Positions 1 through 64,000 of a DNA stretch of 64,000 bases are shown here, piece by piece. Both the position numbers and the translations under genes were made by a program. The stretch lies in IMG/VR virus record IMGVR_UViG_3300024239_000011, positions 479,036 through 543,035 of that record; one strand, given 5' to 3'. The notes below the pieces were generated by a model. That model ran no database searches, was not told where the DNA came from, and worked only from the letters and a program-made list of their open reading frames with translations. Positions within the stretch are counted from its first letter, which is position 1; the number at the start of each line of letters is the position of its first letter.

Positions 1-289
1 AGACCCACGTTCCCAATCCACCCATGAAGATAACCAGCATAGATACCATCAAGAACCGGAACATCCCGCGAGCAGCGACCAGACACCCAAGGATGAACAT
101 AGGACCGGTATTACTGATTAAATGTCCACGCCCGCCGTGCAGGAAAGGTGAAGCGAAGATTCCCGGAAAAGGATTTGAAGAACCCGGTTTGATACCATAT
201 TGGTCAAGCCGGTGTCCCATGCCCTGGTTAATGAACTCGATTATCCATATCGCGGCAATGAACAGGACAACCGGCGCAAAACGTTTCAT
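1..289 (-). CDS. Rhomboid-family intramembrane protease (runs off the window edge)
   Basis: Not in the ORF track. Hand translation from ATG at 289: MKRFAPVVLFIAAIWIIEFINQ...GIKP...GIFASPFLHGGRGHLISNTGPMFILG...GGLGTWV. The PFLH-x4-HL-xN motif and hydrophobic helices match rhomboids; RBS GAGG upstream. The catalytic Ser motif is outside the window. Confidence 0.75.
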   Translation of the reverse strand, partial: MKRFAPVVLFIAAIWIIEFINQGMGHRLDQYGIKPGSSNPFPGIFASPFLHGGRGHLISNTGPMFILGCLVAARGMFRFLMVSMLVIFMGGLGTWV

Positions 290-334
290 TCTTTGTCCTC
301 GACTTGAATTTACACCAGTTTCGGTTTAAGCCTT

Positions 335-808
335 TTAGGGAAGGATGTAAACCACTGGCTGAATGTCAGTGAACGAAGTTTCGATGATCTCAGCGATCAC
401 TTCCCATTTCCCGCCCCCTCGGTCGGCACCAATAAGGGGCATGCCGACGCGGGTTCCCATGGTACCTCCGGTTGCGGTATTGACCGCTACCATGTCAGCG
501 TTAATTTTTGCAAAGCAGTCTGCCAGGGCGTCATAGCTGACGTATCGCTTCCCATCATACCCATAGAATTGCTGGGTAATGCAATTTGCAATCATCTTCG
601 AACCGCAATCTGCCCATATTACTTGTCCGAGGTGCAGAACATTACCTTGATCAATGTACGTTTTGCGGTATTCGGTGAAAGCTGGGGGAAAATGGTTTTT
701 AATAGCTAAAGCGACCCCTGACCCTTGCACCCCCATGGAATTGCAACCATGTAAAATGCAATATTCCTCTGCGCGTAACAAATCACCTTCAATATATTCG
801 ATTTTCAT
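335..808 (-). CDS. Macro domain (ADP-ribose-binding/hydrolase) protein
   Basis: MKIEYIEGDLL...HGCNSMGVQGSGVA...IANCITQ...MPLIGADRGGGKW. The start at 808 overlaps the upstream stop (ATGA). Confidence 0.85.
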   Translation of the reverse strand: MKIEYIEGDLLRAEEYCILHGCNSMGVQGSGVALAIKNHFPPAFTEYRKTYIDQGNVLHLGQVIWADCGSKMIANCITQQFYGYDGKRYVSYDALADCFAKINADMVAVNTATGGTMGTRVGMPLIGADRGGGKWEVIAEIIETSFTDIQPVVYILP

Positions 809-1224
809 GCCCATAACCTGAATAGAGTGGCATCGCGTTTGTTGTCGAATGCCACTATGGTGTGCCGTGTCATGGGACCGCCGGTCGCCGGGGCATAGGC
901 GACAACGGCAATTTCGGCAGTGCCGGTGATTCGTACATCCAACCATGCCCTGAAAGCGTCGGTGCGGTCTTCCATGCCGTCAACTGTAACATAGGTGGAT
1001 GGTTCAAACGAAAAAAGAAATGGGGTGATCCGGGCAAGCATAACTTTGACCGTATCAATGTTAGGGAAGTATTTGTATGTATAGGATGTTGTACTGATGT
1101 CTGGTACAAGACCAGTCAAGCCGAGGTCGCGTAGCAAAATACGACGACACTCGGCTTGAAAATCTAGAGCTTGCTGGGGAACCCAAGCAGGATTTCTTGG
1201 GAGATACAGGCGGTACTCAGTCAC
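805..1224 (-). CDS. Hypothetical protein
   Basis: 139 aa ORF translationally coupled to both neighbours. Confidence 0.7.
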   Translation of the reverse strand: MTEYRLYLPRNPAWVPQQALDFQAECRRILLRDLGLTGLVPDISTTSYTYKYFPNIDTVKVMLARITPFLFSFEPSTYVTVDGMEDRTDAFRAWLDVRITGTAEIAVVAYAPATGGPMTRHTIVAFDNKRDATLFRLWA

Positions 1225-1544
1225 ACACCCTCGGGATTTTCGTCCGCCACAACCAATACGCCTTCCGGATACTTGATGCGTTGGATGTCTTTTTCACCCT
1301 CGGAAGTCTGAACTTTGACCCGGTAGGTCCACTGACCATGTTCAACCAAAACCCAGTTACCGGGATGAATATCTGTTATATTCGCCCCTACCGCATAGAC
1401 CTTGGCCCAACGTGGTCTAACACCCGTATCACGACCATTATCATCCAAACGGATAATGCCATTGACCAGTTTTTCACCCACATCCATATTCTCGACTAGA
1501 ACATGGTTGCGCAGTGGGGTAACGTCACCAGAAATGGTTTGCAT
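1221..1544 (-). CDS. groES: GroES-like co-chaperonin
   Basis: PLRNHVLVE...GII...AKVYAVG...IHPGNWVL pattern of Cpn10. Confidence 0.75.
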   Translation of the reverse strand: MQTISGDVTPLRNHVLVENMDVGEKLVNGIIRLDDNGRDTGVRPRWAKVYAVGANITDIHPGNWVLVEHGQWTYRVKVQTSEGEKDIQRIKYPEGVLVVADENPEGV

Positions 1545-2068
1545 TAGTCCTTCTCCACTATTTTTCTAGTGCGAGCAGGTTTACGCACGGTTTCCTGCTC
1601 GTCAAACTCATCCTCTATATCAGAGGTCAGGGGGTCGCGTGCAATTTTATTCTGCTGGGCAAATTGTTCAACAAGTTCTGCTTGCCGTGCGAGTTGAGCC
1701 GCACGGGTTTCTGCGAAGATTTGTTCAGGTGTTTTGAATTCAATATCCGGTGCATTCTGTTGTTGATTACGAAAGAAATTTGGATCAGCCGCATAAACAC
1801 GCGATCCATCGGCAACCAATGGGGCATCCGGAATTGCAAGCATCTGCTCACGTTCGCGCAAATTAACATGGCGAACAGACCGGGCATTACTTCGATGATA
1901 TTCTTCCGCAATTTGCTCACGAGAATGGACAACCTCACCGCCACGCCCGATAATATCACCGCGTGCATTCATCCGAGCATTGCCGAGCGCAGGTTCCTTT
2001 GCGTTCTGGGTACGTAACGTATCTATGTCAATCGGAATACCGCGCATGGTACGATGAACAATTTTCAT
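1544..2068 (-). CDS. Hypothetical late protein
   Basis: 174 aa ORF, RBS GGGAG, late box at 2104-2109. Confidence 0.7.
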   Translation of the reverse strand: MKIVHRTMRGIPIDIDTLRTQNAKEPALGNARMNARGDIIGRGGEVVHSREQIAEEYHRSNARSVRHVNLREREQMLAIPDAPLVADGSRVYAADPNFFRNQQQNAPDIEFKTPEQIFAETRAAQLARQAELVEQFAQQNKIARDPLTSDIEDEFDEQETVRKPARTRKIVEKD

Positions 2069-2140
2069 TCTATAACTCCCGCTAATCTGATACCAGATGT
2101 CCTTATTTATATTCTGGAAATAGCAGGTTTTATACTTATA

Positions 2141-2698
2141 CTACTTAAGGAATTCGTGGATATCTAAATCATAGCGGAGTGAGTTGATTTTATGCACGCC
2201 GATGAGAAATAGAACATACGATGCAACCGAACTACCACGACCAACACCCCAAACTATGTTGTTCTTGCGCAAGGTATCCACAAGATAGATCATGAGGCGC
2301 AGAAGATCAGTTAAGTCGCGTTCCTCATACATAGTCATTTCTTCGTGAACACGAATACGTTCACTATCAGTTTTGCACCGTGACAAAACATACTCGCGGA
2401 CATTGATGCTGCGGTAAGGTTCTGGGGTAAACCATTCAAGCCGCTCGATGGGTTTATCCATCGACGGATCGTAGATATTCAATGGACGATAAACATTGTT
2501 ATGAAGTCGTGCGAACTGATTGAATAATTCCGCATCGCTGGAATGTTCAACGGTCAGCCCTTCGATATTTGCATTCCCTGAGTACATCAGATCGAAAAGA
2601 CCGGAACCGTCAAAAACAACGGTTCCGGTATCGGTTACGTGGCGACCTTTAAGTGTCAGCATTGTTCTCAGATCAGTCGTCTTTTTTCGTCCCGTCAA
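2141..2698 (-). CDS. Stand-alone fragment of DNA polymerase III alpha (DnaE) palm region
   Basis: C-terminal GVGRGSSVASYVLFLIGVHKINSLRYDL matches the DnaE GRGS motif; preceded by RVHEEM...YLVDTLRKNNIVWG. Only 185 aa. Confidence 0.75.
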   Translation of the reverse strand: MTGRKKTTDLRTMLTLKGRHVTDTGTVVFDGSGLFDLMYSGNANIEGLTVEHSSDAELFNQFARLHNNVYRPLNIYDPSMDKPIERLEWFTPEPYRSINVREYVLSRCKTDSERIRVHEEMTMYEERDLTDLLRLMIYLVDTLRKNNIVWGVGRGSSVASYVLFLIGVHKINSLRYDLDIHEFLK

Positions 2699-3344
2699 TA
2701 ACGGTGGGGCGAAATGTGGGGCGAATCACTTCTGCTTTTTTTGGTGCAGCAGGCTCATGGAATTCGAATTGTACGAACCAGTGCGGGCGTTGGTCAATTT
2801 TATCCTTGTTACGTGGACGCACATCACGGGTGGTCGCATCAGGACGCATCCACCATGAATGTTCAAAGTACCGACGCGGACCAAGCCACTCTTCTGCCGT
2901 GGGAAGGTAGGCAACCGCGTCACCACCGAAGGTGAATTCCAGACCACCCGTATCGCTAGTCATTTGGACAATACCAAAGTGAACTCCCCGCTCTGATATC
3001 GCATTCATTTTCGCCTGGAATACCATTGTCAGCCATTCTTCAGACGGCTCGAACGGACAAACGACGAGGTTATTTGCAGACTGACGGAACGCTTTGTCTG
3101 CCCATTTGTTATCAACAAAATAGAAGACGCTGTTACCAATAATATAGTCGAAGAAATAATCCACTTTGGCGAACGCAAGGTTCACGTCATTATCCCCTGC
3201 TTCCTCAGTCACGATGACTTCAGCTTTCAGGGTCCACAAGGTCGGGAAAATGTTGCGTCCAATCACCTTAATGCCGCGAAATTCGGTCTTATACGTAATG
3301 GAGAAATCGTCGCTCATATGTTGTCTTTCTTTCGATAGTACCAT
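2673..3344 (-). CDS. Hypothetical protein (start probably 3317)
   Basis: Long ORF below a TATAAATA box at 3481-3488. Confidence 0.7.
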   Translation of the reverse strand: MVLSKERQHMSDDFSITYKTEFRGIKVIGRNIFPTLWTLKAEVIVTEEAGDNDVNLAFAKVDYFFDYIIGNSVFYFVDNKWADKAFRQSANNLVVCPFEPSEEWLTMVFQAKMNAISERGVHFGIVQMTSDTGGLEFTFGGDAVAYLPTAEEWLGPRRYFEHSWWMRPDATTRDVRPRNKDKIDQRPHWFVQFEFHEPAAPKKAEVIRPTFRPTVIDGTKKDD

Positions 3345-3510
3345 GGCGTGTAGCTCAAGGGACAGATGTCGTCATGATCAAACCGCGTGTCGAAATCGAC
3401 GGCTGGTGAACGGGGAAAGACCCATACAGATTAGCTGGACACAAAATGGTAGTTTTGCGTAACCCATTGCCTATTATCTGTATTTATAGGGTGTTTGTCC
3501 TGTCACTATA

Positions 3511-3762
3511 TCAGCCTTTAATCTCGAAATCCTTGCGGGCTTTCTCCATCTTCAACGCACGCTCTTTTTCTTGACGTTCCATTTCCTTACGGAGACGGTC
3601 GTTCGCTAAATCATAGAGTTCATTGGCCAGCATTCGAAGCTGGTTAATCATTTGCGTGTTCCCTGTCCCTTGAGCATACACCATACGCTTGTTTAGTTCA
3701 GAGATTTTTTCATGGATTTTGTCGATACTGAGGTTAGTCAAGTCCTCATTATGTTCTGCCAT
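3511..3762 (-). CDS. Small coiled-coil hypothetical protein
   Basis: MAEHNEDLTNLSIDKIHEKISELNKRM..., heptad-like. Confidence 0.6.
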   Translation of the reverse strand: MAEHNEDLTNLSIDKIHEKISELNKRMVYAQGTGNTQMINQLRMLANELYDLANDRLRKEMERQEKERALKMEKARKDFEIKG

Positions 3763-3817
3763 CCAAATCTCTGCCAAAAACGGATGCAGCATTTTGCACC
3801 TCCCCGTCAACTTAAAA

Positions 3818-3904
3818 CCACTAAATAAGAACGGTAATCGAATCGGACCAACGATTCGAAACCTTCGCGGAGACAAAGGCTGTCCCGTTCTCTATTTAGC
3901 GGAG
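3818..3904 (+). ncRNA. Endonuclease-leader three-way-junction RNA, copy A, with flanking inverted TAAATA boxes
   Basis: P1 AGAACGG/CCGUUCU, J UAAU, P2 CGAAUCG/CGAUUCG, J AAA, P3 CCUU/AAGG, J CUGUC. Homologous to copies at 37.3 and 63.7 kb. Confidence 0.75.
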
Positions 3905-3911
3905 AAAAATC

Positions 3912-4835
3912 ATGCCTAAGGGCAATCCCTTTACAACAGAAATGTTCATCGAGAAATGTCGCCATATTCATGGTGATCGTTATGATTATTCTCTAGTAGA
4001 GTATAAGAACGCACAGGAGAAGGTCAAAATTATTTGCCTCGCCCATGGTGTGTTTGTGATGTACGCGAAACATCATACACGTGGGCATGGATGTCCTGAA
4101 TGTGGTAAAATTTCTACAGGAAAGAAGAAAAGACTTGATTTGCCGGAATTTCTAACGAAAGCCAAATCAATTCACGGTGATCGGTATGATTATTCATTAG
4201 TCGTCTACGAGACTGCTAAAGTACCCGTTGAAATTATTTGTCCGATCCATGGAAGTTTCTGGCAAACCCCTGATTGTCACATTGGTTTAAAAGAATCAGG
4301 TTGTAGCAAATGCAGCGGTATGTTCAAAAAAGATACACAGTATTTTATCGAACAAGCTAAATTGATACATGGTGATACTTACGATTATTCAAAAGTTGTT
4401 TATCAAACCGTAAAAGATCAAGTAGAAATTATTTGTCGAATGCATGGAAGTTTTTTACAAACCCCGGATAGTCATCTAAATACAAAAAGTGGATGTCCGC
4501 GATGCGTTTCTCTAATATCTGATCAAGAAACTGCATGGTTAAATCATCTTGGAATCCCCAATGATCCCACTCATAGGCAGGTATATCTCAGGCTAGATGA
4601 TGGGTCGCGAATCCACGCAGACGGGTATGTTGCGTCAACTAATACCATTTATGAATATTATGGTGACTATTACCACGGGAACCCAAATGTGTATGATCAT
4701 CGAAAAATGAATACGACGTGTAAAAAGACCTTTGGTGAATTACACGAGCGTACCATAAAACGAGAAGAACGGATATTACGCTCCGGGTACAAGCTTGTAA
4801 CTATGTGGGAAGCACAATGGAAGAGTGGCGGCTAA
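3912..4835 (+). CDS. Free-standing putative homing endonuclease: three Zn-binding repeats plus a PD-(D/E)xK/Vsr-like domain
   Basis: Three FIxKA..IHGDxYDYS.V.Y....V.IICxxHG.F.Q....H....GCxxC repeats; C-terminal IHADGY...YEYYGDYYHG...LVTMWE. Confidence 0.75.
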   Translation: MPKGNPFTTEMFIEKCRHIHGDRYDYSLVEYKNAQEKVKIICLAHGVFVMYAKHHTRGHGCPECGKISTGKKKRLDLPEFLTKAKSIHGDRYDYSLVVYETAKVPVEIICPIHGSFWQTPDCHIGLKESGCSKCSGMFKKDTQYFIEQAKLIHGDTYDYSKVVYQTVKDQVEIICRMHGSFLQTPDSHLNTKSGCPRCVSLISDQETAWLNHLGIPNDPTHRQVYLRLDDGSRIHADGYVASTNTIYEYYGDYYHGNPNVYDHRKMNTTCKKTFGELHERTIKREERILRSGYKLVTMWEAQWKSGG

Positions 4836-4849
4836 ACGCCGCCACTTTC
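4822..4849. terminator. Bidirectional hairpin terminator
   Basis: AGTGGCGG/CCGCCACT stem between convergent ORFs. Confidence 0.7.
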
Positions 4850-4852
4850 TAT

Positions 4853-5272
4853 TTAAATATCTCCTTCGGCACGATTCTCCGAACGTTCAATAGAAAATCC
4901 ACCCGGATACCGAGCCGAGAGTTTATTGACGTTCTTTATTATTACGTCTTCCATTGAAATGCCCAGAGCGATACATCCATTCATTGCATACCATAGAACG
5001 TCACTTAATTCACTACAAAGATGGGCATGAAGGTCGGCGGTCATGGGCTTGCCATGAAAAAAAACCTTTTTCATGATGCCCAAAAATTCACCACTTTCAT
5101 CATTCAACCCGATTGCAGCAGTGGTGAGACGGGAAATCTGCCCGCCCATACCAACGGCGGCAAATTCGGTTTTGAGGGCAGCAAGGCGCTCGAACCAAGC
5201 GTCATCGTTCTTGCTGGCTTCGCTGGTTACACCGTCAACAAATGTGGCGTACTGAGTAAGGATATCGGACAA
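4853..5272 (-). CDS. MazG-like NTP pyrophosphohydrolase
   Basis: GLNDESGEF...ELSDVLWY...NVNKLSARYP. Confidence 0.85.
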   Translation of the reverse strand: MSDILTQYATFVDGVTSEASKNDDAWFERLAALKTEFAAVGMGGQISRLTTAAIGLNDESGEFLGIMKKVFFHGKPMTADLHAHLCSELSDVLWYAMNGCIALGISMEDVIIKNVNKLSARYPGGFSIERSENRAEGDI

Positions 5273-5339
5273 GGAAGCTTCTCCTGTTCATGGAATGTTC
5301 TCATGAGAAACTACCGCCGGGTTCTCGGTGTGGTCAATT

Positions 5340-5582
5340 TTATTTGTTCTTTGTGAATGCCGGATTACCAACTTTATGAAGATGACCACAGTTTGCACAA
5401 TAGAACTCAATCGTGCGGAAGATCATGTTCGATAAATTGAAATTTGCTTTGGTGAGGCAATGTGGGCAGGTAAATTGGAGTTCACCCATCAAGATATCGA
5501 GACCTTGTGGTGGCTTGATATACTTAGGCTTTGTGCCCTTTTTTCCCAATTCCGATGTACCCGGAAACTGGATCACCTTCAT
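5340..5582 (-). CDS. Small Zn-ribbon protein
   Basis: CPHC...CANC; RBS GGAGG; late box 5624-5629. Confidence 0.65.
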   Translation of the reverse strand: MKVIQFPGTSELGKKGTKPKYIKPPQGLDILMGELQFTCPHCLTKANFNLSNMIFRTIEFYCANCGHLHKVGNPAFTKNK

Positions 5583-5693
5583 GGCATCCTCCTATGTTCC
5601 GGTTACGCAAAAACTACCGTACATATTTAGTGTCCGGGTACTTGACTTATCAGCGGTTATCTCTAATATAGGCAGACGGATGGAGGAAATCAG

Positions 5694-6086
5694 ATGGGTG
5701 ATTCGGTTCAGGCTGTTCCTCTGGACGCGCTCAAGGAATTGTGCAATCCATTCGATGGCATCTGTTGGCGGGGTCTGGAAAAACCGGTCACCCGACAGGA
5801 AATCGCCGCTGCGCTGGCATCTAATACGCTGTTAGCCCCGGATGGTTCTTCGACGTTGACCCTGGACCGTGCTGGGCATATTGCTCGCATTGCGTGGTTC
5901 GTCGTTCATGGATGGACCGACCATATCGAAATCGATGTTGGGGTTCCATCTATGGGCTGTTACGTTCAATGGCCGGTCGAAGACGGCAACCACCGATATG
6001 CAGCGGCAATCTATCGTGATGATGCGACGATTGCTGCTGAAATCTCGGGGTCACTGAACTATGCTGAAGAGATCGGTTTGTTTTAA
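5694..6086 (+). CDS. ParB/Srx-like domain protein
   Basis: VEDGNHRYAAA motif; sigma70-like promoter TTGACT-16-TAATAT at 5642-5669. Confidence 0.6.
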   Translation: MGDSVQAVPLDALKELCNPFDGICWRGLEKPVTRQEIAAALASNTLLAPDGSSTLTLDRAGHIARIAWFVVHGWTDHIEIDVGVPSMGCYVQWPVEDGNHRYAAAIYRDDATIAAEISGSLNYAEEIGLF

Positions 6087-6697
6087 AGCTTGCGCCCGCT
6101 GAAATAATGCGTCAAGTGGCTCTTGCAATACGGCAAGATTGCCTTGATGCGGATATTATGGGTGCCTTCCGACGCCAGTTTCAATTCAATGGTTGAATTG
6201 TTTTCCACGATCACTTTACGGATAGAAGAGTCGTGTCCATTAATTTCCATGGTTGACGGGTCGGTTTCGCTAAAGCGAGGACGCATATTTTTTACTGACA
6301 ATTCACTGACATCGGAAACCAATTTCTTTTGATCGTCAACCACCGCAACTTTGAATTTGAGAACGTTTGTGTGGCTGTAGTAGCTTTCGCTGGCTTCATC
6401 ATAAAACGTACCATCCTCGGGAATCAGTGATATCCCCTCATATCGAATTGCGTTGTTCCCTTCATCAAGGAACGCGAACATTGACCAATTCGAGCAAACC
6501 ACCTTCAGTGACTTGTACAAATCTTTGTGAATGCGTCCGAGCAGTTTCACCTTCAGCCGAGGGTCTGGAAAATTAATGTTCTCAATCGGAAGTAGAAACC
6601 CAAAGAGCATGGTTATCCGGTTTCTCTCGGTTGGGTCGTATACCACCCAATAGAAACTGTCAGGGTTGTATTTCGGGTTGGAGGTGAATTCAACCAT
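6083..6697 (-). CDS. Hypothetical protein coupled to the U32 gene
   Basis: 204 aa; start overlaps the end of the upstream ORF. Confidence 0.7.
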   Translation of the reverse strand: MVEFTSNPKYNPDSFYWVVYDPTERNRITMLFGFLLPIENINFPDPRLKVKLLGRIHKDLYKSLKVVCSNWSMFAFLDEGNNAIRYEGISLIPEDGTFYDEASESYYSHTNVLKFKVAVVDDQKKLVSDVSELSVKNMRPRFSETDPSTMEINGHDSSIRKVIVENNSTIELKLASEGTHNIRIKAILPYCKSHLTHYFSGRKL

Positions 6698-7703
6698 TCC
6701 CTTTCTCCTTCAGAATGGTTTCGAAGACCTTATCACAAAAATTGCAAGTGACGCACTGATTTCGACATGTTGAAACCTTCTCGGAATACCCAAGGGTTTC
6801 AAGATCGCTGAAGTAAATCGTCCGGTAGCCCACGTGATGGGTGGTGGCGAAAAAATCGTACAAGCTGAACGAAGAGTTTCCATACATGTACGCGGTTACC
6901 AGTGTTTTCAGGCGTTTCTTGTCGATCATACGTCCGACAATCTTTACGCTGTCGGCATATGGCTCAAACAATTTCAGCCCAGCAGGCGTGATAAAGGGGC
7001 TTTTGAGGGTGTCAGCCGGGTTACGTTGGTAGTGCATCGTACAGAGGTGGTTCTTGTGCCACATCTGAAGTTCCTGTACTTCGGCTGGCTGTTGTTTCGG
7101 ATACTGGCTGATCAAATTGTCGCAGTGCTGTTTCCACACACAGGACGGTAAGCAACCTTCATTTGCCATCACCGTCAGGGTGATGTTGCGTTCCTTGGTC
7201 CACTCATGGACACGCTGAAGTTCTTCGAGGTTGCGGTTGATCGCCCTGTCGAGGATAAAATGCCGCAGACCAATGTTCTCGAAGCAGAACTTGACGCTTT
7301 CAAGCGTGCCTATCTTGTTGTTGGTGCTGGTTTTCACAACCATCGGCGGGAGGTTGCCAAAGAACGTCTCGTCGCGCAACAGAACGGTGTTGTTAAACGT
7401 GATGACTTCACATCCTTCGCGCCAGACTGAATAGAACAGGCGCAACATATGATCCACGCCCGAAGCACTGTAGATGTCGTTATCATAAACAGCGGAATTG
7501 ACAACATAATTCAATTTGATACCAAAATCATCTTTGATCCGCTTTATCTCATCCCAGTATTCGGGGGAGAATTTGATGTCGCGGTTGCTGATCGATTTTG
7601 AAGGATCGCTGAAATAGATATCGTCTATTTTTAGACGAGTGTCGTCGGGAAGCTCCGTAATTATATCATATAACCCCGGTGCGTAAGGAAGTGAATACTT
7701 CAT
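6690..7703 (-). CDS. Peptidase U32-family (Fe-S) protein
   Basis: TIM-barrel-like pattern, ILDRAINRNL, NEGCLPSC-x4-HC Cys cluster, VKIVGR, C-terminal CRNQCVTCNFC. Confidence 0.7.
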   Translation of the reverse strand: MKYSLPYAPGLYDIITELPDDTRLKIDDIYFSDPSKSISNRDIKFSPEYWDEIKRIKDDFGIKLNYVVNSAVYDNDIYSASGVDHMLRLFYSVWREGCEVITFNNTVLLRDETFFGNLPPMVVKTSTNNKIGTLESVKFCFENIGLRHFILDRAINRNLEELQRVHEWTKERNITLTVMANEGCLPSCVWKQHCDNLISQYPKQQPAEVQELQMWHKNHLCTMHYQRNPADTLKSPFITPAGLKLFEPYADSVKIVGRMIDKKRLKTLVTAYMYGNSSFSLYDFFATTHHVGYRTIYFSDLETLGYSEKVSTCRNQCVTCNFCDKVFETILKEKGNG

Positions 7704-7711
7704 AATTGCCT

Positions 7712-10063
7712 TTACTGTTGTATACCTTGGATGTCACCTTTGTTCGTCGTCACAACACCGGTCGAATCAATCCATGTGATCTTATTCAGTCCTGATATTG
7801 CCGCCCCTGGCGCTCCACCAATGGCACCATTGACTACATTGTTACCACCGAATAACGTTGGCTGCAATTTTTGAACAGATACACTTAGTCCATTACCGCC
7901 TGATATTGAAAAGTCTTGTGTAATATCAGGAAGATCAATGACGCGATATTCTAGCCACATTCCGCGATTACCAGAGACAGTATACGTTTTATAGAACCCA
8001 AAACTGTTAAGCGGGTTGTTTGATCCGTTCAATTCTTGAACAAGATTACTGATTGTCGTCAGTATGTCATGAGTGTCGATATGTACTTCGTTGACCCCAG
8101 GTACCGATTCGACAAACGTATAGGTGACATTATTCACGGTGATGGTTTGACCATTTGTTATTGTTGCCGGGAACAGTACGAGATAAGATTCGTAAAGAAA
8201 ACGACAGCCGCTTCCCGTGCCCGGTTCAACAATAAATGTATTTCCGATATCACTCACGGTTTTATGCTCGATGAATAACCCTTGCGTGCTTTCTTGATTT
8301 CCATTTTTTGTATACATAATAGTTGGGGCATTTTGTACCGTATAGGATGCAGTGTTAATATTCGCGTGTAGGGTCATGCGTAAATTTTCCAATGTGTCCG
8401 CAATTGATGTGCCAATGGCAATTTGCGAACCGAATGTAAAGGGTGTTCCCCCGACCCGGATAGTAGACCCCAAGGTTGGCTGGTCATACATGACCACATA
8501 GCCACGTGCCGGTTCCGCCGGTAGCGGTTGGGATGCACCACCGGAAACATTGGTGTCACCTCCATAGCCGCCTGCTCGCCCAAGTGCCCTTGCGGTACCA
8601 CCAGCACCACCCGTAACGATATTCCCCGATTGACCATTATTACCATGGCGTTCGTTAGTGCGTTCCACCAGACGATTTTCAGTTTTGCTGAATTTGGAAC
8701 TCACCGTGCCACCAATACCAGCATTGAAATCTGATCCGCCAGCACCACCGCCGCCGCCACTACCACCGACGTAAATTTTCATGAGGTTTACGTCATCCCA
8801 AATGATATTGGATGGCGCACCACCACCACCACCGCCGGTTCCAAAAATATGACCTTCGATGTTGCAGATGGAAATTGGATACGATAGCATCATGGATACA
8901 CCACCGGTCTTACCAGGGGCACCAATTTGCGGTGTGCGCGGGATATCATCGGTAGTGATATCACCACCATCACCACCCGCCCCACCGGCTCCAACAATAT
9001 AGCCTTTGTTAATGAGTTTAACCGTGGTAGCGGTATTCGTGAAATTACCAAGCATGAAAGCCGGTACGCTTTCGTCCATGCTACTGATCAATACCGACCG
9101 CCCAACACGTACCGTAATATTCAGCGGTTGCGTTGCTTCATTCCACAAAGGGTATTTTGTTAGAATGTAGTTTTTCAAACTGAAATTGTATGTGTTGCTA
9201 TCAAGGTTGATCGTGATATTGCTTGGTACGGTCGAATCAGGGACCGCCGCAGGCGGTATATAAACGTTGTTGCCTGTCTGAAAACCTTTGATCTTGAACA
9301 GGTTACAGAACCATCGAATGCCCACGGTTGCAGTTGAACTGTCTGAATGCAGCACCGCCTTAAGGACGAATTTACCGTACTTTGCGGTTCCTTCCTCACC
9401 GTCAGCCCAATAGGGGCTGAACGTCGTAAAGCCTGCTGGAATACCATAGTTGTTGTATGGTATGTAGAAATCATACTTGTAGAGAACTGAAAATCCTTTG
9501 AATGCGTAGTTGGCGCGCTCAGTTCCATCCAGTCCTGAGAATAGGAATGGGTCAATAATTGCTTCAAACACTACGGGGGCAGTGGAACCGTAACCACTAC
9601 TGTATGTTTGCTGACCGGTGTTTACTTTACCATTTGCGACGTATGAATTGCCACCGAACGCAGGTAATGTATCAGTCAATTTACCACGTATTACGTCAAA
9701 TCCCAGGACGGTTGATCCATTAATCGTTTGAACCCCAGGGGTATCATTGTTGATGTATTGCAACTCGATTGCACCAGTCACATTTCGTTGTATCTTGTTC
9801 AATACTTGTGACATTGCTTCAATCGTCGGGTTACTGCTCGTACCAGTGTTTGTAGTTGTACCGGTTACAAGGTCACGGTCGGTGACCAAGTTGGTCCACG
9901 TGTCTCGTATGTATGCTTCGATCCGATTATTCGAATAGCGCACCATTCCGTTGATCGAATCCGCCGGTAGCGGGCGTTGAACTGTTGTTCCCTCGGGAAT
10001 ACCTAAGTGGCTGGTATCGGTCTGGGCTATGTTACCCTTTTGTATGGACTTACCTACGCGCAT
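7712..10063 (-). CDS. Tail fibre/receptor-binding-like protein with a Gly-rich segment
   Basis: 783 aa. N-terminal GTTxxRP...G.VRY..E.Y..W module; GxGGxGG repeats typical of phage fibres. Confidence 0.7.
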   Translation of the reverse strand: MRVGKSIQKGNIAQTDTSHLGIPEGTTVQRPLPADSINGMVRYSNNRIEAYIRDTWTNLVTDRDLVTGTTTNTGTSSNPTIEAMSQVLNKIQRNVTGAIELQYINNDTPGVQTINGSTVLGFDVIRGKLTDTLPAFGGNSYVANGKVNTGQQTYSSGYGSTAPVVFEAIIDPFLFSGLDGTERANYAFKGFSVLYKYDFYIPYNNYGIPAGFTTFSPYWADGEEGTAKYGKFVLKAVLHSDSSTATVGIRWFCNLFKIKGFQTGNNVYIPPAAVPDSTVPSNITINLDSNTYNFSLKNYILTKYPLWNEATQPLNITVRVGRSVLISSMDESVPAFMLGNFTNTATTVKLINKGYIVGAGGAGGDGGDITTDDIPRTPQIGAPGKTGGVSMMLSYPISICNIEGHIFGTGGGGGGAPSNIIWDDVNLMKIYVGGSGGGGGAGGSDFNAGIGGTVSSKFSKTENRLVERTNERHGNNGQSGNIVTGGAGGTARALGRAGGYGGDTNVSGGASQPLPAEPARGYVVMYDQPTLGSTIRVGGTPFTFGSQIAIGTSIADTLENLRMTLHANINTASYTVQNAPTIMYTKNGNQESTQGLFIEHKTVSDIGNTFIVEPGTGSGCRFLYESYLVLFPATITNGQTITVNNVTYTFVESVPGVNEVHIDTHDILTTISNLVQELNGSNNPLNSFGFYKTYTVSGNRGMWLEYRVIDLPDITQDFSISGGNGLSVSVQKLQPTLFGGNNVVNGAIGGAPGAAISGLNKITWIDSTGVVTTNKGDIQGIQQ

Positions 10064-10073
10064 ATACCCACCT

Positions 10074-10874
10074 TTAGAATTGATCGAAATTGCGGAATTT
10101 ATAAAGCATTACCATCCAGCGAACGCCAATTTGGGTGTAGTCATTGCTGTTGAAGAAACTTTGTAGTCGCATAGTAAGACGGAACTTTCCGTAATCCTGG
10201 GAGGCAGTGTCGGTTGTTATTGGCAGCATCGTAGTTGAGTTGTGCCAATATTTGTTACCGCTGTTCATGCCATCCATGATTTCGAACAAACAACTGAATG
10301 CATCGTATTTGTAGTTTCCACGATTTGACTGATCAAAACCAACCAACGCCGCAATATCGATTATGAAACGCGCTTCAAACCAACCATTTTGTACCGAATT
10401 CGACCCAGCGTTGGGAATATTTCCCACGATGAAGTTTGATTCCGCGTCGTATAGTCCGATGGTAATATTGTCAGATGACGGGTTTTCTACGGTAATCCAT
10501 GATGGTTGAATAGTTGGTTGTCCTACCCCATAACTGTACCCAATCGTAGGATATTTACCAACCCCAAGTACCACACTTCCGGTTCGTGTTTCATTCAGGC
10601 GTTTGAGAATTTCCGAAATAACCCCACGGGTCAGATTACTCGAAGTATCTGTCGTGTCGGGCGTATACCCTTCTGGGGTTAAGTCTTTAGTTGTGATCAA
10701 GTTGACCCAATGACCATTAATGTAGGCTTCATAGCGACTACTATTATTGTTGAAGCGAACTTCACCACCCCCTGCATTTGCCGGTTGTTCAGAAGTTCTC
10801 CCACGTGGAAACTGGTAGTAGTTTTTCGCAGTAACAGACACATCAGTTGTGAAATCAATCTTTCCCGTGCGCAT
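10074..10874 (-). CDS. Tail-fibre-associated structural protein (paralog)
   Basis: Shares the N-terminal module and the YGKF...IGVRW...YKFRNF C-terminal domain with neighbours. Confidence 0.65.
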   Translation of the reverse strand: MRTGKIDFTTDVSVTAKNYYQFPRGRTSEQPANAGGGEVRFNNNSSRYEAYINGHWVNLITTKDLTPEGYTPDTTDTSSNLTRGVISEILKRLNETRTGSVVLGVGKYPTIGYSYGVGQPTIQPSWITVENPSSDNITIGLYDAESNFIVGNIPNAGSNSVQNGWFEARFIIDIAALVGFDQSNRGNYKYDAFSCLFEIMDGMNSGNKYWHNSTTMLPITTDTASQDYGKFRLTMRLQSFFNSNDYTQIGVRWMVMLYKFRNFDQF

Positions 10875-12244
10875 CAGAAATTCCTATACTTGGTTAGCTG
10901 CCCAACCCACGAAATACCAACCGCATTTGCATAGTATCCAGCAGCACCGTATAATCCGATGTGGACGTTGAAGATGCCATAGTTGGTATCGTTAACACTG
11001 GTCCATGCAGGGGTCATATTAACGGTATAGCGAAGAGGAACGCCCGCATATCCCGAGTTGCCTGACGCGGTGTAATACCAGTCGAAAATTTTGGTCAAAC
11101 CCGTGAAGATGTTGATTTTATAGTCTTTGACCTTGGATGCAGGGACACCACAGGCTTTGAATATATCAAACTGAAAATCCAGCGAGAAACTGGTGCCGTG
11201 AACTGACGCATAGAAATAGGTTTCGAGACGAACATACGATCCGTTTTTCGGAAGCGTTATATAGGCATCGGTAGTATACCCGGCACCTTTATCGACAACC
11301 GAGAATGCTTTGATGGCGCCATTATCTACGATAGGCTGAAATACTGCTGGGGTTGTATGGGTACCGTGAATGGTAATTGGACCGAGATTGGAGGCATATC
11401 CGGCGCCGGAATCGATCACGCGCACAGCAAGTATTTTACCGTTACCCAGCGTGACAGAGATCGCCCCGCCGGTTCCTGAAGTATCTTCGATGACGACGGT
11501 TGGGTTGGTATAATCGCGCCCGCGCGTAATCATTCGCGCTCCCGTGATCACACCATTGGTGACATCAAGCGCCATTTCCGCGCCATATCCAGTTGGATCG
11601 GTAATGCGGGCAGTCGGTTCGGTGTATCCATGACCGCCAGCAGTTACCGTAACAGTGTCAATCAACCCATCACCGAGAATCGGTACCGCGTATGCACGCA
11701 TGTAGTTTAGGTTTTCATTGACGAATGGATTGAGAGTAATCCCGCCGGTACTCGTACCGGAGTACGTGAAACCCTCATTAGCCGCACTACCATTGACGAT
11801 GTACAGAGGCATTGCACTGTTCGAGTCGTCTGGCATGTAGTCTTCTACCGATGGTGGGAAGAAACTTCCACCGGTTCCGGTATGGCTGGTGTTGTGCCAA
11901 ATATCGAACGACCCCACCGACATCTTGAAGAAGTCGGAGATCATCCCGGCCAACATTTCCACGGTCATGTTGGCGTTTGGGTCCACAAATTCCAGATCAC
12001 TGCTATTAGTGACCAGATCGAGCAACGATACCAGCGGGGTCCATTCTCCATCCTGATACACTTCAAGAGCGCCAGTTGAACCACCACCAACGTTGATGTC
12101 GGTGTTATAGCGGATTTGCCCAGAAGTGGGGCTACGATCACCAACTACAGTGCTTTCACGGTCATCGGTAGACCCGGATGGCATCGCAATAAAGCCATGT
12201 CCATTCACTTCTACGGTTGATGGTTCCAGTCTACCAAATTTCAT
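10874..12244 (-). CDS. Tail-fibre-associated structural protein (paralog with GxGY beta-repeat insert)
   Basis: Start MKFGR at 12244 (ATGA overlap); repeats VTAGGHGYT, RGRDYT, DSGAGY, DKGAGYT. Confidence 0.65.
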   Translation of the reverse strand: MKFGRLEPSTVEVNGHGFIAMPSGSTDDRESTVVGDRSPTSGQIRYNTDINVGGGSTGALEVYQDGEWTPLVSLLDLVTNSSDLEFVDPNANMTVEMLAGMISDFFKMSVGSFDIWHNTSHTGTGGSFFPPSVEDYMPDDSNSAMPLYIVNGSAANEGFTYSGTSTGGITLNPFVNENLNYMRAYAVPILGDGLIDTVTVTAGGHGYTEPTARITDPTGYGAEMALDVTNGVITGARMITRGRDYTNPTVVIEDTSGTGGAISVTLGNGKILAVRVIDSGAGYASNLGPITIHGTHTTPAVFQPIVDNGAIKAFSVVDKGAGYTTDAYITLPKNGSYVRLETYFYASVHGTSFSLDFQFDIFKACGVPASKVKDYKINIFTGLTKIFDWYYTASGNSGYAGVPLRYTVNMTPAWTSVNDTNYGIFNVHIGLYGAAGYYANAVGISWVGQLTKYRNF

Positions 12245-12984
12245 CGGGTCACCTTTATGCACCACATATTAGTTGGATTATCAACATGTCCCGGTCCCGT
12301 TAAAGGCAATGTGCCATTAACGAGGAAAGATGACACGTCGAGATATAGTCGATTGGTATTATACAAATATATTTCATCAGGAATTACCATGCGTCCCTGA
12401 TTGTCGTAAACTAATGCCATGACAACGCGCTTATTCAATCCATGATCAATTGGAATTAAGCGCGACCCAGCCGTAATACCCATTGCCAGCATAGTGGCAT
12501 CCAATAGAATTTGCCCACCAACCGGATTGTTCAATACTACGGTAACGATGTTGCTGTGGTCAAAAAAAACGTCATTTGTTTGGGCATCTGGGGGTCCAAC
12601 AAGTTCCCAATGTGGTGTAGGTTGAAATGTCCACGCATAAAGCTTACGCCGGTCAGTATCCCAAAATAATTGCCCTTCAATAAGACCATTGGGTAGGGTA
12701 TTCCCAACTTGTACGCCGGTAGCAATAACCCAATGCGTTCCGTCGTACACATACAACTTGAAATCAGTTGTATTGAACCAGATTTGCCCAGTTAACGGAT
12801 TGCCTTCAGGTGCGGTCGGATTGGCAAAATTTTCAAGTAAGTGAACAAGGTTTTCTGCCCAAATTTCACCATAGTTGACGAAATTACGCCCAAGTAGTTT
12901 CAATGAAGTGTGGGTGGAATCAACAACACCATCTTCGAGGGTAACTACGGCTTCACCGTTGTATTTGTTAATCAAATAGGACAT
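12241..12984 (-). CDS. Baseplate/tail structural protein
   Basis: SLKLLGRNFVNYGEIWAENLVHLLENFA...GQIWFNT...LYVYDG..W, typical of large myovirus tail proteins; late box 13000-13005. Confidence 0.7.
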   Translation of the reverse strand: MSYLINKYNGEAVVTLEDGVVDSTHTSLKLLGRNFVNYGEIWAENLVHLLENFANPTAPEGNPLTGQIWFNTTDFKLYVYDGTHWVIATGVQVGNTLPNGLIEGQLFWDTDRRKLYAWTFQPTPHWELVGPPDAQTNDVFFDHSNIVTVVLNNPVGGQILLDATMLAMGITAGSRLIPIDHGLNKRVVMALVYDNQGRMVIPDEIYLYNTNRLYLDVSSFLVNGTLPLTGPGHVDNPTNMWCIKVTR

Positions 12985-13002
12985 TATTCACCATCCACGT
13001 AT

Positions 13003-14073
13003 TTATCGGCTAATTTTTACACACCATTTATTCGTGCTGTTGTCCGGAAGACTTGGCCCGTTATTTGGCAGTATCCCAGAAAACAAGAAAGACGACACAT
13101 CAATCAATGCGACTGTGGTAGAATACAAATACACTTCGTCGGGAATGACCATCTTCCCCTGGTTGTCGAATACCTGAACAATGTTGTAGCGGTTATCGAG
13201 GTCATGGAAGACACGAAGCAATTTCATCCCTGGCTCAATACCCATAGACATCATGGTAGAATCGATCTGTATTTGTCCTGCCCCTGCCGTACCAGTTACT
13301 ACGGTTAGGAAGTTGGTGTGGTCGAACAATTCCGTATGAGTATTTGCCCCGGTTAATGGCACCCACCCTTTTTTGGCATTGAAATATTCAGGGCAGTCAT
13401 AATCAGTATTGAAACGAAAATCACCGGGTACCGCTACACCTGGGCGATCTACTGTCGTACTGGAAGGTAGCTTTAAGCTTCCCTTTCGATCCATGATGAA
13501 ACGGGCATTGGTATCTGAATAGAAGTCGTCCAGTTTGAAAATATCATCGGTGATTTTTAGTCGTTCAACGGCATTTACAACTACACGGAATCGGGGATTT
13601 CCTGCCGACGTACCGTGCTGGGTAAATTCCGTCTTGGTTTGATTGACATATTGGTAGGTATTTCCATTGATTCCGACCGAATAATCGTCGTCGGTCACGA
13701 TCAGACGATCACGATTGTCCACGATTACGTGGAACCGCGAGTTCCCAGGTGAAGTGCCATACTTGCGAAAAATTGTGCGCGTCTCGGTGATATTCAAATG
13801 GGTATTCCCATTGATATCAAGGTTGAGATCGCCCCCGGACGGAAGTTGTCCATCAATCCGGGTCTGTGTAACGATTACTTTATCTGTACCAGCCACCGAG
13901 AGCTTAAGCGAACCTGTCGTGGGGGCGATATTCAGCCGGGCATACGTATCGGCAGCAACAAGGTAATCCTTGGTGTCGTCGGTGGTGATCTTGAAACGAA
14001 CGTTATCACTCCCGGTGAAATGAGGGATGTTCGTAACAAGGATTTGGTTTTTGTCTTTTATGACACCAGTCAT
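13003..14073 (-). CDS. Tail structural protein; C-terminal domain paralogous to 12241-12984
   Basis: FDHTN...DNQGKMVIPDEVYLY...DVSSFL...WCVKISR versus FDHSN...DNQGRMVIPDEIYLY...DVSSFL...WCIKVTR. Confidence 0.7.
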   Translation of the reverse strand: MTGVIKDKNQILVTNIPHFTGSDNVRFKITTDDTKDYLVAADTYARLNIAPTTGSLKLSVAGTDKVIVTQTRIDGQLPSGGDLNLDINGNTHLNITETRTIFRKYGTSPGNSRFHVIVDNRDRLIVTDDDYSVGINGNTYQYVNQTKTEFTQHGTSAGNPRFRVVVNAVERLKITDDIFKLDDFYSDTNARFIMDRKGSLKLPSSTTVDRPGVAVPGDFRFNTDYDCPEYFNAKKGWVPLTGANTHTELFDHTNFLTVVTGTAGAGQIQIDSTMMSMGIEPGMKLLRVFHDLDNRYNIVQVFDNQGKMVIPDEVYLYSTTVALIDVSSFLFSGILPNNGPSLPDNSTNKWCVKISR

Positions 14074-14084
14074 GTATTCACCAC

Positions 14085-15881
14085 TTAACAGAAGTTGTGC
14101 CGGATAAAGCCGTAAAGGTATTTACCGTCGCAATGAAACTCGATAACGTCGGTTGCGTTCGGTACAGTAGTCAGACGTGGTTTCCCGCCGGGGAACTTAA
14201 TCATGTCTGCAAATTTGATGTCGTGACCACCAACATCGTCTTGATGGATGAAGAGGACATAGGTGTGACCCGCCACGCACCCATCCACCGACAGTTCGAT
14301 AGGTTTGTCCAAGAAAAGGGTCATGGTCCGCGAGCGATTCATCAACCAAACCGTTTTTGCATCACACGGAAGTTCACCATGTGAGACGGTCATTACTTCG
14401 TTCCAGCCGGTTACCTCGCAGACTTCAAAGCTGGTCGTCTCTTCGTTGTAGCGAATCAGCCCGGTTTCATGCTCGCCTCGGTCATAGGTTCGGCCACATG
14501 GAACTTTCAAACCGCGCCGCCCACCAACACGTAGATTGGACGCCAGAGAAATGACCGGATTACCAAGGGCACCGTCTCCATTTACTATGTCGATTTGATC
14601 TGGTTGACCAACCAGGGTACGACCAACCAGATTATCACCCACCTTGATCATCACCCCACCGAGGACACCCGTAACCTTATCAACTACGGCACCGTCTTGC
14701 TTCAGGTCGCGCCCATCAATCACTCCACCATCTGGGAATACGATACTGCCACGGATGTACAGATCGCCTTTGATTGCATCACCCGTTTTGGTAATGAAAC
14801 GGTCGTCCGCCTCTGACTTGGTGTAGTGGTTCGGAAGCTGGGTCTGAATGATTGCGTTCGACAAACCCTTGACCACGCCAGAACCGCGCACGTCGCCCTG
14901 GAAGGTTAGTTTGAAATCGGAGGCACCGATCTCTGGGTTCCCATCGAAACCGTCTCCATGGCGTACCGTAATACCACTGACACCCTTAATTTCACGCGGG
15001 GCAGTCTCGGTACCGGGACGACGTTGAACCACGAAGCCTGCGGCGTTGCCCAAGGTGGAACGCAAATATCGAGTATCATTGTAATCGCGGTCGCCAATAT
15101 GAGTACCATAGATGGGTTCCTTGACGCCCTTCAGGTAATTACCATTGAGATCAAGGGTTCCCATCATCTTCCCACCGGTCGTGGAAAGCACTTCATTGGT
15201 GTCAAGACGGAGGTTCAGAACTATGTCCTCAAGGTTTTTAACCTTCACCGAGCCTTTGACATCGCCCCGCACCACCAGATTGAAGCCCTTAATACCCACG
15301 GTCGGCGGACCCTGTACACCGTCATGATTTAGGACGCGCAAGCCATCAATGGCTTCAAGATGACGCCCAGTGAATACGCCATCTGCTTGCCGCACCAGAA
15401 TACCACTTTTGGTATTTATGCGGTCTAGCAGCAGTCCATCCTTGGTTAAATCACGACCAGCAACCGTGAAACCGTCATCAACATGAATGTTGGCGTTCTT
15501 CATGACCAGATCACCTGTCATGGTATCGCCGGTTTGGTTGACGTAGGTGTTTGAGCCATCTTCGACTGAAACAATACGTCCTTTTATATCCACTGTGATT
15601 TTAGCTGCATCGTATGTACCGGCAACAACACCGGTTTCTGTCAGGCACAACTTGATTTTGAGGGGGTCGCTGCCTTCAGCAATGTATGAGGAAACGCCAA
15701 CAACATCACCCTCTACCTTGATGAACTTGTTCTGGATGCGACTAATTTCATCTGCCGCCTGTCCTAGATTATCTGCGATAGAGGCAAAGTTGTCCCGAAA
15801 ACCCTGTGTTGAATTTGCCTGCTTGGCCTTCGGAAAGTCTTTGTCAATGCCGGTAATGTCTATTTTTGACCCAAATGCCAT
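14085..15881 (-). CDS. Tail fibre-like structural protein
   Basis: SQGFRDNF-like N-terminus, repeated KTGDTMTGDL-type and NGDGxxGNP motifs; late box 15907-15912. Confidence 0.7.
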   Translation of the reverse strand: MAFGSKIDITGIDKDFPKAKQANSTQGFRDNFASIADNLGQAADEISRIQNKFIKVEGDVVGVSSYIAEGSDPLKIKLCLTETGVVAGTYDAAKITVDIKGRIVSVEDGSNTYVNQTGDTMTGDLVMKNANIHVDDGFTVAGRDLTKDGLLLDRINTKSGILVRQADGVFTGRHLEAIDGLRVLNHDGVQGPPTVGIKGFNLVVRGDVKGSVKVKNLEDIVLNLRLDTNEVLSTTGGKMMGTLDLNGNYLKGVKEPIYGTHIGDRDYNDTRYLRSTLGNAAGFVVQRRPGTETAPREIKGVSGITVRHGDGFDGNPEIGASDFKLTFQGDVRGSGVVKGLSNAIIQTQLPNHYTKSEADDRFITKTGDAIKGDLYIRGSIVFPDGGVIDGRDLKQDGAVVDKVTGVLGGVMIKVGDNLVGRTLVGQPDQIDIVNGDGALGNPVISLASNLRVGGRRGLKVPCGRTYDRGEHETGLIRYNEETTSFEVCEVTGWNEVMTVSHGELPCDAKTVWLMNRSRTMTLFLDKPIELSVDGCVAGHTYVLFIHQDDVGGHDIKFADMIKFPGGKPRLTTVPNATDVIEFHCDGKYLYGFIRHNFC

Positions 15882-15906
15882 ATTCCCGCCCTCGTGCTGT
15901 TCTGAA

Positions 15907-15936
15907 TATTTATCCAGAGAGAGGGTTGCCTAAATA
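15907..15936. promoter_or_regulatory. Back-to-back T4-late-type promoter boxes (TAAATA on both strands)
   Basis: TATTTA 15907-15912 and TAAATA 15931-15936 in a 60-nt divergent intergenic gap. Confidence 0.7.
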
Positions 15937-15941
15937 CTGGC

Positions 15942-16460
15942 ATGAAGATGATCGAGCTATTCGAGTATACAGTTGATGGTTTCGTGATCCAAAATAGCGC
16001 GAGCATGATCACACCGGCTGGTGAAGTCATACCGTGTGATTTCGCTGGGCACAGTGATACCGTGGTACATTGGATGGAAGTTAATGATCCAGACACTCTA
16101 GCACAGTGGATCAACGATGGGATTGTTGGCTGGACTGCCGTTAATGGGCACAAAACTGTAAGTGATGAGCAAAAAGTGATGGAAGCAGCCATTCTACATG
16201 GGTGGGTACGGTATTACTTTAGCGGCAAGGTCAATGATTGGGACGAATTTATTCTTCGTTATGTCAGAAATGCTCGTTATCTGGTAGGTTTTACATGTTC
16301 CCCCTCCCACCTCAATGGGAATACTGCTACTGCTTGCTTTCGATTATTAACAAATTTGCAGAAGATGCAGCCGATTGCAGTGGAATTGGGCGGATATACA
16401 GAGTCGTCATATTCGGTGGTACCGTACCGGAAGGCGGTGGAATTCTTCCGATCAATATGA
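15942..16460 (+). CDS. Putative capsid-packaged protein (MKMIELFE N-terminus)
   Basis: Late box directly upstream; Alt-like N-terminus; distant paralog of 55365-55820. Confidence 0.6.
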   Translation: MKMIELFEYTVDGFVIQNSASMITPAGEVIPCDFAGHSDTVVHWMEVNDPDTLAQWINDGIVGWTAVNGHKTVSDEQKVMEAAILHGWVRYYFSGKVNDWDEFILRYVRNARYLVGFTCSPSHLNGNTATACFRLLTNLQKMQPIAVELGGYTESSYSVVPYRKAVEFFRSI

Positions 16461-16472
16461 CTTTTATGCGGT

Positions 16473-16480
16473 TATAAATA
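16473..16480 (+). promoter_or_regulatory. T4-late consensus promoter TATAAATA
   Basis: Exact match upstream of the ORF at 16527. Confidence 0.7.
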
Positions 16481-16526
16481 CCTCCACACACAGGGAGTAA
16501 TTCCACACACATCACCGGAGGTAATT

Positions 16527-17531
16527 ATGACGGATAACCCGTTTTCGATTCGTTTTTCCTGTCTTGAACTTGCTCTAAAGTCGTCCATCGACCCAGAGAA
16601 TGTGCTTCTCACCGCCACCAAATACTACAATTTCGTCAATGGTGATTTTACTTCCATTCCTGAATTGTCAGACAAAGTGAAGTTAGTTCAGCGCGAAAAC
16701 TCTCCCAACCTTTCCAAGGTGTCGGTCCAAATCCGTGACACTGGTTACGAAACCACAGTGCTTGAGCGTATTCGCAAGGCACCGGAGCGCAAGATTTTTG
16801 CCATCGATTTGGAAGACAAGTCTCCTGAAGACATTGTTGAAGCTCTTGAGGAATACAAATCCAAGTTCGAAACGTTGATTGAACTCAAGGCCATGAAGAA
16901 GCTTGCTGGTGTTAGCGAAGACATCGACCTAGATGCGCTCTCGCCAACAGATGATAGTCCAACCCTTTGTGAGTTTAATCGTGCAGAAGTTCTCGAAATG
17001 AAGAACCTACGCAACCTTGTTGCCGATGAGTCAACGGCGGAAAATGAAGAACTTGCCAACGCGATCACCAAACTGAAAGCGTCGATCAATTACAAACCGA
17101 AATTTGGTGGTAAGATCACCAATCCCATCGAAACTTTGTTCCGCGCTGCTGATACCAAGATCGCTGAAGTAGCAGAAGATGGCGAAAGCATCAATGCCAC
17201 CCTACAGTACGCAGTGGATAAAGCGATCAATGAAGCTGCTCGTGTATTGATCGTGGCTAAGGTAGATCAAATCATGGTGCCAATGTCGGTTATTCTAGCA
17301 CTAGATCACGCAGCATTGGGTACCAAGAGCATCAATCCGGATAATGGCATGGCAATGTTCTCGTTCTTGTCAGGTGGGTATGTGGAGATTCGTGAAAGCG
17401 TTGATCCGGAAACTGAAAATCTTGCACCGTATGATTATTTGGTTATGCGGGGGACGATGGGTAGTCAGTCACCGAAAGATTATAATGGGCGTACCATATA
17501 TTTGGTACGGGATGCTTCTCCACGAGCATAA
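16527..17531 (+). CDS. Hypothetical late protein
   Basis: 334 aa, RBS GGAGG, own late promoter and terminator. Confidence 0.75.
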   Translation: MTDNPFSIRFSCLELALKSSIDPENVLLTATKYYNFVNGDFTSIPELSDKVKLVQRENSPNLSKVSVQIRDTGYETTVLERIRKAPERKIFAIDLEDKSPEDIVEALEEYKSKFETLIELKAMKKLAGVSEDIDLDALSPTDDSPTLCEFNRAEVLEMKNLRNLVADESTAENEELANAITKLKASINYKPKFGGKITNPIETLFRAADTKIAEVAEDGESINATLQYAVDKAINEAARVLIVAKVDQIMVPMSVILALDHAALGTKSINPDNGMAMFSFLSGGYVEIRESVDPETENLAPYDYLVMRGTMGSQSPKDYNGRTIYLVRDASPRA

Positions 17532-17537
17532 ACCAAC

Positions 17538-17568
17538 GGGGCGGGAGAACTCTCGCCCCTTCTTCTTT
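17538..17568 (+). terminator. Rho-independent terminator
   Basis: GGGGCGGGAG/CTCTCGCCCC stem followed by a T-rich tract. Confidence 0.65.
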
Positions 17569-17603
17569 CCGCTAAATACCCTGGAATCAAACCAGGGGGC
17601 AGC

Positions 17604-18497
17604 ATGGCTTTGCAAAATATTGTTGGGGAGTTGAACCCCTATATCGAAAATGGTGTGCAAATCGAAGAAACGTTTGGTAAGTACAAAACAAAATTACTTC
17701 GTTCCGATAATGACCATTTTACGTTTGATTTTTATCCATCATTTGATGAATTATCAGTATATTACGATCAGGTTTACCCGAATACTGGGGGTCGCCCATT
17801 CTGGTATAATGCCGATAACAATTATGCAGATGAACGATGGGTTGGGGTGGTTCCAGCAATTGAACAATGGATTGAACACCACTTCGGTCGCCGCGATATC
17901 ACGATCCATGAGGTTGGGTGCGGTTTTGGTGGGCTTGTCGCCAAGCTTCGATCTTTAGGACTGGATGCTTCCGGTACCGATCTCAACACAAAAGCTATCA
18001 GCGATGGACGCACCCGGAAGGGTAATCAACACATCCATGGTCGAAGTGTATATGAGTTCCTTGCGGAGTATGGCAGTCAGGATATGATCTTGATGCAACA
18101 TTTCCTTGAGCATGTGACTGATCCAGTAGAAATTCTCAAAAATATGAAGGATCATATCAATCCCGGTGGATTGATATTCGGGCGCGTTCCAAATAGCCAA
18201 TTCTACCTAGCGAAACATCGCACTATTCGCTCGCACTGGTATGGATACCCACACCATCTACATTATTTTTCCGCAGCGTCCATTGAGAAAATCCTGACTC
18301 ATTGTGGATATACGGTATTGATGGTTGGCGCGACCGACGCGGAAATGTTTGGTGATCGTCAATGGAAGAAATTCGATGAAATCGAAGAGGTTGCTCGTGA
18401 ACGCGGAGACTGGAATGGGTCATGGGATGATTTGGTAAACCTGCTCATTACGCGAAATGAAGCGAAAGAAGTTCAATTTGTAGCGCGAGTGGACTAA
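17604..18497 (+). CDS. Class I SAM-dependent methyltransferase
   Basis: IHEVGCGFG motif I, HFLEHVTDP, PGGLIFGRVPN; late box 17573-17578. Confidence 0.85.
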   Translation: MALQNIVGELNPYIENGVQIEETFGKYKTKLLRSDNDHFTFDFYPSFDELSVYYDQVYPNTGGRPFWYNADNNYADERWVGVVPAIEQWIEHHFGRRDITIHEVGCGFGGLVAKLRSLGLDASGTDLNTKAISDGRTRKGNQHIHGRSVYEFLAEYGSQDMILMQHFLEHVTDPVEILKNMKDHINPGGLIFGRVPNSQFYLAKHRTIRSHWYGYPHHLHYFSAASIEKILTHCGYTVLMVGATDAEMFGDRQWKKFDEIEEVARERGDWNGSWDDLVNLLITRNEAKEVQFVARVD

Positions 18498-19261
18498 TGC
18501 CAAAAGGATTAATTCAGCCTAAAGACTATGGCGACATCATTGCCTTGCAAGGTATTGCCAATTTTCACGGGGTAACGGCTTGGCCGGTATGTCCTCATGT
18601 AATTGAAGTCTTCCGGCACTTCCCCGATATCGAACCAATCCTATTAGATGGATGTACTGATCTGGCACAACATTACTATCACCAAGCTTATGATGTACTC
18701 GTAAGGCGTGGATTTGATGTGGTTGATACTATGTGGCATGGACGGGCAAATGGGTGGGAACGACAACGTACCGTGGAAGGTCTTAAGAGGTGGCCGCAGC
18801 AAGTTCGCGAGACGCTGTTCGTAGACGAACTCAAGTACCTGATGGCGGAAGTACCGATTGAAGAGAAACATCGGGGTTTCCGGTGGAAGCGTTTCCCAGA
18901 CAAAGAAAATACTTTGCTTGACCATGCTCGACAAATAGCGGGTGGGTCGCGGTATGTAGTGGTTCATCAATATGATAACGATTACAAAAGCGTAATGGCA
19001 GAACCTATTCGTTTGGTAACTGATCTACCCGTTGTCAAGGTCGAAGCCATTCCGGGTTTTACGGTACTGGACTGGTATGCGGTGTTTTGTGAGGCAACTG
19101 AAATCCATATGATTGATAGTGCCCCGGCAAACTTCGTTGAATGTGCTGGTATTGGCGAGGTAAAGCATCTCCACCTCTATGCGCGAAAGAACACACGTCT
19201 ACAACCGAAACAAAAATGGGGGTTCGCGTTCCGGGATGATTGGACAAAGCATTATGCATAG
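18497..19261 (+). CDS. Putative glycosyltransferase-like protein
   Basis: YGDII N-terminal motif and IHMIDSAPANF resemble GT-B fold halves; operonic position. Confidence 0.45.
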   Translation: MPKGLIQPKDYGDIIALQGIANFHGVTAWPVCPHVIEVFRHFPDIEPILLDGCTDLAQHYYHQAYDVLVRRGFDVVDTMWHGRANGWERQRTVEGLKRWPQQVRETLFVDELKYLMAEVPIEEKHRGFRWKRFPDKENTLLDHARQIAGGSRYVVVHQYDNDYKSVMAEPIRLVTDLPVVKVEAIPGFTVLDWYAVFCEATEIHMIDSAPANFVECAGIGEVKHLHLYARKNTRLQPKQKWGFAFRDDWTKHYA

Positions 19262-19272
19262 TGAGGTTGGTC

Positions 19273-20175
19273 ATGGTTGATATTTTGGTACCTGCCGGTA
19301 TTGGTGACATCTATTGGGTGATGATCAAAATGCAGTCGTTCATAGAAAAACGACTTGGTGGCGAAATCCCAACAATTTACACCTGCGAAGTAGACCCGAA
19401 GAAAAGCAATCGCAGTCAGGAATTCATGGAGCGCATTCCTTTTGTGAAATATGGCGGTGGTTTTTTTACCAAATCTGCGATTGGTACTAATAGTTGGTTT
19501 GGGACTGATTGGCTCATTCCTGATTATGAGCATAATGGTCGTAAATTTGATTACCTTTTTTGTCTAAATGGAGTGGTTCGAAACGGTTTCGATCTTGAAC
19601 GAGAGTGCGGGCTTGATGCATTCGAGACTAACTGGTATTTCCCTATCAACCCAGCGCCCGAGGAAGACGTTGCCGCCCTCCAATATCGTTCCGAATTGGG
19701 GAATTATGTGGTTGGATTTTTCTCAGGTGATGGAATGTTTAGTCGATGGGTCGCGGAAATGAACCATCACGCCATCTATGACCATCTGACCAAAATACAT
19801 GAACGGACTGGCTTTAAAATTGTCCTTACCGGGAAAGATTGGGATTGGGACACAGGCGTTAACCAGAAAATACTTGCTCTGGATGCAAACAAAGGCATTC
19901 TCGTCAACAAACTCGGACAGACTACGGTTAACCAATTATTTGCTTTGATGAAAAATTCAAAGGGAATTTTTGGCTGGCATGGTGGTAATACCATGATGGG
20001 CGTCGTTTTCAAAGTCCCTACATTTATGATATGGAGCAAATATTTCAAAAATTCAAAGTTCTACGAGAACTGCTTACCGCCCGACAAAAATGGGTGGTAT
20101 GATTTTGATGTAGCAAGTAATTGGGTATCTGGAAACTATGTAGACCGCTTTCTCAAGTTGGGCACCCATGATTAA
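19273..20175 (+). CDS. GT9 (heptosyltransferase-like) glycosyltransferase
   Basis: GIGDIYW, IVLTG, NKLGQTTVNQLFALMKNSKGIFGWHGG pattern. Confidence 0.7.
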   Translation: MVDILVPAGIGDIYWVMIKMQSFIEKRLGGEIPTIYTCEVDPKKSNRSQEFMERIPFVKYGGGFFTKSAIGTNSWFGTDWLIPDYEHNGRKFDYLFCLNGVVRNGFDLERECGLDAFETNWYFPINPAPEEDVAALQYRSELGNYVVGFFSGDGMFSRWVAEMNHHAIYDHLTKIHERTGFKIVLTGKDWDWDTGVNQKILALDANKGILVNKLGQTTVNQLFALMKNSKGIFGWHGGNTMMGVVFKVPTFMIWSKYFKNSKFYENCLPPDKNGWYDFDVASNWVSGNYVDRFLKLGTHD

Positions 20176-21175
20176 GAGAATTACTTTTTTGGGCGATTTT
20201 CTTCGAACCAATCCGGGTGAAACTGTCAATAGTAGCGGTTTCAATGTAAGGTGGTTATCGCATTTGTTGCGGTGGCAAATCAACGCTGCATCAAATTTAC
20301 CGCAAACCGTGTTTATTCCAGATCAAAATAAATTCGAAGAAATATATAATCAAATTGGTTTAATACCATGTTTCGAAAACTGGGTGTCGTCGTTTGATCG
20401 ACCGCTTAATGGAGATATCCTACTACCATTTGTAGAAAATGATTTGGTAATCGGGTTTGAATTATCACCAACAATCAAGCGGATGCTTGATCATATTGAG
20501 GTACCATATATTAATATTCAACTACATCCCATCCGATATTTCGAAGACCTTATGTTCTCGTTTGAGAGTAATAACCCGGATATCGAGGATAGTATTCATC
20601 AATTTTCGGTGACGACAGATGTAGTGGATTTCCAAACCAATATTTTTCAGGCACACCTAGCCCAAAATGCGCTGCCATATTTTGACGAACCCGTGGTTGT
20701 TGTAATGGGTCAAACGTTTTGTGATAAAGCACTTATCGTGCAAAACCGATTGGTAAATTTCAATGATTTTGCGGAACCATTAATAAAGCTCATCAAAACC
20801 CAAAAAGTGGTTTTCAAACCTCATCCACATGCGAATGACCAATGCCCCCTTGGGTCTTGGATGCGTGAAAATGAAGTGCAGATTGTTGATGCGAATGCTT
20901 ACACGTTGATGGTATCACCATTAGTAAGCAAATTCATCACTATGAGTTCTGGATCGGTTTCCGAAGCTATATACTTGGGGAAAACTGGGCAATTTTTAGT
21001 GCATAATCCACTGGATTATCACAAGAATGCGGTAATGCATCAATTTTTCACCGTGAATTTTTGGTCCACTATATTATCACCCGTTATTCCCACCCGAAAT
21101 GGGGTAGCTGAAATGCCATTTGTGTCTGATCGGTGCAGACGTAGTTTGACCACATCATGGGCTTATAGACGTTAA
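20168..21175 (+). CDS. Capsule-synthesis (KpsC/KpsS-like) GT-B protein
   Basis: VVMGQ...D, VVFKPHP, FITMSSGSVSEAIYLGK. Confidence 0.5.
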   Translation: MIKRITFLGDFLRTNPGETVNSSGFNVRWLSHLLRWQINAASNLPQTVFIPDQNKFEEIYNQIGLIPCFENWVSSFDRPLNGDILLPFVENDLVIGFELSPTIKRMLDHIEVPYINIQLHPIRYFEDLMFSFESNNPDIEDSIHQFSVTTDVVDFQTNIFQAHLAQNALPYFDEPVVVVMGQTFCDKALIVQNRLVNFNDFAEPLIKLIKTQKVVFKPHPHANDQCPLGSWMRENEVQIVDANAYTLMVSPLVSKFITMSSGSVSEAIYLGKTGQFLVHNPLDYHKNAVMHQFFTVNFWSTILSPVIPTRNGVAEMPFVSDRCRRSLTTSWAYRR

Positions 21176-21176
21176 A

Positions 21177-21818
21177 ATGGAGAGTGATATGATTAAGCGT
21201 GGATCAATGTTTGTTCTTGATGATGACAACTTTTTTGGTGGATTATTTGATCGTTCCGGCGATCAATTTGAAACTGGTAACCTCAAAGCCGCATTGAAAT
21301 ATGTCCGGATATGGGGGACTGCTATAGATGGTGGTGCCCATTACGGTAGTTGGACCCGTTACCTTACCGATTTCGCGAAGATCATTGCATTCGAGCCGCG
21401 TCAAGACATCCATGAGTGTCTGGTACGCAACACTGAGCATATTCCTCATGTGGATTGCCGCCGCCAAGCTCTTGGTGATCGAATGGATTCCGTCTCGGTA
21501 GGAATCGGCAAGCATTATGATAATTCCGGATGTGGTACCGTGCTGGGTAATGGTGACACCCCAATGATCACCATCGACAGCCTGGGGCTTGACGACGTAG
21601 GATTTATTAAACTTGACGTTGAAGGAATGGAATATCACACCCTCAAAGGAGCAGAAGAAACTCTTAAAAGATGCAAGCCAGTTGTGTTATTCGAAGATAA
21701 AGGTCATAGTGAAGATTATGGGGTTACCAAAGGTGAGTGTGGGAAATTTCTGCAAAGTCTGGGCGCATCTGAACTTTTGGTGATGAGCAAACGAGACTTC
21801 ATTTATGGATGGCGTTGA
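21177..21818 (+). CDS. FkbM-family methyltransferase
   Basis: IDGGAHYG, IAFEP, ITIDSL, IKLDVEGME...GAEETLKRCKPVVLFE. Confidence 0.9.
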   Translation: MESDMIKRGSMFVLDDDNFFGGLFDRSGDQFETGNLKAALKYVRIWGTAIDGGAHYGSWTRYLTDFAKIIAFEPRQDIHECLVRNTEHIPHVDCRRQALGDRMDSVSVGIGKHYDNSGCGTVLGNGDTPMITIDSLGLDDVGFIKLDVEGMEYHTLKGAEETLKRCKPVVLFEDKGHSEDYGVTKGECGKFLQSLGASELLVMSKRDFIYGWR

Positions 21819-21945
21819 TACTTGACGATCATTTTTGTCTATCGTATATATCGAACCACTATCTCATCATTACCCCCAAATGGGATGGTATGTGTCCCGC
21901 TAGTGGTTCGTTGCTGGCGGGACACAGTTTAACAAAGGACACCCA

Positions 21946-22233
21946 ATGACTGACATTCGCCGCATTATCTTGGAAACGGTTGAATCGCTTGGTGCTATCA
22001 AAGGCATTGAACTTGTCACCCGTGTGACCGTGCGTTTGTGTGAGGATGAACGGAAGGGTGGTGTCACACCGGTAAGTGATGAAATCATTTCCACCCTGAA
22101 CATCATGGTGGCTGCGGGAGATTTGGTGGAAATTGAGTACGTGGTTCCTGGCATGGAATACCGAATCAAGTCGATCTACATGCCCAAGGGCACCCAGGTG
22201 GTCAGCGTCGGCGGAATTGCTGTCCGGGAGTGA
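21946..22233 (+). CDS. Hypothetical early protein
   Basis: sigma70 promoter TTGACG-17-TATATA at 21822-21850; RBS AAGGA. Confidence 0.65.
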   Translation: MTDIRRIILETVESLGAIKGIELVTRVTVRLCEDERKGGVTPVSDEIISTLNIMVAAGDLVEIEYVVPGMEYRIKSIYMPKGTQVVSVGGIAVRE

Positions 22234-22236
22234 CCC

Positions 22237-22632
22237 ATGTCGATAATGCCCATTGAAGCGTTTCAGGCGGCGCTTGACCGCTGCGAGGTGGACATCACCA
22301 TCCCGTCGCCGTTCACCGTGTTGTCGGGCATGGAACCGCCGCGCACGGACCTTACCCCAATCCAAAAGTTCTATTTGATTCGCCGTTGTTGCGAAGAGAT
22401 ACACGACTTCATCGTCGGGGCATCGGACTATCCGGTGTATTTTGGGAACTATCTGCGTTTCATGCTGCGGTCACTCGGTAATGACCATGCCATGATGATC
22501 TTGGCTGCACGAATGCTAATGCAGCAGTTTCGCCATTTTAAAGTTGACCCGCCCTCCGGTGATTGGTTAGAAAAGATTCCAGAGTGGATCGAGGTCGATA
22601 CTAAATACAGGGAAGCGATTTTGACCGATTGA
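22237..22632 (+). CDS. Hypothetical protein
   Basis: 131 aa ORF in the operon. Confidence 0.6.
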   Translation: MSIMPIEAFQAALDRCEVDITIPSPFTVLSGMEPPRTDLTPIQKFYLIRRCCEEIHDFIVGASDYPVYFGNYLRFMLRSLGNDHAMMILAARMLMQQFRHFKVDPPSGDWLEKIPEWIEVDTKYREAILTD

Positions 22633-22640
22633 ATGGTAAT

Positions 22641-22715
22641 GCTGCGGTGCCTCAATGGTACAGGACCGCTCTTGTAAAGCGGCATTTGGGGGTTCAAGTC
22701 CCTCCCGCAGCACCA
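22641..22715 (+). tRNA. tRNA-Thr(UGU)
   Basis: GCTGCGG/CCGCAGC acceptor, CCGCT-CTTGTAA-AGCGG anticodon arm, GTTCAAGTC T-loop, encoded CCA. Confidence 0.92.
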
Positions 22716-22716
22716 T

Positions 22717-23340
22717 TCAATAACTCTTTCCTTCCGCATACCGCTGCCGACGCCTATATCGCCCATTCCCCTTGTTTTTGCCCTTGTATGTCGGGGTAAG
22801 ACTGTGGCAGTTAGGACATAGCAATATCACGTTATCGAGGGTATTGTTTGAAGCGTCTCCGTCGATGTGTTCGATTTCTACATTGACAGGCATCTTTTCG
22901 AAATCCCACGCACAAGTTGGTGACATGCATCGTTCGCCGTGTTGTTCGATGAGATAACGCTTCACTTGGCGCGCGTTTTTTGCAATTCCCGCAACAATTT
23001 CCTCGTTTTTCTTGCGTTTTCGATCTTCGACGTGGCAGGCAAGCGAGCAGTATTTTCCGCCCGATTTGATTGGCTTTCCACACACCACGCATGGTTCGCC
23101 AGGGTTGCGTGGTGTTGGTATTGCTGTTGGTGCATTTGTGCCTCGTTGCCGGTTGTTGAATGTTGCCGCGCAAGCCATACAACAAAATTTGTTGTCTCGT
23201 TTAGCATATGGTATGGTTGCGTTACAGTTTGGACATCGCTTTGGCGAATCTTCATAAGCTTTCTTAAACGAAGCGTTCCGTTCTGCATGAATCAGTTTGC
23301 TGTTTTCGTACCCTAGTTTACCTGCTTCTGATTTGTCCAT
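22717..23340 (-). CDS. HNH endonuclease with Zn-finger repeats
   Basis: CPNC, CCMAC, CVVC..CSLAC; EIEHIDGDASNNTLDNVILLCPNCHS; late box 23376-23381. Confidence 0.9.
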   Translation of the reverse strand: MDKSEAGKLGYENSKLIHAERNASFKKAYEDSPKRCPNCNATIPYAKRDNKFCCMACAATFNNRQRGTNAPTAIPTPRNPGEPCVVCGKPIKSGGKYCSLACHVEDRKRKKNEEIVAGIAKNARQVKRYLIEQHGERCMSPTCAWDFEKMPVNVEIEHIDGDASNNTLDNVILLCPNCHSLTPTYKGKNKGNGRYRRRQRYAEGKSY

Positions 23341-23409
23341 TTGCCCGGTTCCAGACTTGTTGGTGTATCTGGAACTATTTATTCAACTGTTTCGACTCGG
23401 TGTCTCGGC

Positions 23410-23883
23410 ATGCCATCATCTGATACTCTTGAAAATTTCCTGCGCTGTCCAAGCTGCGGGCGCGTTTATCTTCGCCCCTATGATGGGGTTGGTATTTGCT
23501 GGACCCTTGGGTGCAAAGACCCTGTGTTGGTTCAGCCGACTCAGGAACAGATGGATGCTTTGCCCATGGGCTGCACCATCAGCACGCCCACCATTCTTCG
23601 CCCCGAGCAAGAGATTCGGTTCCGATACGTGAATTGGAAGGGCGAGGAAGGTATTCGTCGCGCTATTCCCATCGGGCTGTTCTGGGGATCGAACGAGTAT
23701 CATCCGATCCCCCAGCATTTGATGCGCGCCTACGATTGCGACAAGAATGCGCTGCGCATTTTTGCTTTACTCGACATCAAAGAATGGCTGACAATGGCAC
23801 GCCCACAATTAAGTCCAGAGGAAGAATATAATCTACTCAGCCAGGATGCTGAGTTGGTTGCGGTAACGCGGTGGGAACTCTAA
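23410..23883 (+). CDS. Zn-ribbon plus WYL-domain protein
   Basis: FRYVNWKGEEGIRRAIP...LMRAYDCDKNALRIF; start uncertain. Confidence 0.7.
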   Translation: MPSSDTLENFLRCPSCGRVYLRPYDGVGICWTLGCKDPVLVQPTQEQMDALPMGCTISTPTILRPEQEIRFRYVNWKGEEGIRRAIPIGLFWGSNEYHPIPQHLMRAYDCDKNALRIFALLDIKEWLTMARPQLSPEEEYNLLSQDAELVAVTRWEL

Positions 23884-24296
23884 TGCCAATACAAATCATA
23901 TCCGATCTGGTTGATCCGGATGATCCGCAGGGTCGCACCTACAAGCAACTTAACGCCGATAAAACCCATGGCATTCCGGTGGGAACGTTGGTGGAGCTTG
24001 AAAATGGGGTGCGATTGTTCGTTGTGTACCAGGGTCGTGATTGTGACCAAACGCCGCTCTATTGGTTGTCGGTAGACAAGAATGACACGGTTAGGGAAGA
24101 CCCGCGTTTCCTGAATAGTTCGTGGGATGGTGGTTATCCAGAAAGCGCATTGAGTGTCGTTTTGCGTTCCCTGGACGATGCTCGTAAGCTGGTTTGGCAG
24201 TTGGTTGATGGGCACAGTGATTTTGATGATCGCGACCCCGAATCTATTGCCGTAGTTGAACGTCTCGCCGCGCATATGTGCGTGGGGATGCCATGA
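23883..24296 (+). CDS. Hypothetical protein
   Basis: Coupled ORF; HGIPVGTLVEL...RDCDQTPLY. Confidence 0.65.
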   Translation: MPIQIISDLVDPDDPQGRTYKQLNADKTHGIPVGTLVELENGVRLFVVYQGRDCDQTPLYWLSVDKNDTVREDPRFLNSSWDGGYPESALSVVLRSLDDARKLVWQLVDGHSDFDDRDPESIAVVERLAAHMCVGMP

Positions 24297-24375
24297 CGTG
24301 GGAAATCCATTTCACATCATTTAATGCGCGTTCAACCTTCATCCATACCTACTTGCAGAATGCAGGAATACGGCA

Positions 24376-24654
24376 ATGACTGATGTACCTAAGACGCATG
24401 ATCTGGTGGCGAAATTGCGCAAAGCGGTTGATGGTGCCTGCTGTTATGGTCAGCCAGTGCCGTATACCATGGTCAAAGTGGCCAATCTAAAAATTGCTGC
24501 CGATGAATTGGACAAAATGGCGGCGGAATTGGCACAATGGCGTGGTATTGCGTCCATCGGGAACGGCAGTCCATGCTATACACCAGAACGCCTTGAGAAA
24601 GAACTTACCGCCCTCATCGCTGAACGCGCTCAGTCAGACCATGAACACGCTTGA
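24376..24654 (+). CDS. Hypothetical protein
   Basis: 92 aa, RBS AGGA. Confidence 0.6.
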   Translation: MTDVPKTHDLVAKLRKAVDGACCYGQPVPYTMVKVANLKIAADELDKMAAELAQWRGIASIGNGSPCYTPERLEKELTALIAERAQSDHEHA

Positions 24655-24895
24655 ACATGCGCCTGAAGTTCTGAACGACATGGCAGACAAGCTTAATCTG
24701 CCGATGGGTTATCAGAGTATTCTTCGCAGTACGGCAAGCCGTATTGAACTTCTTCGGTCAGTGGTTGAACACTGCTGGATTCATTCAAACTATCCAGACT
24801 GCGGGTATACCCAAATGACGACCGAACAAAAAGAAATGTATAATTGGGCTATTGGGCGTGAAAATGTGGTTGACAATATCGCCGAAGAAAGTTAA
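24641..24895 (+). CDS. Hypothetical protein
   Basis: MNTLEHAPE start overlapping the upstream ORF end. Confidence 0.55.
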   Translation: MNTLEHAPEVLNDMADKLNLPMGYQSILRSTASRIELLRSVVEHCWIHSNYPDCGYTQMTTEQKEMYNWAIGRENVVDNIAEES

Positions 24896-24927
24896 AACCT
24901 TTTCAACGAAACGACAGAATTCCTAAT

Positions 24928-25196
24928 GTTCGGGTAGCTTAGTGGTAAAGCAATCGACTTTCAATGGGAGCTTCTACAAGAAATTGTAGTCGATCACTGC
25001 TCAAATTCGGGGAACGCTGTAAAATGCCAATCCCGAGCCAAGCCGCGAGAGCGGAAGGTGTAGAGACTAGACGGGCAGCACCTACGGCAGAATGCTACGG
25101 TGAAGGGATAGTCCAGACCACAAACCGTAAGGGCGGTAAAAGCCGAAGTGGTATGTAATCGATAGACCGAGGGTTCGAATCCCTCCCCGAACACCA
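24928..25196 (+). tRNA. tRNA-Lys(UUU) interrupted by a group I intron (exons 24928-24961, 25156-25196)
   Basis: Splicing restores ATCGA-CTTT|TAA-TCGAT; GTTCGGG/CCCGAAC acceptor, CCA end; promoter TTGACA-17-TAAAAC at 24870-24898. Confidence 0.88.
24962..25155 (+). mobile_element. Group I intron (194 nt, no ORF)
   Basis: P AAATTCGGGGAA, Q AATCCCGAGC, R GTAGAGACTAGA, S AAGGGATAGTCCA; 5' exon ends in U, intron ends in G. Confidence 0.9.
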
Positions 25197-25203
25197 AAGT
25201 TTA

Positions 25204-25233
25204 AAAAGGCTGGGATTTATTCCCAGCCTTTTT
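25204..25233 (+). terminator. Rho-independent terminator after tRNA-Lys
   Basis: AAAAGGCTGGGA/TCCCAGCCTTTT. Confidence 0.85.
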
Positions 25234-25284
25234 GTTTTCGGCTTGTTCTCATATCTAACCTGGGTTAGACTCTTCTGATGATTC

Positions 25285-25623
25285 GTGCTCCATGCGCCAA
25301 GGAGAGAGAACGTGCTATCTGCTCATTTCGTTTGTGCCGAAATTCAGAAGCCCATGCTGATTGGGATCGACCATGAAGAGTTCTTATCCTTCCTTGACGA
25401 TGAAGTATCCAGATGTGAAGAAACCGGTAAGGAAATAGATATCGAGATCGCGGACAATAACCAATACACGTTTGCAGTTGGCGGTGTTCCTTACTGCGTC
25501 CCTGAAGGTACACCGATTGATGCCGACTTTATTTCCCGCCTAGGCATTGATATGCCAGTTCTGTCCGGTCGATACCCTGGCTGGTATTTCTATGCGATCT
25601 TCAGACCTCGCACGGTGAACTAG
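25285..25623 (+). CDS. Hypothetical protein
   Basis: Acidic ORF; start uncertain. Confidence 0.5.
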   Translation: MLHAPRRENVLSAHFVCAEIQKPMLIGIDHEEFLSFLDDEVSRCEETGKEIDIEIADNNQYTFAVGGVPYCVPEGTPIDADFISRLGIDMPVLSGRYPGWYFYAIFRPRTVN

Positions 25624-25678
25624 TGGCGACGATCAACGCGGCTGACTGATAAATACCCTAAACATTTTAGGGTGCAAA

Positions 25679-26398
25679 ATGAAAGTCAGCGAGCTAGTTG
25701 GTTCCCAAGAAATCCTCCAATACATCCAGTTCCATGAGGAACTTAATCCTACTCTTTGGGAAAATAAACACCTAAAGCAGGAAGTTCGCGACAAGCTCTT
25801 GGAGATCGCGGACGAGTTCTATGAGTTCCTAGAGCTTCCGAACCTAGAGATCATTGACATCATTTTCTGTGGCTCAAATGCTGCTTTTAATTACAGCAGC
25901 TTATCTGATATCGACTTGCACCTTCTGGTCGATATGAGCAAGATCGACTGTGAGCGATTGGCTGAGAACTTCTTTAACACCAAGAAGACCTTGTGGAACA
26001 AGCTGCACGAAATTGAGATCAATGGGTTCAGTGTCGAACTCTATGTCGAAGACGTGAAGAACCCGGTGAATGCCGCTGGCATCTATAGCGTCAAGCATGA
26101 TCGGTGGAAGAAAGAACCTACCCCGTCGAAGCCGGGTATTGATGACACGTCGTTAGTTTCCAAGACGAATCAATATATCGATGCCATTGATTCGTTGATG
26201 GCATCTGAACCGGCCAAGGGTGAAGTGCGTGCCCTACTGGACGACATTTATGCTCTACGCAAAGCTGGTCTGGAAACCGGTAGTGAATTTTCAATCGAAA
26301 ATCTCACATTCAAAAGTTTGCGCAATCTCGGTTATATGGACAAGTTACGCGGTTATATCATCAAAGCCAGCGACCGGGAAATGTCGATCTACAACTAA
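25679..26398 (+). CDS. Pol-beta-superfamily nucleotidyltransferase
   Basis: GSNAAFNYSSLSDIDLHLL (GS-x10-DxD) and VELYVED; late box 25650-25655; MKVSEL N-terminus. Confidence 0.8.
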   Translation: MKVSELVGSQEILQYIQFHEELNPTLWENKHLKQEVRDKLLEIADEFYEFLELPNLEIIDIIFCGSNAAFNYSSLSDIDLHLLVDMSKIDCERLAENFFNTKKTLWNKLHEIEINGFSVELYVEDVKNPVNAAGIYSVKHDRWKKEPTPSKPGIDDTSLVSKTNQYIDAIDSLMASEPAKGEVRALLDDIYALRKAGLETGSEFSIENLTFKSLRNLGYMDKLRGYIIKASDREMSIYN

Positions 26399-26454
26399 TC
26401 TTGAAAATATTCCGCGTCCAGTGTATCCTTCGTCGCCTTTGACGGAGATTTCCT

Positions 26455-27192
26455 ATGACGTTGCCGCCCGAGCGTATTGGGTATAAGGGACAGAGCTACA
26501 AGATCGTCGTGGATGACGATGAGTGTGGACCCTATGTGATTGGTTGGACCAATGACCCGAACCAACCGGTCGCACACCTCAATACCCGTCCGGGATGGAG
26601 CAACGCTCGCGTCGAGAAAGTGTCATTGTGGCGTTTCCCTCTTCAAAATAAGCGCATCACCACCACGAATGATTCGATGTCGTTTGTGGGGAAGGATTTC
26701 GCGTGCGAAACCGAACTCCCATTACCGCCGCATGTTGGTGCGTTCGGTACCGTGCGCCGACATCATGTACATGAAGGGGTTGATCTCTACGCATTGAATG
26801 GAGAACCTGTGTATGCGGTCGAGGATGCTGTTGTGGTTAACATTGTCCAATTCACCGGAGAAGGCGTTCATACCCCGTGGTGGCACGATACTTGGGCTGT
26901 GATGGCAGAAGGTGCCGCTGGGGTCGTCTGCTATGGGGAAATCGTTCCACTGCCCTCGTTGGTCCCCGGAGCGAGTTTGGTCGCTGGGCAATTGGTCGGA
27001 CACGTCAAGACGGTCCTGAAGAAGGACAAGGGGCGTCCGATGTCCATGCTTCATCTGGAACTGTATCAGCACGGGATCACGGAACCCATCAGCGTGGAAC
27101 AGCATATCGAGAACCCTGGCGTCCCGGTAAAGATCGAAGAGACGCCGTTGCTCGACCCAACCCCATTCCTTTTGGAGGCAACCCATGACTGA
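26455..27192 (+). CDS. M23-family peptidase
   Basis: HEGVDLYA..GEPVYAVEDAVV (HxxxD) and LHLELY (HxE variant of HxH). Confidence 0.75.
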   Translation: MTLPPERIGYKGQSYKIVVDDDECGPYVIGWTNDPNQPVAHLNTRPGWSNARVEKVSLWRFPLQNKRITTTNDSMSFVGKDFACETELPLPPHVGAFGTVRRHHVHEGVDLYALNGEPVYAVEDAVVVNIVQFTGEGVHTPWWHDTWAVMAEGAAGVVCYGEIVPLPSLVPGASLVAGQLVGHVKTVLKKDKGRPMSMLHLELYQHGITEPISVEQHIENPGVPVKIEETPLLDPTPFLLEATHD

Positions 27193-27331
27193 CGACGAAG
27201 AACGGTTGAAGAACTTGGTTTTGTTCAAGTTCTATGGTACGGACAAGGAAATGGAGGAAGCTGCCCCGTTCTCCTTTGCCGTGCTGGCGGTGATCATCGT
27301 TGGCGGCGTGCTTTACGCTCTGTTCAAGTAA
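27185..27331 (+). CDS. Small single-pass membrane protein (48 aa)
   Basis: MTDDEERLKN...FAVLAVIIVGGVLYALFK; below the ORF-track size cutoff. Confidence 0.6.
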   Translation: MTDDEERLKNLVLFKFYGTDKEMEEAAPFSFAVLAVIIVGGVLYALFK

Positions 27332-27369
27332 GGAATCACTGATGATCACGAATACAACCACGTTGACCT

Positions 27370-27415
27370 GATCAATGTGTTGTTGGATGAGCGATCAATG
27401 TGTTGTTGGATGAGC
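27370..27415. repeat. Exact 23-bp tandem duplication
   Basis: GATCAATGTGTTGTTGGATGAGC twice. Confidence 0.95.
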
Positions 27416-27475
27416 GTAAGTTCAGACCCGCTCACCCCGACCTGTCTAAGTATTTCGGCACAAAAGGATTATATG

Positions 27476-27958
27476 ATGCTTGAAGTGGTAGTGGTGCGAG
27501 TTGAAAACGTGACGAATCATCCTACGCGGGATAGTTTAACAATTAACACTTTATCGGATGGTGCTATCGCAGTGAGTAATCGAAATGACAATGGAACACC
27601 GCGATATGTTATTGGGGATTTAGTTGTAAGAATCCCCGAGCGCGCCATCGTTCCCGAATGGCTGCTGAAGCATCAGCATTGTTGGGACGAAGCCAAGGGC
27701 AAGGGCACCTGTGCCGGTTCCAAGGGCAACCGCGTCAAGAACCGCAATTTTGATGGTATCGCCTCGGAAGGCATGCTATTCGCTGGTACACAGGATAACA
27801 AGTATGCTCCTGACATTGAACCTCCCGAGGGTGAAGAGAACGATAAGTTGTACAAGAGCGGGCGCATTTTGGTGATCCGAAATGAATCCTCCGATGATTA
27901 TTTCTTCCAAGGTGATTCGGTCATCGACTTCCTCGGGATCACCGAGTGGGAAGGCTGA
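27476..27958 (+). CDS. tRNA-binding OB-fold protein resembling the N-domain of DRB0094-type RNA ligases
   Basis: VVRVENVTNHPTRDSL...GDLVVRIPERAIVP...RVKNRNFDGIASEGML; no ligase core follows. Confidence 0.6.
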   Translation: MLEVVVVRVENVTNHPTRDSLTINTLSDGAIAVSNRNDNGTPRYVIGDLVVRIPERAIVPEWLLKHQHCWDEAKGKGTCAGSKGNRVKNRNFDGIASEGMLFAGTQDNKYAPDIEPPEGEENDKLYKSGRILVIRNESSDDYFFQGDSVIDFLGITEWEG

Positions 27959-27963
27959 TCGTG

Positions 27964-28317
27964 ATGTCCGATAATCATTGTCCCGAGTGTAAGACACCCC
28001 TGGATGAAGTTCCTTTCTATGACTGCCGTCGCGCAGAAATGGAAGGGAACATTTTCTTCGTTCGGGAGGATATCGCAATAACCCCGGCAGATGGGATGTG
28101 CATCACCAATCGGTGGTGGGCATTTCACCCGGAAAAGGGGTTGGCGTTTTACTACGTTGCAGACGGGTTCTACGGCACCCCCGAACCGTGCCCGCAGTGC
28201 AATAATGACGAGTCCACGGCACGGAAGCTTATTGCCGATCTTCTTCCCGATCTTCAAGTGAAATTTGTGCCGGTAGTCTTCCTGGCGCATGCCCGTCGTA
28301 TCGCGAGGCAACACTAA
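27964..28317 (+). CDS. Zn-binding hypothetical protein
   Basis: CPEC...PCPQCN. Confidence 0.6.
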   Translation: MSDNHCPECKTPLDEVPFYDCRRAEMEGNIFFVREDIAITPADGMCITNRWWAFHPEKGLAFYYVADGFYGTPEPCPQCNNDESTARKLIADLLPDLQVKFVPVVFLAHARRIARQH

Positions 28318-28325
28318 ATACCAGC

Positions 28326-29018
28326 ATGCTGGTAGAAGAAATTTCCCTGACTGCTGAACATGTAATCACTGCAATTAAACATGATTGCAGTGATTACATT
28401 GCTTTGCTTGCTGCGGGGACACCACCGCTTGTACGCGGTCTGGCTGGCTACACCGTCCCATTCAAACTCAACGAAATTCCCCGTCCGAACCGCGACCGAC
28501 ACGAAGAGAATCTTTGGTTGGAAGTTCTGGCTGACCGGTATCTGACTGAGTTGGGGATTGAAGCTAAGCGTCTGCAAAGTTGGTTCGCCACGTCTGATCA
28601 GAACATGGCAGAGCAATATGCTCGTGATGGTGGATCACTCTATTACGTGTTTCCTAAGAACGGCGTGCCTTATGCTCACACAGATTCTACCTACGATCTC
28701 CACCTCTCCGCAGAGAACTGGGTGTATCAGGATGGGATCGACATTCTCGATGAGAAGGGACTTAGTGAGGGGCGCCTTGCAGCCATGTTGCATGACTGCA
28801 ATGGCGACCTCAGTACGTTTTCAATCTATGTCCGCCATTCCCCACAGGTGATGGCGTTTTTCTATCGCTACTTCTTAGGGCGACGCGGCTTCACTGACCA
28901 GCATTTGCCCCAGGCGATGCAGCGCGGTGTAGAAGTGTGGTTCAAGGGTCCGTATCACATGATTCGGACAGATCAAAACCACATGATGTCGTTGCTTACT
29001 TCCACAGCGGCCAAGTGA
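28326..29018 (+). CDS. Putative ADP-ribosyltransferase-fold protein, capsid-targeting-like N-terminus
   Basis: LVRG...RPNRDR...SWFATSD...YYVFP; late box 28315-28320. Confidence 0.45.
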   Translation: MLVEEISLTAEHVITAIKHDCSDYIALLAAGTPPLVRGLAGYTVPFKLNEIPRPNRDRHEENLWLEVLADRYLTELGIEAKRLQSWFATSDQNMAEQYARDGGSLYYVFPKNGVPYAHTDSTYDLHLSAENWVYQDGIDILDEKGLSEGRLAAMLHDCNGDLSTFSIYVRHSPQVMAFFYRYFLGRRGFTDQHLPQAMQRGVEVWFKGPYHMIRTDQNHMMSLLTSTAAK

Positions 29019-29416
29019 ACAGCACGCTCACGATGTAAGTCAATAGTGAGAGAGCGATATAAAAAGAAAACATATAGACGCCATATGCGACGTTTGTAGG
29101 CATAACGACCTCGTGATTGGATGTTGCATTGCAACATATTTACCGATGTTTGGTTATACGGAGCCATGCTAAATACGCATATGTATAATCCAGAAGAATT
29201 CCCCTATTGTGCCTACACATCATCCGGATCACTGGTATTCGAATATGCACGCCAAGATGGTAGTCATATCGAAGTGTTGGATCGTGGTCAGCTACGATAT
29301 TTCTTTGTGGATGATTTCGTATTGAAATTGAAGAAACGTGAAAATGATTCATCGACTGGATAAATCAAAAAAGATATTGCAGTCAGATGCTAAAGTTGCT
29401 AAATAGGTTTAGTTGT

Positions 29417-29727
29417 TCCGGCGTAGCTCAGTTGGTAGTAGCATCTGACTGTAGATATGCAGCTTCCATCAGTAATGATGGTCGAATAACTGGGTGAATT
29501 CGGGGAAACCCTAGTAATAGGGCAATCCCGAGCCAAGCCAGGGGAAGGTCGTGGTACCCTGGAAGGTGTAGAGACTAGGTGGTGAGGAACCAATCCAATA
29601 AACCACCCGCGAGCGCCCAGCACCCTAACAAGTAATGTTGAGGGTGATGATATAGTCCACTTCCGATAGTAATATCGGGTTAAGTGTAATCAGAGTGTCG
29701 CAGGTTCGAGTCCTGCCGCCGGAACCA
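29417..29727 (+). tRNA. tRNA-Asn(GUU) interrupted by a group I intron (exons 29417-29452, 29687-29727)
   Basis: Splicing restores TCTGA-CTGT|TAA-TCAGA; TCCGGCG/CGCCGGA acceptor, CCA end. Confidence 0.9.
29453..29686 (+). mobile_element. Group I intron (234 nt, no ORF)
   Basis: P GAATTCGGGGAA, Q AATCCCGAGC, R GTAGAGACTAGG, S GATGATATAGTCCA; terminal G; GNRA-capped P2 and P9. Confidence 0.9.
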
Positions 29728-29745
29728 ATTATCGAGATTTTACCA

Positions 29746-29970
29746 ATGACCAAATCATGTTGTGGCGCGGTGTTTTGCTCATGCGAGCAGGAAACTAAAC
29801 ACAAAGAAAAATCTGTGGAGTTTTCAACGCTCCCAAATGTTGCTGTTAGCACCCCACCCCAGGTTACCGAAACCGCCATGACGGCGGTGGCAACGGACGC
29901 GGCGCTGGATGTGGTTGGTGGACTTCTTGAAGGGATCGGAGAAGTCATAGGGGGAATTCTTAGTGCATAA
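29746..29970 (+). CDS. Small hypothetical protein
   Basis: MTKSCCGAVFCSC... with a hydrophobic C-terminal helix. Confidence 0.45.
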   Translation: MTKSCCGAVFCSCEQETKHKEKSVEFSTLPNVAVSTPPQVTETAMTAVATDAALDVVGGLLEGIGEVIGGILSA

Positions 29971-29995
29971 GAATTCCCCCTGTCTTATGCCATAA

Positions 29996-30673
29996 TTACA
30001 AAAGATGTGTTCCCGCCTTTGAGAACAGCATCAGACCTTTCCGACCACCAAGGTGATGTGCCAAATTTTCCGGGACATTGTTCACCGCGATCAGAGTGAT
30101 CGGGGTGGTGTTCACGAAAACTCGCTTCCCCAGGAGGGTACTGATCTCGCTTACCGATTTATCGGTGTAGACGAGATGGGCGTTCTTGGCATCCGACCGA
30201 CGTTTGGTGTCAGCGAACACGGCGCCAGCTATCAGTGCAGGGGTGACACGGGTGGTTCCACGCTCGGTAAGCACAAACCACTCATAATTCATATCCAAAA
30301 CTTCGACTTGACGCAGCGTCTTGAATTCAACGCCCGACATGTTGCCCAAACGGTCGTGTAGAATGGTATGCTCGGTTGTATCGGTGACTTTAACAATCAC
30401 TATATTGTCGATTTGTTCTTGGATGAAACCTTGGCGCGACGGGGTATCTTGAGTACCGGTGTCAACCCCGCTCAATACCGCATCACAGTTTTCCAGGGTT
30501 GATGTCAGATATTCAGGAGCATCGTAGATATCGGTTGACAGGTGGTAGCGGTCATTCGTCATGCGTTCGACACGAACCAAATGTCCCCGTAAATAGGCAG
30601 CGGGATAATTCATCCCAAACATCAAGCCATAGCGAACGGGGGAGTGTGTCGAACGTCGTTCCATGATCATCAC
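29996..30673 (-). CDS. Hypothetical protein
   Basis: 225 aa, RBS GAGG. Confidence 0.65.
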   Translation of the reverse strand: MMIMERRSTHSPVRYGLMFGMNYPAAYLRGHLVRVERMTNDRYHLSTDIYDAPEYLTSTLENCDAVLSGVDTGTQDTPSRQGFIQEQIDNIVIVKVTDTTEHTILHDRLGNMSGVEFKTLRQVEVLDMNYEWFVLTERGTTRVTPALIAGAVFADTKRRSDAKNAHLVYTDKSVSEISTLLGKRVFVNTTPITLIAVNNVPENLAHHLGGRKGLMLFSKAGTHLL

Positions 30674-30728
30674 CTCTTATTGGTTCGATCACTGTAACAA
30701 CCCTATCGGGCAAATGCAATGGGACAGG

Positions 30729-31727
30729 CTATGTTTGCTGTTTCTCTGCAATTAGAGCTTTCCAGCGGTCAAACGCCCGAACAATCCCCGTCAGCCCGTG
30801 TTCTTCCTCGCCATTTTTATTACGGTACAAATCCACGAATTGATTCTTGGCAATGTCAAAGTTGTTGCTGCCGTATCCGGCACCTAGGCTTGGACTCGCC
30901 CATCGTACCGTCGCCCGAACTTTTTCCGGGGTAACCGGCGGTGTGGGCATCTTATCGTTAGTTCCCAAACCACGAATACGCTCTGGTTGTTTTGGATTTA
31001 TTTCGTCGGTGAAAATCTTAATGACGATGTACTGGTTATCACCCTCTTCAATACGAACCTGAGATACAATTTGGAATGCATCTGAGTAGCGCAGGCGTTC
31101 CTTTTTTGCTGGTTCAATAGTAACAGTGCCATAATTCTTACCAATTTCTGCTACCTGTTTTGCAACTTCTTGGACTTGGGTATACCCACTTCCTTTGGAA
31201 CGATCCATGCCGATGATATTAATGCAACGTGGATCAAGTACAAGAAGTTGAACCTCAGAAGTATGAATCGACATGGTATCATCAAAGACGGCATCATACC
31301 CCATCGACCGCAGCATCTTGTTGAAAGCTCCGATGATTTTGCCATTACCATTCTCATAAGCAAAATACGCTTGAAGCATACTCCAAACCATATCCACGCG
31401 CTTATGGATGTTCTCTGGTGGATATTGCTTCATGTATGCCGTGTACTTGTTGGTGATCCCCACCGTATCAACAATCGTTTCAAGTTCTTCTTGGGTGATG
31501 CGGGAGAGGTCGAGTATCCGTGCGGTTGGCTTCAACGTCGCACGGAATTTGTAGGGCATTTTGGTCCAATATGAATGAGGTTCAAAATCCGCTGGGAAGA
31601 AATACAGCCCGGCGGGGTCTTGGTGCGACGGATTGGTATTGATTTTCAGTACCGGAATGCGGCTGTAATGCACCCAAACCGACGCCCATTCATCTATACT
31701 TTCATTGAGTATGGCATTTAAAATCAT
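30729..31727 (-). CDS. Putative ART-like domain protein, capsid-targeting-like N-terminus
   Basis: WVHYS...GLYFFP...ARILDL...GYDAVFD; MILNAILNE start. Confidence 0.45.
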   Translation of the reverse strand: MILNAILNESIDEWASVWVHYSRIPVLKINTNPSHQDPAGLYFFPADFEPHSYWTKMPYKFRATLKPTARILDLSRITQEELETIVDTVGITNKYTAYMKQYPPENIHKRVDMVWSMLQAYFAYENGNGKIIGAFNKMLRSMGYDAVFDDTMSIHTSEVQLLVLDPRCINIIGMDRSKGSGYTQVQEVAKQVAEIGKNYGTVTIEPAKKERLRYSDAFQIVSQVRIEEGDNQYIVIKIFTDEINPKQPERIRGLGTNDKMPTPPVTPEKVRATVRWASPSLGAGYGSNNFDIAKNQFVDLYRNKNGEEEHGLTGIVRAFDRWKALIAEKQQT

Positions 31728-32122
31728 GGGATAATTTTCGCCTCGATCAGTTTTGTGTGAAGTTTTGGAAGGTGGCGTTTGACCGATTCAAAATTTTGAA
31801 GTTTGCCCCAAAGTGGATGAGCCTTAACGGATGCCGGTGGTTCGGGAAGTCTTGATTTCGGGAGATCAATCTGCTTGGGGGAATTCAATGGGTTTTGCTT
31901 ATGTGAGAACATTTTAATGATGTATTCCCGTAGCAAACGAAGTTCCCGCACTAACCCTATGAGTTCCTTGATTAAGCTATCGTTCTCACCATGATCTTCC
32001 CGTTGAGCTTCTTTTTTTAATCTTGTTATTACACGGTCGATATATTGGACAACAATTGCAGGGGAATTTGCGGCGTTATTTCCCGTTCCACTATCTTCTT
32101 GAATCAATTCGGTGATTTTCAT
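31724..32122 (-). CDS. Putative capsid-packaged protein (MKITELIQE)
   Basis: Late box 32144-32149; RBS GGAGG. Confidence 0.6.
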   Translation of the reverse strand: MKITELIQEDSGTGNNAANSPAIVVQYIDRVITRLKKEAQREDHGENDSLIKELIGLVRELRLLREYIIKMFSHKQNPLNSPKQIDLPKSRLPEPPASVKAHPLWGKLQNFESVKRHLPKLHTKLIEAKIIP

Positions 32123-32229
32123 GGAACCCTCCCGGTTTTCTTTTATTTAGTTCTCCATTGACATTACCAAGTTGCGCGTTTAGATTGTTTGGTACCTTCA
32201 CGGGTGCTTAGACGACGGAGTATCGAGAC

Positions 32230-32790
32230 ATGTTGTCGATAGTGGAATTTGCATACAATGGTCCCAAGTCGAACTTCGGGGGTGGTGGGTCCGACGAAGC
32301 GTTGACCAAAGCCTCCAAAAAAGTTGCGCGGGCATTGAACGATATGGGCTTCAAATGGCGGTTTACCTATCGTTGGCCCGATGGCTCGTGCTATTGTCTC
32401 GTGGTGTCACCGGAAACCGGAAGCGCCCTCTGCGATTTGATCAATGCAAAATTGCGCCAGCGTCGTGGTAAGTCGCGTATGGTTCGCGCAAAGAACGCAG
32501 ACGTAATGTGCCCGGTAAACTCACATGGTGGGAGTATGAATTACTCGCTCTATGGTGAGTTTCTTGGAATGCGTTCGTATGATGGTCATCGCATCAAGGT
32601 TATTGATGTGGCGGATCACGAGGAATTCTTGAACACCCGGTTCGCGTCTGGGAATGATGATGTGATCATTCTGCGACATGGGGATCAGGTTCGTTTCCTG
32701 CGGGATCGGTGTGGTCTGGAACATCATCGCCCTGGTCAAACTTGCCATGTGCGGTGGGTTTCTGCAATTCTTGAGAAGCAAGCCGCATGA
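32230..32790 (+). CDS. Hypothetical early protein
   Basis: Promoter TTGACA-17-TAGATT at 32158-32186. Confidence 0.65.
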   Translation: MLSIVEFAYNGPKSNFGGGGSDEALTKASKKVARALNDMGFKWRFTYRWPDGSCYCLVVSPETGSALCDLINAKLRQRRGKSRMVRAKNADVMCPVNSHGGSMNYSLYGEFLGMRSYDGHRIKVIDVADHEEFLNTRFASGNDDVIILRHGDQVRFLRDRCGLEHHRPGQTCHVRWVSAILEKQAA

Positions 32791-33050
32791 CCGTCACCGT
32801 TCGTACCGCCTACGTCAGCCAGCCCAACACACCGGAAACGGATCGGCTCCTGACGGTTCCTCACACAGTTGAGGGGACCGCGTTCGGGCGCACGGTCACC
32901 ATCCAAGTCAATGCGACCGACCCGGCAGATGCCATGCGGGTTGCCCGGCTGCGCCCGTGGGAGGAATGGACCGATGTCCTTACGGGCAAGGCACCGCGTG
33001 AAGGGTTTGTGGATTTCAAAGACGCGCCGTCCGGATGGATGAAGGGATAA
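32787..33050 (+). CDS. Hypothetical protein
   Basis: ATGA-coupled ORF. Confidence 0.6.
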   Translation: MTVTVRTAYVSQPNTPETDRLLTVPHTVEGTAFGRTVTIQVNATDPADAMRVARLRPWEEWTDVLTGKAPREGFVDFKDAPSGWMKG

Positions 33051-33052
33051 CC

Positions 33053-33658
33053 ATGTCCAGTTGCATCTTTATGATTTTTGATGCGCCTGTCGCTATCGAT
33101 GAGTGGGCGCAATTCTGCGAAAAGAACCTGATTACGTTCTCCCCGAACACCGTTGGGCAGAACACCTTCTACAGTCAGAGCGGCACGGGTCAGGTTGAAA
33201 TCTCGTTGAACGAAGAAGGTTCGGTGGACAAAACCGCTACAGGCTATCGGTGGGAAACTGCCAGACCGCCCCTTCAGTTTACTGGACTGACCGTCAGCAG
33301 CTATCACGGCTGTAACTACGCCGAGATTGGCAACATTGCCCGGAATATTGCGTCGGTGTTCCCGTGCTTGGTGTCGTCCAGTCCGGAACTCGCCCATGAG
33401 ATTGTGGACCTCGACCACAAGTTCGACATCACCGATTACGATGACTGCTATCTGTCCACCGATTTCCCCGAGGCATGGACCCGTGTTGGCGATACCATGA
33501 CCGCACGGGTCGATGGTGGGCTTGCGAAGCTCGATCTCGGTGAGAAGGTCGTATTCAGTTTGTACGGGATCAAACGCGCCACATTCCGGGACGTGAATAC
33601 TGCCATTGCCTATGCTGGGCGGTGCAATTGGGATTGGTGGTATGGAGATCGACCGTGA
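33053..33658 (+). CDS. Hypothetical protein
   Basis: MSSCIF start with RBS. Confidence 0.65.
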   Translation: MSSCIFMIFDAPVAIDEWAQFCEKNLITFSPNTVGQNTFYSQSGTGQVEISLNEEGSVDKTATGYRWETARPPLQFTGLTVSSYHGCNYAEIGNIARNIASVFPCLVSSSPELAHEIVDLDHKFDITDYDDCYLSTDFPEAWTRVGDTMTARVDGGLAKLDLGEKVVFSLYGIKRATFRDVNTAIAYAGRCNWDWWYGDRP

Positions 33659-34059
33659 AATATTTACTCGAAACGGCATGGCAAGAATTCAAAAAACTGG
33701 TTACCGATCCCAAGGAATTGGTGCGCATTGGTGACGAACTTCTTTGTCAGATCGATCATGATTTTGCATCTATGTGCGTTCAGGGTTATGAAATTGCCAA
33801 TGACCTGCGGGATATGGATGATGGGTATTGGTTGCTCGCACATGATTACGCCAATACCCTAGAAGAAGTTCAGAAAGCCGTCGCCTTTGATATGAAAGAA
33901 AATGGGATGACGCCCGAACGCGCGGTAGCCATCATCGCGTATTGGCGAAAGAAAGACGGACAAACGGATGAGTTAACCGTTTTGAACGAAGAAGCAGGGC
34001 GCCTTCAAGCCATGTTAGAAAGTGTACAAAAGCGCATTCGCGACATAGCGGGAGGTTAG
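33655..34059 (+). CDS. Hypothetical protein
   Basis: GTGA-coupled start. Confidence 0.6.
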   Translation: MKYLLETAWQEFKKLVTDPKELVRIGDELLCQIDHDFASMCVQGYEIANDLRDMDDGYWLLAHDYANTLEEVQKAVAFDMKENGMTPERAVAIIAYWRKKDGQTDELTVLNEEAGRLQAMLESVQKRIRDIAGG

Positions 34060-34850
34060 TCCTCCAACCGCAGCAGGCGTTCGACCGCCAACATAAGGTC
34101 ATCGAAGGACGCCTGCTGCTGGAACGCCGCTTTGGCGAGACGGACCACTTCCTTCTCAGCAGCCGGGATACCGCGCTTCTCACGCTCTTGCTGATCGATT
34201 TCGGCTTGGCGTTCCTTGCGCACACCTTCCCAATGTACCGCCATCCGCTCATCCCATGCCTTACGGGCAGCTTCTTTCTGCTCTTCCGTTAGCACTGGTT
34301 TCGGGGGTTCGGGGGTCGGATTGATTCGCTCTTTCCAGTGTTCTTCGAAGCTCATGGTGCCGACGACGGGCACCCCGGTTTCGAGGAAGGTCTTACCATA
34401 GTGATTGATGTCACCACACACCTTGCCCAAAGACACAGGGTTTTCAATCAAGTTGAACATATGGAAGGTATCGGCAAGTTCTTTGCCGTACTCGTAGATG
34501 TCATTCCATTCGGGTTTTTCACCAACTTCTTCAATATATTCCGCGAAACGGATTTTCAGCACCGCGAGGGTGATTTCACGCCCTTTTTCGGTCGCATGAT
34601 AATTCCACGCTTCGATGTAGGTATCCACCGACTGATTGATCGGATGACACGCAACCCATTCGTTCTTAATCAGGAACTCAGCCGTCCGTGCATCGACCTT
34701 GATTGTATCGCGAAACAAGTTGAGGTCGTACCCAACTTTACCCGAAGCCTTAAACGTGGTGCGGCACAACAGCGGATTAGCCGACGACACTAGCCGTGCC
34801 ATCACGATCCATTGCTTGTCGGTCATCCGAACAGGCTTGGTCATAATCAC
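34056..34850 (-). CDS. Hypothetical protein
   Basis: 264 aa, coupled to the upstream ORF. Confidence 0.7.
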   Translation of the reverse strand: MIMTKPVRMTDKQWIVMARLVSSANPLLCRTTFKASGKVGYDLNLFRDTIKVDARTAEFLIKNEWVACHPINQSVDTYIEAWNYHATEKGREITLAVLKIRFAEYIEEVGEKPEWNDIYEYGKELADTFHMFNLIENPVSLGKVCGDINHYGKTFLETGVPVVGTMSFEEHWKERINPTPEPPKPVLTEEQKEAARKAWDERMAVHWEGVRKERQAEIDQQEREKRGIPAAEKEVVRLAKAAFQQQASFDDLMLAVERLLRLED

Positions 34851-35125
34851 GCTTCCCGGATGGTGGCGCGACAGAACTGATCAACATCGGCAGCGACGTA
34901 TACGTGCGGGTAGTTCATGCCGTTCTTGTTGATCAGCAGGGTTTCCGGCTGCGCCATGGCGAGATCAGTGCTGGTCCCACCACCGGTAACATGGGTGAAT
35001 CGCATACCCGTCACCTTACAGAACTGGGTCTTGCTGGTCGTCGCCATGACGCAAGCACATTGAACAAGCTTGCCATCGATCAGGGCGTTGACCGAACCAG
35101 AAAAAACGCTGAGCTTGCGAGCCAT
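34847..35125 (-). CDS. Hypothetical early protein
   Basis: Promoter TTGACA-17-TATAGT at 35179-35151. Confidence 0.65.
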   Translation of the reverse strand: MARKLSVFSGSVNALIDGKLVQCACVMATTSKTQFCKVTGMRFTHVTGGGTSTDLAMAQPETLLINKNGMNYPHVYVAADVDQFCRATIREA

Positions 35126-35252
35126 GATGGTACCCCAATCAATTTCAATTACTATAACAGCTTTAGGGTGTATTGTCAATTTGCGGCCAAAGAATTTTTC
35201 TATTCTTTTCAAATCATGCTATACCGCAATGGGTTAGAGAGATTACTAGGTC

Positions 35253-36245
35253 ATGATCAAACCATATTTCAAAACGCAGAACGTCACATTGTACCACGCA
35301 GACAATCTGGGTGTGCTGGAAAATCTCTCATCCGAGAGTATCAACCTGATCTATTGCGATGTTCTTTACAACACCAAGAGTAAATTCGCAGACTACGTTG
35401 ATGACCTCGGAAGTCCACAAGAGGCAGTGGAGTGGTACCGGGCACGGTTTGAGCATATGCATCGAGTGTTGCGCAACGACGGCAGTATTTACATCCACTG
35501 CGATTGGCACCTCTCTGACTATCTGAAGGTATTGTTGGATGAGATATTCGGGTTTGCAAACTTCCGAAACCGGCTCATCCGCATCCAGTGTACTGCCAAG
35601 AACAATGGGTCGAACTGGGGTCGGGTCTACGACGAAATCCTGTACTTCGTGAAGAGCAAAAACTTCACATGGAACACCCCGCACGAACCGAAGATCGACG
35701 GCAAGCTTGCCCAGCAGTACAACAAGCTGGACGCCAATGGACGTGCCTATACGACGATCTCCCTGAATGCGAAGGGCGAGCGGAAAGGCGAAACCGGGCG
35801 CCCGTGGAACAGCGCAAGTCATGGCGTTGTCGAATTGCCCAAGGGGCGCCATTGGACGACCATGCATGCCGAACTTGAAGCCTTGGATAAGGCAGGGTTG
35901 GTCGAGTGGAGCAAGAACAACGTTCCTCGCAAGATCGCCTATGCGGATGAAAGCATCGACCAGAAGTGTCAGAACATCCTTGACCTAAAAAGCGTCGGCA
36001 AAGAGTCGTCGTACTTCGATGACGTGTATGACACCCAGAAACCGATTGAACTCTTGGACAAGATCATCAGCGCATCGAGTAATCCCGGTGATGTGGTTGC
36101 GGACTTTTTCATGGGGAGCGGAACCACCGCAGTTGCCGCGTTGGCGGGTGGGCGCAAATTCATCGGCTGCGACATCAGTTTGCGGTCACTTCAGATGACC
36201 CAAAGTCGGATAGATGCTGGTGGTAATGATCTGTTTGAATGGTGA
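35253..36245 (+). CDS. Beta-class N6A/N4C DNA methyltransferase
   Basis: Motif IV-like IYCDVLY, LRNDGSIYIHCD, YDTQKP, VVADFFMGSGTT (FxGxG). Confidence 0.9.
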   Translation: MIKPYFKTQNVTLYHADNLGVLENLSSESINLIYCDVLYNTKSKFADYVDDLGSPQEAVEWYRARFEHMHRVLRNDGSIYIHCDWHLSDYLKVLLDEIFGFANFRNRLIRIQCTAKNNGSNWGRVYDEILYFVKSKNFTWNTPHEPKIDGKLAQQYNKLDANGRAYTTISLNAKGERKGETGRPWNSASHGVVELPKGRHWTTMHAELEALDKAGLVEWSKNNVPRKIAYADESIDQKCQNILDLKSVGKESSYFDDVYDTQKPIELLDKIISASSNPGDVVADFFMGSGTTAVAALAGGRKFIGCDISLRSLQMTQSRIDAGGNDLFEW

Positions 36246-36306
36246 AAAAATTATTGACCCGGACAAAACGTCGGTGATAAATAGTCCTCAGAAGTTGGAA
36301 CTAGAC

Positions 36307-36386
36307 GATCACTTCAGTAGCTCAACGGTAGAGCAAAAGTATGATAAACTTTCCGTGCGGTTCAAATCCGCCAGTGATTTTCACCA
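36307..36386 (+). pseudogene. Degenerate tRNA-Ile(GAU)-like element
   Basis: Intact D arm (GCTC/GAGC), AAAGT-ATGATAA-ACTTT anticodon arm and GGTTCAAATCC T arm, but the acceptor stem GATCACT/AGTGATT is offset by 4 extra nt, with extra nt before ACCA. Confidence 0.6.
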
Positions 36387-36407
36387 TCACCGACTTCTAA
36401 TCCCTAT

Positions 36408-36484
36408 GGACCCTTAGCTTAGTGGTCGAAAGCGCCGGTCTCATAAACCGGGGATCGTTGGTTCGAATCCAACAGGGTCTACCA
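36408..36484 (+). tRNA. tRNA(CAU), Ile2-like
   Basis: GGACCCT/AGGGTCT acceptor with C4-G69 and C5-G68, CCGGT-CTCATAA-ACCGG, A73, CCA. Lacks the initiator hallmarks. Confidence 0.85.
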
Positions 36485-37303
36485 AATCACGGGGTGCGAG
36501 AAATCTAGCACCCCGTTTGCTATTCCGGCGATGTCTTCTGCACGCAAAACTGCTAATTTCCCGCCCATTGCTTTCCATTTGCACTGGTCGCGATCCGGCT
36601 GATGTTGATGCCCTTTGACCTCGATATAGAGGTCGTATTCCGGTAGGTAAAAATCTGGAAAGTAGTGTCTCGTAGTACCGTTCCAAATATATGGTATTGG
36701 TTCTATTTGATTAGTCCATGTAATGCCACATGCATCAAGTAGTTTCGCAGTATACAGTTCCCATTTCCCGGTCAGGATGGAATTCCCGTAGTAAATTTTC
36801 TTGACCCGACCGTTAACATTTGCTGCACAATATGACGATGGATATTTCTCCACCGTTTGACGCATGTAACGACTGTGGATTTGCCGTCTTTCGGTAGTCC
36901 AAAACGTCTCGGATGCTTTCCGCGCACTGGCGGACAACTTAGCTCGCGTTTCTGCACTGATTTCTACGGTACGCCCTTCTTCGACTGCCTTTGTATGCTG
37001 GTTGCCATGGTGTCCATGTTTGTTGAAACATGCTCGACAACAATATTTCGGCTCTGGCTTTTGCGGTCGGATAATAGCTTCGAATGTTTTCCCACATACA
37101 CACACGGTGTGTTTTCGATGGTATTTGTGGTCTTGGCTGCGATTGGGGTTTAACCCGGCATTGGTTAATGCATCATTCCACGACCCGAACCGTTTTTTGT
37201 AGGTCGATGCGTTGGTAAAGTCACGCATGGCGGGTGTCCGTCCATGTTCTGCGTGAAATGCACAAAGTGCGGCCAATAATTCTTGATCTGTGATTTTGCA
37301 CAT
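36479..37303 (-). CDS. Free-standing putative homing endonuclease (HE-associated repeat, Zn finger, TnsA-like PD-(D/E)xK)
   Basis: TPAMRDF...YKKRFGSWNDAL..AGL; CVCGK..CCRAC; YFPDFYLPEYDLYIEVKG; start MCKITD at 37303 with RBS GGAGA. Confidence 0.8.
   Translation of the reverse strand: MCKITDQELLAALCAFHAEHGRTPAMRDFTNASTYKKRFGSWNDALTNAGLNPNRSQDHKYHRKHTVCVCGKTFEAIIRPQKPEPKYCCRACFNKHGHHGNQHTKAVEEGRTVEISAETRAKLSASARKASETFWTTERRQIHSRYMRQTVEKYPSSYCAANVNGRVKKIYYGNSILTGKWELYTAKLLDACGITWTNQIEPIPYIWNGTTRHYFPDFYLPEYDLYIEVKGHQHQPDRDQCKWKAMGGKLAVLRAEDIAGIANGVLDFSHPVIW
36489..36518 (+). terminator. Hairpin terminator after the tRNA pair
   Basis: ACGGGGTGC/GCACCCCGT followed by TT. Confidence 0.6.
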
Positions 37304-37310
37304 GATATTT

Positions 37311-37403
37311 CTCCCGATAAATAGCCCGGCGGGACAGCCCTCTCTCCCGAGGGGTTTTGTTGGTGTTCCCGCACCAACGATTACCGCCATTCCTATTTAT
37401 CGG
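37311..37403 (-). ncRNA. Endonuclease-leader three-way-junction RNA, copy B
   Basis: P1 GGCGG/CCGCC, UAAU, P2 GUUGGUG/CACCAAC, AAA, P3 CCCCUC-GGGA-GAGAGGG, CUGUC; flanked by the CCGATAAATAG inverted repeat. Confidence 0.75.
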
Positions 37404-37413
37404 AGTCTGATAG

Positions 37414-38121
37414 ATGACGTTGGCATTTGATGCTATTGCGGTGCGTCGTTATGTGGACGAAACTATCATTCGCCCGCATGTTTACGAAGACTCTGGGCGT
37501 CCAAAGCTCGAAACCGACCCATGTTATTTTCATTATATAGACGCTATGTGTTTTATATCGCGGGTATCGGAAGGGTTGGACATCATCGCGAACGGGTTTT
37601 CCGATGAAGACATACGTCCATTCACAACCGCACGCGATTTTTACAAGGCATTGGTTGGTAAGCTTCCGCTAACTTTTTATGCTCAGTTGGATGGCGCCAA
37701 TAAACTGCTCAAATTGTCCACGGACGATACAACCGGGAAAGAAATCACTATTGGTTCCCGGCGGTATTGGATGGTCGAAAATATTCGCGACCAAGTGCCG
37801 TATCCGTCTGCGGCGAGCCGGGCAAATGTTTACGAGCGTATCATCAAGTGTGTAACTCGGGATATGTCGGCTCGTTCCCAGATGGGCGACCAAGGCTGGT
37901 TTGATGGTATTGAAGACGCCATTCGTCGGCTCGATCAGTCAATCAAAGACACTGCTGATTTTGTGTTCCAAACTCTGACCGGTATTGACCCAAACAAGGT
38001 CATGGTGTCGATAAACGAGGATGGTACATATAATCGGTTGGTTCCTTATTTGGTCAACCGCGATGCAACGATTTCCCCATATGTAAGCAATGGACATCGG
38101 TTAATCGCCTATGAGTTTTGA
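37414..38121 (+). CDS. Hypothetical protein
   Basis: 235 aa ORF. Confidence 0.7.
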   Translation: MTLAFDAIAVRRYVDETIIRPHVYEDSGRPKLETDPCYFHYIDAMCFISRVSEGLDIIANGFSDEDIRPFTTARDFYKALVGKLPLTFYAQLDGANKLLKLSTDDTTGKEITIGSRRYWMVENIRDQVPYPSAASRANVYERIIKCVTRDMSARSQMGDQGWFDGIEDAIRRLDQSIKDTADFVFQTLTGIDPNKVMVSINEDGTYNRLVPYLVNRDATISPYVSNGHRLIAYEF

Positions 38122-38122
38122 T

Positions 38123-38266
38123 ATGACCCTAGATGAAGCTATCCAGCACGCTGAAGAAGTTGCCGCCGAATGCGGCTCTTGTGCTGACGAACATCGTCAA
38201 CTCGCCATATGGTTGCGTGAATTAAAGCGGAGACGCGACAATGACATGCCCGTTCCACCATTGTGA
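38123..38266 (+). CDS. Small hypothetical protein (47 aa)
   Basis: MTLDEAIQHAEEVA..C..CADEHRQLAIWLRELK. Confidence 0.55.
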   Translation: MTLDEAIQHAEEVAAECGSCADEHRQLAIWLRELKRRRDNDMPVPPL

Positions 38267-38705
38267 ATACATTGCATCCGAGGAAACGGTTGATTGGTTG
38301 TTTGGCGCCACGCGAGATTGGGATAATCCTCCCTCGCGAGAGAAGATCATTGAAGATTTGAAAGACCCTTGTAATCACATCAATTATCTATACCCACATG
38401 TGTTCAAAACATGTAATACAATGGTGTCCCGTCCCCCGTGGTTGCCAAGGAGTTCGAGAGTGAAAATCGAGTACGGTAATGGGGCAACTGAGTATGGTCC
38501 CGGTATCAACATTCATTTAACAGGCGCCGAAGTCGCGACCGCAATTGATGCGTGGCTGGTTGCGCACGGCATTCATGTCAGCGGTCCCCGAACGGTAACC
38601 GTAAACGGTGAACTTTGCGGCATCGGTAAAGTCTACGTTGATCCGAGTGGGTTCGTCATCGCTGATGGGAAGCGTTTTTCTGGACGTGGGGAAAGTGATG
38701 TCTGA
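38241..38705 (+). CDS. Hypothetical protein
   Basis: 154 aa ORF. Confidence 0.55.
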   Translation: MTCPFHHCEYIASEETVDWLFGATRDWDNPPSREKIIEDLKDPCNHINYLYPHVFKTCNTMVSRPPWLPRSSRVKIEYGNGATEYGPGINIHLTGAEVATAIDAWLVAHGIHVSGPRTVTVNGELCGIGKVYVDPSGFVIADGKRFSGRGESDV

Positions 38706-38910
38706 CTGGGCAAACATCGGGCTGACTATTGTCGCCTTGGCGTTTCTATTTTTCGTCTTGATCCCGTTGGTTCGCCGGGCCATAGGCAGCATGTCCGACA
38801 ATCGATGTGATGTTTGCCCGTATCGGAACCGAGATAATGACAAGTCTACATGGACAACCATCATTGAACCCCGAAAAGAGGTATCTCGTCGCCGTATCCG
38901 GCGGGGTTGA
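38698..38910 (+). CDS. Small membrane protein
   Basis: MSDWANIGLTIVALAFLFFVLIPLV transmembrane helix. Confidence 0.5.
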   Translation: MSDWANIGLTIVALAFLFFVLIPLVRRAIGSMSDNRCDVCPYRNRDNDKSTWTTIIEPRKEVSRRRIRRG

Positions 38911-39778
38911 TTCGGTCGCCTTACTGCACTGGATGCAAGACCGTGGACTTGCTCATGGGGTTGTTCATGTGGACCACATGTTGCGCGATGAATCGGCGGC
39001 TGATGCCGCGTTCGTCCGTGAGTTGACCCGTTCCCTCGCCTTACCGTATTTCGAGAAGCAGATTGACGTATACGCCTATTGCAAGGGCGACCGTCGTAGT
39101 ATCGAAGACGGGGCGCGAGAGGTACGTCGGGCATTTATCAACGAGGTCATGGCGGCTTTTCACTATGATTACGTCGTTCTCGGTCATCACGCCGACGATC
39201 AAGCGGAAACAATCCTGAACAATATCCTGCGCGGTCCTTCAGTGTTGGGTTTGGCAGGGATGTTGGCGGTTGATGACGAGAGCCGTATCGTTCGTCCGTT
39301 CATCCGCATGCCAAAAGAACGTCTGATCGAATACGCCGTTGAACATGGACTGTCGTGGGTTGAGGATGCGACCAACCACGAAGAAGCCTATGACCGTAAC
39401 TGGCTGCGCAACAACGTGATCCCGGCGATTGAAGAGCGCCGTCCATTACGACAGGTACTTTCGCGGAAAACCGCGTACTTTCAAGCGTTGGCAGGCTTTC
39501 TTGAAGACCAGACCGGCGAGTGGATGAAGACCCACTACGATGAGGGATTTTATCGAGGGGATTTTCTGGCGCTCCATCCGTTTATGCGCGGAGAAGTGCT
39601 TGGATGGTTGTGGAAGGCGTACCACGGCACTAAGAACGGGTTTTCAGAAACGGTGGTAGCCGAGGTAAGCCGCTGGCTTGACGGCAATCCCCAAGGTGGA
39701 AGCAAAATCGCCTTCGGTCGTTTTAGACTGACCATCCGCAAACACCGTGTCACCAAAGACGAAAAGAAAACGGGCTGA
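38807..39778 (+). CDS. tilS: tRNA(Ile)-lysidine synthetase (start uncertain, 38807-38863)
   Basis: VAVSGGVDS PP-loop, HVDHMLR, EDGAREVR, GHHADDQAET, IVRP, EDATN, RNWLR. Confidence 0.92.
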   Translation: MMFARIGTEIMTSLHGQPSLNPEKRYLVAVSGGVDSVALLHWMQDRGLAHGVVHVDHMLRDESAADAAFVRELTRSLALPYFEKQIDVYAYCKGDRRSIEDGAREVRRAFINEVMAAFHYDYVVLGHHADDQAETILNNILRGPSVLGLAGMLAVDDESRIVRPFIRMPKERLIEYAVEHGLSWVEDATNHEEAYDRNWLRNNVIPAIEERRPLRQVLSRKTAYFQALAGFLEDQTGEWMKTHYDEGFYRGDFLALHPFMRGEVLGWLWKAYHGTKNGFSETVVAEVSRWLDGNPQGGSKIAFGRFRLTIRKHRVTKDEKKTG

Positions 39779-39798
39779 GAAATCAGCCCGTTTTCTTT
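39763..39798. terminator. Bidirectional terminator
   Basis: AAGAAAACGGGCTGA/TCAGCCCGTTTTCTT. Confidence 0.85.
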
Positions 39799-40585
39799 AA
39801 TAGGATGCAAACGGATCATCCCGGTACGGGTCTTTAAACTCATACCCAAATTCTTTATTGAATTGGTATACAACCAAATCGATTATTTCGCCCGCATCAA
39901 TAATCTCCACCGTTTGCTTATCAGATGATAATTGTGCATGAGTATCTATGCAGCATTCAAACTTGAATGGTTGTGGTAATCCACCACTTCCTTTTTGGGC
40001 TTTTGAATATTTGGTGGAACAAACGATAATTGGTTTGTTTTTTCCAACCGAAAATATTAACACTATCGGCTCTGTAATGTATACACCATATACACTGCCG
40101 GGTTGGTGCCCATATGCATGGGTGGTCCAATGTGATCCAATTGGGGTTCGATGTTCTCTCGGAATTACCGTAATCTTGTGTCCAATTTGCACTTCGCGTG
40201 GAATCAATAATTTACGCAAGTGACCGGACAATGCCGTGACCGTTGGATGAAGATATTTGTGGGAGCGAAAAATACTGTCTTCTTTGTGTTGAGCATATTT
40301 CGCTTTGTATGCATCAATCATTTTCTCTTGTACCATTAATTTGGTTTCAAGATGGTTGAGACGATTCAGTAATTCGTGAATATCTGGCGTAGGGGAAAGT
40401 TCCACTACAGCATCAGCATCATCTAAAATGTCTGGGAGTTTTTTGGGAATGATTTTAAATTGCCCGTTACTTCCAATTATTTCATAGTTTTCTGGATTTA
40501 GATTTCTACGTTTAATTGCACGCAAAGCATCTTTTCGTAACGTATACGTTTGCAAAGAATTGAGCGAACTGTGATCGGATGCCAT
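39797..40585 (-). CDS. Hypothetical protein (AT-rich)
   Basis: 262 aa ORF. Confidence 0.65.
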   Translation of the reverse strand: MASDHSSLNSLQTYTLRKDALRAIKRRNLNPENYEIIGSNGQFKIIPKKLPDILDDADAVVELSPTPDIHELLNRLNHLETKLMVQEKMIDAYKAKYAQHKEDSIFRSHKYLHPTVTALSGHLRKLLIPREVQIGHKITVIPREHRTPIGSHWTTHAYGHQPGSVYGVYITEPIVLIFSVGKNKPIIVCSTKYSKAQKGSGGLPQPFKFECCIDTHAQLSSDKQTVEIIDAGEIIDLVVYQFNKEFGYEFKDPYRDDPFASY

Positions 40586-40622
40586 TTATGCGCACTCCAT
40601 GGTTTTCAACTCAAACATCTAC

Positions 40623-40964
40623 TCAGTGGACACCGGGGAATTTCGGCACCATCACCGTCGCGACCTGTTCCTTGGTGTATTCGGTATGCCCGCACAGTTT
40701 ACAGGTGCGCGACCATCGCTTTTCCTCGGAACGGGGGACATAGCCACCGGGGCGGTAGTCCACGCCACCACCGCTGGCTTCGTAATGATACCCTTCACGA
40801 ACGATGGGGTCATACTTGACTTCGCTCCAATCGTGGCGACAATTGCGCACCAGGGTAGCCAGTCGAGTTTCGGCGGTGTGTTGATCGTCCTGAAGCTGGC
40901 GGATGTGTACCCGCAGTTCCAGGGCATTCATTTCATGAATTCGTTTTTCCCGCATCATGGTCAA
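40623..40964 (-). CDS. Zn-binding hypothetical protein
   Basis: CRHDW...RTCKLCG. Confidence 0.6.
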   Translation of the reverse strand: MTMMREKRIHEMNALELRVHIRQLQDDQHTAETRLATLVRNCRHDWSEVKYDPIVREGYHYEASGGGVDYRPGGYVPRSEEKRWSRTCKLCGHTEYTKEQVATVMVPKFPGVH

Positions 40965-41728
40965 ATCGCCTTTTTCTCGATTCCGAAGTAGGACCGAAAT
41001 GCGTCCGCAATGGATACATCATTGAGGTGAATTTCGACCGAATTGCCTTTCTGGCTCATGACGGAAACTACCATCCAGTTTCCGCGCCCATTCGCGAGGT
41101 CGATACCGCTGTTGCCTTGCCTCCCGGCGTTCTGACGGAGCCAATCGGTGAAACGATAGGTGTCCTCATAGTTGGTTGTGGGAATCTCGATGAAAATGAG
41201 GTCCACCACGCCCAATTCCGCTTGGATGCCCACGGACTTCAACTTGTCCAGAACGCCTTCCAAACTCCACCAGTCCTTCTTCGGTGTAAATTGGCCACCG
41301 TTGGTCAGGATTTCCTTGGCTTCGGGGATGGTCAGATCATAGGCAGCCCGAAGCGCCTTCATGTTTTCCATGGTCGCTTGCCCGGCTTTGATGAAAACCG
41401 CGTTGGGTGGGACATATTCGACCGGGGCGAAATCTGGATTGCGTGCCAGGAACAGCGCCACTTCGAACCGGCGGGCATAAAGCATGCTTCGCATGGCACA
41501 GTAGCACCCCGGATCGGTCGGGCGCTCATTCCCCATACAGGCACAGGGACCGGGATGGTCCACGTAGTTTGGGAAATTAGGCACGTGCAGGGCTTTTTCA
41601 GCCAGCCGATGCATCAGCGTCTCGACCAATTCGATACGCGGTTGTGCAAGCCCCGCATCGACTTTTGCCTGATGGTTATGCTGATCAACACGCACGAGGT
41701 TTTCCAATGTTTCGATGGACAGGCTCAT
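40961..41728 (-). CDS. Hypothetical protein
   Basis: 255 aa, coupled ORF; CACMG..CYC. Confidence 0.65.
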   Translation of the reverse strand: MSLSIETLENLVRVDQHNHQAKVDAGLAQPRIELVETLMHRLAEKALHVPNFPNYVDHPGPCACMGNERPTDPGCYCAMRSMLYARRFEVALFLARNPDFAPVEYVPPNAVFIKAGQATMENMKALRAAYDLTIPEAKEILTNGGQFTPKKDWWSLEGVLDKLKSVGIQAELGVVDLIFIEIPTTNYEDTYRFTDWLRQNAGRQGNSGIDLANGRGNWMVVSVMSQKGNSVEIHLNDVSIADAFRSYFGIEKKAI

Positions 41729-42480
41729 GGTGTCACCTCGATCATCTTAAGAGCTTCCCGGTCCATTTGTAGGTCTGGGGGATATTCCCAGCGAAGTTGG
41801 TTGATCTGGGCATCCGATAGCTTGTCCCAGCCCGGCATCATCCGCAGTTGGGCTTCCTGCACTGCGCTTTCTTTTGGACAATCTTCCGGACGCGGCGTCT
41901 CCCGGAACATCAAGGCGGTGTAGTAACGATACTTCCGTCCGACCAGTTGGTAGTTCATCAACGTGATTGACGGGTTGGCGAACGTCAGCAGCAGAGAGGA
42001 CAGCCGCTTATCCAGCATGTTGAAAGTCAACACGCGGGTGATCGCGCTAACCGGGATGTCGCCCATATAGGCGCATGTTCCCATGGCGTCCAGCGACTTC
42101 TTCCACGTTTGCTTGTCGGCGTATTCGTAGAGGTTGTCACGGTACCACGCCGTGCGTTGTTCCATTGACCAGTCGAGCGGCAGATCATCGACCGCCACAC
42201 CCCGACGCGGGCGGCTTGTCTGTTCGAGAACATCTTCGTCCGGGACAAACTGCCATGGGTCCAGGCGGTCGGTGTCGATCTCGATAATCGCGGCGGTCGT
42301 GTCTTTTTTGGTCGCGCAGTTGATCGAGAAATAGGGCGCGTAGGCATCGGTCAGGTAGACCGCCTCGCTGTTGCTCATGACAGTGTGCTGCCAGTGACCA
42401 CGCCGTTTCCCACGCGGGGTCAGCCCGTCCTTAAGGATTTTGGGCAGGAAACGTCCTGCGGTACCATGATAGAGCTTCAT
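41725..42480 (-). CDS. Putative ADP-ribosyltransferase-fold protein
   Basis: MKLYHGT...ILKDGLTP...VYLT...IIEID (H-Y type ART-like core). Confidence 0.55.
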   Translation of the reverse strand: MKLYHGTAGRFLPKILKDGLTPRGKRRGHWQHTVMSNSEAVYLTDAYAPYFSINCATKKDTTAAIIEIDTDRLDPWQFVPDEDVLEQTSRPRRGVAVDDLPLDWSMEQRTAWYRDNLYEYADKQTWKKSLDAMGTCAYMGDIPVSAITRVLTFNMLDKRLSSLLLTFANPSITLMNYQLVGRKYRYYTALMFRETPRPEDCPKESAVQEAQLRMMPGWDKLSDAQINQLRWEYPPDLQMDREALKMIEVTP

Positions 42481-42489
42481 GAGTGTTAC

Positions 42490-42828
42490 CTATTGATCGA
42501 GGTATTTCGCAGTGGCGGTAAAATCCTTGATGACCTTCCGAAGATCACTGGCGGAAATCGCAATTTCGCAGGTATCCCCATCGCTATTACGGACGCCAAC
42601 CAGGGCAAAATTACGTCCCTCGCCGTTGCTGAGAATGCTTTCAACGCGCATCATACCGTCCGCGATGACTACGATATTGGCATCAGGGCGCTCGCCCTTC
42701 CAGGCGGTTTCCTCTGCTATACGCTGTTGGGTTTCGCGATAACGTGGGTCACGGTTTTTACGAACTCGCGCGATTGCCAGCTTGGCAGACCCGCTGGTCG
42801 TGATGATAAATTTGCGAACCCTGGACAT
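42490..42828 (-). CDS. Hypothetical early protein
   Basis: Near-consensus promoter TTGACT-17-TAGAAT at 42886-42858. Confidence 0.65.
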   Translation of the reverse strand: MSRVRKFIITTSGSAKLAIARVRKNRDPRYRETQQRIAEETAWKGERPDANIVVIADGMMRVESILSNGEGRNFALVGVRNSDGDTCEIAISASDLRKVIKDFTATAKYLDQ

Positions 42829-42892
42829 CCTAACACACCGTTACTGTTTAGGGTTGTATTCTAAGGGGTGGTGCATAAAAAGTCAATCCAAA

Positions 42893-42920
42893 GAAAAAGG
42901 CTGGGAAAAATCCCAGCCTA
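42893..42920 (-). terminator. Rho-independent terminator
   Basis: AGGCTGGGA/TCCCAGCCT with a U tract on the minus strand; same stem as 25204. Confidence 0.75.
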
Positions 42921-42924
42921 AGTC

Positions 42925-44643
42925 TTACTTCGCTAGATCAAGGCGTTTGCCGATGGGTGGGGTCTTTTCGAATTTAAGACCCAAGTTGTCAAATTCGACA
43001 ACACGGATCGAAGGCGGTTCGGTGTCATCAGAGATCACCCGAATTGCGTCACCAACCTTGGTTAACAAGATTTCTTCCTTGTTACGCACCATGGCAACTG
43101 AGAACGATTTGTTCGGTACCGTATCCATCGTGAAGTAGTAGTAGGTGTTGTCTTGCGCAGTTTCCACATTGATGCGGACAACTTTACCCTCAAACACATA
43201 CTGTGCGGTATTGGCGGTGATCAAACCAGTGCCCTTGTTGGCAAGTGCAGTTTCGTACTTGCGCAGGGCATCTGCGAGATTACTACCCGTGACCGTGACA
43301 TCACTGCTCGATACTGAAACGATGCCAATGCCTTTGAAGTTGTTTCCTTCATCCTTCAACGTTGCGATATAGGTTGCGTGACCACCGACATTATAGAGGA
43401 TAGGATCAGTAACCGACCATCCACGCATTTGGGATACCGCACCACGAATGGCATCCTTTGCCCCAACCTCGCTGATTCCGGCGATGGAATAAAACACGGC
43501 ATTTTTCGTGCGGGTATCCACCAGCACAAACCCCATTGTTCCCGTGTCTTTGTGAACGGATTGCATTCCGGAATACCACGAGGAATGGTTCCCATCCTTA
43601 GAATAGACCAACGCGATACCGGGCGTAGCCTTCATCACATCTTGTTTGTTCCAGATGGCGTTCCACCAGCCCAGAACATATTCACCCCAGTCGTTGATTT
43701 GATTTTCAACGAATTCAGCCGGATGTACCCGATCAACCCAGGTCGGAATTTCGGTCAGATCATAATCCTTCATCGAACCCGTTTGCGGATCGACAATAAC
43801 AACCCCGGTTGCATCTTCGCCGCTAAATCCAACACGTTTGATATACCGAGTAGCAACCCAGAACGGGTTCCCGCGATCATCGATCTCGAAATTATAGTCG
43901 GTAACACCGACCGTTGCGTAGCCGTTGGTATAAATGTGACGATCAAGCCATTCCCGCCCGAAAGCACTTCGAAGGTAGCGAAGCGCAATGGGTTTGCCAT
44001 TAATTTCGCGCACCAGATGTGCGTCATCGATATTGGACGCATTGATTTTGACGTAACCGGGCGTGGTGTCGTTTGACATCCAGGCACGAAAACCGACATG
44101 TTCCAGCGGGGCGACCCACTGAAGCTTACCTTCGGCGTGTTGCAGGGCAAACGTTCCCAACTTTACCCGACTTGCCAGACCGGAAACTTCACCGAGAAGT
44201 TGTTCGGCACGTTTACGCGCCAATGCTTCGTCTAGAATTCGCACTTTCGAGGGGTCGATCAACTCCATCCCAGAGACGAAATCAACGTGCGGTCCTTGTT
44301 TGACAGAAATAAGATTACGGCGCTCGGCGTCATGAAAAACAGGCGACGACGTAACAAAAATCAGAACAAACCCCGTGCATAAAATCGCAACCAACGCGGC
44401 AAACGGAATAATGCCACGCCTCGCATCATACCGATTCGTGCGATAATCCCAAGCAACAAACGCGGACATGCATGTTGTGATAAAGGCAAACAACCAAAGA
44501 TCACTAAAATTCCACGCAAGAACCGGAAGCTCCCGATAGGCAAGCCCGCCCATAATCACGCCAATGATAATACTGCCGACAATCGACCGAACCAACACAC
44601 CACAAAGGGCGGCAGCCAGGAATGCAATCCCTAGATATATCAT
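42925..44643 (-). CDS. Membrane protein, 3-4 N-terminal TM helices plus a large soluble domain
   Basis: Hydrophobic first ~100 aa, then a beta-rich domain. Confidence 0.75.
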   Translation of the reverse strand: MIYLGIAFLAAALCGVLVRSIVGSIIIGVIMGGLAYRELPVLAWNFSDLWLFAFITTCMSAFVAWDYRTNRYDARRGIIPFAALVAILCTGFVLIFVTSSPVFHDAERRNLISVKQGPHVDFVSGMELIDPSKVRILDEALARKRAEQLLGEVSGLASRVKLGTFALQHAEGKLQWVAPLEHVGFRAWMSNDTTPGYVKINASNIDDAHLVREINGKPIALRYLRSAFGREWLDRHIYTNGYATVGVTDYNFEIDDRGNPFWVATRYIKRVGFSGEDATGVVIVDPQTGSMKDYDLTEIPTWVDRVHPAEFVENQINDWGEYVLGWWNAIWNKQDVMKATPGIALVYSKDGNHSSWYSGMQSVHKDTGTMGFVLVDTRTKNAVFYSIAGISEVGAKDAIRGAVSQMRGWSVTDPILYNVGGHATYIATLKDEGNNFKGIGIVSVSSSDVTVTGSNLADALRKYETALANKGTGLITANTAQYVFEGKVVRINVETAQDNTYYYFTMDTVPNKSFSVAMVRNKEEILLTKVGDAIRVISDDTEPPSIRVVEFDNLGLKFEKTPPIGKRLDLAK

Positions 44644-44709
44644 ATCAATTCCCCTTGAACGATGGTTCGCGATACTATGTCATACAGACATGAAAAAGTC
44701 AAACCTCGG

Positions 44710-45858
44710 TTAGACCCAGGCGATTTGATCCAAGCTTTCAACGGTTTCCGCGATCCGTTTCATTTCCGCAGGCAGAGTATCCAATCCGGTGAATACCGAA
44801 CGGTGAATGAAGTCGGCTTTCTTTTCAATATCATCGAGTTGATGCGAATGTTTGGCGTGGTTCCACGCATCCAGACGAACTGCCCAGGTCACAAGGACGG
44901 TTCCCATGTGTTTATGGCATTCGTTGATCAAATCGACCAGATCGTGGAACAACTGCATGTCCACGTTTGTCCAAATGCTGGTTAGATTGCGTTCAAACCC
45001 GTCCAAAATCTGTTCAACTTGCAACAGACTTTCGCGCATCGTGAACAACACTTCCATGTACATCCGCTCGAAATTGGGGATGCGCTTCACGTCTTTCATT
45101 TTCGGCTTGAGAAGCGCCAACTCTTTCATGAATTGGCGCAGGCTCTTGCTGATGGCGTGTTGGTGGTATTGCTTGTAATACGCGATGGACAGGAATTTCT
45201 CACCGAACTCATCAAGGATGTCACTGACTTCCGTCAGGCTTTTGGACCCGAAGCGTTCCTGCATCAGTTGGCAGTTCTCGGTGATTTTCTGACGGGTGGC
45301 GGGGTCCGACCCCAATTCGGCAGCCTTTAGCCGTTCCACCAGACTCATGCGAGTGTGCGGGAGATCGACCTTCAAACCGTCAAACAGGGCTTCAAGCAAC
45401 GGATCGGTAAAATGGACCGTGTACCGGGCAAGATAGAATTGGGTTTCCGCCGACAAGCGGAACACCGTTTCATCAAAATTAACCGGCGCCGCGAGGACAC
45501 CAGCATCCACCAGCTTCCGGAATGTTTCCTTCAAGCTGCTGCGGAGAGTGTAGGGATCAAACGCCGGGATTGTCGCCAATTGGTTCAACACCGCCCGGTC
45601 GTGATCACTGATCTCGTAGACCTTGTGAATTTCCGGGATCGGTCGGAGCATCACCGTATCGGGGTGATTATGCTTCCCTTGCTCGCGGTAAAACTCAACC
45701 TGAACTCGGTCAGTGTAACGATAGTCGCCACCAATAACCAGCGAGCATTTACGAAGCTGGGAATTCTGGATGATCATCGGGAAATGGCTCAAATCGAGCC
45801 GAAAAAGCGAATCGGCTCGATTTGGCGGGAATACAGCGTCGGCGGTTAGGAGAGACAT
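44710..45858 (-). CDS. Hypothetical helical protein
   Basis: 382 aa ORF. Confidence 0.7.
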   Translation of the reverse strand: MSLLTADAVFPPNRADSLFRLDLSHFPMIIQNSQLRKCSLVIGGDYRYTDRVQVEFYREQGKHNHPDTVMLRPIPEIHKVYEISDHDRAVLNQLATIPAFDPYTLRSSLKETFRKLVDAGVLAAPVNFDETVFRLSAETQFYLARYTVHFTDPLLEALFDGLKVDLPHTRMSLVERLKAAELGSDPATRQKITENCQLMQERFGSKSLTEVSDILDEFGEKFLSIAYYKQYHQHAISKSLRQFMKELALLKPKMKDVKRIPNFERMYMEVLFTMRESLLQVEQILDGFERNLTSIWTNVDMQLFHDLVDLINECHKHMGTVLVTWAVRLDAWNHAKHSHQLDDIEKKADFIHRSVFTGLDTLPAEMKRIAETVESLDQIAWV

Positions 45859-45872
45859 GGACGAAGCTTATA

Positions 45873-47276
45873 TCAGTCTTCGTTCTCATTCTCTAGTTTT
45901 TCTACCAGCGAGCCACGCTGAATGGTCGTCTGTTTGATGTCGTTGTAAACTTCATGTTTGGTTATGGTGCCATCCAGACGTACCCACTGCCCGAACGCCA
46001 TTTTCGTGAACGGTTCGGCGGCATCGTAGCTCGCCCACCAAGTCAGGTGGCATCCGTCGCGGGTGACGAACTTCAGCAGGTATTTCGGGAACTGTCCGTC
46101 GAACAGCTTGCGGAAGGTCAGCTTGGCTTCGAAGCCCTGCGACTTCCAGGCATCGCCCTTTTTGACCCACTTCAAACGCTCACCGATCTTACCGATCCAC
46201 TCGGAAGTCTTTTGCGCATTCTTCGCGGCAAGCGCCGCCTCTTTCTTCTTTTCCTGATCGGCGCGGTACCATTCCTGATGCTTCAGGTACGCGGCGATGA
46301 TGTATGCGGCGATACCATAATGCTTCCACTCAAGTGCGTCTTGCTTGGCAATGAGTTGCATGTTGTAGTCGAGGTCTGTCTTCGGCTTGATATTCTTCGC
46401 CCATTCAATGGCGTCCGTCGCCATCTGAATATCTTCGGCGGTCGGATTGACGGCTTTCGCCTTCTCTTCCTTACCGCTCGGGAACATGTTCTGGGTTGCC
46501 CGCACGGACGTGGGCGTATCCGCCAGCAAGCTGTGCTGGAATTTGTATTGCCTAGTCGCTTCGTCAAACGACTTTTCCATGTTCTCGTCGTTTTTCGCGG
46601 CATTCTGCTGAGCCTGCGATTTCGACAGCCAGCCGTGCAAGCGAATCATCGCCGCGACGTGGGTCATGAAGGTGACGAAATCGGTCTTATGCTTCAGATA
46701 CCCACCGCTGCTCATGCTTTCGTCGTCGTCCATTTCCGATTTAAGGTCATGGATATACGAGGCATAGTTCAGCAGCATCTTGGGATCGACGTTCCCCAGA
46801 AAGTCTTTGAGGCATTGACGCCCGATTTGCTTGATTTCCCCGGTCTGGATGTTGCGCAGCAGGAAAGTGTTCGCGCGGTACCGTTTGGCAGCGCAATGGT
46901 CACAATCCGGCGGGCACGTGCGGTATTTGTCCGGGATGTTGGCTTCTTTGCCGGGTACCGTGCGAATGACATTACCGCCGTTGATGTGATCCAGGGAGGC
47001 GAGCAATTCCCAGCCAGCCAGCTTGGGCGATTCGCCTTCGACCTTGACCTTAAACCACAACCGGCTGCGGTTTCTGCCGTCTACTTTCTCGGTGCGCCAT
47101 TCTTCGCCCAGCTTGATCAACTGGATCAGGGGCAGCCCAAGTTTCTTGGCTTTCCGGTTCAGCTTGTCGATGCGGTCGTGCAAACGCCACCAATTCTCAG
47201 CGGGAATCTCACGCTCATTGGTGAGTTCGCCCCCGTGGGAGTTTTGGCTGTCGTCGTTGATTTCATCGATCCGCAT
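45873..47276 (-). CDS. Hypothetical protein with Zn site and C-terminal OB-like region; capsid-targeting-like N-terminus
   Basis: CDHC...CLKDF; MRIDEI; both a late box (47295-47300) and a sigma70 promoter (47346-47318). Confidence 0.75.
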   Translation of the reverse strand: MRIDEINDDSQNSHGGELTNEREIPAENWWRLHDRIDKLNRKAKKLGLPLIQLIKLGEEWRTEKVDGRNRSRLWFKVKVEGESPKLAGWELLASLDHINGGNVIRTVPGKEANIPDKYRTCPPDCDHCAAKRYRANTFLLRNIQTGEIKQIGRQCLKDFLGNVDPKMLLNYASYIHDLKSEMDDDESMSSGGYLKHKTDFVTFMTHVAAMIRLHGWLSKSQAQQNAAKNDENMEKSFDEATRQYKFQHSLLADTPTSVRATQNMFPSGKEEKAKAVNPTAEDIQMATDAIEWAKNIKPKTDLDYNMQLIAKQDALEWKHYGIAAYIIAAYLKHQEWYRADQEKKKEAALAAKNAQKTSEWIGKIGERLKWVKKGDAWKSQGFEAKLTFRKLFDGQFPKYLLKFVTRDGCHLTWWASYDAAEPFTKMAFGQWVRLDGTITKHEVYNDIKQTTIQRGSLVEKLENENED

Positions 47277-47379
47277 GTGAACATCCTTTTGGGATATTTA
47301 TTCCCAGATCGTTAGGCACAATACAACCCAGTGGTTGTTATGTCAAGTAGTGGCAGCGTTATATTTGCTAAATACCTCC

Positions 47380-47853
47380 ATGATTTTAGAGCAACACAAC
47401 AAAATTGCGTTTGATTTTGACGACACGTTAATTAACGGTGTTGGTGCTGCCGCAATTCAAGAATACATCCTCGCCAATCCGCATAAGATGTATTGGATCG
47501 TAACCTTTAGGACACCGCGTGAAGCAGTCACTATAGCGGACGAATTGGCGCGTTTCAGTGATCTAACTATGGATATGTTTGAGCGAATTTATCCATGCCC
47601 GGAGCGCACAGTGATGGATTGGAAATTGGTTCAGCAAGAACGCAAAGCGGCTGGTCTTTCCAGCCCAGAACTTACCTATGTGGAAAGTTTGTTTCCAGAG
47701 GAACTGAAGTTCGTACACTGGAAAGCATATGTGTGTTCTCGTATTGGAGCATCGGTTCTTGTAGACGACATGAAGCGGCTGGTATATCCAGGCTGCGAAC
47801 GCTACAAGATAGCCTATGCTCACCCGAATGAATTGAGCATGGTTACTGCCTAA
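47380..47853 (+). CDS. HAD-like hydrolase
   Basis: FDFDDTL motif I, IVTFR, LVDD; late box 47369-47374. Confidence 0.6.
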   Translation: MILEQHNKIAFDFDDTLINGVGAAAIQEYILANPHKMYWIVTFRTPREAVTIADELARFSDLTMDMFERIYPCPERTVMDWKLVQQERKAAGLSSPELTYVESLFPEELKFVHWKAYVCSRIGASVLVDDMKRLVYPGCERYKIAYAHPNELSMVTA

Positions 47854-47897
47854 CAAATAAAATGACTTGAGCGCGTGCCTCATGGTATCGCTCGATT

Positions 47898-48422
47898 ATG
47901 ACGACAGAACACAGCCATATCCCCACCTACGAAATCCTCAAAACACTTGAAGATTCGCGTCGTGATGCAGTCCTCGCCTTCCATGACGAGTATGCTTATC
48001 TGATGCATCTTGCTAAGGGTAGTTCCCATAACCATCAAGCTTGGGAAGGTGGTTATATCGACCACATTGGCGAATGCCTGAATATTGCTTCGCGCTGTTA
48101 CAGCGCACTTGAGCAAATTCGAAGCCCACTGCCATTCACGTTCGCCTCGGCAGCGTATGTCTTGTACTTCCACGACATTGAGAAAATCTTCAAGTACACG
48201 ACTGGCGAGGACATCGATAAGGACGAATGGTACACCCGCATTCTTCCCGACCGAGGCATCGTGTTTACCGCCCAGGAGCTAAACGCCTTGGAATACGCCC
48301 ACGGCGAGGTTCACGATCACAGCAAGACTGAGCGGAAGATGAATGAGTTGGCCGCGTTCTGTCACAGTTGCGACGTTTTGTCCGCCCGCATGTGGTGGGA
48401 CAAGGGAAGAGGTTTAGCCTGA
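47898..48422 (+). CDS. HD-domain phosphohydrolase
   Basis: HQAWEGGYIDH...YFHDIEK...AHGE...CDVLSAR. Confidence 0.75.
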   Translation: MTTEHSHIPTYEILKTLEDSRRDAVLAFHDEYAYLMHLAKGSSHNHQAWEGGYIDHIGECLNIASRCYSALEQIRSPLPFTFASAAYVLYFHDIEKIFKYTTGEDIDKDEWYTRILPDRGIVFTAQELNALEYAHGEVHDHSKTERKMNELAAFCHSCDVLSARMWWDKGRGLA

Positions 48423-48694
48423 TGCCAGTTTCATATACCGAAGAACAAGAAGCCGTCCGCGACATGCGGGAGCTTGATGACCTTTTGGGCGACATTGATT
48501 TTGGTCGCTGCGAAGGGGTGAGGCTACGTTCATTGAACCACACCAGTTGGAGCAATGACGTGGAAATCACGTTGATGTACACCGACCATATCACCAAGCT
48601 CATTGAGCTTGCCAAGAAGCTTTCGACCCACTGCGAGTCGTTACTGGAAGTGGTCGAGGAAGCTAACGACGAACTTGAGTCGCGGGATGAGTGA
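48422..48694 (+). CDS. Hypothetical protein
   Basis: Coupled start MPVSYTEE. Confidence 0.55.
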   Translation: MPVSYTEEQEAVRDMRELDDLLGDIDFGRCEGVRLRSLNHTSWSNDVEITLMYTDHITKLIELAKKLSTHCESLLEVVEEANDELESRDE

Positions 48695-48875
48695 CGACAA
48701 GTACATCACATGCGAACACTGCGGCGCATTCGTTTACACCGGACTTCGGCAACCTGAGGGGACTGAGGCTGAGATCGAGGAATGGTGGGACGATATCGGC
48801 GCTGAAAGTTGGTGCCCGGTATACGGGGAATTCCGTCATATAATTACACATGGGCACCGACCGTGTGAGGCATGA
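48687..48875 (+). CDS. Small Zn-binding protein
   Basis: MSDDKYITCEHCG. Confidence 0.5.
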   Translation: MSDDKYITCEHCGAFVYTGLRQPEGTEAEIEEWWDDIGAESWCPVYGEFRHIITHGHRPCEA

Positions 48876-49072
48876 TGAATCAGCAAACTCCCACTCCATC
48901 ATGGATAGCATTGGATGACATGCCAAAGATGCCCCGCGCATCGTATCCAGGGCATCGGCACGCTGAACTCGGCGTTGACCATGGTAATTTGCAGTGGCAT
49001 CCCGCCGAACCACCAGCGTATTGGGGTCCGTGGATCGAACCTACTGTTCCGCCGGAATATCTGAACACGTAG
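48872..49072 (+). CDS. Small hypothetical protein
   Basis: ATGA-coupled; ends at a terminator. Confidence 0.5.
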   Translation: MMNQQTPTPSWIALDDMPKMPRASYPGHRHAELGVDHGNLQWHPAEPPAYWGPWIEPTVPPEYLNT

Positions 49073-49075
49073 CGA

Positions 49076-49108
49076 AATGGGGAGCCTTTGGCTCCCCATT
49101 CTCTTTTA
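49076..49108. terminator. Bidirectional terminator
   Basis: AATGGGGAGC/GCTCCCCATT. Confidence 0.75.
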
Positions 49109-49690
49109 TTCGCCGTAGATGTCGAAGACCTGACGAACCTGATCTTCCCAGAACTGCACGAGTTCCTGATCGGTGATGTCGATGGTTTCGTCCCCGTTGA
49201 GGAACTTCATGCGGTACGCCCACTTGAGGAACTGGAAGCGCGGCATACCGCCGTTCTTGTACACGACGATGACGCTGGCGAACACGCCGTGTTCCTTGAA
49301 GCTCTTGGTCGAAACTTCACCGAGCAGCCCGCCCATGATGCGGCGGTGATTGGTCATGCGGTGGTTCAACCCCAGCGCCGCCATCAATTCGCCGTAGATC
49401 AGCTTTTCACCCTTCTTCGCCGCCGCAAGAACCAGTTCTTCGACCTGGGTCATGGTCGGGATGATCTTCTTCTGGCGTTCCTGATACGCCAGGAGCGACG
49501 CGGCGCTGATCAGCTTCCACGATTGCTCATCATCACCTTCGATGGTGATTTCCTCGATGTCGCCGCTCTGAACCATGTTGGTAATCTGCTGATTACTCAC
49601 ACCGATCATGGTGGCAACCAGGGTGCGTGGAACGCCCGCGAACGACGCCGGGTTGGTCTTCAGACCGTCGATATAAGACTCGATTTGCAT
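49106..49690 (-). CDS. Putative HTH DNA-binding protein
   Basis: RTLVATMIGVSNQQITNMVQSG HTH-like segment; second winged-helix-like region; RBS AAGGAG. Confidence 0.55.
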   Translation of the reverse strand: MQIESYIDGLKTNPASFAGVPRTLVATMIGVSNQQITNMVQSGDIEEITIEGDDEQSWKLISAASLLAYQERQKKIIPTMTQVEELVLAAAKKGEKLIYGELMAALGLNHRMTNHRRIMGGLLGEVSTKSFKEHGVFASVIVVYKNGGMPRFQFLKWAYRMKFLNGDETIDITDQELVQFWEDQVRQVFDIYGE

Positions 49691-49874
49691 GGTAGCATAT
49701 CTCCTTCGTTGTGCCTGTCATCGTATTTATCTTAGATGGTTTACACTTGTCAACTATCAAGTCCGGTTTGACCCTAGGCACGAAAAAGCCACCAAACCCA
49801 AGGGCTGGGTTTGTCCCTCTTGCGTTTCACCATAAACGGATAAATACTGCTTTAAGATGATTGAGGGCATTAGT

Positions 49875-50411
49875 ATGAAGGTACAAGAGATCATCACTGA
49901 GTGGAGTGGTTCCGGGGCGGTTCCCGCATCTGAAATCCAAGGCGTGCTGAATCTTGCCATGCTTGATGCGGGTGATTTGGTTGTAGTCAGTTGGAAACCA
50001 TTTGTGACCACAGATGGTCATCACGCCCTATACAAGAATCCCACGGTCGATTATCTCGTCAAGGGGTTGGTTGATCGGTTTCTAGGGTCATCGGCGGAAG
50101 ATGTTATGGTGGCATCGACCGTTTGGAGTTCGGACACGTCCGTTCTTGGTATCCTCAAATTCATTCAGCAACATGCCCAGAACAAGAAGGGTATCGATCC
50201 GCGTACCATTCAAGTCAACACTAAAGGTTATTCTATCGATAAGCTGTCAATGTTCTGGTGGAATGGTATCGTTTTTCTGGTGATTAAAGACATCACGGGA
50301 AACCGAATGTATGGCGGACCAAGAGATACCCACTACACGATTTACGCCGCGCCGGATAAAAACTACAAAGCCCCGGCAGTAAATGGCGAAGAAGTACCCG
50401 CTTCATCTTGA
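49875..50411 (+). CDS. Putative capsid-packaged protein (MKVQEIITE)
   Basis: Late box 49841-49846. Confidence 0.6.
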   Translation: MKVQEIITEWSGSGAVPASEIQGVLNLAMLDAGDLVVVSWKPFVTTDGHHALYKNPTVDYLVKGLVDRFLGSSAEDVMVASTVWSSDTSVLGILKFIQQHAQNKKGIDPRTIQVNTKGYSIDKLSMFWWNGIVFLVIKDITGNRMYGGPRDTHYTIYAAPDKNYKAPAVNGEEVPASS

Positions 50412-50469
50412 CAACGGCTGGAAGTTCCCGGTAAGTTAGGACGAATCTACGTCCCATATCGAGGAACTG

Positions 50470-53274
50470 ATGTCCGACAATTTTAACGTCCTGCTGCCGA
50501 AGACTGCTTTCCCACTCCACCGCAAGCCTGCGGATGAGGTGGCAATCCTCGTGCAGATGGAAACTCACCACAAGGACATGAGCCAGGACAGCGTTCAGGA
50601 CGCCCCGGTGTTTGTGTTGCATGATGGACCGCCATATGCAAACGGCGATATCCACATCGGGCATGCGCTGAACAAGATTCTCAAGGACATCGTGGTTCGG
50701 TCGCAATACGCACTCGGGCACAAGATTGATTTTCGCCCTGGTTGGGATTGCCATGGGCTACCTATCGAATGGAAAGTCGAGGAAGAGTGGCGCAAGGCGA
50801 AGAAAGACCCGCGTGCTGACGTGGTGGCTTTTCGTGCCGATTGCCGCGCTTACGCTCAACGTTGGCTCAATATTCAGCGCGAGCAGTTCAAGCGTCTGGG
50901 TGTTGCCGCCAATTGGGACAATCCCTACACAACCATGGCGTATGCGCACGAAGCGCAGATCGTTTCGGAACTGCACACGATTGCCAAGAGTGGCGCATTG
51001 TATCAGGGTTACAAACCCGTTATGTGGTCGCCGGTCGAAAAAACCTCTTTGGCGGAAGCTGAAGTCGAATACGAGAACGTGACCACTACCAGCGCCTATG
51101 TCGCCTTTAAGGTCGATGGCGAGGGAATGACGATCTGTGGTTCGCCCGTCCATATGCTGATCTGGACCACCACCCCGTGGACCCTGCCTGGAAACGAAGC
51201 TGTCGCGTTCTCGCCATCGGTTTATTACACGATGCTTCGCAAGGTCGTGGATGGTGAAACGTCCTACTTCGTCGTGGCGGCTGACCGTGCCGACGAATTG
51301 TGTAAGCTTGGTCTGGACAGATTCGGGGATGACTCGTGGTTGCCAAATTGTGGCTCTTGGTTCCGCGACAATATCAAATTAGTCCACCCGCTGTCTGGTA
51401 AGACCGTGCCTCTACTGCCTGCGGATTTTGTGACCGCCGAAACGGGCACGGGTTTGGTTCATATCGCGCCCGGTCATGGCAAAGATGATTTTGACCTGGG
51501 TCAGCGTCACAACCTCCCGATCTACAGTGTTGTTGATGACAACGGCTGCATGACGGACGCTGCCCCGGAAGGTGTGTGCGGGTTGCACGTCTACAAGGCG
51601 AGCGAAGCCGTGCTGGCGGTATTAGGTGATGCGCTGGTAGCAACCAAGACGCTGACCCATGAATACCCGCATTCCTGGCGGTCGAAGAAGCCGGTGATCT
51701 ATAAGGTCGCCCCGCAGTGGTTCATCCATGTGGGTGACGACCTGAAGGAAACCGTGCGTAAGGAACTGAATAACGTCGAGTTCTTCCCGCCGCAGGGTCG
51801 CAACCGTATCACCTCCATGGTGGAAAGCCGTGGTGACTGGTGTGTGTCGCGTCAGCGCATGTGGGGCGTTCCCATGATGCTGCTGGTCCGTGATGACGGT
51901 AAGTTGATGGGTCATGAACCCGACGACAATGCCTTGTGTCGAGGGATCGAATTCTTTGAGGCGCGAGCTTCGGAGTTCAATGAGTGGGTGGTGGCTCGCA
52001 TCAACGCCGAGGGCTGTGATTGGTGGCTCACCGAGAGCGTCGAAGAAATCACCCATCGCATGAACGTCGAAACTGGCAGCGGGTGGTTCCTGGCGGGTGA
52101 GCATGCTCGGTTCACCAAGGTGACCGACGTGTTGGACGTGTGGTTTGACTCGGGCTGCACCCATGCGTTCGCCATCAAGGATCGGGCAAATCTTTATCTG
52201 GAAGGGTCTGACCAGCATCGTGGTTGGTTCCAGTCCAGCCTTCTGGAGTCGGTGCTGACCACCGGGCGGGCGCCTTACGATGCGCTGCTGACCCACGGTT
52301 TCGTTCTCGACCATAAGGGCGAGAAGATGTCGAAATCCAAGGGTAACGTCGTACATCCCGAAGATGTGATCAAAAAGCACGGTGTTGATGTGCTGCGTCT
52401 ATGGGTTGCCGCGTCCAACTACCATGATGATCTGCGTATCGGTGATCAGATCATGGAACGGGTGGCGGATTCCTATAAGCGCATTCGCAACACCCTGAAA
52501 TGGTTGCTTGGCAATCTGCGAGATCATGACGGTGGGCGTTTCATCCAGTACGACACCCTACCGTCGCTGGAAAAGTACGTCCTGCATCACGTTGTGACGA
52601 CGAACGAAATCGTGAAGAAGGCGTATCGCGAATACGACTTCAACACGGTCTACCGTGCCGTGTACGGGTTCTGCAACGAGGTGCTGTCGTCGCTCTACTT
52701 CGACATCCGTAAGGATCGTCTGTATTGCGACGGTGCGAATGATCCAGCGCGTGAGCAAACTATGGCGGTGTTGGAACTGGTGACCGACAATCTGTTGGGT
52801 TGGTTGGCTCCGATCACGCCGTTTGCCGTTACCGAAGCGACGCCGCTGTTCTATGGCGAGCAGTACGACCAGTCCATCCATCGTTTGGTTGACCTTCCTA
52901 TGGAATGGCAAGATCACGCACTTGCGTCCCATTGGGACATGGCGTTGACGGTGCGTGCGAAGGTTTTGGAGGCGGTTGAACGCAAACGGAAGCCGAAGGA
53001 CGAGCGTGGACCTGATGACATTGGTGCGTCGTTGGAAGCTTCGGTATTCGCAACGCTGAGCCAAAATTACATGGATGCGCTAAAAGACATCGATATGGCG
53101 GAAGTGTGCATCGTGTCGCACTTCGATGTGAACAGGTCGGTAGGTGCGCAGCCCGAAGGCATCGAGATCACAGTCCACCGCGCTAAGGGGCACAAATGTG
53201 CCCGATGCTGGAAGGTGGTTCCGGATATTGAACATCTTTGTGATCGCTGTGCGGCGGTCGAAGGGGAGAATTGA
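50470..53274 (+). CDS. ileS: Isoleucyl-tRNA synthetase (type 1, C-terminal Zn finger)
   Basis: DGPPYANGDIHIGH, GWDCHGLPIE, WTTTPWTL, GTGLVHIAPGHG, DWCVSRQR, EGSDQHRGWF, KMSKS, KCARCW..LCDRC; sigma70 promoter at 50408. Confidence 0.97.
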   Translation: MSDNFNVLLPKTAFPLHRKPADEVAILVQMETHHKDMSQDSVQDAPVFVLHDGPPYANGDIHIGHALNKILKDIVVRSQYALGHKIDFRPGWDCHGLPIEWKVEEEWRKAKKDPRADVVAFRADCRAYAQRWLNIQREQFKRLGVAANWDNPYTTMAYAHEAQIVSELHTIAKSGALYQGYKPVMWSPVEKTSLAEAEVEYENVTTTSAYVAFKVDGEGMTICGSPVHMLIWTTTPWTLPGNEAVAFSPSVYYTMLRKVVDGETSYFVVAADRADELCKLGLDRFGDDSWLPNCGSWFRDNIKLVHPLSGKTVPLLPADFVTAETGTGLVHIAPGHGKDDFDLGQRHNLPIYSVVDDNGCMTDAAPEGVCGLHVYKASEAVLAVLGDALVATKTLTHEYPHSWRSKKPVIYKVAPQWFIHVGDDLKETVRKELNNVEFFPPQGRNRITSMVESRGDWCVSRQRMWGVPMMLLVRDDGKLMGHEPDDNALCRGIEFFEARASEFNEWVVARINAEGCDWWLTESVEEITHRMNVETGSGWFLAGEHARFTKVTDVLDVWFDSGCTHAFAIKDRANLYLEGSDQHRGWFQSSLLESVLTTGRAPYDALLTHGFVLDHKGEKMSKSKGNVVHPEDVIKKHGVDVLRLWVAASNYHDDLRIGDQIMERVADSYKRIRNTLKWLLGNLRDHDGGRFIQYDTLPSLEKYVLHHVVTTNEIVKKAYREYDFNTVYRAVYGFCNEVLSSLYFDIRKDRLYCDGANDPAREQTMAVLELVTDNLLGWLAPITPFAVTEATPLFYGEQYDQSIHRLVDLPMEWQDHALASHWDMALTVRAKVLEAVERKRKPKDERGPDDIGASLEASVFATLSQNYMDALKDIDMAEVCIVSHFDVNRSVGAQPEGIEITVHRAKGHKCARCWKVVPDIEHLCDRCAAVEGEN

Positions 53275-53275
53275 T

Positions 53276-53455
53276 ATGGTCAAGTTTTTGATTGTTGGTT
53301 TGCCGGTGATTCTGGTGTACCTGTTGATTGGCGTGTACATGCAGCGTGGTCAGCAGGTTAAGGTTACCACCATTTTCAAGGTGATCGGTTGGCCGTTCCT
53401 GTTGGCGGACAAGGCGGTGTTGCCTGAAAAGAAGGATAACAAGCCTAATGCCTAG
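53276..53455 (+). CDS. Small membrane protein
   Basis: MVKFLIVGLPVILVYLLIGVY. Confidence 0.55.
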   Translation: MVKFLIVGLPVILVYLLIGVYMQRGQQVKVTTIFKVIGWPFLLADKAVLPEKKDNKPNA

Positions 53456-53993
53456 GGAAGAAATCGTCCTGGCGGACTCTGGTTGGCAACAACTCCGGGT
53501 GATTAATCACCCGGAGGCTGGGGTGGAAAACTATTCTTATTGCCGCGAATCCAAGGCAGGCGGTAAGGGGGTTGCGGTTCTTCCGTTCCGATGGAAGAAA
53601 AACAGCCTACATGCACTGGAATTTCTCATTCGCTCCGAGTTCAACCCGCCGTGGTCTACCGAAGAAAACTTCTGGACATGCGTAACGGGCATGGTCGATC
53701 CTGGCGAAGTACCGGATCATGCGGCAATTCGTGAACTGCTTGAAGAAACCGGCTACGATGCGCCGTGGGAGCAATTCGTACCACTGGGTTGGATGTTCTC
53801 CAATAAAGGGTCCGATACGATCACCCACATGTATGGCGTTGATCTAACGGGGCTGGAAGCTGGTGACATTACGGGCGATGGTTCGTTGCACGAGCAAAAA
53901 GCATTCAATCAGTGGGTTGATGAACGTGAAATGTTCGAGAAGGTTCAGCATGCACTTGTTTTGGCACTTTACGCCAAACTGAAGGCTGCTTAA
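53448..53993 (+). CDS. NUDIX hydrolase
   Basis: GMVDPGEVPDHAAIRELLEETGY Nudix box. Confidence 0.9.
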   Translation: MPREEIVLADSGWQQLRVINHPEAGVENYSYCRESKAGGKGVAVLPFRWKKNSLHALEFLIRSEFNPPWSTEENFWTCVTGMVDPGEVPDHAAIRELLEETGYDAPWEQFVPLGWMFSNKGSDTITHMYGVDLTGLEAGDITGDGSLHEQKAFNQWVDEREMFEKVQHALVLALYAKLKAA

Positions 53994-54012
53994 TTCAGAG
54001 AGGAAAACTGTT

Positions 54013-54258
54013 ATGGGTCTCGTTGATAAGTTGATTAAAGCCGGTGAAATGGTCGTGGATCATGCCGCCGAAAAGGTAAGCGAAGCGGTTGTCGAGGCAG
54101 CCAAGATTGCCGAAGAAGTTGCAAAAACCGCCGAGGAATACGGCGATAAGATTGGGGATGTTGCCATCGAAGTCGCTCAGATGGTGACCGGGAAACCCGC
54201 CGAGGTTGAACCCAGCGAGCAAAAGCCCGACCCCGACGATCAGCCCCCGTCCACCTAA
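54013..54258 (+). CDS. Small acidic hypothetical protein
   Basis: RBS GAGG; AEEVAKTAEE-type helical repeats. Confidence 0.6.
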   Translation: MGLVDKLIKAGEMVVDHAAEKVSEAVVEAAKIAEEVAKTAEEYGDKIGDVAIEVAQMVTGKPAEVEPSEQKPDPDDQPPST

Positions 54259-54336
54259 TAATTCAATCTGATTATTGACTATCCCACTGTTATCGGGTAC
54301 TCTTCAACGAGTAAACCTGTTAGCAGTGGGATAGTC

Positions 54337-54915
54337 ATGTCTGGATTGATTAATGAATTTATTCGTCGCGTGGATGCAGTCAACCCGGACAAAGGGTTGT
54401 TCAACCTCGACCGACGCATCATCAAGATTGGCGAAGAAGCCGGTGAGGTATTCGAGGCATACTTGAATACCACCAGTCAGCGTAACGGTAAGGGTAAGAC
54501 CTGGGCGGACGTACTGGAAGAACTGGTGGATTGTGCCATTGTGGTTGCTGACACCGGCAAAACCCCGGTAACGACTGCCAATCGCGCGTTTTTCGTGGAT
54601 ACCGACCGTATTGATACCGTGACGGTTGGTGCCAACGAAATCACTTCCGGAAGAATTCGCGCCATTTTCACACTGCTTACGCGGGTCAACGATGCATATG
54701 ATTGGGCGTTGGAAGCGGAAGCACTCCCGAACAATACGGGTGGTGCGTGGCGTCACTTCGATACCGAATGCGAGAACCTTTTCATGCACCTTCTGGGGAT
54801 GATTCGTTCCCTCGCTGATGAAGAGGAAATCTTAGCGGAACTCGACCGTAAGTTGCTGAAGTGGGTGACTAATATGAACAAGATGCCCACCAATGAGCGG
54901 GAAAACGATGTATAA
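54337..54915 (+). CDS. MazG-like protein
   Basis: KIGEEAGEVFEAY...LEELVDCAI. Confidence 0.7.
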   Translation: MSGLINEFIRRVDAVNPDKGLFNLDRRIIKIGEEAGEVFEAYLNTTSQRNGKGKTWADVLEELVDCAIVVADTGKTPVTTANRAFFVDTDRIDTVTVGANEITSGRIRAIFTLLTRVNDAYDWALEAEALPNNTGGAWRHFDTECENLFMHLLGMIRSLADEEEILAELDRKLLKWVTNMNKMPTNERENDV

Positions 54916-54927
54916 CGGGAGGATGAC

Positions 54928-55104
54928 ATGACCGAAATTAAAGATGCGACCAATGTCGTTTCCACCACCGTGATAGTTGATACCATTGAGCAGAAAATCG
55001 CATCATGGGTTGAAAAAGGTTGGGCTGTTCTCACCGATGAGTACAACCTAATGATCACCCAGGATGGGATCAGGGCAATGGAGGATGGGCATGCCTTCAC
55101 TTAA
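54928..55104 (+). CDS. Small hypothetical protein (58 aa)
   Basis: RBS GGAGG, MTEIKDAT. Confidence 0.5.
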   Translation: MTEIKDATNVVSTTVIVDTIEQKIASWVEKGWAVLTDEYNLMITQDGIRAMEDGHAFT

Positions 55105-55318
55105 GGACGCCCTGGCAGCGGTGGTGAGGGAAGGATCACTTACCACCGCTCTTCAAGCTCTTGAACTAGTTGAGGCGGTCGCCGCGAGCCTGCATGCGGT
55201 ACGCCATCCTGGGGGAACATGGGATGATGCTTCCATGGAACGTCGGGAAGAATTTCATCGGGATGCATCTATTGCCCTGACCGCGATCCACAAACAGGGC
55301 TACCACCTGACCAAATGA
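55091..55318 (+). CDS. Hypothetical protein
   Basis: RBS GGAGG, MPSLKDAL. Confidence 0.5.
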   Translation: MPSLKDALAAVVREGSLTTALQALELVEAVAASLHAVRHPGGTWDDASMERREEFHRDASIALTAIHKQGYHLTK

Positions 55319-55364
55319 CCGCCTTCAGCCCCTAAATACAAGAAAGTATCTAGGGGCTGATGAT

Positions 55365-55820
55365 ATGCGTATTAGCGAATTATTCGAAGACGACCAGCAG
55401 TCATGGTCGATGAAGATGGTTGCCAATCCAGACCGAATGCCACTTCGGTATTGGTATAACCCATCAACCGACGAAATTCGCGAGCTATCTCCGACAACTG
55501 AACACGCTGCCGATGTGTTGAACAATCCGGACCACTTTCAAGTATCTGGGTTGGGTACGCTTGACCCAACCGAACGTATTACCAGCGGACAACTGCGTAA
55601 GATCGTACAAGTTGCGTTAGATAATGGCTGGGTGCGCGTGATTCGGTTACGCCCGGATACGTCGGTCTATATGATCGAAGGAAACAATCCACGGCATGTT
55701 TTGAAGGCAGCACGGCGTTTTGATAAAGCAGTTCACCCAATCACCCGTTTGACCATTGAAGGGCATAATCTTCGCGATGATGACCTTGCCCTTTATTTGA
55801 AATACGGTCGTCTGAAATAA
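55365..55820 (+). CDS. Putative capsid-packaged protein (MRISELFED)
   Basis: Late box 55333-55338; paralog of 15942-16460. Confidence 0.65.
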   Translation: MRISELFEDDQQSWSMKMVANPDRMPLRYWYNPSTDEIRELSPTTEHAADVLNNPDHFQVSGLGTLDPTERITSGQLRKIVQVALDNGWVRVIRLRPDTSVYMIEGNNPRHVLKAARRFDKAVHPITRLTIEGHNLRDDDLALYLKYGRLK

Positions 55821-55875
55821 AATGACCCGATGACGTTCTTGTTTTATTCTCCTACCGCAACATAGGAGAATATGG

Positions 55876-56457
55876 ATGTTGACGAAGCTGCTTTCCAGAA
55901 TCGGTTATAAAAAACAAACGGTACCACTCGATACGGAACAAATAGAGAACGAAATGCAAATCCCAGAATGGGATGAATATTTTATGACAATGGTCTATTT
56001 GGTATCAATGCGTAGCAAAGACCAATCGACACATATCGGTGCTGTTATCGTTGGTCCGGATAGAGAAGTACGTAGCACAGGGTACAATTCTTTCCCCATT
56101 GGGCTTAATGATACTGTGCAAGAGCGTCAGCAACGTCCGGAAAAATATTTCTGGTTTGAGCATGCCGAACGGTCGGCAATTTTGTTAGCGGCACGAACCG
56201 GTATCTCGCTTGCTGGATGCACGATGTACACTCAAGGGATTCCATGCGCTGATTGTGCCCGCGCAGTGATCCAGGCAGGAATTAAAGAAGTGGTGTTGCA
56301 TAAGCAGTGGTCTTTCGAAGAAGGGCAGCAAAAGTGGGCAGAGTCCGGTCAGCGATCTGCTCAGATGTTTGAAGAATGTGGGATTAAAGTTCGCTATTAT
56401 GATGGTCCGCTTATGAAGGTGACCGGATTACGTGGCGGTAAAGTTTTAGACTTCTAA
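55876..56457 (+). CDS. dCMP deaminase family protein
   Basis: GAVIV..TGYN..HAE..PCADC. Confidence 0.9.
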   Translation: MLTKLLSRIGYKKQTVPLDTEQIENEMQIPEWDEYFMTMVYLVSMRSKDQSTHIGAVIVGPDREVRSTGYNSFPIGLNDTVQERQQRPEKYFWFEHAERSAILLAARTGISLAGCTMYTQGIPCADCARAVIQAGIKEVVLHKQWSFEEGQQKWAESGQRSAQMFEECGIKVRYYDGPLMKVTGLRGGKVLDF

Positions 56458-56516
56458 CCCATTGATGAAACATACCAAAAGAGGCCAAAAAGCTTCTGGC
56501 TTTGGAGTAACAAAAA

Positions 56517-56755
56517 TGCCGATGTATGACAAAATCTCTCATTTTCTAGGGATACTGACCTGTATTGCGGTGATCATCGTATCGGTAATCGCAATCCCAC
56601 ATGATAATTCCATGTATTTCACGCTTGATCTGACCGTATTGGCTTTGGTAGCTTACTACGTGAAAGAACTGATTACCAATTGGGGGAATGCTGATTATGG
56701 CAACTGTGATTCCATTCAAGCGAAAAGAACCGACAACCCAATATTTGGTGAGTAG
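56517..56755 (+). CDS. Small two-TM membrane protein
   Basis: Two hydrophobic helices; start uncertain. Confidence 0.45.
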
Positions 56756-56978
56756 TGACCAGAAACGCGGACCATATTGCGTAACCCATGATAATTTCGA
56801 CATCTATAGTCGTGAATTAGCTGTTGCCGTAGGTTCCCCGGATTTTGTAAATCTGGGGATTACCGCATCTGATAATGGATGGTATCATCTGATATTAATG
56901 ACCAAGGACGGCACGATAGAATTTGATGCAGTTGGTATTATCGTTGGGTCACGGGTAATTATAACCGATTGTCAATAA
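56688..56978 (+). CDS. Hypothetical protein
   Basis: MATVIPFKRK motif. Confidence 0.5.
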   Translation: MLIMATVIPFKRKEPTTQYLVSSDQKRGPYCVTHDNFDIYSRELAVAVGSPDFVNLGITASDNGWYHLILMTKDGTIEFDAVGIIVGSRVIITDCQ

Positions 56979-57000
56979 CACGTCTCCAAATGTTAAATAC

Positions 57001-57421
57001 ATGTATGGGACAGGTCATTGATTTACAAAAATACAAAAAAACCGAAAAACAACCGCCGCCGCCGGGTGGTATCCCATTTCACGTGGTTTTACGGGAAAAC
57101 CAGCCTTTTGCGGTGGTGGTAGTATCGTTTGCAATCATTTTTGCACTTGATTTGGCAAACATCATTCACAACAATCATAATGGTGATATCGAATTCTCCA
57201 TGATGAACTCCACTGATTTTACTCGTTTGCGGGTTTACCAGTGGAGTTCAAAGAATCATCGCGTGCATGGGTACGAATACAATATGTATCCTGTAAATGC
57301 TTTTAATTTAATCCCGGATTTCGGATATATAAATTGCCGATTTGTGGCATTTGGCGGCACATATCTTGGAAAAGTTGATACCTGTAGTCGAGAAGAGTTC
57401 ATCTTACGTTACAGAAGTTGA
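57001..57421 (+). CDS. Hypothetical protein
   Basis: MGQVIDLQKYKK start. Confidence 0.5.
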
Positions 57422-57452
57422 CACTGAATACGAAACCACGTAAAGTTATTTT

Positions 57453-57917
57453 ATGCGTATTCAAGTTCATAGCCGTGATACGGTTCAACACATCGATCCC
57501 GCATTACCGTATGCGGTGATTTCCGTCACCGATCCACTGCGTGGTTGGGCGAATGTTGCACGCAACTCCCACTGTCAGGGGGTTCTCCAATTGCATTTCC
57601 ATGATGCGGATCGTAATAACGTGTATGCACCAGCCCACCTGAGTGCTGATGAAGCTGCTCAGCCAACTGAATTCATCTACATGGATGAAACGGTGGCGCG
57701 ACAGATGATTGATTTTGTTCTTGGTCTTAAAGACAAAATTGATCTTCTCGTGTGTCAATGTGATGCCGGAATTGCAAGAAGTGCCGGGATTGCAGGCGCG
57801 TTTGGTAAGATTTTATTGGGAGATGACATGTTCATCTTCACTAACTCGCGGTACAAACCCAACATGCTGGTGTACCGTACTATCCTTGAGACGTATTACA
57901 CGGAATACTACGAATAA
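57453..57917 (+). CDS. Protein-tyrosine/dual-specificity phosphatase-like protein
   Basis: CX5R loop CDAGIARSAG; LHFHD. Confidence 0.75.
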   Translation: MRIQVHSRDTVQHIDPALPYAVISVTDPLRGWANVARNSHCQGVLQLHFHDADRNNVYAPAHLSADEAAQPTEFIYMDETVARQMIDFVLGLKDKIDLLVCQCDAGIARSAGIAGAFGKILLGDDMFIFTNSRYKPNMLVYRTILETYYTEYYE

Positions 57918-58010
57918 ATCCATGGTATCCTGAATTTTTCTTCTTGGGTGTTGACATATACAACCCTGGGCGATATTATCCTCTCAATTAAACGCCGACG
58001 AGAGGTTATC

Positions 58011-58865
58011 ATGGACATTTTCGCTGCTGCCGGTGCTGCCCCCAAAGCCAAGGTTGATGCCAAGGGCAAGAAAGATGAGCGCACCTCCTACCAGATGGGT
58101 CCGAACCTTGACGTGATCGTGGCTCTGGACTATCTGGAAAAGATGATCAAGGCGGAAAAGGAAAGCCGTCTGACCGAAGCCAAGGACGAAGCCACCGAAC
58201 ATTTCGTGGAACAGGCGATCAACAACGGTTCCTGCGAATCCTTCATCGGTAAGACCGACACCACCAAGGCAATGTTCGTGATTGGAAAGCGTGCCAGCAC
58301 GAGCGCCCCGAGCGTCGAGCAACTGTCCCTGTTCATGGAATTCGGCGTTCCCACCACGACGGTGACCAAGAAGCCCGCCGTGCAGGAACACTTCATCCTG
58401 AATCCCGCCATCCTGGGCAATGCTCGCCTGATGAAGAAGCTGAGCGACGCCATCGTGAAGGCTGGTCTGGGCACCATTCCGGATGAAGATGGCAATCAGG
58501 TGTCGATCCTTCAGAAGGTGGAAGCTGAAGATGAAATCAGCTACGTCGCCACCTCGGAAGAAACCCTGCCCTACATCTACAAGGTGGCGGAACAAGGCGT
58601 CGCCGCCGTCAACGAAGAAGTCCGCGATGATGTCGCCGCCAAGCATGCCGAGAAGGGCAAGCTGCCGGAAGAGATCATCAGCGCCCTGCTGGCGGCTGCC
58701 GCCACCATCACCGTCAAGGCGTGCGAACTGACCAAGGGCGATGCCACCATCGAAGACGTGTACGCCATTCTGAAGGCGAACAAGGTGAACCTGACCGTCG
58801 CCAACGACGACAAGAAGGGTTCGGTCGCCAAGGCTACCGCTCCGAAGAAGACTGCCAAGAAGTAA
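58011..58865 (+). CDS. Hypothetical early protein, Lys-rich tail, strongly biased codon use
   Basis: Promoter TTGACA-17-TATTAT 57951-57979; RBS GAGG; own terminator. Confidence 0.75.
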   Translation: MDIFAAAGAAPKAKVDAKGKKDERTSYQMGPNLDVIVALDYLEKMIKAEKESRLTEAKDEATEHFVEQAINNGSCESFIGKTDTTKAMFVIGKRASTSAPSVEQLSLFMEFGVPTTTVTKKPAVQEHFILNPAILGNARLMKKLSDAIVKAGLGTIPDEDGNQVSILQKVEAEDEISYVATSEETLPYIYKVAEQGVAAVNEEVRDDVAAKHAEKGKLPEEIISALLAAAATITVKACELTKGDATIEDVYAILKANKVNLTVANDDKKGSVAKATAPKKTAKK

Positions 58866-58872
58866 GCACGTC

Positions 58873-58901
58873 AAGGGCGGTAGGATGATCCTACCGCCCT
58901 T
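58873..58901 (+). terminator. Hairpin terminator
   Basis: AAGGGCGGTAGGA/TCCTACCGCCCTT perfect 13-bp stem. Confidence 0.75.
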
Positions 58902-58920
58902 AGTATGTCTGGGGAATATC

Positions 58921-59244
58921 ATGCAAACTGGTGCCCGCATCGTTACCCGCCCAAGCGGCGACAATCTTGATAGCGCCCCTGATCTCGTCATCGGGGTGTG
59001 CTTCAAAAATCAAACCGCGCTCAAAGCGGGTCATGTCTATGAGATTCGCGAGTTCGACGGTGTGCTTACGCTGGCGGACCTTGGTCCTAGCTGGATCGGC
59101 GTGACTGCGAAAGATTCCATCGTTCAGTCGCCGTGTTGGAGTTTTGACATTGGTGACGTGATCGCGTTCGCAGGCAAGTCTATTATCCTCACCAAGGAAG
59201 AATTCTTGAACCGCGCCGCAAAGGGGGCTGACGATGCTGGTTAA
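58921..59244 (+). CDS. Hypothetical protein
   Basis: MQTGARIV start. Confidence 0.55.
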   Translation: MQTGARIVTRPSGDNLDSAPDLVIGVCFKNQTALKAGHVYEIREFDGVLTLADLGPSWIGVTAKDSIVQSPCWSFDIGDVIAFAGKSIILTKEEFLNRAAKGADDAG

Positions 59245-59473
59245 CATCGACGCTCGCATTGCCGAACTCGAAAAGACCATTCTGCGCCTCAACGATAATC
59301 TTGAGGTTCGGGTAAAAGCATACCGAGATGAAACCATCCGGGGCGCGGAACAGACCGGACAAGTCCGGGTCAATGATCTGGTCAACGTCGATACCACCAT
59401 TCTCATGATTCGCAACGCCGATGCCGAATTGCGCGGTCTGCGCCTACTTCGTCTTCAATCCATCAGGCGGTAA
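59234..59473 (+). CDS. Hypothetical protein
   Basis: Coiled-coil-like. Confidence 0.55.
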   Translation: MLVNIDARIAELEKTILRLNDNLEVRVKAYRDETIRGAEQTGQVRVNDLVNVDTTILMIRNADAELRGLRLLRLQSIRR

Positions 59474-59477
59474 TGTA

Positions 59478-59996
59478 ATGATGAAGGTTCTTCCCTATAT
59501 CGGTTTGTTCGGTACCTGTGGTACCAGTACGTGGCGTGATCCATTCATCGCGCGTTACCAGCAAAATGGTATCAATTATTTCAACCCAAAGGTTGAAAGT
59601 TGGACGCCCGAGTGTGCAGACATCGAAAAGCGGCACCTCAAGAGCGATCAGATCATTCTTTTCCCCGTGACGGGTGAAACCTATGGCACCGGCTCGCTGG
59701 GCGAAACCGGTTTCTCGGCGTTGTCGGTGGTTCTGTCCATCATGGAGCGTCCCAACCGCTACGTGGTCATCATGATCGAAAAGGACATGGACCCGAAGCT
59801 GAAGGACGAAAATCCGGTCGCCTGGAAGGAATCGGTTCGTGCGAGAAAGCTAGTCCTGGCGCATCTGTCAGAACTGAAGCATCCGAACGTGTTCGTGGTG
59901 GACAGCTTCGACCAGATGATGGAACTGAGCCTGGAACTCTATAGCGTCGTCAACAAGGTCGAAGACATCTACACCAAGTGGCGGAAGACCGCATAG
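59478..59996 (+). CDS. Nucleoside 2-deoxyribosyltransferase-like protein
   Basis: IGLFGTCG.STWR...YFNP....W...E..HL...IILF..T.ETY..GSLGE. Confidence 0.6.
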   Translation: MMKVLPYIGLFGTCGTSTWRDPFIARYQQNGINYFNPKVESWTPECADIEKRHLKSDQIILFPVTGETYGTGSLGETGFSALSVVLSIMERPNRYVVIMIEKDMDPKLKDENPVAWKESVRARKLVLAHLSELKHPNVFVVDSFDQMMELSLELYSVVNKVEDIYTKWRKTA

Positions 59997-60005
59997 GAGA
60001 GCGCC

Positions 60006-61013
60006 ATGCTGATTCGACTGAACGATAATGAAGAAATCGCCCGCCGTTATGCCTTCGATCCTGATACGGTTGACAAGTGGTCCACACGAACACCGTTTAA
60101 TCGTTATGACAGCCGTTTCGAACAGCAGAGGGTGAAACCGAAATTCAGCTATCCGTTGATCCGGCGCCCCAATTGCGATGGCGTTGAAGCCATTCACGAC
60201 GGTCTGCTGTGGATGTACAGCGATGCGTATTCGCAGCACCGCCCCGTTGTGTTTGCACCGCATGATGCGTGGCATATCGTCCTGACCGAACTGGCATCGG
60301 TGATTAAAACGAATGCGGATGCCTGCCGCTCGCTGTTTACCCGTTCGGATACCAAGATCGAAATCTTGATTCCAGGGTTCGAGCAGCTTGATTTGGTTGC
60401 CGTGATGGGCGAACTGCGTGATCTCGTTCCCGTGGACACCGGCATTTTCTTGCCCGAGTTCAGCACGCACACCGAGGGGTCGCGTATGGCTGCCCTGGCG
60501 GCGTTTTGCGATGCCGTCCAGAACTTCTATTCATACGGCACGTTCATGTGCGGTCTGCCCGCCGTCAAAGTCACTGGCACCGACACCGATTGGGCGATGA
60601 TCGAAAACCATGCGGGTCTTCTCGGTAAGATGTTCGGGGACATCGGGCTTGGGAAAGTTCAGGATTGGCTTTCCGCCGTACAGGCGCGGGTTCGAATGAT
60701 CCGCAACACCCTGGCGGGCGGTGATCAGACCGACTGGATCAATTTCTTCAGCCAGAAGAACATCGGTTCGGGTGGAGAGAAGAAGATCAACGGGTGGATC
60801 ACCGAGTTTTGGTTCCAGCAACCCGACAATCCCAAGCTGGAAAACTTCAACTATACGTGGGCAATCGTCCCGTATAAGAATGTCGAAACGCAGCGGGAGT
60901 TTCGCGGGGTGTATGGACCGTTCTTAGCTCGCCGCGATGCCGATGGTTTCGTCTACTCGGACTACGCCGAGGTCATTTTCGAGAAAGTGGCAAAAACCAC
61001 GACCGAACAATAA
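60006..61013 (+). CDS. DUF4419-like protein
   Basis: AYSQHRPVVFAPHDAW...FSTHT...YGTFMCGLPAVKVTGT..DW...NGWI..F. Confidence 0.7.
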   Translation: MLIRLNDNEEIARRYAFDPDTVDKWSTRTPFNRYDSRFEQQRVKPKFSYPLIRRPNCDGVEAIHDGLLWMYSDAYSQHRPVVFAPHDAWHIVLTELASVIKTNADACRSLFTRSDTKIEILIPGFEQLDLVAVMGELRDLVPVDTGIFLPEFSTHTEGSRMAALAAFCDAVQNFYSYGTFMCGLPAVKVTGTDTDWAMIENHAGLLGKMFGDIGLGKVQDWLSAVQARVRMIRNTLAGGDQTDWINFFSQKNIGSGGEKKINGWITEFWFQQPDNPKLENFNYTWAIVPYKNVETQREFRGVYGPFLARRDADGFVYSDYAEVIFEKVAKTTTEQ

Positions 61014-61026
61014 AAGTATGTTTCCA

Positions 61027-61063
61027 AAAAAAGTAAGGGCGGAAAGCGCCGCTCTTACTTTTT
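61027..61063 (+). terminator. Rho-independent terminator
   Basis: AGTAAGGGCGG/CCGCTCTTACT followed by TTTT. Confidence 0.75.
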
Positions 61064-61085
61064 CGGGACCACCATTCTTAAGATA

Positions 61086-61280
61086 ATGAAAAGATTTTCT
61101 GGGGTTTTGTTTGGAACCATCGTCAATACGGAAGATGTTCAGCTTCAAGATCATGGTACGATTACGTTGAATGAAAATGTCGAAAGTATTTGGGAGCAGT
61201 TCCACACGTTGTTTACTGAATTTAATTTCGCGGCACCTCTTTACAACTCTAGCGTCCCCCCCTATACTAGCAACATCTGA
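61086..61280 (+). CDS. Small hypothetical protein
   Basis: 64 aa ORF. Confidence 0.35.
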   Translation: MKRFSGVLFGTIVNTEDVQLQDHGTITLNENVESIWEQFHTLFTEFNFAAPLYNSSVPPYTSNI

Positions 61281-61294
61281 GAGGGAGCTTCACC

Positions 61295-61531
61295 ATGAGC
61301 CGCGTGGGTGACAAGTTGATCGAAGCCAACGACGAAGGTTATCAAGCCCGTCTGGACGGCAAGGTGCGCGAATTCCCGGTTGTGGAAGCCTCCGACGCCG
61401 ATCTGCGCGAATGGGAAGCCAGTCTGCGCAACGAACGTTTCGCCGGGTGGGACGAAGCCAACCGCATGATCCGTGAAGGTCTGTTGATTAAGAAGAACGG
61501 CAAGTACGTTCCGGCGAAGAAGGTGGCGTGA
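61295..61531 (+). CDS. Hypothetical early protein
   Basis: Promoter TTTACA-17-TATACT 61240-61268; RBS GAGGGAG. Confidence 0.65.
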   Translation: MSRVGDKLIEANDEGYQARLDGKVREFPVVEASDADLREWEASLRNERFAGWDEANRMIREGLLIKKNGKYVPAKKVA

Positions 61532-62385
61532 TCATGCGTATGCCCGACATGGAACATCTGTTCGCCGGTATCACGGCGGCTCTGAAGAACGAACCGCGCG
61601 ACGACGCCCAAAGCCAGGATTGGCTTCTGGGCTACGACAAGAGCGGCGAACTGGTCAACGCAGATTTGATCGCGCTCGATGCCGATGATGATCTTCGTAT
61701 TGCTCCCTCGATTTCGGAAGTGATGTACGTTCTTGGCTGCTGGAAGCGCCAGACCGAACCCTATCCGATGCCGGTGGTCCGCCCGGTCAAACCCGCCAAG
61801 AAGATGGAGAATTTTTCGTCCTGGGGCGTCTACGGCAATCATGCTGAATTTTTCGTCCCGATGGACTGGAACCTGATGCGTGAGCGAAATCCTATGCCCA
61901 TCACGTGGTATGGTGGTCCGGTCAGCCCGTGGCGTGGTATGGAATACCTGGGCATCGACATCACTGATCTGCGCACAATGGCGCAGAATGAGTGCCCGTG
62001 TGCCGAAATGACCTACACGGCGTTCGTGCCGGTCGCCGTCCTGACCGACGACTCTAAGGGCAAATACCTGAACAACAAATATCGCCATCTGATCGAAGAT
62101 GGTAGTAGTCTTCCCATGACAACCGACATGATCGCGGACGGCGACTGGAATCGTACCATGAATGGGTGGTTCGAACGGGTCTACGACAAGGAAGGTGATG
62201 AACACCTCGGTAAGCCGGTGCCCGTCCGCGATCATATCGGCACCATCGAACGCGCGGTGCTTGGTAGCGGCTACAATAGTTGCATCCTTCCAACCGATGG
62301 GTGCAACGGGCTGGAATACGTGATGATCCCGCTGGACAACGGCGATCACATCATTTGCGTCGCCTGGGAATGGTCGAACAAGTAA
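61528..62385 (+). CDS. Hypothetical protein
   Basis: 285 aa, GC3-rich. Confidence 0.7.
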   Translation: MIMRMPDMEHLFAGITAALKNEPRDDAQSQDWLLGYDKSGELVNADLIALDADDDLRIAPSISEVMYVLGCWKRQTEPYPMPVVRPVKPAKKMENFSSWGVYGNHAEFFVPMDWNLMRERNPMPITWYGGPVSPWRGMEYLGIDITDLRTMAQNECPCAEMTYTAFVPVAVLTDDSKGKYLNNKYRHLIEDGSSLPMTTDMIADGDWNRTMNGWFERVYDKEGDEHLGKPVPVRDHIGTIERAVLGSGYNSCILPTDGCNGLEYVMIPLDNGDHIICVAWEWSNK

Positions 62386-62421
62386 GGGTTCTGACAATGG
62401 ACACCTATGAGACTATTCAAT

Positions 62422-63726
62422 TCAACAGCTTAGCAAGACATTGACAAAGATAACGTCCCCGGAGGAAAATTCCTGATTGGAATGATCGTCGGACGACACT
62501 GTTGTATGAGAAATAGAAACACGGTAATCCTCGTACAATTGTTCGAGTGTTTTCCCACATTGTGTCATTTTGGACTGATTTTTAGATGCGGGTAGCATTT
62601 GAAGATTAGTCCAGTGCGCAATGATTTCTGGTGGTACCCCGTTTCGAAATCCTTCCGCCTTTGAGAAAATGTGATCCAAGTGGTTTTCGCGATTGCGCGG
62701 AAGCCTATCTGGATTGATTTTATAGTAATGATCACGAAAAGATTTGTTGGTTAATGACGTAACCAAGTCACAGTATCGGCGCCAAGGGTCTTTAAGGGAT
62801 GGATCGGTCCACTCCCCATTATTGATTCTCGCCGTGGCAATTTTCGCCAACACTATTGGAGAACGGCTAGGATTATCAACTCCATATTTTTCTAGGTAAG
62901 CTTCAATTTTCTTATGATGTATACGGTCGTATTCGTCAGGCGTTTTCGATCTCCATGTTGCGGCATTTTTATCTTTAACCGGTTGTGCGCTCATGGGATG
63001 GGATGTGCCATAGTTCGCTTGCCATGTCGCTTTGGCTTTTTCATAAAATTCTGGCACTTGGAGTGGATTTGCAGTGCCGTATTTTTCAAGCATGGTGCGA
63101 CGAGCTTTCGACATGTCTTGTGGGTTGCCATTAGGGTTTCCGCCTTTACCATACCCACAGTATGGACATCCGTGACCTCGCATATGATGTCCTGCTTGTT
63201 GTTCAAACATACCATGCTTTTGACATATAATTTTTACCTTGTTATGGTTGCCAGTATAGTCCACTAATGAATATTCGTACTCATCACCATGTACTTCTTT
63301 AGCTTTTTCTATGAAACTTTCATTGGTATGCGCAATGTTCTTTCCGTAACATTTTTGGCAGCCAGAACCATTAAGATGATTTCCGGCAAGTTGTTCAAAC
63401 ACGCCATGGTGCCGACAGGTGATTTTTACTTTCTTATGGCGACTGGTATAGACGGTATTTTGATAATCGTATTCATCGCCATGTACAACTTGTGCTTTCT
63501 GAATAAATTGTTCGGTGGTCATTCCTATTTTTTGTTCTTGCGCACATTTATTACAACCATTACCACGCAGATGTGAATATGGAACCTGCTCGAACATTCC
63601 ATGTTGAGGGCATATAATCTGTATTTTGGTTGTACTGTTTTTATAGACGGTTTCTGTATAAGAATACGTATTACCGTGGCGCGCTTTCGCGAGCGCGATG
63701 AATTCTTCTGTGGATTTTATAGCCAT
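62422..63726 (-). CDS. Free-standing putative homing endonuclease: Zn repeats, KYG-x-NP repeats, HNH-like C-terminus
   Basis: Three FI.KA..VHG..YDY...IICxxHG.FEQ....H..G.GC repeats; KYGTANP/KYGVDNP; NHLDHIFS...WTNLQML...N..K. Confidence 0.8.
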   Translation of the reverse strand: MAIKSTEEFIALAKARHGNTYSYTETVYKNSTTKIQIICPQHGMFEQVPYSHLRGNGCNKCAQEQKIGMTTEQFIQKAQVVHGDEYDYQNTVYTSRHKKVKITCRHHGVFEQLAGNHLNGSGCQKCYGKNIAHTNESFIEKAKEVHGDEYEYSLVDYTGNHNKVKIICQKHGMFEQQAGHHMRGHGCPYCGYGKGGNPNGNPQDMSKARRTMLEKYGTANPLQVPEFYEKAKATWQANYGTSHPMSAQPVKDKNAATWRSKTPDEYDRIHHKKIEAYLEKYGVDNPSRSPIVLAKIATARINNGEWTDPSLKDPWRRYCDLVTSLTNKSFRDHYYKINPDRLPRNRENHLDHIFSKAEGFRNGVPPEIIAHWTNLQMLPASKNQSKMTQCGKTLEQLYEDYRVSISHTTVSSDDHSNQEFSSGDVIFVNVLLSC

Positions 63727-63735
63727 TTATTTCCT

Positions 63736-63822
63736 GCAATAAATAGAGACGTGGGACAGCCCAGGTTCCTGTGCCGGGTTTTTCGGTGTTGGACGCACCG
63801 AAATTACCACCTCTATTTATCC
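63736..63822 (-). ncRNA. Endonuclease-leader three-way-junction RNA, copy C
   Basis: P1 GUGG/CCAC, UAAU, P2 UUCGGUG/CACCGAA, AAA, P3 CCCGG/CUGGG, CUGUC; flanked by the ATAAATAGAG/CTCTATTTAT inverted repeat. Confidence 0.75.
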
Positions 63823-63883
63823 AAATGTGGCATTGACATTGAGTGTTTTTATTGCTACGTTGTAGCAAATCATAGGAGACGCC

Positions 63884-64000
63884 ATGTCCATATTCGATTT
63901 TGATGAATATCGCTATCTCTACCCCCCTCGACCAGAGAATGCGTGTTCCCCCGAACAAATCGAATCTTTCAATGCCCGTGGTTTCTGCGGGCAAATAAAA
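63884..64000 (+). CDS. Partial CDS, possibly ATP-dependent ligase-like
   Basis: MSIFDFDEYRYLYPPRPE...GFCGQIK runs off the window; RBS AGGAG; promoter TTGACA-17-TACGTT 63833-63861. Confidence 0.5.
   Translation, partial: MSIFDFDEYRYLYPPRPENACSPEQIESFNARGFCGQIK

Follow-up and report, generated by a model that had tools for sequence, protein, structure and literature searches.

We identified a compact three-way-junction element with an essentially invariant core at the 5' ends of selfish nuclease genes in phages. In most of the elements that we compared, one of its loops matches the ribosome-binding or start region of the adjacent gene. The element occurs three times in the window, the 64,000-nucleotide stretch analyzed here (positions 479,036 to 543,035 of IMGVR_UViG_3300024239_000011, a 543-kb phage contig), and in at least 45 distinct uncultivated-phage loci, and it has no match in Rfam 15. 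Our preferred interpretation, which is tentative (probability of about 0.42) and rests on sequence alone, is that the element holds down translation of the neighboring nuclease gene.

A covarying three-way junction with an invariant core

A preliminary description, made from the sequence alone, had aligned the leaders of three endonuclease genes starting at 3912(+), 37303(-) and 63726(-), and had noted the blocks GG-UAAU, AAA-CC and GG-CUGUC-CC separated by stems that differ in sequence but keep pairing. Our analysis confirmed this observation. Each leader comprises a closing stem P1 ending in GG/CC, UAAU, hairpin P2, AAA(A), hairpin P3 closed by CC/GG, and CUGUC, followed by the nuclease ribosome site and ATG, and P1, P2 and P3 pair in all three copies with different sequences. 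As had been stated, GGCTGTCCC occurs nowhere else in the window: it is found exactly three times, and one-mismatch matches are at chance level (10 found, 11 expected). A composite pattern (TAAATA, gap, CTGTCCC, gap, TATTTA) hits only these three places, with 0 expected in shuffles, and a covariance model built from 38 relatives scores the window copies at 85.0, 72.6 and 59.3 bits (E 3e-17 to 5e-11) and finds nothing else in the window. The features of the three copies, with transcription starts predicted from a promoter rule, are as follows.

3822-3827 (+): copy A, TAAATA box (T4-type late-promoter-like) facing nuclease A, with a box-to-GG spacing of 5 nt; predicted start of the nuclease-sense RNA at 3833, the first G of GGUAAU.
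3829-3890 (strand not specified; working strand probably minus): copy A junction core (72.6 bits), with P1 3829-3834/3885-3890, UAAU 3835-3838, P2 3839-3845/3852-3858, AAA 3859-3861, P3 3862-3865/3876-3879 and CUGUC 3880-3884.
3864-3877 (+): copy A P3 loop region carrying a copy of the nuclease A ribosome-binding region (14 nt, 2 mismatches against 3896-3909).
3893-3898 (-): copy A, second TAAATA box, facing into the junction; predicted start of the opposite-strand RNA at 3887.
3896-3914 (+): translation initiation region of nuclease A (GGAG 3901-3904, ATG 3912-3914).
3912-4835 (+): nuclease A gene (307 aa; DUF723 and treble-clef repeats), antisense to both flanking genes.
37394-37399 (-): copy B, TAAATA box facing nuclease B; predicted RNA start at 37388, with 8-nt spacing, so that P1 is kept in the nuclease-sense RNA.
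37328-37388 (strand not specified): copy B junction core (59.3 bits), with P1 37384-37388/37328-37332, UAAU 37380-37383, P2 37372-37378/37359-37365, P3 about 37338-37354 and CUGUC 37333-37337; the plus-strand RNA from 37329 is predicted to fold as the three-way junction.
37318-37323 (+): copy B, TAAATA box facing into the junction; predicted RNA start at 37329, and the same RNA would run on into the gene starting at 37414.
37301-37317 (-): translation initiation region of nuclease B; an 8-nt stretch (37310-37317) is identical to the P3 loop at 37343-37350.
36479-37303 (-): nuclease B gene (274 aa; HNH_repeat plus a weak endonuclease I-like C-terminus), antisense to tRNA-Met and to the gene at 37414.
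63814-63819 (-): copy C, TAAATA box facing nuclease C; predicted RNA start at 63808, the first G of GGUAAU.
63751-63810 (strand not specified): copy C junction core (85.0 bits), with P1 63807-63810/63751-63754, UAAU 63803-63806, P2 63796-63802/63782-63788, AAA 63779-63781, P3 63774-63778/63760-63764 and CUGUC 63755-63759; the plus-strand RNA from 63751 is predicted to fold as the three-way junction.
63740-63745 (+): copy C, TAAATA box facing into the junction; predicted RNA start at 63751.
63724-63737 (-): translation initiation region of nuclease C; CAGGAA here is identical to the P3 loop at 63766-63771.
62422-63726 (-): nuclease C gene (434 aa; DUF4379 repeats plus DUF7487).

Three points of the preliminary description required correction. 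The nucleases had been called unrelated, but the N-terminal triple-repeat regions of A and C are 40% identical (E 1e-40), whereas B is unrelated to both. Each copy is also flanked by an inverted TAAATA/TATTTA pair that had not been mentioned. Finally, the argument that a G-U pair (copy C) and a GNRA-like loop (copy B) favor the endonuclease-sense strand does not hold family-wide, since P1-P3 contain 15 G-U and 24 A-C cells and A-C cells are G-U on the other strand.

Searching viral contigs for the three conserved blocks with free spacers retrieved 108 loci, corresponding to 64 unique sequences, about 49 of which have the expected helices. A partial sample of metagenomes added at least 14 further unique members. 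Among 38 aligned members, cells with changes on both sides of a pair number 174, compared with 57 in shuffles and 28-45 in slid controls, and P2 alone shows AU, UA, GC and CG at every position. The covariance model recovers 42 members in 483 kb. All members were fetched with patterns that fix at least two junction blocks; we therefore freed one junction block at a time while anchoring on the flanking boxes. No real variant of AAACC or GGCTGTCCC was found, and a single member has UGAU in place of UAAU, all other new hits being unstructured AT-rich chance matches.

Of the outcomes that had been set in advance as removing novelty, a match to an existing Rfam family was not found. The whole window and 15 loci, searched at gathering threshold, gave only tRNAs, a group I intron, GOLLD and int-alpA elsewhere, and searches of both strands of copy A and of two class II members (see below) up to E = 10 gave only noise of 9.5-13 bits. 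The junction strands (UAAU, AAA and CUGUC, or GACAG, UUU and AUUA on the other strand) do not correspond to the hammerhead core, which comprises CUGANGA, GAAA and a UH site, and no Rfam ribozyme matches. The element does not meet the definition of purine-riboswitch-like junctions either, as there is no Rfam match and the P2 and P3 loops are not conserved between members. In a partial search of bacterial and archaeal genomes, the matches obtained (at least 120) were all chance matches, without any member recognizable by structure. Neither megablast of the locus nor blastn of a member found the element in GenBank phages, although the conserved blocks are too short for BLAST and this result says little. 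A further 272 kb of phage loci around MazG homologues contain none, and no close syntenic relative of the window's locus A was found for an empty-site comparison.

In the main architecture (class I), an open reading frame, identified by simple ORF calling, starts 24-31 nt after CUGUCCC in most loci. The products include GIY-YIG, HNH, Vsr-like DUF559, DUF723, DUF7487 and TnsA-like proteins, as well as TnpB (OrfB_IS605, Cas12f-like TNB and HTH domains). TnpB genes preceded by the element lie in the window's own phage, outside the window (L048:11740-13013 and L060; L numbers designate the loci we retrieved), and in L257, L342 and L361. The element is not bound to one nuclease family, as homologues of nuclease A (12 loci) and most homologues of the L055 HNH gene lack it. 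A short upstream reading frame from the CUG in CUGUC is in frame in one locus but not in A, B or C, and was rejected.

Predicted promoters and two mirror-image architectures

Class I elements have TAAATA 5 nt before GGTAAT (29 of 45 elements) and TATTTA 6-9 nt after CCC. In the window, TAAATA, often as CTAAATAC, lies 11-52 nt upstream of about 17 gene or tRNA starts, where about 1 would be expected by chance. Three genes (15931, 28315 and 47369, all on the plus strand) have the box, 5 nt, then ATG; they are apparent leaderless late genes and fix the start site at 6 nt after the box. This agrees with the T4 late box, which spans -13 to -6, and Aeh1 uses a/gC at positions -13/-12 in place of TA, the form seen here (PMC2988020). 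From this rule, and in the absence of transcript mapping, we infer that the nuclease-sense RNA starts at the first G of GGUAAU in 29 of 45 elements and so lacks the 5' strand of P1, whereas copy B and about 9 of 45 elements keep P1. The opposite-strand RNA should start 1-4 nt before GGGACAGCC and keep on average 4.2 of 5.2 P1 pairs.

We considered whether the TAAATA/TATTTA pair forms an outer helix (P0) and rejected this reading. Pairing is limited to the hexamers, the flanking positions pair at random, and the five elements with a degenerate 3' hexamer and one with none in range show no compensating change on the 5' side. The outer pairing is thus better read as two face-to-face T4-type late-promoter boxes.

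In about 30 of 38 class I loci, including all three window copies, the nuclease gene and element are antisense to the surrounding genes. About 11 members lack the TAAATA boxes and have a long P1 of 5-12 bp (class II). In all class II members examined, the element is antisense to the flanking genes when read in the orientation of the preliminary description, and the transcribed strand there is therefore GGGACAG...AUUACC. In six independent groups, the gene starting 30-47 nt downstream on that strand is an HNH endonuclease gene: L010, L072, L055/L087/L323, L021, L098 and, weakly, L044. In two others it is a primase or a replication protein. Class II rests on about 10 independent examples found with a pattern that fixed the junction.

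Two loci suggest that the element may be resident rather than part of the mobile cassette. L008 (8374-8600) has a tRNA, then the element, then a near-consensus TTGACA-N17-TATAAT promoter on the neighbors' strand, with no nuclease gene, whereas L026 (138-1210) has a nuclease gene inserted exactly between the tRNA and the element. The element can thus exist without the nuclease, and it keeps the short ribosome-site copy. About 10 nt beyond the TAAATA box, on the side away from the nuclease, a conserved GTCAA (TTGAC on the other strand) lies at a fixed distance from the element in many loci (for example at window 3807-3811 and 63832-63837). It is a -35 box of an early promoter in some phages, but no usable -10 box accompanies it at window copies A, B or C.

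Loop matching to the ribosome-binding region

In class I, the P3 loop carries a copy of the sequence that follows TATTTA, namely the Shine-Dalgarno or start region of the nuclease gene. The longest shared stretch averages 7.5 nt, compared with 4.4 nt for other elements' genes, and is at least 6 nt in 41 of 44 elements. The copied sequence differs from element to element, being GGAG-type, GGUG-type or AGCAGAUG covering the TnpB start codon; in the window the shared stretch is 14 nt with 2 mismatches in copy A, 8 nt in B and 6 nt in C. In two groups, TnpB (L048) and L052/L088, the copy covers the start codon rather than a Shine-Dalgarno sequence; at the TnpB genes it reads AGCAGATG and no Shine-Dalgarno sequence is visible. 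No cis sequence complementary to the loop copy was found. The predicted duplex energy is -11.7 kcal/mol against -6.1 kcal/mol for permuted pairs, and 0 of 5000 permutations reach it.

In class II, the apical loop of P2' is exactly complementary to the 6-7 nt that touch the Shine-Dalgarno sequence of the downstream gene. Nine different sequence pairs are represented and the match coincides with the loop boundaries. At least 6 nt are complementary in 12 of 13 elements, against a null of 0.27, and 3 of 5000 permutations do as well by duplex energy.

Interpretation and alternative readings

The preliminary description proposed a shared cis-regulatory, protein-binding, self-cleaving or guide/scaffold RNA read on the nuclease-sense strand, and our data support this only in part. 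A conserved, covarying three-way junction tied to the 5' ends of selfish nuclease genes and without an Rfam match is supported; that the nuclease-sense leader is the working molecule is not supported or is doubtful. A self-cleaving or ligand-binding role is neither supported nor excluded, and a guide-RNA role has no support.

We favor a model in which the working strand reads 5'-P1-GACAG-P3'-UUU-P2'-AUUA-P1', the reverse complement of the strand initially chosen, and in which this RNA of about 55-65 nt presents an apical loop complementary to the ribosome-binding or start region of the nuclease mRNA. In the window (class I), the nuclease mRNA would start at GGUAAU without P1, whereas the opposite-strand RNA would start 1-3 nt before GGGACAGCC, keep most of P1 and be able to fold into the junction at its 5' end; its P3' loop could pair in trans with the nuclease ribosome site, and its first 55-60 nt are complementary to the nuclease leader. 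In class II the same strand lies in the 5' UTR, mostly of HNH nuclease genes, and its P2' loop would pair in cis. The fold, its invariance, the link to nucleases and the loop-to-ribosome-site matching are established by our comparisons, while the transcription starts, transcription of the antisense strand, the identity of the working strand and translational repression are inferred.

The strand assignment rests chiefly on the junction being identical in both classes only when read on the same DNA strand: were the nuclease-sense leader the working RNA in both, two complementary junctions would have to be invariant, and an invariant junction can only be read on one strand. When the element flips relative to the gene, the loop relation flips from complementary to identical, as expected if the same strand is the RNA that pairs with the nuclease mRNA, whereas at the DNA level the two cases are an inverted and a direct repeat, which have nothing in common. 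Weaker hints are that the helices are almost purely Watson-Crick, that A-C cells slightly outnumber G-U cells in the nuclease sense, including a recurrent C-A at one P3 position that is G-U on the other strand, and that the predicted opposite-strand RNAs of copies B and C, but not of copy A in its minimum-energy structure, fold as the junction.

Several points weigh against this model. The start sites derive from a promoter rule and not from transcripts of either strand, the matching loop is P3' in class I but P2' in class II, and six of 45 class I elements lack an exact TATTTA box on the far side. The small number of independent class II examples, two of which precede non-nuclease genes, and the small size of the G-U versus A-C difference also count against it. 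Both class I RNAs would come from the same promoter type at the same time, which obscures the regulatory logic, and simple antisense pairing does not explain why 12 junction nucleotides are invariant. The class I loop copy can equally be read as a ribosome-site mimic on the nuclease mRNA, and mismatches between the two copies of the ribosome-site sequence were too sparse for their direction to separate mimicry from antisense pairing.

Such a module resembles several systems. The c4 antisense RNA of phages P1 and P7 (Rfam C4 family) is a small structured RNA whose hairpin loops are complementary to the ribosome-binding region of a gene encoded next to it, and it can be made from the same transcript upstream of its target, as in class II; however, C4 did not match in our Rfam searches, the targets here are nuclease genes and the junction sequence is unrelated as far as these searches can tell. 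In IS10 RNA-OUT/RNA-IN and type I toxin-antitoxin pairs, face-to-face promoters give two RNAs with complementary 5' ends, and a stable folded antisense RNA limits translation of a selfish or toxic gene. Here, the overlap stops about 10 nt short of the ribosome site, which is instead matched by a separate loop, the antisense RNA would also be the leader of the neighboring gene, and the junction is invariant across very distant phages. We regard the element as a new RNA family whose proposed action is a variant of antisense or leader control of selfish genes.

Homing endonucleases and TnpB must be expressed just enough to spread without harming their carrier. A single portable RNA module shared by at least six nuclease families across very different phages, with a junction as conserved as a ribozyme core and a loop retuned to the ribosome site of each gene, would be a general governor for such genes. 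It would add a family to the catalogue of structured RNAs, offer a natural, easily retargeted translational repressor scaffold and give a marker for mobile nuclease cassettes in metagenomes.

Among the alternatives, the original view, in which the nuclease-sense RNA is a cis-acting leader (riboswitch, ribozyme or protein-binding site) whose P3 loop displays a copy of the Shine-Dalgarno region as a ribosome standby site or decoy, survives best but appears unlikely. All 45 class I elements have this orientation directly upstream of the nuclease ribosome site, the loop copy is as well explained by mimicry, the invariant junction suggests a specific tertiary fold, and some elements keep P1. This view is at odds with the predicted loss of P1 in 29 of 45 elements, with class II, where the complementary strand with the same junction lies in the leader, with the lack of G-U enrichment on this strand, and with the two groups whose loop copy covers the start codon.

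Less likely still is the scheme of I-TevI, I-TevII, I-TevIII, segB and Aeh1 mobE, in which a late promoter sits in the 5' arm of an inhibitory structure, so that read-through transcripts fold fully and translate poorly whereas late transcripts lack the 5' arm and translate, which keeps a selfish nuclease under tight translational control (PMC2988022). The TAAATA box lies exactly where it would cut off P1, and the predicted unpaired probability of positions -15 to +3 is 0.45 in read-through RNA and 0.56 in late RNA, higher in 28 of 39 elements (Wilcoxon p 6e-4). However, a longer RNA alone can give this mild effect, and the ribosome site begins after the last helix and after the TATTTA box, whereas the T4-family structures are simple hairpins whose 3' arm pairs with it. 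As most class I nuclease genes are antisense to their neighbors, nuclease-sense read-through RNA is not expected, and the scheme explains neither the invariant junction, nor the loop copy, nor class II; the known cases also lack the second, facing promoter box. The "unusual hairpin" of Aeromonas phage 25 seg43 is a plain hairpin and not this element. Dassa et al. 2009 (PMC2677866) reported TATAAATA-bearing hairpins upstream of free-standing nuclease genes of several families in "fractured genes" from phage-like ocean metagenome loci, with the late-promoter box in a 5' UTR structure and two conserved motifs on the stem. That paper does not report a three-way junction, an invariant junction or loop matching, and a 2023 catalogue of 8,495 unnamed IMG/VR candidates (PMC10690425) may contain this motif; earlier sightings in either are not excluded. 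In Rfam 15 and the papers we could search, we found no description of the three-way junction and its invariant core, the two mirror-image architectures, the loop-to-ribosome-site matching or the link to TnpB.

A catalytic or ligand- or protein-sensing core formed by the 12 invariant nucleotides, with the loop-to-ribosome-site pairing as its expression platform, is not excluded but is similarly unlikely; it would make the element a new small self-cleaving ribozyme or riboswitch class that gates expression of homing endonucleases and TnpB in phages. None of the other readings explains the invariant junction.

A promoter and insulator cassette of the PeSL kind, which would sit at gene boundaries and serve as a recombination point for gene shuffling, with nuclease genes riding along, is also improbable. 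PeSLs of T4-like phages are stem-loops just upstream of early promoters (PMC4122927, PMC2839356); like the element, they are compound intergenic modules that join a structure to promoters, are repeated within a genome and are found at points of gene gain and loss, and the element lies immediately upstream of such a promoter in L008 and L026. Its almost purely Watson-Crick helices would also allow both strands to fold. However, PeSL structures are simple stem-loops with lineage-specific sequence, whereas this element is a covarying three-way junction with late-type boxes and specific matching to the neighboring gene; no T-run terminator is detected at the element, the early promoter is absent at window copies A and B, the 272 kb of other phage loci contain no copy, and loop-to-ribosome-site covariation and an invariant junction are not expected of a terminator. 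A DNA-level site (homing target, operator or branched-DNA structure) is very unlikely: although the element occurs in either orientation next to nuclease genes, its helices are nearly all Watson-Crick and some linked nucleases resemble junction-resolving enzymes, at least six unrelated nuclease families plus TnpB would have to recognize it, many homologues lack it, and only an RNA-RNA reading unifies the direct and inverted repeats.

A homologous HNH gene in L366 (560-700) is preceded by a different long-stemmed structure without this junction, whose interior also seems to hold sequences complementary to the ribosome-site region, hinting that loop-to-ribosome-site control of HNH genes has arisen more than once. 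At window 36311-36379 and 36408-36484 (+), tRNA-Met is called by ARAGORN and Rfam, and a second, weaker tRNA-like hit (39.7 bits) just upstream is not called by ARAGORN; the stop of nuclease B (36479) overlaps the 3' end of tRNA-Met on the other strand, and nuclease cassettes of this kind also sit inside tRNA arrays in L008, L015 and L026. L072 (94-530, minus strand) carries a GOLLD RNA (174.5 bits) with an embedded tRNA, beside a tRNA array and about 3.4 kb from a class II element in a 253-kb phage contig. The window further contains a group I intron at 29391-29679 (+) (Rfam 84.7 bits, E 4e-20), in which an insertion of about 80 nt near the 5' end reads like part of a tRNA (D-arm and anticodon-arm-like), and, at 50470-53274 (+), a gene for a 934-aa isoleucyl-tRNA synthetase homologue with 36-38% identity to copies in phage and bacterial records.

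Follow-up and report, generated by a model that had tools for sequence, protein, structure and literature searches.

A short N-terminal tag on late proteins of a megaphage as a candidate signal for capsid targeting and delivery

Eight late genes and their shared N-termini

The window analyzed here is a stretch of 64,000 nucleotides, positions 479,036 to 543,035 of the IMG/VR virus record IMGVR_UViG_3300024239_000011; coordinates are those of the window unless given as record coordinates. Eight genes in it had originally been predicted to share an N-terminal motif like that of the T4 Alt and internal proteins (IPs), seven with a TAAATA late-promoter box within about 40 nt upstream and the eighth coupled to such a gene. 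All eight N-termini are found as predicted, and every member of the set in the window had been caught. By a position-weight score six of them are good (8.8 to 18.4 bits) and two, which start at 28326 and 31727, are marginal, so that for these two the proposed likeness is weak. All seven boxes are likewise in place, as is the coupling of the eighth gene.

On the plus strand, the gene at 15942..16460 encodes a 172-aa protein beginning MKMIELFEY (score 12.4) that found no match in Pfam and PHROG searches; its TAAATA box (15931..15936) is at −11, 5 nt before the ATG, and it lacks a Shine-Dalgarno (SD) sequence and is predicted to be read from a leaderless late mRNA. The 239-aa product of 25679..26398 (MKVSELVGSQE; box at 25650..25655, −29) is a Pol-β-fold nucleotidyltransferase (phrog_36119 at 6e-57) with invariant G65, S76, D77 and D79, whose AF2 model (pLDDT 93.8) has a fold like those of CD-NTases and aminoglycoside NTases; the nucleotidyltransferase that the original prediction had placed among the cargo is thereby confirmed as such. 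The first of the marginal members (28326..29018, 230 aa, MLVEEISLTAE, score 5.1, phrog_11975) is also predicted to have a leaderless late mRNA, with its box at 28315..28320 (−11).

Two genes on the minus strand are translationally coupled. The one at 31724..32122 (132 aa, MKITELIQEDSG, beginning MKITELIQE, score 16.1) has its box, TATTTA on the plus strand, at 32144..32149 (−27), and its product found no family in Pfam and PHROG searches. Its stop overlaps by ATGA the start of the gene at 30729..31727, the second marginal member (332 aa, MILNAILNE, score 4.5), for which an atlas search (features score 0.90, 171 shared; structure TM 0.61 by the match) gives a lead only: the protein looks like an ART-PolyVal/AcrIF11-type ADP-ribosyltransferase. 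The third minus-strand gene (45873..47276; box at 47295..47300, −24) encodes a 467-aa protein with OB-fold and Zn-ribbon (phrog_2319), in which the N-terminal MRIDEINDDSQNSHGGELTNERE, beginning MRIDEI, is followed by a conserved body.

The highest score, 18.4, belongs to the gene at 49875..50411 on the plus strand (178 aa, MKVQEIITEWSG; box at 49841..49846, −34). Its longest ORF begins at 49857, and the gene caller also chooses 49875, which gives the N-terminus MKVQEIITE; Pfam, PHROG and atlas searches with the protein returned no match. The last plus-strand gene (55365..55820; box at 55333..55338, −32) encodes a 151-aa protein, MRISELFEDDQQ, with the N-terminus MRISELFE (score 18.0) and with two tagged paralogs elsewhere in the genome, at 229678 and 443048; an atlas search with it was uninformative. 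PDB sequence searches with three window proteins gave nothing useful.

Genome-wide distribution of the tag and its late promoters

Among the 767 genes called in the complete 543,035-bp record, the strict motif ^M[KR][IVLM].E[LIVM] is observed at 28 N-termini as against 0.96 expected (2000 column shuffles; shuffle maximum 6), and it follows only 2 of 3762 internal Met residues in the same record. A looser form of the motif recovers 32 genes, which fall into 28 families unrelated by BLAST after removal of the first 12 residues, and the position-weight score leaves a clean gap between about 32 genes and the remainder. The original set of eight is therefore the part within the window of a genome-wide set of about 32–38 genes, clustered at 0–60 kb and 429–543 kb of the record. 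The consensus of the tag is M-[KR]-[IL]-x-E-[IL]-[ILF]-x-[ED]: E at position 5 together with I/L/V/M at position 3 is found in 31 of the 32 tagged proteins, and E or D at position 8 or 9 in about three quarters, up to 27 of the 32. The tagged proteins have a median length of 209 aa, and most lack a hydrophobic stretch for secretion.

The tag is strongly linked to predicted late promoters. TAAATA is found at −60 to −8 in 24 of the 32 tagged genes versus 130 of 735 other genes (Fisher p 1e-11; odds ratio 14), and most of the remaining eight tagged genes follow a tagged late gene within an operon. A comparison of the motif with promoter class across the genome had been proposed as a check on the original prediction, and both counts come out in its favor. 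At 258632–259477 the record has a gene for a late sigma factor of gp55 type; it was found by PHROG profiles, and a search of the genome with the single sequence of T4 gp55 gave no match. In 19 genes a box at −11/−10 and no SD define a predicted leaderless late class. TAAATA also occurs upstream of tail-fibre genes. Many tagged genes stand alone as late islands, with non-late genes around them. Wastewater RNA libraries contained only a few matching unitigs of read length, which is too little to establish transcription or 5' ends.

Cargo, appended tags and virion proteins

Pfam searches of all the tagged proteins identified GNAT (two), Amidoligase_2, Glucosaminidase and ART-PolyVal domains, the last in three proteins above the Pfam cut-off and in one more as a weak match; the whole record has six ART-PolyVal matches, four of which are on tagged proteins. 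The only ADP-ribosyltransferase (ART) family in these scans was ART-PolyVal, with no Alt-type family, and blastp of the tagged proteins against the T4 gene calls gave nothing. On this basis the tagged ARTs are placed in the ART-PolyVal clade, outside the Alt R-S-E clade, and none was found to belong to the Alt/VIP2 family; the label "ART-like" of the original prediction holds. Injection along with phage DNA is predicted for the polyvalent proteins, in which ART and GNAT domains are found (PMC7824862; PMC5512222).

In the 467-aa protein the tag and an acidic linker make up about 25 extra N-terminal residues. Both are missing from the homologs in Aeh1, where the gene lies behind a sigma70-type promoter, and in Tunturi_5, and they are present on only 5 of 37 metagenomic homologs. 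The AF2 model (pLDDT 88) has residues 1–16 disordered and yields OB-fold structure matches; the protein probably binds nucleic acid. In the family of the nucleotidyltransferase at 25679 (144 homologs), a tag-like start is found in 43 of 120 among the matches listed, and the homologs in the cyanophage S-CRM01 and the Caulobacter phage Cr30 have no clean tag, which weighs neither way. Among other lineages, one contig (L095) carries four consecutive tagged genes behind TAAATA boxes, two others (L094 and L078) have a like arrangement of tag and TAAATA, and a further one (L096) has an untagged homolog without TAAATA. As far as sequence goes, the tag is a portable module across unrelated cargo.

Counts for related phages were derived from gene calling and N-terminal counts, in place of a degenerate DNA pattern that was rejected when its counts in Phosso, Atu_ph07, Turkey5 and T4 were about those of a reversed-pattern control. 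The closest isolate when capsid genes are compared, Phosso, carries the strict tag on only 4 genes and lacks homologs of all the tagged cargo proteins. A search for related loci with the 467-aa and 151-aa proteins against viral contigs found none, and a megablast comparison of an 8-kb part of the window with named phages returned nothing.

The head machinery of this phage includes a gp23-type capsid protein (206039–206749 of the record; Gp23, 4.6e-81) and a gp21-type prohead protease (208647–209276 of the record, with Peptidase_S77 at 208782–209234, 7e-24), with a coiled-coil scaffold-like gene between the two. Where the T4 capsid protein has its LTE65 cleavage site, that of this phage carries [IL]xE and reads PILE/NAT; the equivalent site is FLVE/NAS in PA5oct and PLME/TAT in Phosso. 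A complex prediction for the prohead protease with residues 1–30 of the 55365 protein scored 0.00, a value that weighs neither for nor against cleavage.

Phage PA5oct, from the same phage supergroup and likewise with TAAATA promoters, bears the same five-residue-to-Glu tag (MRLNEI, MKILEF, MHLFELF), albeit on only 6–7 genes and with virion proteins that have no assigned function. ESI-MS/MS annotation places its tag-bearing gp104, gp105, gp135, gp254 and gp309 among the virion proteins, gp135 being an ortholog of the tagged g39141; gp103 and gp408 bear the tag and are not so annotated. The resulting 5 of 7 compares with a baseline of 93 of 461 (binomial about 0.005), late genes being enriched in the virion anyway. 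By analogy, these proteomics data point indirectly to a virion location of the tagged proteins, with mass spectrometry that does not distinguish head from tail. Late promoters, the prohead protease and N-terminal processing do not come up in the text of the PA5oct paper.

Capsid targeting and its alternatives

The leaders of T4, which had been quoted for the IPs and Alt exactly as they stand in the T4 record, are MKTYQEFIAE (IPII/III), MELITELFDE (Alt) and MAKINELLRE (gp24). Alt is cleaved at ITE-6 (PMC5694885), and the CTS is the sole common feature of the internal proteins (PMC3012670). The tag resembles these leaders in its E-φ-φ-x-E pattern, in the [IL]xE protease sites and in being, as a leader of about 10 residues, the only feature common to unrelated late proteins. 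The likeness extends to gp21-, gp23- and gp55-type genes, the TAAATA late core and ADP-ribosyltransferase cargo; at the level of sequence, the gp21 and gp23 genes, a shared leader, an [LI]-x-E site and late promoters are all present. The consensus here is, however, one residue shorter (MRIxEILxE versus MKTYQEFIAE), and the strict tag pattern has 0 matches in T4, so that the link to T4 is an analogy of pattern and not an identity. Moreover, about 32–38 tagged cargo genes here stand against roughly half a dozen in T4, the late islands are many, isolated and in part predicted leaderless, and the ARTs are of the ART-PolyVal clade and not Alt R-S-E.

The phiKZ-like phages SPN3US and phiKZ (PMC5694885) offer a comparison in that many of their head-internal proteins are cut after Glu by a gp21-related protease, as would be the case here, and in the presence of a diverged second protease paralog. 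They differ in having A/S/G-x-E sites and long, non-uniform propeptides, in forming a separate phage group with a virion RNA polymerase and a phage nucleus, and in that there is no description of a short N-terminal tag common to their proteins. The polyvalent proteins (Iyer et al. 2017, PMC5512222) share with the tagged set a conflict-type repertoire, namely ART-PolyVal, GNAT, nucleotidyltransferase, peptidoglycan hydrolase and DNA-binding modules, as well as a predicted role in delivery with the DNA at the onset of infection. They combine 2–15 domains in one polypeptide, whereas the cargo here consists mostly of separate proteins with one Pfam domain, a tag and a promoter each, the exception being g40805, which joins GNAT and ART-PolyVal.

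We consider it probable that the shared tag is a portable capsid-targeting and propeptide signal of the T4 CTS type, whose cargo would be packaged, trimmed and injected; most likely, it marks more than 30 unrelated proteins for loading into the head and delivery to the host. Transcription of the tagged genes would be late, from TAAATA promoters recognized by the gp55-type sigma factor, and the tag would bring each protein into the scaffold core while the prohead assembles. There the T4-type prohead protease would trim it after Glu, at I-x-E5 and/or L-x-E9, and the mature enzymes would remain in the head to enter the next host with the DNA. The cargo, comprising ADP-ribosyltransferases, acetyltransferases, a nucleotidyltransferase, an amidoligase, a peptidoglycan hydrolase, an OB-fold DNA-binding protein and many unknowns, would then act ahead of all phage gene expression, in takeover or anti-defence. 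Weighing against this reading are the few tags and the lack of cargo homologs in Phosso, the 0 matches of the exact pattern in T4 and the roughly one quarter of tagged proteins that have no acidic residue at position 8 or 9. For this phage, we only infer cleavage, retention in the head, ejection and roles in the host.

The alternative with the most in its favor, though an unlikely one, is that structural or decoration proteins of head, tail or fibres bear the tag as a propeptide or signal for assembly and remain with the particle, with no delivery into the host as effectors. The PA5oct mass spectrometry places proteins in the virion and no further, the T4 shell protein gp24 bears a leader of the same kind, and many tagged proteins have no recognizable enzymatic domain. 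However, those that can be recognized are enzymatic and of conflict type (ART-PolyVal, GNAT, nucleotidyltransferase, amidoligase), their homologs elsewhere among phages lack the tag or are early genes, and the turnover of cargo is fast, with none in common with Phosso, which is unexpected for structural parts. Slightly less probable still is a tag that directs proteins elsewhere, to a phage chaperone or AAA+ unfoldase, to a replication or assembly compartment or to timed degradation, its association with late expression then stemming from that other destination. Group 2.2 jumbo phages do encode ClpX/ClpA, MoxR and BCS1-like ATPases with unknown clients (PMC7824862), but the tag copies the architecture of the T4 CTS with its protease site, tagged PA5oct proteins are found in virions, and the dearth of hydrophobic secretion stretches also speaks against it.

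That the motif acts in RNA or translation, as a start signal of late and partly leaderless messages, seems very improbable. Tags or near-tags are present on 9 of the 19 predicted leaderless late genes, and A-rich second and third codons are common. Yet the tag occurs on SD-led and leaderless genes alike, is absent from 130 other late genes and is retained across phages of 33–51% GC. Its Arg, Ile, Lys and Glu codons differ synonymously between tagged genes (Arg is encoded by both CGN and AGR, Ile by ATA, ATT and ATC); the tag is thus conserved in residues and not in bases, selection is on the peptide, and on this variation we rejected an RNA-level signal. Least credible of all is descent of the tagged genes from one family as diverged paralogs with an inherited N-terminus: small groups of this kind exist (three ART proteins; three related to 55365), but the 28 BLAST-unrelated groups, on which a single family was rejected, differ in Pfam domains and folds, and in other phages the same protein body is found both tagged and untagged.

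Beyond the capsid-targeting signal itself, a broader reading, to which we give somewhat less than an even chance, is that at least 35 separately encoded proteins are packaged and injected by means of a five-residue-to-Glu tag in a phage whose true genome is perhaps ~870 kb, which would be the largest yet. Individually tagged single-domain cargo with its own late promoters, partly leaderless, would here take the place of fused polyvalent proteins, and the cassette would be in use across many uncultured phages of the T4 superfamily. Injected proteins are prime candidates for counter-defence and takeover because they are active before phage gene expression, and they are hard to spot from sequence. 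If the tag is a capsid-targeting signal, more than 30 injected candidates, most of them without known function, would be labelled in one megaphage; the others include acetyltransferases, a nucleotidyltransferase whose fold is like that of CD-NTases and several ADP-ribosyltransferases with kinship to the anti-CRISPR family AcrIF11. The cassette of tag and TAAATA would then be a sequence key to injected anti-defence and takeover proteins in metagenomes and a simple rule for mining other huge phages. As a short peptide, the tag could also be used to fill the capsids of jumbo phages such as PA5oct with foreign proteins, and the T4 principle of cargo loading would scale to the largest known phage heads.

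A recurrent N-terminal tag on late genes

Gene calling on the whole record with our own dicodon model yielded 767 genes (88% coding). The original prediction had assembled eight window genes that share an N-terminal motif, and all eight N-termini, together with their TAAATA boxes (the core of the T4-type late promoter), were recovered in place. Across the record, the pattern ^M[KR][IVLM].E[LIVM] opens 28 genes, against a mean of 0.96 and a maximum of 6 in column shuffles of the real N-termini, and the same five residues follow an internal Met in just 2 of 3762 cases. A looser form of this tag takes in 32 genes, which a weight matrix sets cleanly apart from the remaining genes, with 22072 (MRLHQIINE), 58535 (MDIREILD), 7584 (MRYQDLLLE) and 196682 (MRLVEFE) as borderline additions. 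By this matrix, six of the original eight are good members, and the other two, 28326 (MLVEEI) and 30729 (MILNAILNE), are marginal. The consensus reads M-[R17 K12]-[I19 L8 V4]-x-[E31]-[I20 L10]-[L/I/F]-x-[E/D], and the tagged genes cluster in two stretches of the record, with 15 of them at 0-60 kb and 11 at 429-543 kb.

The word TAAATA occurs in the record at the level set by base composition (314 observed vs. 304 expected). A sense-strand copy stands 8-60 nt upstream of 154 genes, and its position peaks sharply twice, at -11 and at about -27 to -40; it is found ahead of the window's tail-fibre genes too, as would be expected of a late promoter. The tag had been proposed to mark late genes, and it indeed favours those led by TAAATA: the box lies upstream of 24/32 tagged versus 130/735 other genes (odds ratio 14, p 1e-11). 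Of the eight tagged genes lacking it, five come straight after a co-oriented tagged late gene (39141, 39564 and 40185 behind 40805; 57101 and 58087 behind 56553), and one tagged gene without the box carries TAAATT instead. The dispersed late islands described earlier are likewise accurate, six of the nine TAAATA-led genes at window 22-64 kb being tagged.

In 19 genes of the record, all with ATG starts, TAAATA stands exactly 5-6 nt ahead of the ATG (in the window, the TAAATA-to-ATG sites are 15931-15941, 28315-28325, 47369-47379 and 56994-57004). None of these 19 has a Shine-Dalgarno sequence, which is present in 82 of the 113 genes with a box further upstream (-45 to -24). Under a T4-like promoter spacing, transcription would begin with the A of the start codon, and the 19 genes are predicted to give leaderless late mRNAs. 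Such spacing at these two offsets was found in neither the isolated relative Phosso nor T4; PA5oct, another isolated relative, has two instances at -11.

An appended module with diverse cargo

Stripped of their first 12 residues, the 32 tagged proteins form 28 groups between which BLAST finds no similarity; these unrelated groups and their different folds make it scarcely credible that the tagged genes are a single gene family. The codons of the tag are also varied: Arg2 is encoded by CGG, CGT, CGC, CGA, AGA and AGG, Ile by ATA, ATT and ATC, and Glu by GAA and GAG, indicating that residues rather than bases are conserved. An RNA-level start signal, against which both this variation and the 130 late genes without a tag argue, is thus very improbable.

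Two families show, by comparison of homologues, that the tag is an appended module. In the 467-aa OB-fold and zinc-ribbon protein (window 45873-47276), the conserved body begins near residue 25; the homologue from Aeromonas phage Aeh1 begins at the body itself, behind a TTGACA...TATAAT promoter, and that of Tunturi_5 also lacks the tag. Just 5 of its 37 metagenomic homologues (the phage's own, P0136, P0137, P0146 and P0148) have M[KR]L.E[IV] with an acidic linker, and in the AlphaFold2 model (pLDDT 88) residues 1-16 are disordered and the fold starts from residue 21. Among 120 of the 144 homologues of the nucleotidyltransferase (window 25679), 43 have an M.[ILVMF].[ED][ILVMF] start 12-25 residues ahead of a conserved LNPxLW block, near which the others start.

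The proteins bearing the tag (the cargo) include the ART-PolyVal ADP-ribosyltransferases encoded by record genes g40805 (with a GNAT domain), g142396 and g457940, a weak ART-PolyVal match (g57101) and the product of window gene 30729, tentatively assigned to ART-PolyVal by atlas features and structure. Also present are a further GNAT (g183675), an Amidoligase_2 (g48308), a glucosaminidase (g122425), the OB-fold and zinc-ribbon protein and the Pol-β nucleotidyltransferase of window 25679; the model of the last (pLDDT 93.8) is similar to CD-NTases and to aminoglycoside nucleotidyltransferases. Judged by their predicted domains, the cargo types are those expected of injected proteins; ART and GNAT domains are found in the polyvalent proteins predicted by Iyer et al. 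to enter with phage DNA (PMC7824862; PMC5512222).

A fifth ART-PolyVal gene above the Pfam cut-off (2.6e-18) lies outside the window at record 439447-440067 (minus strand). This late gene, for which TAAATA at -11 predicts a leaderless message, starts MEMRHLINLVER without the canonical tag; its leader may be longer, of T4 length, with L-V-E at its end. Window 41725-42480 (minus strand) encodes a 251-aa protein starting MKLYHGTAGRF, with neither tag nor TAAATA, whose YHGT motif is like the H-Y-E ART signature of several tagged proteins. By precomputed Pfam matches, the genes adjoining tagged genes 49875 and 55365 encode a 934-aa class I aminoacyl-tRNA synthetase (tRNA-synt_1 and Anticodon_1; window 50470-53274), a NUDIX hydrolase (53448-53993) and a dCMP/MafB19-type deaminase (55876-56457).

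The phage, its genome and its relatives

The window covers the final 64 kb of JGI 3300024239 Ga0247724_1000001, a virus record that consists of one 543,035-bp contig; public runs containing this record are subsurface and soil metagenomes. Gene content places the phage in the T4 superfamily. Genes for a gp23-type major capsid protein (PF07068, 4.6e-81) and a gp21-type prohead protease (Peptidase_S77, 7e-24) adjoin each other at 206-209 kb of the record, the protease gene spanning 208647-209276, and a late sigma factor of the gp55 type is also encoded (phrog_12791 at 3.9e-83, phrog_234 at 1.1e-20). By capsid-gene DNA, the closest named relatives are Sinorhizobium phage Phosso (77%), then Agrobacterium phage Atu_ph07, Pseudomonas phage PA5oct and Rak2-like coliphages, the "group 2.2" jumbo phage set (PMC7824862). 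A second, diverged Peptidase_S77-like gene of 144 aa (L071:3735-4169, record 133735-134169, minus strand; E 3e-6, under the Pfam cut-off) lies distant from the head module and resembles the diverged prohead-protease paralogue described in SPN3US. Two wastewater metatranscriptome libraries contain read-length unitigs that are matched at 100% by window 46399-47025 and 50467-50646; the matches are too thin for transcription and possibly DNA carry-over, and they indicate that the phage or a near-identical one is present outside the subsurface samples.

The record proved to be an internal piece of an 869,618-bp ENA contig (ERZ27245855 k141_178484), which matches its ends with 100% identity over 11,467 bp (L090) and 6,784 bp (L092). 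Since the contig extends past both ends (L090:11468-18852, L092:6785-12312) into new DNA without wrapping to the other end, the complete genome may measure about 870 kb; the largest matches to uncultured phages in our phage search were shorter records, of 735,411 bp. The new DNA has the same TAAATA boxes and two further tagged late genes, one starting MRIHEILTEADT (TAAATA at -29) and the other MRTTEITEEIS (TAAATA at -11; a faint T7-kinase match). Just past the record end (L090:17847-18852) lies an IS605/TnpB (Cas12f-like) element; its two in-record copies, ~83% identical (record about 61119-62219 and 192043-193153), point to a transposon family spreading within the phage genome.

The tag recurs in relatives. 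Our gene calls for PA5oct contain six strict tag genes versus 0.34 expected, plus gp135 (MHLFELFD), an orthologue of tagged g39141 (34.5% identity, 3e-22, aligned from residue 1) with TAAATA at -28. Five of these seven (gp104, gp105, gp135, gp254 and gp309) bear the annotation "structural protein, ESI-MS/MS", which gp103 (64 aa) and gp408 lack; given the 93 virion proteins among 461 coding regions in the PA5oct paper, this is unlikely by chance (about 0.005 by our own binomial), in proteomics that do not tell head and tail proteins apart. On the 251-kb contig L078, which encodes a nucleotidyltransferase with 65% identity, there are proteins starting MRIKEILTE, MKINELVAA and MKLFEIFLCED, the last an ART-PolyVal with TAAATA at -27. 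On L095, four consecutive genes start MKINEL, MKLTEI, MKLHEI and MKLHEI, with TAAATA ahead of the first and second; the homologue on L096 has neither tag nor TAAATA. In the nearest isolate, Phosso, just four genes carry the strict tag and none of the tagged proteins has a homologue, which suggests that the cargo set turns over fast and is specific to this phage's lineage. The strict pattern has no match in T4.

Comparison with the T4 capsid-targeting system

In T4, the capsid-targeting sequence (CTS) brings all internal head proteins into the scaffold core and gp21 cuts off N-terminal propeptides, Alt being cut at ITE-6 (PMC5694885); the internal proteins of T-even phages are a diverse set of defence proteins with the CTS alone in common (PMC3012670). 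The leaders in the T4 record, MKTYQEFIAE (IPII, IPIII), MKTFKEFTST (IPI), MELITELFDE (Alt) and MAKINELLRE (gp24), share with the tag E-φ-φ-x-E with an [IL]xE site, the tag having one residue fewer ahead of the first Glu; by analogy, the relation is one of architecture. At the T4 gp23 cut site (FLTE65/AE, cut at the slash), this phage has PILE/NAT, PA5oct FLVE/NAS and Phosso PLME/TAT. It is plausible that the prohead protease shares T4-type specificity here, which the tag's I-x-E5 and L-x-E9 would both fit.

The tag is thus best read as a capsid-targeting or propeptide leader, which we consider probable; that most cargo is delivered into the host and active there we hold with somewhat less confidence. 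The main alternative, a propeptide for virion assembly without delivery, is compatible with the PA5oct proteomics and hard to square with cargo that is enzymatic and evolves fast, or with homologues elsewhere that are untagged or expressed early; we judge it unlikely, and a tag directing proteins to another late destination slightly less likely again.

As a capsid-targeting leader, the tag would work like the T4 CTS system, qualifying on every criterion that sequence can test. It differs from that system in its consensus, in its scale (some 32-38 families of cargo, where T4 has a handful), in having ART-PolyVal rather than Alt-type ARTs and in placing part of the tagged set on predicted leaderless messages. 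Nor does it match polyvalent protein systems, the domains here sitting in separate proteins (median 209 aa). Our literature search found no paper pairing "capsid targeting" with Rak2, PA5oct, Atu_ph07 or 121Q, and the PA5oct paper mentions neither processing nor a prohead protease.

What the first reader, a model, noticed from the sequence alone, without database searches (positions are those of the whole stretch)
17573..21818. Late-promoter five-gene glycan operon beside the tail-fibre block
Seen: SAM methyltransferase, GT-like, GT9-like, KpsC/S-like and FkbM genes are tightly coupled, downstream of a terminator and a TAAATA box. Known: these families build and O-methylate LPS/capsule sugars. 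Inference: late timing fits virion or fibre glycosylation better than DNA modification or early host-surface conversion. Virion glycosylation is little characterised in tailed phages.
Basis: partly seen in the sequence, partly recalled or inferred. Interest (0 to 1): 0.62.

Follow-up and report, generated by a model that had tools for sequence, protein, structure and literature searches.

The report
Late glycan-building operon in huge phage
A 543-kb uncultured phage carries, next to its tail-fibre genes and behind a T4-type late promoter, five soluble enzymes (three sugar transferases, one a Kdo transferase of the newly defined GT140 family, and two methyltransferases) that most likely build a small methylated sugar chain on a virion protein, though the acceptor was not shown.

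Summary
Window 17604-21818 (+) carries five translationally coupled genes behind a real terminator (17538-17559) and a CTAAATAC box (17572-17579).

Gene identities:
- g1 is a class I SAM methyltransferase and g5 an FkbM methyltransferase, both above Pfam cut-offs.
- g2 and g3 are GT-B glycosyltransferases whose models match GT9 heptosyltransferases best (Z 12.8 and 19.5). Neither reaches the Pfam GT9 model.
- g4 is not KpsC/S by sequence. It is a full-length homologue of KrkA (PDB 9yfx, E 3.5e-33), the founding GT140 retaining beta-Kdo transferase, and keeps every catalytic and CMP-binding residue.

Timing: [A/C]TAAATA is the most enriched upstream motif in the 543-kb genome. It precedes the sheath, portal, baseplate and fibre genes. 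The phage also has a gp23-type capsid protein and a gp55-like late sigma factor, so "late promoter" is well supported by inference.

Target: this is not shown. New comparative evidence favours virion glycosylation. g3-like genes, often fused to the g1-type methyltransferase and sometimes next to FkbM or GT140 genes, lie inside capsid-to-tail modules in 12 of 15 distinct viral contig groups examined. All five enzymes lack membrane segments, and the phage has no Kdo-activation genes, so it would use host CMP-Kdo. Remodelling of host LPS or capsule remains a live rival.

Verdict: a new variant of a known kind, of moderately high interest.

The parts
17538..17569 (+). Intrinsic terminator ending the upstream 334-aa gene (16527-17531): 9-bp stem with 7 G-C pairs, then TTCTTCTTTC
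   Evidence: scan; sequence
17572..17579 (+). CTAAATAC box, a member of the genome-wide [A/C]TAAATA(C) late-type promoter motif, 24 nt before the g1 ATG
   Evidence: the motif precedes sheath, portal, baseplate and fibre genes; gp55-like sigma present
17579..17597 (+). Leader inverted repeat CCCTGG-N7-CCAGGG; its 3' arm overlaps the G-rich ribosome-binding stretch (z -3.1)
   Evidence: sequence
17604..18497 (+). g1, 297 aa: class I SAM-dependent methyltransferase (Methyltransf_23 core at residues 96-239, motif I VGCGFGG) with a ~95-aa N-terminal extension
   Evidence: (E 3.1e-17); the same domain is fused to g3-like domains in P0014, P0015, L040, L057, L069
18497..19261 (+). g2, 254 aa: compact GT-B glycosyltransferase of a mostly viral family, closest in fold to GT9
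   Evidence: no Pfam, PHROG or NCBIfam hit; 146 relatives; model pLDDT 89; VIA Z 12.8 to WaaF 1psw and 3tov, other GT-B about 9; Atlas clusters named GT9, TM 0.8
19273..20175 (+). g3, 300 aa: GT-B glycosyltransferase, GT9-like, N-terminal GxGDIYW motif
   Evidence: model pLDDT 75.7; Foldseek E 4e-9 to 3tov and 1psw; VIA Z 19.5, 17.5, 16.2 to 3tov, WaaF, WaaC and 14.1 to TibC; RfaF E 0.04 only; 42 viral loci
20168..21175 (+). g4, 335 aa: GT140-family retaining beta-Kdo transferase homologue. Kept residues: general base E98, R123, Q182xxxD186 nucleophile, K217-x-H219-P220, S261, E266, W331
   Evidence: PDB 9yfx/9yfy KrkA E 3.5e-33 over residues 9-334; residue roles from PMC12887879; invariance among five relatives
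21177..21818 (+). g5, 213 aa (or 209 aa from ATG 21189, which has the better GGAG ribosome site): FkbM-family methyltransferase
   Evidence: PF05050 E 2.8e-13; TIGR01444 E 2.2e-18; phrog_8156 E 4.9e-21; start choice
21819..21945 (+). Structured 127-nt spacer that closes the operon; 14-15-bp G+C-rich hairpin at 21891-21926 followed by AGUUUAAC
   Evidence: MFE -42.9 kcal/mol, z -3.74, 0 of 200 shuffles as stable
15942..17531 (+). Two orphan genes (172 aa and 334 aa) just upstream, each with its own late-type box (15930-15937 and 16474-16481). Function unknown; the 334-aa protein is acidic and poorly foldable. Both are candidate co-expressed partners or acceptors
6083..15881 (-). Divergently transcribed tail-fibre and baseplate-like block (context). 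The 598-aa fibre gene has ATAAATAT at 15907-15913 on the minus strand

Best explanation
This is a late-expressed, cytoplasmic, self-contained glycan tailoring pathway. A T4-type late promoter, read by the phage's gp55-like sigma factor, drives one mRNA for five soluble enzymes.

Two GT9-like GT-B transferases (g2, g3) and a GT140 retaining Kdo transferase (g4) would assemble a short oligosaccharide from host nucleotide sugars. CMP-Kdo would come from the host, because the phage has no kdsA or kdsB. ADP-heptose or another NDP-sugar would serve the GT9-like pair.

Two SAM methyltransferases would O-methylate the glycan: g1, which probably works with g3 because the two are fused in relatives, and the FkbM-type g5.

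The most likely acceptor is a virion protein made at the same time, such as a tail-fibre protein or a neighbouring late protein, so that progeny particles carry a methylated, Kdo-containing glycan.

Shown: the gene set, the folds, the g4 catalytic residues, the genome-wide behaviour of the promoter motif, and the position of related genes in other phages. Inferred: timing, donor sugars other than Kdo, methylation of sugar rather than protein, and the acceptor.
For: Operon anatomy.

g4 is GT140 with all key residues.

g2 and g3 are GT9-like folds.

g1 and g5 are methyltransferases.

Functional linkage:
- g1-type domain fused to g3-type domain in P0014, P0015, L040, L057 and L069.
- FkbM, the MTase-g3 fusion and a GT140-like gene are neighbours in L069, L057 and L010.

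Late promoter:
- Motif enrichment.
- Motif before sheath, portal, baseplate, fibre and decoration genes.
- gp55-like sigma and gp23-type capsid protein.

Virion link:
- g3-like genes sit between capsid/protease and tape-measure/tail genes in 12 of 15 DNA-distinct viral contig groups.
- g2-like domains lie in large ORFs about 3.5 kb downstream of portal genes in at least 12 loci.
- The operon abuts the fibre block.

Cytoplasmic, export-independent chemistry:
- No hydrophobic segment in any of the five proteins.
- No GT2 gene was found in the genome and no paralogue of the five genes; no priming transferase, flippase or exporter gene is seen among the operon's five genes and their neighbours.
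- A protein-modifying GT9-like precedent, TibC, is among the structural matches.
Against: No glycan, acceptor or transcript has been observed, and only DNA runs from one subsurface study hold the sequence.

Kdo transferases and GT9 enzymes are classically LPS and capsule enzymes, so the host envelope is a natural alternative acceptor.

Three of the 15 related contexts are not structural: L062 (DNA polymerase), L074 (RNR) and L075 (GT/MTase island). In small phage genomes, closeness to structural genes is partly expected by chance.

g2 and g3 do not reach the Pfam GT9 model, so the donor sugar is unknown.

The g1-g3 complex prediction gave no verdict.

The methyltransferases could act on protein or on another substrate.
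Confidence: 0.5

Rival explanations
1. Host-envelope remodelling. The enzymes act at the cytoplasmic face of the inner membrane on lipid-linked LPS core, O-antigen or capsule intermediates. They would add heptose-like sugars, a beta-Kdo cap and methyl groups, which are all known chain-terminating marks. The effect would be to mask receptors, so that progeny are not lost on debris or superinfection is blocked.
For: g4's characterised relatives act on capsule or O-antigen (KrkA on the K13 capsule; WbbB and KpsC, from PMC12887879). GT9 structural matches are LPS-core heptosyltransferases. The phage relies on host CMP-Kdo. Cyanomyovirus LPS/Kdo gene sets are usually read this way (PMC12801897). 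The low-GC cassette looks horizontally acquired.
Against: The promoter is late-type rather than early. None of the five proteins has a membrane segment. No priming transferase, flippase or exporter gene is seen in or beside the operon. Related genes sit inside capsid-to-tail modules rather than in moron or early regions.
Confidence: 0.25
2. Glycosylation and methylation of a non-virion target: a host protein, or a phage non-structural protein made late.
For: The enzymes are soluble. TibC-like protein heptosyltransferases are a precedent. The two orphan late genes next door (15942-17531) have unknown roles.
Against: No candidate target has been identified. The structural-module context of relatives points to virion parts.
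Confidence: 0.12
3. DNA hypermodification: the transferases decorate hydroxymethylated bases of phage DNA, as in T-even phages and other phages with glycan-modified DNA.
For: Phage glycosyltransferases often act on DNA (review statements in PMC12619734). The genome has a thymidylate-synthase-family gene that could in principle be a hydroxymethylase.
Against: The promoter is late-type, whereas DNA modification must act during replication. GT140 enzymes use CMP-Kdo on sugar acceptors. Relatives are embedded in capsid-to-tail modules. The PF00303 match is very strong (E 2e-119), which fits an ordinary ThyA.
Confidence: 0.04
4. Synthesis of a free or lipid-linked small glycoconjugate (a metabolite) unrelated to virion or envelope.
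For: FkbM and Methyltransf_23 enzymes also occur in natural-product pathways (family knowledge). The structural matches include antibiotic GT-B enzymes at lower Z.
Against: No aglycone or scaffold biosynthesis genes are nearby. The genomic context in relatives is structural.
Confidence: 0.04

Closest known systems
KrkA N-terminal module, GT140 (E. coli K13 capsule retaining beta-Kdo transferase; PDB 9yfx, 9yfy, 9yfz; PMC12887879)
   Same: Full-length alignment at E 3.5e-33. The general-base Glu, Arg127 equivalent, QxxxD nucleophile, HP motif, Ser pair, Glu276 equivalent and C-terminal Trp are all conserved.
   Different: g4 is a stand-alone 335-aa protein with no ribosyltransferase/HAD fusion. 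It has K-x-H-P, the canonical motif, where KrkA has S-x-H-P, and FE where KrkA has YE. It is phage-encoded under a late promoter. Identity is only about 30%, and the acceptor-binding residues were not compared.
GT9 heptosyltransferases WaaC/WaaF and the protein O-heptosyltransferase TibC
   Same: GT-B fold with GT9 as the best structural match for both g3 (Z 19.5, 17.5, 16.2; TibC 14.1) and g2 (Z 12.8, 11.4; TibC 11.0). Both have the N-terminal GxGD motif.
   Different: Neither reaches the Pfam PF01075 model. g2 has only 254 aa. The donor sugar is unknown. Both belong to mostly viral families that are not detectably related to each other at profile level.
Mycobacteriophage virion glycosylation (Freeman et al. 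2023, cited in PMC12619734 and PMC12801897; the paper itself is not held)
   Same: Phage-encoded glycosyltransferases are expressed with structural genes and decorate capsid and tail-tube subunits. This is the only well-documented case of glycosylated tailed-phage virions.
   Different: The hosts there are actinobacteria and the transferase families differ. Here the chemistry points to Kdo and to GT9-like enzymes of didermic hosts plus two methyltransferases, and no glycan has been observed.
WbbB GT99 / KpsC GT107 retaining beta-Kdo transferases, and terminal methyl or Kdo caps of ABC-transporter-dependent O-antigens
   Same: They share mechanism class and fold with GT140, according to PMC12887879. 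The combination of a Kdo transferase with methyltransferases recalls chain-terminating chemistry (own knowledge).
   Different: There is no sequence similarity: no Pfam Capsule_synth hit. No coiled-coil ruler, kinase or export genes are present.
T4 late transcription (gp55 sigma recognising TATAAATA)
   Same: The [A/C]TAAATA box lies 20-30 nt before start codons of structural genes. The phage has a gp55-family sigma and a gp23-family capsid protein.
   Different: The consensus prefers C or A before TAAATA and C after it. Many leaders carry an inverted repeat that joins the box to the ribosome site. The genome is three times the size of T4. gp33 and gp45 partners were not sought.
Chlorovirus and giant-virus capsid glycosylation enzymes that join transferase and methyltransferase domains (own knowledge, not checked here)
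   Same: Virus-encoded cytoplasmic transferases are coupled to sugar O-methyltransferases, including fusions, and build methylated glycans on structural proteins.
   Different: Those are eukaryotic viruses with different transferase families, and no homology was shown here.

Membership tests
GT140 (KrkA-type retaining Kdo transferase) - g4 | Significant full-length sequence similarity to the KrkA GT140 module | tested here: met
   phmmer E 3.5e-33, query 9-334 against chain 8-350
GT140 - g4 | Nucleophilic Asp in the QxxxD motif (KrkA Q189/D193) | tested here: met
   Q182 and D186 align to Q189 and D193 and are invariant in five relatives
GT140 - g4 | General base Glu in the (Y)E motif (KrkA E102) | tested here: met
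   E98 aligns to E102 and is invariant; the preceding residue is F, not Y
GT140 - g4 | HP CMP-binding motif, Arg127, Ser271/272, Glu276, Trp347 | tested here: met
   H219/P220 (with K217), R123, S261, E266 and W331 are invariant
GT140 - g4 | Transfer of Kdo from CMP-beta-Kdo with retention; trimeric assembly | not testable with these tools
   Needs an enzyme assay or structure
KpsC/KpsS capsule Kdo transferases (Pfam Capsule_synth) - g4 | Match to the family profile | tested here: not met
   No Pfam hit except a sub-threshold polysialyltransferase match, E 0.0095. The KrkA paper reports no sequence similarity between these families
GT9 (Pfam PF01075) - g3 | Match to the family profile above the cut-off | tested here: not met
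   No Pfam hit; no PF01075 match in the genome at E <= 1; RfaF NCBIfam E 0.04, far below the cut-off
GT9 - g3 | GT-B fold with GT9 structures as clear best matches | tested here: met
   VIA Z 19.5 (3tov), 17.5 (1psw), 16.2 (WaaC); the next fold class scores 14.4. Foldseek E 4e-9
GT9 - g2 | GT-B fold with GT9 structures as best matches | tested here: met
   Z 12.8 (1psw, 3tov) against about 9 for other GT-B; model pLDDT 89. No profile hit
GT9 - g2 and g3 | Use of ADP-heptose as donor | not tested
   Donor-binding residues were not compared; an assay is needed
FkbM methyltransferase family - g5 | Match above the curated cut-off | tested here: met
   PF05050 50.8 bits (cut-off 22.7); TIGR01444 67.1 bits (cut-off 37.7)
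Class I SAM methyltransferase - g1 | Profile match and glycine-rich motif I | tested here: met
   Methyltransf_23 63.2 bits (cut-off 27); VGCGFGG at residues 104-110
T4-type late promoter | TATAAATA-like box enriched just upstream of genes, including virion genes | tested here: met
T4-type late promoter | Phage-encoded gp55-family sigma factor | tested here: met
   G000 258620-259495(-): phrog_12791 E 2.6e-82, phrog_234 E 8.6e-19; T4 gp55 phmmer E 1.9e-4
T4-type late promoter | Transcription late in infection starting at the box | not testable with these tools
   No RNA run holds the sequence
Phage virion glycosylation systems | Glycan covalently attached to capsid or tail proteins | not testable with these tools
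   Uncultured phage. Only genomic context is available

The most novel reading that the evidence does not exclude
Virions of phages that infect didermic bacteria are decorated, by phage enzymes that draw on the host's own LPS precursors (CMP-Kdo and possibly ADP-heptose), with a methylated, LPS-core-like glycan. This would be a form of surface mimicry or shielding. The mostly viral GT9-like families found here inside capsid-to-tail modules of many uncultured phages would then mark a widespread, undescribed virion-glycosylation system outside the actinobacteriophages.
Probability: 0.22. Interest if true: 0.8.

Novelty: new variant of a known kind. Interest (0 to 1): 0.6.

Why it matters
Glycosylated virions are documented for mycobacteriophages, but hardly at all for phages of Gram-negative hosts.

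This locus gives a concrete, testable gene set. It contains what appears to be the first phage member of GT140; the only paper in the library that describes the family lists bacterial homologues and names no phage. It also has two mostly viral GT9-like families and two methyltransferases, all under a T4-type late promoter.

The comparative result is that these transferase families habitually sit between capsid and tail genes in many uncultured phages and are often fused to the methyltransferase. This suggests virion glycan decoration may be much more common than is recognised, with consequences for adsorption, stability, immune or defence recognition, and phage engineering.

If the target is instead the host envelope, the locus would be a late-acting receptor-masking system built on Kdo chemistry. 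That would also be new.

Tried and rejected
Searches that found nothing:
- Megablast of the operon, and tblastn of g4 and g3, against 50,697 GenBank phage records: no match.
- g2 gave one weak hit, in Microcystis phage Mel-JY01. No cultured relative is therefore available.
- The search for related loci with g4 alone in viral contigs: nothing.
- The word-based protein search gave few relatives for g4, g2 and g3. The one exhaustive search was therefore spent on g2, which all family scans had left open.
- Pfam searches of the whole genome for KdsB (PF02348), KdsA (PF00793), GT9 (PF01075) and GT2 (PF00535): no match.
- No paralogues of the five genes elsewhere in the genome.

Inconclusive or unhelpful:
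- A thymidylate-synthase-family gene is present, so that test does not exclude DNA modification.
- Profile comparison of g2 with g3 shows no relationship beyond the N-terminal GxGD motif.
- The Atlas search of the 334-aa neighbour gave no usable hit and a poor model.
- PHROGs gave nothing for the 172-aa neighbour or for g6 and g7.
- Complex prediction for g1 with g3: no verdict. It counts neither for nor against binding.
- T4 gp55 found nothing through the genome search. A sensitive phmmer run and then PHROGs identified the late sigma.
- The capsid gene itself has no box within 150 nt of its longest-ORF start. Its true start and promoter were not resolved.

Not available or not used:
- Only four DNA runs, from one subsurface study, hold the sequence, and no RNA run does.
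- The Freeman et al. 2023 paper is not held.

Rejected reading:
- KpsC/KpsS membership for g4. There is no profile match, and a better-defined family fits.

No alternative genetic code was used.

Full report
**Where the window lies.** The window is the last 64 kb (479036-543035) of a 543,035-bp IMG/VR virus record that CheckV rates as complete. The same locus, letter for letter at protein level, occurs in contigs from several other samples. Only DNA runs from one subsurface-metagenome study hold it. The phage has a T4 gp23-family major capsid protein (PF07068, E 4.6e-81), a contractile tail sheath and a T4-like portal, and an isoleucyl-tRNA-synthetase-like gene. It has no close relative among 50,697 GenBank phage records.

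**The observation.**
- A strong intrinsic terminator (17538-17559; 9-bp stem, 7 G-C pairs, T-rich tail) closes an upstream 334-aa gene.
- CTAAATAC follows at 17572-17579, 24 nt before the ATG at 17604.
- Five + strand genes come next with a 1-base overlap, an 11-nt gap, an 8-nt overlap and a 1-nt (or 13-nt) gap.
- The long start of g4 (20168) is the right one. Residues 1-30 carry positions that are invariant among relatives and align to KrkA, although some gene callers chose a later start.
- The operon ends in a 127-nt spacer that folds far better than shuffles (z -3.74), with a 14-15-bp G+C-rich hairpin.
- Two small orphan genes and a tRNA-Thr gene follow.
- There is no further late-type box between 17579 and 22601, so one transcript for five genes is the simplest reading.

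**What the five proteins are.**
- g1 is a class I SAM methyltransferase (Methyltransf_23, E 3.1e-17).
- g5 is an FkbM-family methyltransferase (PF05050 and TIGR01444, both above their cut-offs).
- g4 had only a sub-threshold Pfam hit. Against the PDB sequences it matches one protein, KrkA (9yfx, 9yfy), at E 3.5e-33 over its whole length.
  - KrkA's N-terminal module was described in January 2026 as the founding member of GT140. It is a retaining beta-Kdo transferase that works through a covalent Asp-Kdo adduct (PMC12887879).
  - The residues that paper shows to be essential or donor-binding are all present in g4: general base E102, R127, Q189/D193 of QxxxD, H227/P228, S271/S272, E276 and W347. 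In g4 they are E98, R123, Q182/D186, H219/P220, S261, E266 and W331, and they are invariant across g4 and four relatives.
  - g4 also has the canonical Lys of the (K/R)xHP motif, which KrkA lacks.
- g3 gave no profile hit beyond RfaF at E 0.04. Its AlphaFold model (pLDDT 75.7) is a GT-B fold whose best matches are GT9 enzymes: 3tov Z 19.5, WaaF 17.5, WaaC 16.2, TibC 14.1. The next class, UDP-GlcNAc 2-epimerases, scores 14.4.
- g2 had no hit in Pfam, PHROGs, NCBIfam or PDB sequences and no word-search relatives, so the exhaustive search was used. It found 146 relatives, among them domain fusions with Methyltransf_23, GT2, GT9 and CmcI-type rhamnosyl O-methyltransferase domains. Its model (pLDDT 89) again matches GT9 best (Z 12.8 against about 9 for other GT-B). 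The ESM Atlas places it among viral clusters auto-named GT9.
- None of the five has a hydrophobic segment.

**The 'late promoter'.**
- TAAATAC is over-represented in the window (18 against 5.45 expected).
- In the whole genome, 60 of 111 copies lie within 60 nt upstream of a same-strand ORF start.
- The 7-mers most enriched upstream of genes are TAAATAC, ATAAATA and CTAAATA, about 11-fold each.
- 122 of 720 ORFs have [A/C]TAAATA within 90 nt upstream.
- Of 20 large motif-bearing genes scanned, most have tail or virion-structural hits. These include the tail sheath (E 4.6e-275), a sheath-family/sheath-stabilizer protein, a second sheath-like protein, the portal (E 2.5e-116), three proteins with baseplate-wedge and virion-structural hits, a fibre-like protein, two further virion structural proteins and a head-decoration/fibre protein.
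- The fibre genes beside the operon carry the box too.
- The genome encodes a gp55-family late sigma factor (phrog_12791 E 2.6e-82; phrog_234 E 8.6e-19).

By the T4 paradigm (own knowledge: gp55 recognises TATAAATA), this makes the box a late promoter. That is an inference; no transcripts exist.

**Evidence on the target from related loci.** g3-type genes were found in 42 IMG/VR loci, which fall into 17 DNA-distinct groups.
- The g3 domain is repeatedly fused to a g1-type methyltransferase (P0014, P0015, L040, L057, L069).
- In L069 the fusion sits next to an FkbM gene. In L057/L058 it sits next to a GT140-like gene. In L010-L012 and a Logan contig it sits with FkbM, sulfotransferases and a Maf-like MptE domain. 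The core of this operon is therefore a recurrent module.
- I scanned the neighbours of 15 groups.
  - In the largest group (23 loci, represented by L042), the order is portal, protease, major head protein, four small genes, the g3-like gene, six small genes, tape measure.
  - L037, L040, L069 and L072 have the gene just downstream of the capsid protein.
  - L038, L057, L070 and L076 have it upstream of the tape measure.
  - L036, L059 and L077 have it beside a head protease, a tail protein, or terminase plus portal.
  - Three groups are non-structural: L062 (DNA polymerase), L074 (RNR) and L075 (GT/MTase island).
- g2-type domains occur in 97 viral loci. In at least 12 of them they are part of 700-1350-aa ORFs about 3.5 kb downstream of a portal gene.
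- Small phage genomes are rich in structural genes, and no formal permutation test was run. The argument is suggestive, not proof.

**Mechanism proposed.** A late mRNA yields five soluble enzymes. They use host nucleotide sugars, since neither kdsA nor kdsB is found in the phage, to assemble a short glycan with three glycosidic steps, one of them a beta-Kdo transfer, and two methylations. The glycan would be built on a protein made at the same time, most likely a fibre or another virion protein encoded next door.
- The precedent for a cytoplasmic GT9-like enzyme acting on protein is TibC.
- The precedent for glycosylated phage virions is the mycobacteriophage work cited in PMC12619734 and PMC12801897.
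- The main rival is action on lipid-linked LPS or capsule intermediates of the host. The known biology of Kdo transferases and GT9 enzymes favours this rival. Late timing, the lack of membrane segments, the absence of any priming or export gene in or beside the operon, and the structural context of relatives all weigh against it.
- DNA glycosylation and small-molecule synthesis are unlikely but not excluded.

**Other points.** The operon's G+C content (0.436; g4 0.394) is lower than 99.4% of equal-sized windows of the genome (mean 0.487), so it looks like an acquired cassette. The nearest bacterial GT140 relatives are only 28-31% identical. They lie in Coxiellaceae, Eisenbacteria, Roseomonas-group and Thermodesulfobacteriota genomes, which gives no host or donor call beyond 'didermic bacteria'.

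**Novelty.** Phage glycosyltransferase cassettes and virion glycosylation are known kinds. New here are:
- a GT140 Kdo transferase in a phage;
- its coupling to two mostly viral GT9-like families and two methyltransferases under a T4-type late promoter in a half-megabase phage;
- the finding that these families are habitual residents of capsid-to-tail modules.

I rate it a new variant of a known kind, interest 0.6.

Noticed in passing
G000-wide; examples at G000 457940, 136920, 147337, 229100, 446389; window 17579-17597: Leaders between the late-type box and the start codon are unusually structured. 27% fold with z < -2, against 5% of control leaders (Mann-Whitney p 7e-4). The stems often begin in the ATAC of the box itself and pair with the Shine-Dalgarno stretch (ATACCTC...GAGGTAT).
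   Followed up: partly
G000:C1:258620-259495 (-) and 223087-223884 (+): The phage encodes a gp55-family late sigma factor (phrog_12791, E 2.6e-82) and a second, sigma70-like factor with region 2 (PF04542 E 1.8e-13; phrog_351).
   Followed up: partly
L007 (ENA ERZ27245855 contig k141_178484, 869,618 bp): An 870-kb metagenome contig carries the same locus with identical proteins. The IMG/VR record is 543 kb and rated complete. The cause could be a concatemer or mis-assembly, a larger relative, or an incomplete IMG/VR record.
   Followed up: no
window 22641-22715 (+) and 36408-36484 (+): tRNA-Thr(TGT) lies directly after the two small genes that follow the operon. tRNA-Met(CAT) lies further on.
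   Followed up: no
window 50470-53274 (+); G000:C1:85530-87083 (-): A 934-aa isoleucyl-tRNA-synthetase-like gene (36-38% identical to ileS stretches in phage-collection records, including one annotated isoleucyl-tRNA synthetase). A second, 517-aa IleRS-like ORF elsewhere in the genome sits behind a late-type box.
   Followed up: no
window 15942-16460 and 16527-17531 (+): Two orphan genes, each with its own late-type box. The 334-aa product is acidic (pI 4.7), has no relatives in the Atlas and a very poor predicted structure (pLDDT 0.37). It is followed by the strongest terminator in the region, so it may be an abundant late protein.
   Followed up: partly
L010-L012 (139.6-kb and related contigs), genes 2766-11481: Another phage-like contig holds a larger glycan-tailoring island. 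It contains FkbM, a Maf-like MptE domain, four sulfotransferase genes, a 1023-aa protein (DxD-containing N-terminal region + Methyltransf_23 + g3-like domain), a second g3-like gene and a TnpB element.
   Followed up: partly
window 17604-21818: Operon G+C is 0.436 (g4 0.394) against 0.487 for the genome, lower than 99.4% of 4.2-kb windows. This suggests horizontal acquisition.
   Followed up: yes
window 22717-23340 (-): A 207-aa protein with weak HNH/IscB-like and zinc-ribbon hits (NCBIfam IscB E 2.8e-4), behind a late-type box. Several homing-endonuclease-like genes elsewhere also carry the box (G000 184888-186198 and 370858-372204).
   Followed up: no

Follow-up and report, generated by a model that had tools for sequence, protein, structure and literature searches.

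A small IC3-like group I intron in a phage tRNA-Lys(UUU) gene, an ordinary member of a large family of small tRNA introns

The DNA analyzed here, i.e., the window, is a stretch of 64,000 nt that makes up the last 64 kb (479036-543035) of an IMG/VR virus record. The record is rated complete and has a length of 543,035 bp with a GC content of approximately 48%. Genome-wide, 66 uninterrupted tRNA genes were called by ARAGORN, most of them in a minus-strand array at 77-172 kb and two in the window. By its length and its 66 tRNA genes, the record is therefore that of a huge phage whose tRNA set is nearly complete. By codon count, AAA and AAG were both frequent in the phage. On the plus strand of the window, a tRNA-Lys(UUU) gene was read from the sequence at 24928-25196, and this gene includes an IC3-like group I intron of 194 nt (24962-25155) with no ORF of its own.

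Other RNA-related genes were observed around the locus and in the rest of the genome. A 193-aa ORF at 27377-27958, 2 kb downstream of the split tRNA-Lys, showed a weak match to the tRNA-binding family PF01588 (21.9 bits, below the cut-off). A tRNA-like sequence (window 36311-36379; Rfam tRNA, 39.7 bits) without an ARAGORN call was placed just upstream of tRNA-Met(CAU) at 36408-36484. On the minus strand of the genome (96422-96505), ARAGORN called a tRNA with a four-base anticodon (ctta), which is possibly a frameshift-type tRNA or an artefact. At other places in the genome, the phage has genes for two Rnl2-type RNA ligases and for AspRS; AspRS was the sole class II synthetase found, and a phage LysRS was rejected on this basis. 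RtcB was found at L255:1495-3894 (genome ~14.5-16.9 kb, minus strand) with a length of 799 aa, of which about 300 aa are inserted between profile positions 50 and 49. The insertion keeps an open frame and has an intein-like look, and no Pfam intein family matched it at E <= 0.001.

The 5' exon of the tRNA-Lys gene (24928-24961, plus strand) contains the acceptor 5' strand, the D arm, the anticodon stem 5' strand, and C32, U33, U34, and U35, i.e., it ends in CUUU. The 3' exon (25156-25196, plus strand) begins with U36, A37, and A38, and continues with the anticodon stem 3' strand, the variable loop, the T arm, and the acceptor 3' strand; A73 is at 25193 and an encoded CCA at 25194-25196. The intron interrupts the anticodon loop, and its insertion site is between nucleotides 35 and 36 of the anticodon. 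When the exons were read separately, all stems were perfect (acceptor 7 bp, D 4 bp, anticodon 5 bp, and T 5 bp), and U8, A14, G18G19, U33, the T loop UUCGAAU, A73, CCA, and the anticodon UUU were recognized. A natural intron-less tRNA-Lys(UUU) was found in the viral contig L264 when 20 nt from the 5' exon served as the query. This homolog runs uninterrupted through ...CGACUUUUAAUCGAU... across the predicted junction, and it is identical to the exons over nucleotides 8 to 43 (8-35 within the 5' exon). Therefore, both the splice sites and the tRNA identity are supported. The predicted spliced anticodon loop is the canonical CUUUUAA, the same as in the L264 gene.

Automatic annotation handled this gene poorly. 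Without the intron option, ARAGORN missed it; with the option, the outer limits were right and the intron was misplaced. The resulting label, 'Leu(taa) i(34,176)', was ruled out by the U·G and terminal-G rules and by the intron-less homologs. The other 'intron' calls of ARAGORN in the whole genome were fusions of neighbouring tRNAs.

Downstream of the tRNA, an intrinsic terminator was predicted at 25203-25238 on the plus strand, with a GC-rich stem (25208-15/25221-28) and a U-run (25229-38). Folding gave a strong hairpin of -23.7 kcal/mol with a z-score of -5.3, although the consensus terminator scan was blank for this segment because the A-run and U-run extend the stem. Upstream, a weak sigma-70-like match (ATGACG-18-TATAAT; 24815-24844, plus strand) located 84 nt before the gene is a possible promoter only. 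The promoter scan gave 2 sites versus 1.4 expected from shuffles, i.e., not above chance.

The intron starts with C and ends with G, and its elements were assigned on the plus strand as follows. P1 (24958-24970) was assigned from the sequence and the Rfam alignment; CUUU of the exon and the first intron base C pair with GGGAG (24966-24970) across an AAU loop. It is short, i.e., 5 bp of which two are G·U, and at the 5' splice site U35 (24961) forms the U·G wobble with G24967. The P2 hairpin (24974-24989), seen in the MFE fold, has 6 bp and a GAAA tetraloop. The two strands of P3 (24997-25002 and 25073-25078) are supported by covariation and form a pseudoknot with P7. The P4-P5-P6-P6a domain (25006-25058), found by both covariation and the MFE fold, is composed of P4 (25006-12/25031-37), P5 (25016-17/25026-27; 2 bp with an 8-nt loop), P6 (25038-39/25057-58), and P6a (25043-46/25051-54; 4 bp with a GAGA loop). 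In P7, the 5' strand GACUA (25065-25069) pairs with UAGUC (25109-25113), again with covariation; we take this helix to be the guanosine-binding one, as is general in group I introns.

P8 (25079-25102) has a 3-bp tip and an internal loop, CCUACG/UACGG, that resembles the 11-nt receptor. The motif is two positions off the canonical 11-nt receptor, and it is not the IC3 receptor. By analogy, it is likely the docking site for the GAAA loop of L2, a contact known in IC3 introns (PMC11571812). The P9 three-way element (25118-25151) consists of P9 (25118-21/25148-51), P9a (25125-26/25131-32) with a GUAA loop, and P9b (25134-37/25142-45) with an AAAA loop. The terminal G (omega-G) marks the 3' splice site at 25155, in a GUGGUAxG ending that is conserved in the relatives. 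P5abc and P2.1 extensions are absent from this helix map, i.e., the intron is a small ORF-less ribozyme. The only ORF in the intron (24964-25158, 64 aa) runs 3 nt into the 3' exon and was taken as a chance frame because it would cross the whole ribozyme core; by the ORF check, no homing endonuclease fits in 194 nt.

The homology search and the comparison with relatives agree with this map. The Rfam model RF00028 matched 24951-25137 with 48.9 bits (E-value of 1.4e-11 in the local scan and 4.3e-12 genome-wide). The curated gathering cut-off of this model is 50, and the default Rfam scan did not list the intron because the score is 1.1 bits under it. In a MAFFT alignment of 13 tRNA-Lys intron sequences (A1), compensatory changes with almost no broken pairs were found in P3, P4, P5, P6, P6a, P7, P8, P9, and P9b, whereas P1 and P2 were left unaligned because their lengths vary too much. 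Altogether, 47 pairs showed double changes, tRNA stems included. In the 6-bp P3, five pairs had compensatory changes and none was broken in any of the 13 sequences; the 5 bp of P7 were invariant or compensatory, with A-U in six sequences and U-A in seven. The copy studied here has no broken pair in any core helix or tRNA stem.

The MFE fold of the intron alone recovered nine of the comparative helices, i.e., P2, P3, P4, P5, P6a, P8, P9, P9a, and P9b, with an unremarkable z-score (-1.13, intron only). P2 was capped by GNRA in 67 of 85 sampled introns. At the columns with at least 95% conservation among 65 other distinct introns, 68 of 71 were matched, which together with the covariation is far beyond chance. 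Of the three deviating columns, one falls in P2 and one in J2/3, and the third is the first base of L9b, where AAAA replaces the GNRA of 95% of the relatives; tertiary bracing could therefore be weaker than in the relatives. Judged from its sequence, the intron is a genuine group I intron, and it is probably active. The name IC3-like is given for the core that it shares with tRNA-Leu(UAA) introns. The sequence-only reading had placed a 194-nt group I ribozyme in a phage tRNA-Lys(UUU) gene with all core elements in that length. The coordinates were exact, the ribozyme is borne out by the cloverleaf, the Rfam match, and the covariation, and P1-P9, the U·G pair at the 5' splice site, and the terminal G are indeed all contained in 194 nt.

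Three more group I introns were identified in the same genome. The nearest relative is a paralog of 220 nt in tRNA-Gln(UUG) (locus L003:1441-1734; genome 116637-116930, minus strand), which shares 85% identity from P3 to the 3' end. The A-U pair of P7 is U-A in the paralog, and this compensated change implies selection on pairing. The host tRNA of the paralog is unrelated in sequence to the tRNA-Lys. According to intron-less homologs with the loop UUUUGGU, it is tRNA-Gln(UUG) split after U35 (UUUU/GGU), and by the same homologs the ARAGORN label 'Lys(ttt)' is wrong. The long U-run/A-run P1 of the paralog could slip one register, giving a UUU anticodon or an 8-nt loop. The next one is in the window, where a tRNA-Asn(GUU) gene (29417-29727) is split by a group I intron of 234 nt (29453-29686; Rfam, 84.7 bits). 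It is likewise inserted after U35, with CUGU/GCAG as P1, and its P8 has an IC3-receptor-like motif, CCCUAAC/GAGGG. The ARAGORN label 'Tyr(gta)' for this gene was rejected by the U·G and terminal-G rules and by intron-less homologs. The fourth group I intron of the genome (L002:1501-1740; genome 53955-54194; Rfam, 81.5 bits) is near the 5' end of a tail tube gene; in the downstream exon, the match to phrog_4542 starts at profile position 18.

Intron length was compared in a census by pattern scans of public viral contigs with exact motifs, which gave at least 85 introns, 67 of them distinct. A 20-nt string of the core was present in at least 120 viral contigs, and the delimited tRNA introns among the matches listed were 184 to 300 nt long, mostly in tRNA-Leu(UAA) with 196-213 nt. 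A 15-nt junction pattern gave mostly chance matches (only 15 of the 120 matches listed were real) and was replaced by a two-anchor pattern; this Lys-type pattern was found in 22 viral and seven bacterial contigs among the matches listed. Also among the matches listed, the tRNA-Lys(UUU) introns measured 183 nt (L190, L192), 184 nt (L042), 185 nt (L117, L202), 189 nt (L224), 192 nt (L242, L244, L245), 194 nt (L183), and upwards. The census median was 202 nt, and among the matches listed 37 of the 67 distinct introns were below 205 nt and eight below 194 nt. The shortest introns save length by a P8 cut to 4 bp and a loop. The present copy keeps P8 and economizes instead in P1 and P5, which are minimal, and in its short P6a.

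The Azoarcus intron has 205 nt and self-splices efficiently from its pre-tRNA (PMC13168695). The present intron is 11 nt shorter, which confirms that it is below this model in size (194 versus 205 nt; PMC13168695), as had been noted from the sequence. The proposal of a candidate minimal ribozyme did not hold, given natural relatives of 183, 184, 185, 189, and 192 nt, several of them in tRNA-Lys(UUU). The 194-nt copy is an ordinary member of a large, little-described family of small tRNA introns, and it is not special within it.

In its plan, the intron is close to that of Azoarcus. Both are ORF-less and located in a tRNA anticodon loop, and both have a P2 capped by GAAA, a P4-P6 domain lacking P5abc, a receptor-like motif in P8, and P9. 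The J6/7-P7-P3 core string is presumably near-identical in the two. The differences are the 11 nt in length, the phage tRNA-Lys(UUU) host with its site at 35/36, a P5 of 2 bp with an 8-nt loop, a P6a of 4 bp, and a P9 three-way element with two small hairpins. The tRNA-Leu(UAA) introns have the probable subgroup and the kind of site in common with it, but they are inserted after U34 and not after U35. Viral tRNA-Leu(UAA) introns share the exact 20-nt core and were the next-best BLAST matches, with approximately 80-87% core identity among the matches listed. The classical cyanobacterial tRNA-Leu(UAA) introns are about 250 nt or longer.

T4, Twort, SPO1-like, and other phages carry group I introns of the self-splicing type, but in protein genes (PMC3984707) and many with a homing endonuclease, whereas the present intron is ORF-less and interrupts a tRNA gene. 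This classical protein-gene kind is also represented in the same genome by the tail tube gene intron. In a 2014 review, all phage group I introns then known were in protein-coding genes, despite the many tRNA genes of phages (PMC3984707). 'Enigmatic' introns in phage tRNAs were reported in the Lak megaphage preprint, with the prediction that large phage genomes commonly carry them (10.1101/356790). Lak and other huge phages resemble this phage in having many tRNAs, some of them interrupted; in the part of that preprint consulted, the tRNA introns are given no class (10.1101/356790), whereas the present intron is assigned to group I (IC3-like) by structure and covariation. In the literature searched, with partial coverage, no description of a group I intron in a phage tRNA-Lys gene was found.

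The family is widespread in viruses and is also found in bacteria. Its host tRNAs are Leu, Lys, Arg(UCU), Thr(UGU), Asn, Gln, and CAU tRNAs, and tRNA-Leu(UAA) was the commonest among the matches listed. In other viral contigs, the intron-bearing tRNA-Lys sits inside tRNA arrays. No uninterrupted tRNA-Lys(UUU) was called in the examined flanks of the intron-bearing viral tRNA-Lys genes, which argues that the intron-bearing gene is a working one. Many viral intron-bearing 'tRNA-Leu(UAA)' genes (L103, L035, L115, L051, L014, and others) have a mature length of only 73-75 nt, i.e., without a long variable arm, which is odd for a bacterial-type tRNA-Leu. A tRNA-Lys(UUU) intron with the identical site, P1, and guide sequence was found in a chromosome-sized Rhodobacterales MAG contig of 2.37 Mb (L250), and Lys(UUU) or Lys(CUU) versions occur in Gemmatimonadaceae, Pyrinomonadaceae, and Anaerolineales MAGs.

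Only seven of 50,697 GenBank phage records matched. In the cultured Gordonia phage Daredevil, a tRNA-Lys(UUU) gene that is split by a group I intron of 238 nt and absent from the annotation adjoins the integrase gene gp54; it is on the minus strand in the gap beside gp54 (L260:1379-1690; NC_048021.1 ~41820-42131). This split gene could be relevant to the phage attachment site. In Pelagibacter phage HTVC120P (MH598807.1; L261:1164-1354), the annotation divides the capsid gene into two CDS, gp29 and gp30. The gap between them matches the intron core, and this gene is therefore probably interrupted by a group I intron.

In a quick maximum-likelihood tree of 85 introns, the intron was grouped (SH-aLRT 92) with its paralog, the Daredevil-type tRNA-Lys(UUU) intron, and tRNA-Lys(CUU) introns of Acidobacteriota MAGs. 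The clade of 183-196-nt tRNA-Lys(UUU) introns nests among short tRNA-Leu(UAA) introns, and the Lys(UUU) label changes at least three times on the tree even on well-supported branches. Tree groups mix tRNA identities, and the introns have therefore switched host tRNAs. The tree tells of host switching and not of its direction, because the sample was picked by exact motifs and the alignment is short.

We consider it to be a functional phage tRNA-Lys(UUU) gene with an ORF-less IC3-type intron that is a neutral or selfish passenger, and we give this reading a probability of about 0.8. It builds on the observed anatomy, homology, covariation, and distribution of the intron. A tRNA-Lys precursor of about 270 nt would be transcribed and end at the terminator (25203-25238). 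The intron is predicted to fold into P1-P9 with the P3/P7 pseudoknot; the GAAA loop of L2 probably docks on the receptor-like loop of P8, and the P9 tetraloops may brace the P4-P6 domain. Free guanosine would bind in P7 and attack after U35, which the internal guide GGGAG would keep in the U·G wobble. The 3'-OH released at U35 would then attack after the terminal G25155, and ligation of the exons would give a tRNA of 75 nt with the loop CUUUUAA. With its UUU anticodon and A73, the spliced tRNA should be charged by the host LysRS. Neutrality of the passenger is the default assumption. The widespread lineage of compact (183-240 nt) anticodon-loop introns has changed places between tRNA genes whose loops are rich in U, in phages as well as in bacteria.

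An intron in the anticodon loop might also serve counter-defence or timing, i.e., the precursor would be invisible to PrrC, RloC, and PARIS AriB, or the supply of tRNA would be delayed. Such a role, which goes back to the sequence-only reading, would let the phage make up for host tRNA-Lys that had been cut. Relatives of the Lys(UUU), Gln(UUG), and Asn(GUU) isoacceptors are classic targets of anticodon nucleases, and these are the three intron-bearing tRNAs of the phage, all split after U35. An intron at this place necessarily removes the nuclease substrate from the precursor, which is a matter of logic and not of data, and RtcB with two Rnl2-type RNA ligases is consistent with pressure from RNA-cleaving defences. 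The tRNA-Lys of T5 reportedly acts against PARIS, and T4 is said to repair tRNA-Lys cut by PrrC; the present phage resembles them in its tRNA-Lys(UUU) and RNA repair ligases, but is unlike them in that neither an escape feature in the tRNA-Lys sequence nor a linked defence system was found. The predicted spliced loop is canonical, as in the intron-less L264 gene, and the mature tRNA therefore has no evident escape change in its loop. The precursor is unusable in translation, and the genome has further Lys tRNAs among its 66 others. Moreover, the family also occupies Leu(UAA), Arg(UCU), Thr(UGU), and CAU tRNAs and chromosomal tRNA-Lys of bacteria, a spread that fits the need for U ahead of the splice site and not one given nuclease target. 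The findings checked give a Lys-specific counter-defence role no support, and we regard such a function as very unlikely. The wider version, in which the Lys(UUU), Gln(UUG), and Asn(GUU) introns are kept because the precursors are nuclease-invisible and splicing meters out fresh tRNA, has an equally small chance; if true, it would be an RNA-only counter-defence or timing device in phage tRNA genes.

Two other readings concern the activity of the intron. It could be a real intron that is not autonomous, whose reduced periphery allows efficient splicing only with an RNA chaperone or protein cofactor of the host or the phage. The minimal P1, the 2-bp P5, the short P6a, and the non-GNRA L9b would fit this, and many group I introns need proteins in vivo; however, the Azoarcus and Anabaena tRNA introns, with the same architecture, self-splice without protein. 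Such self-splicing, the efficiency reported for the Azoarcus pre-tRNA (PMC13168695), and the retained L2 GAAA loop and P8 receptor-like motif make a dependence on cofactors unlikely here. Decay of the element, i.e., an intron that no longer splices in a tRNA-Lys pseudogene made dispensable by other Lys tRNAs, is still less probable than either of the foregoing. It would agree with the lost GNRA of L9b, the two other differing positions, the Rfam score slightly under the cut-off, and the presence of other tRNAs with UUU and CUU anticodons. These features are set against intact pairing in every core helix and tRNA stem, the 68 of 71 conserved columns, and the compensated P7 change relative to the paralog. 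The other Lys tRNAs are also atypical. The uninterrupted tRNA-Lys(UUU), tRNA-Lys(CUU), and tRNA-Asn(GUU) genes (genome 99623-99712, 103623-103711, and 98917-99008, minus strand) are 89-92 nt long with unusual, long class II-like variable arms, and both Lys tRNAs have U73. Therefore, the split gene is the only canonical tRNA-Lys(UUU) in the genome.

The intron itself is neither the smallest of its family nor demonstrably tied to defence. Phage group I introns extend beyond protein genes, contrary to the 2014 review (PMC3984707). In public viral contigs, IC3-type introns interrupt well over a hundred tRNA genes that belong to at least seven anticodon classes, and this phage alone has three such genes. 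The family offers natural and sequence-diverse scaffolds smaller than the Azoarcus intron (205 nt), down to 183 nt among the matches listed. P5, P6a, and P8 are shrunk in different ways across its members, which makes them directly comparable for studies of ribozyme folding. Default tRNA finders miss such split genes; ARAGORN missed or mislabelled all three of this phage, and the tRNA-Lys of Daredevil is unannotated. The tRNA repertoires of phages are therefore undercounted.
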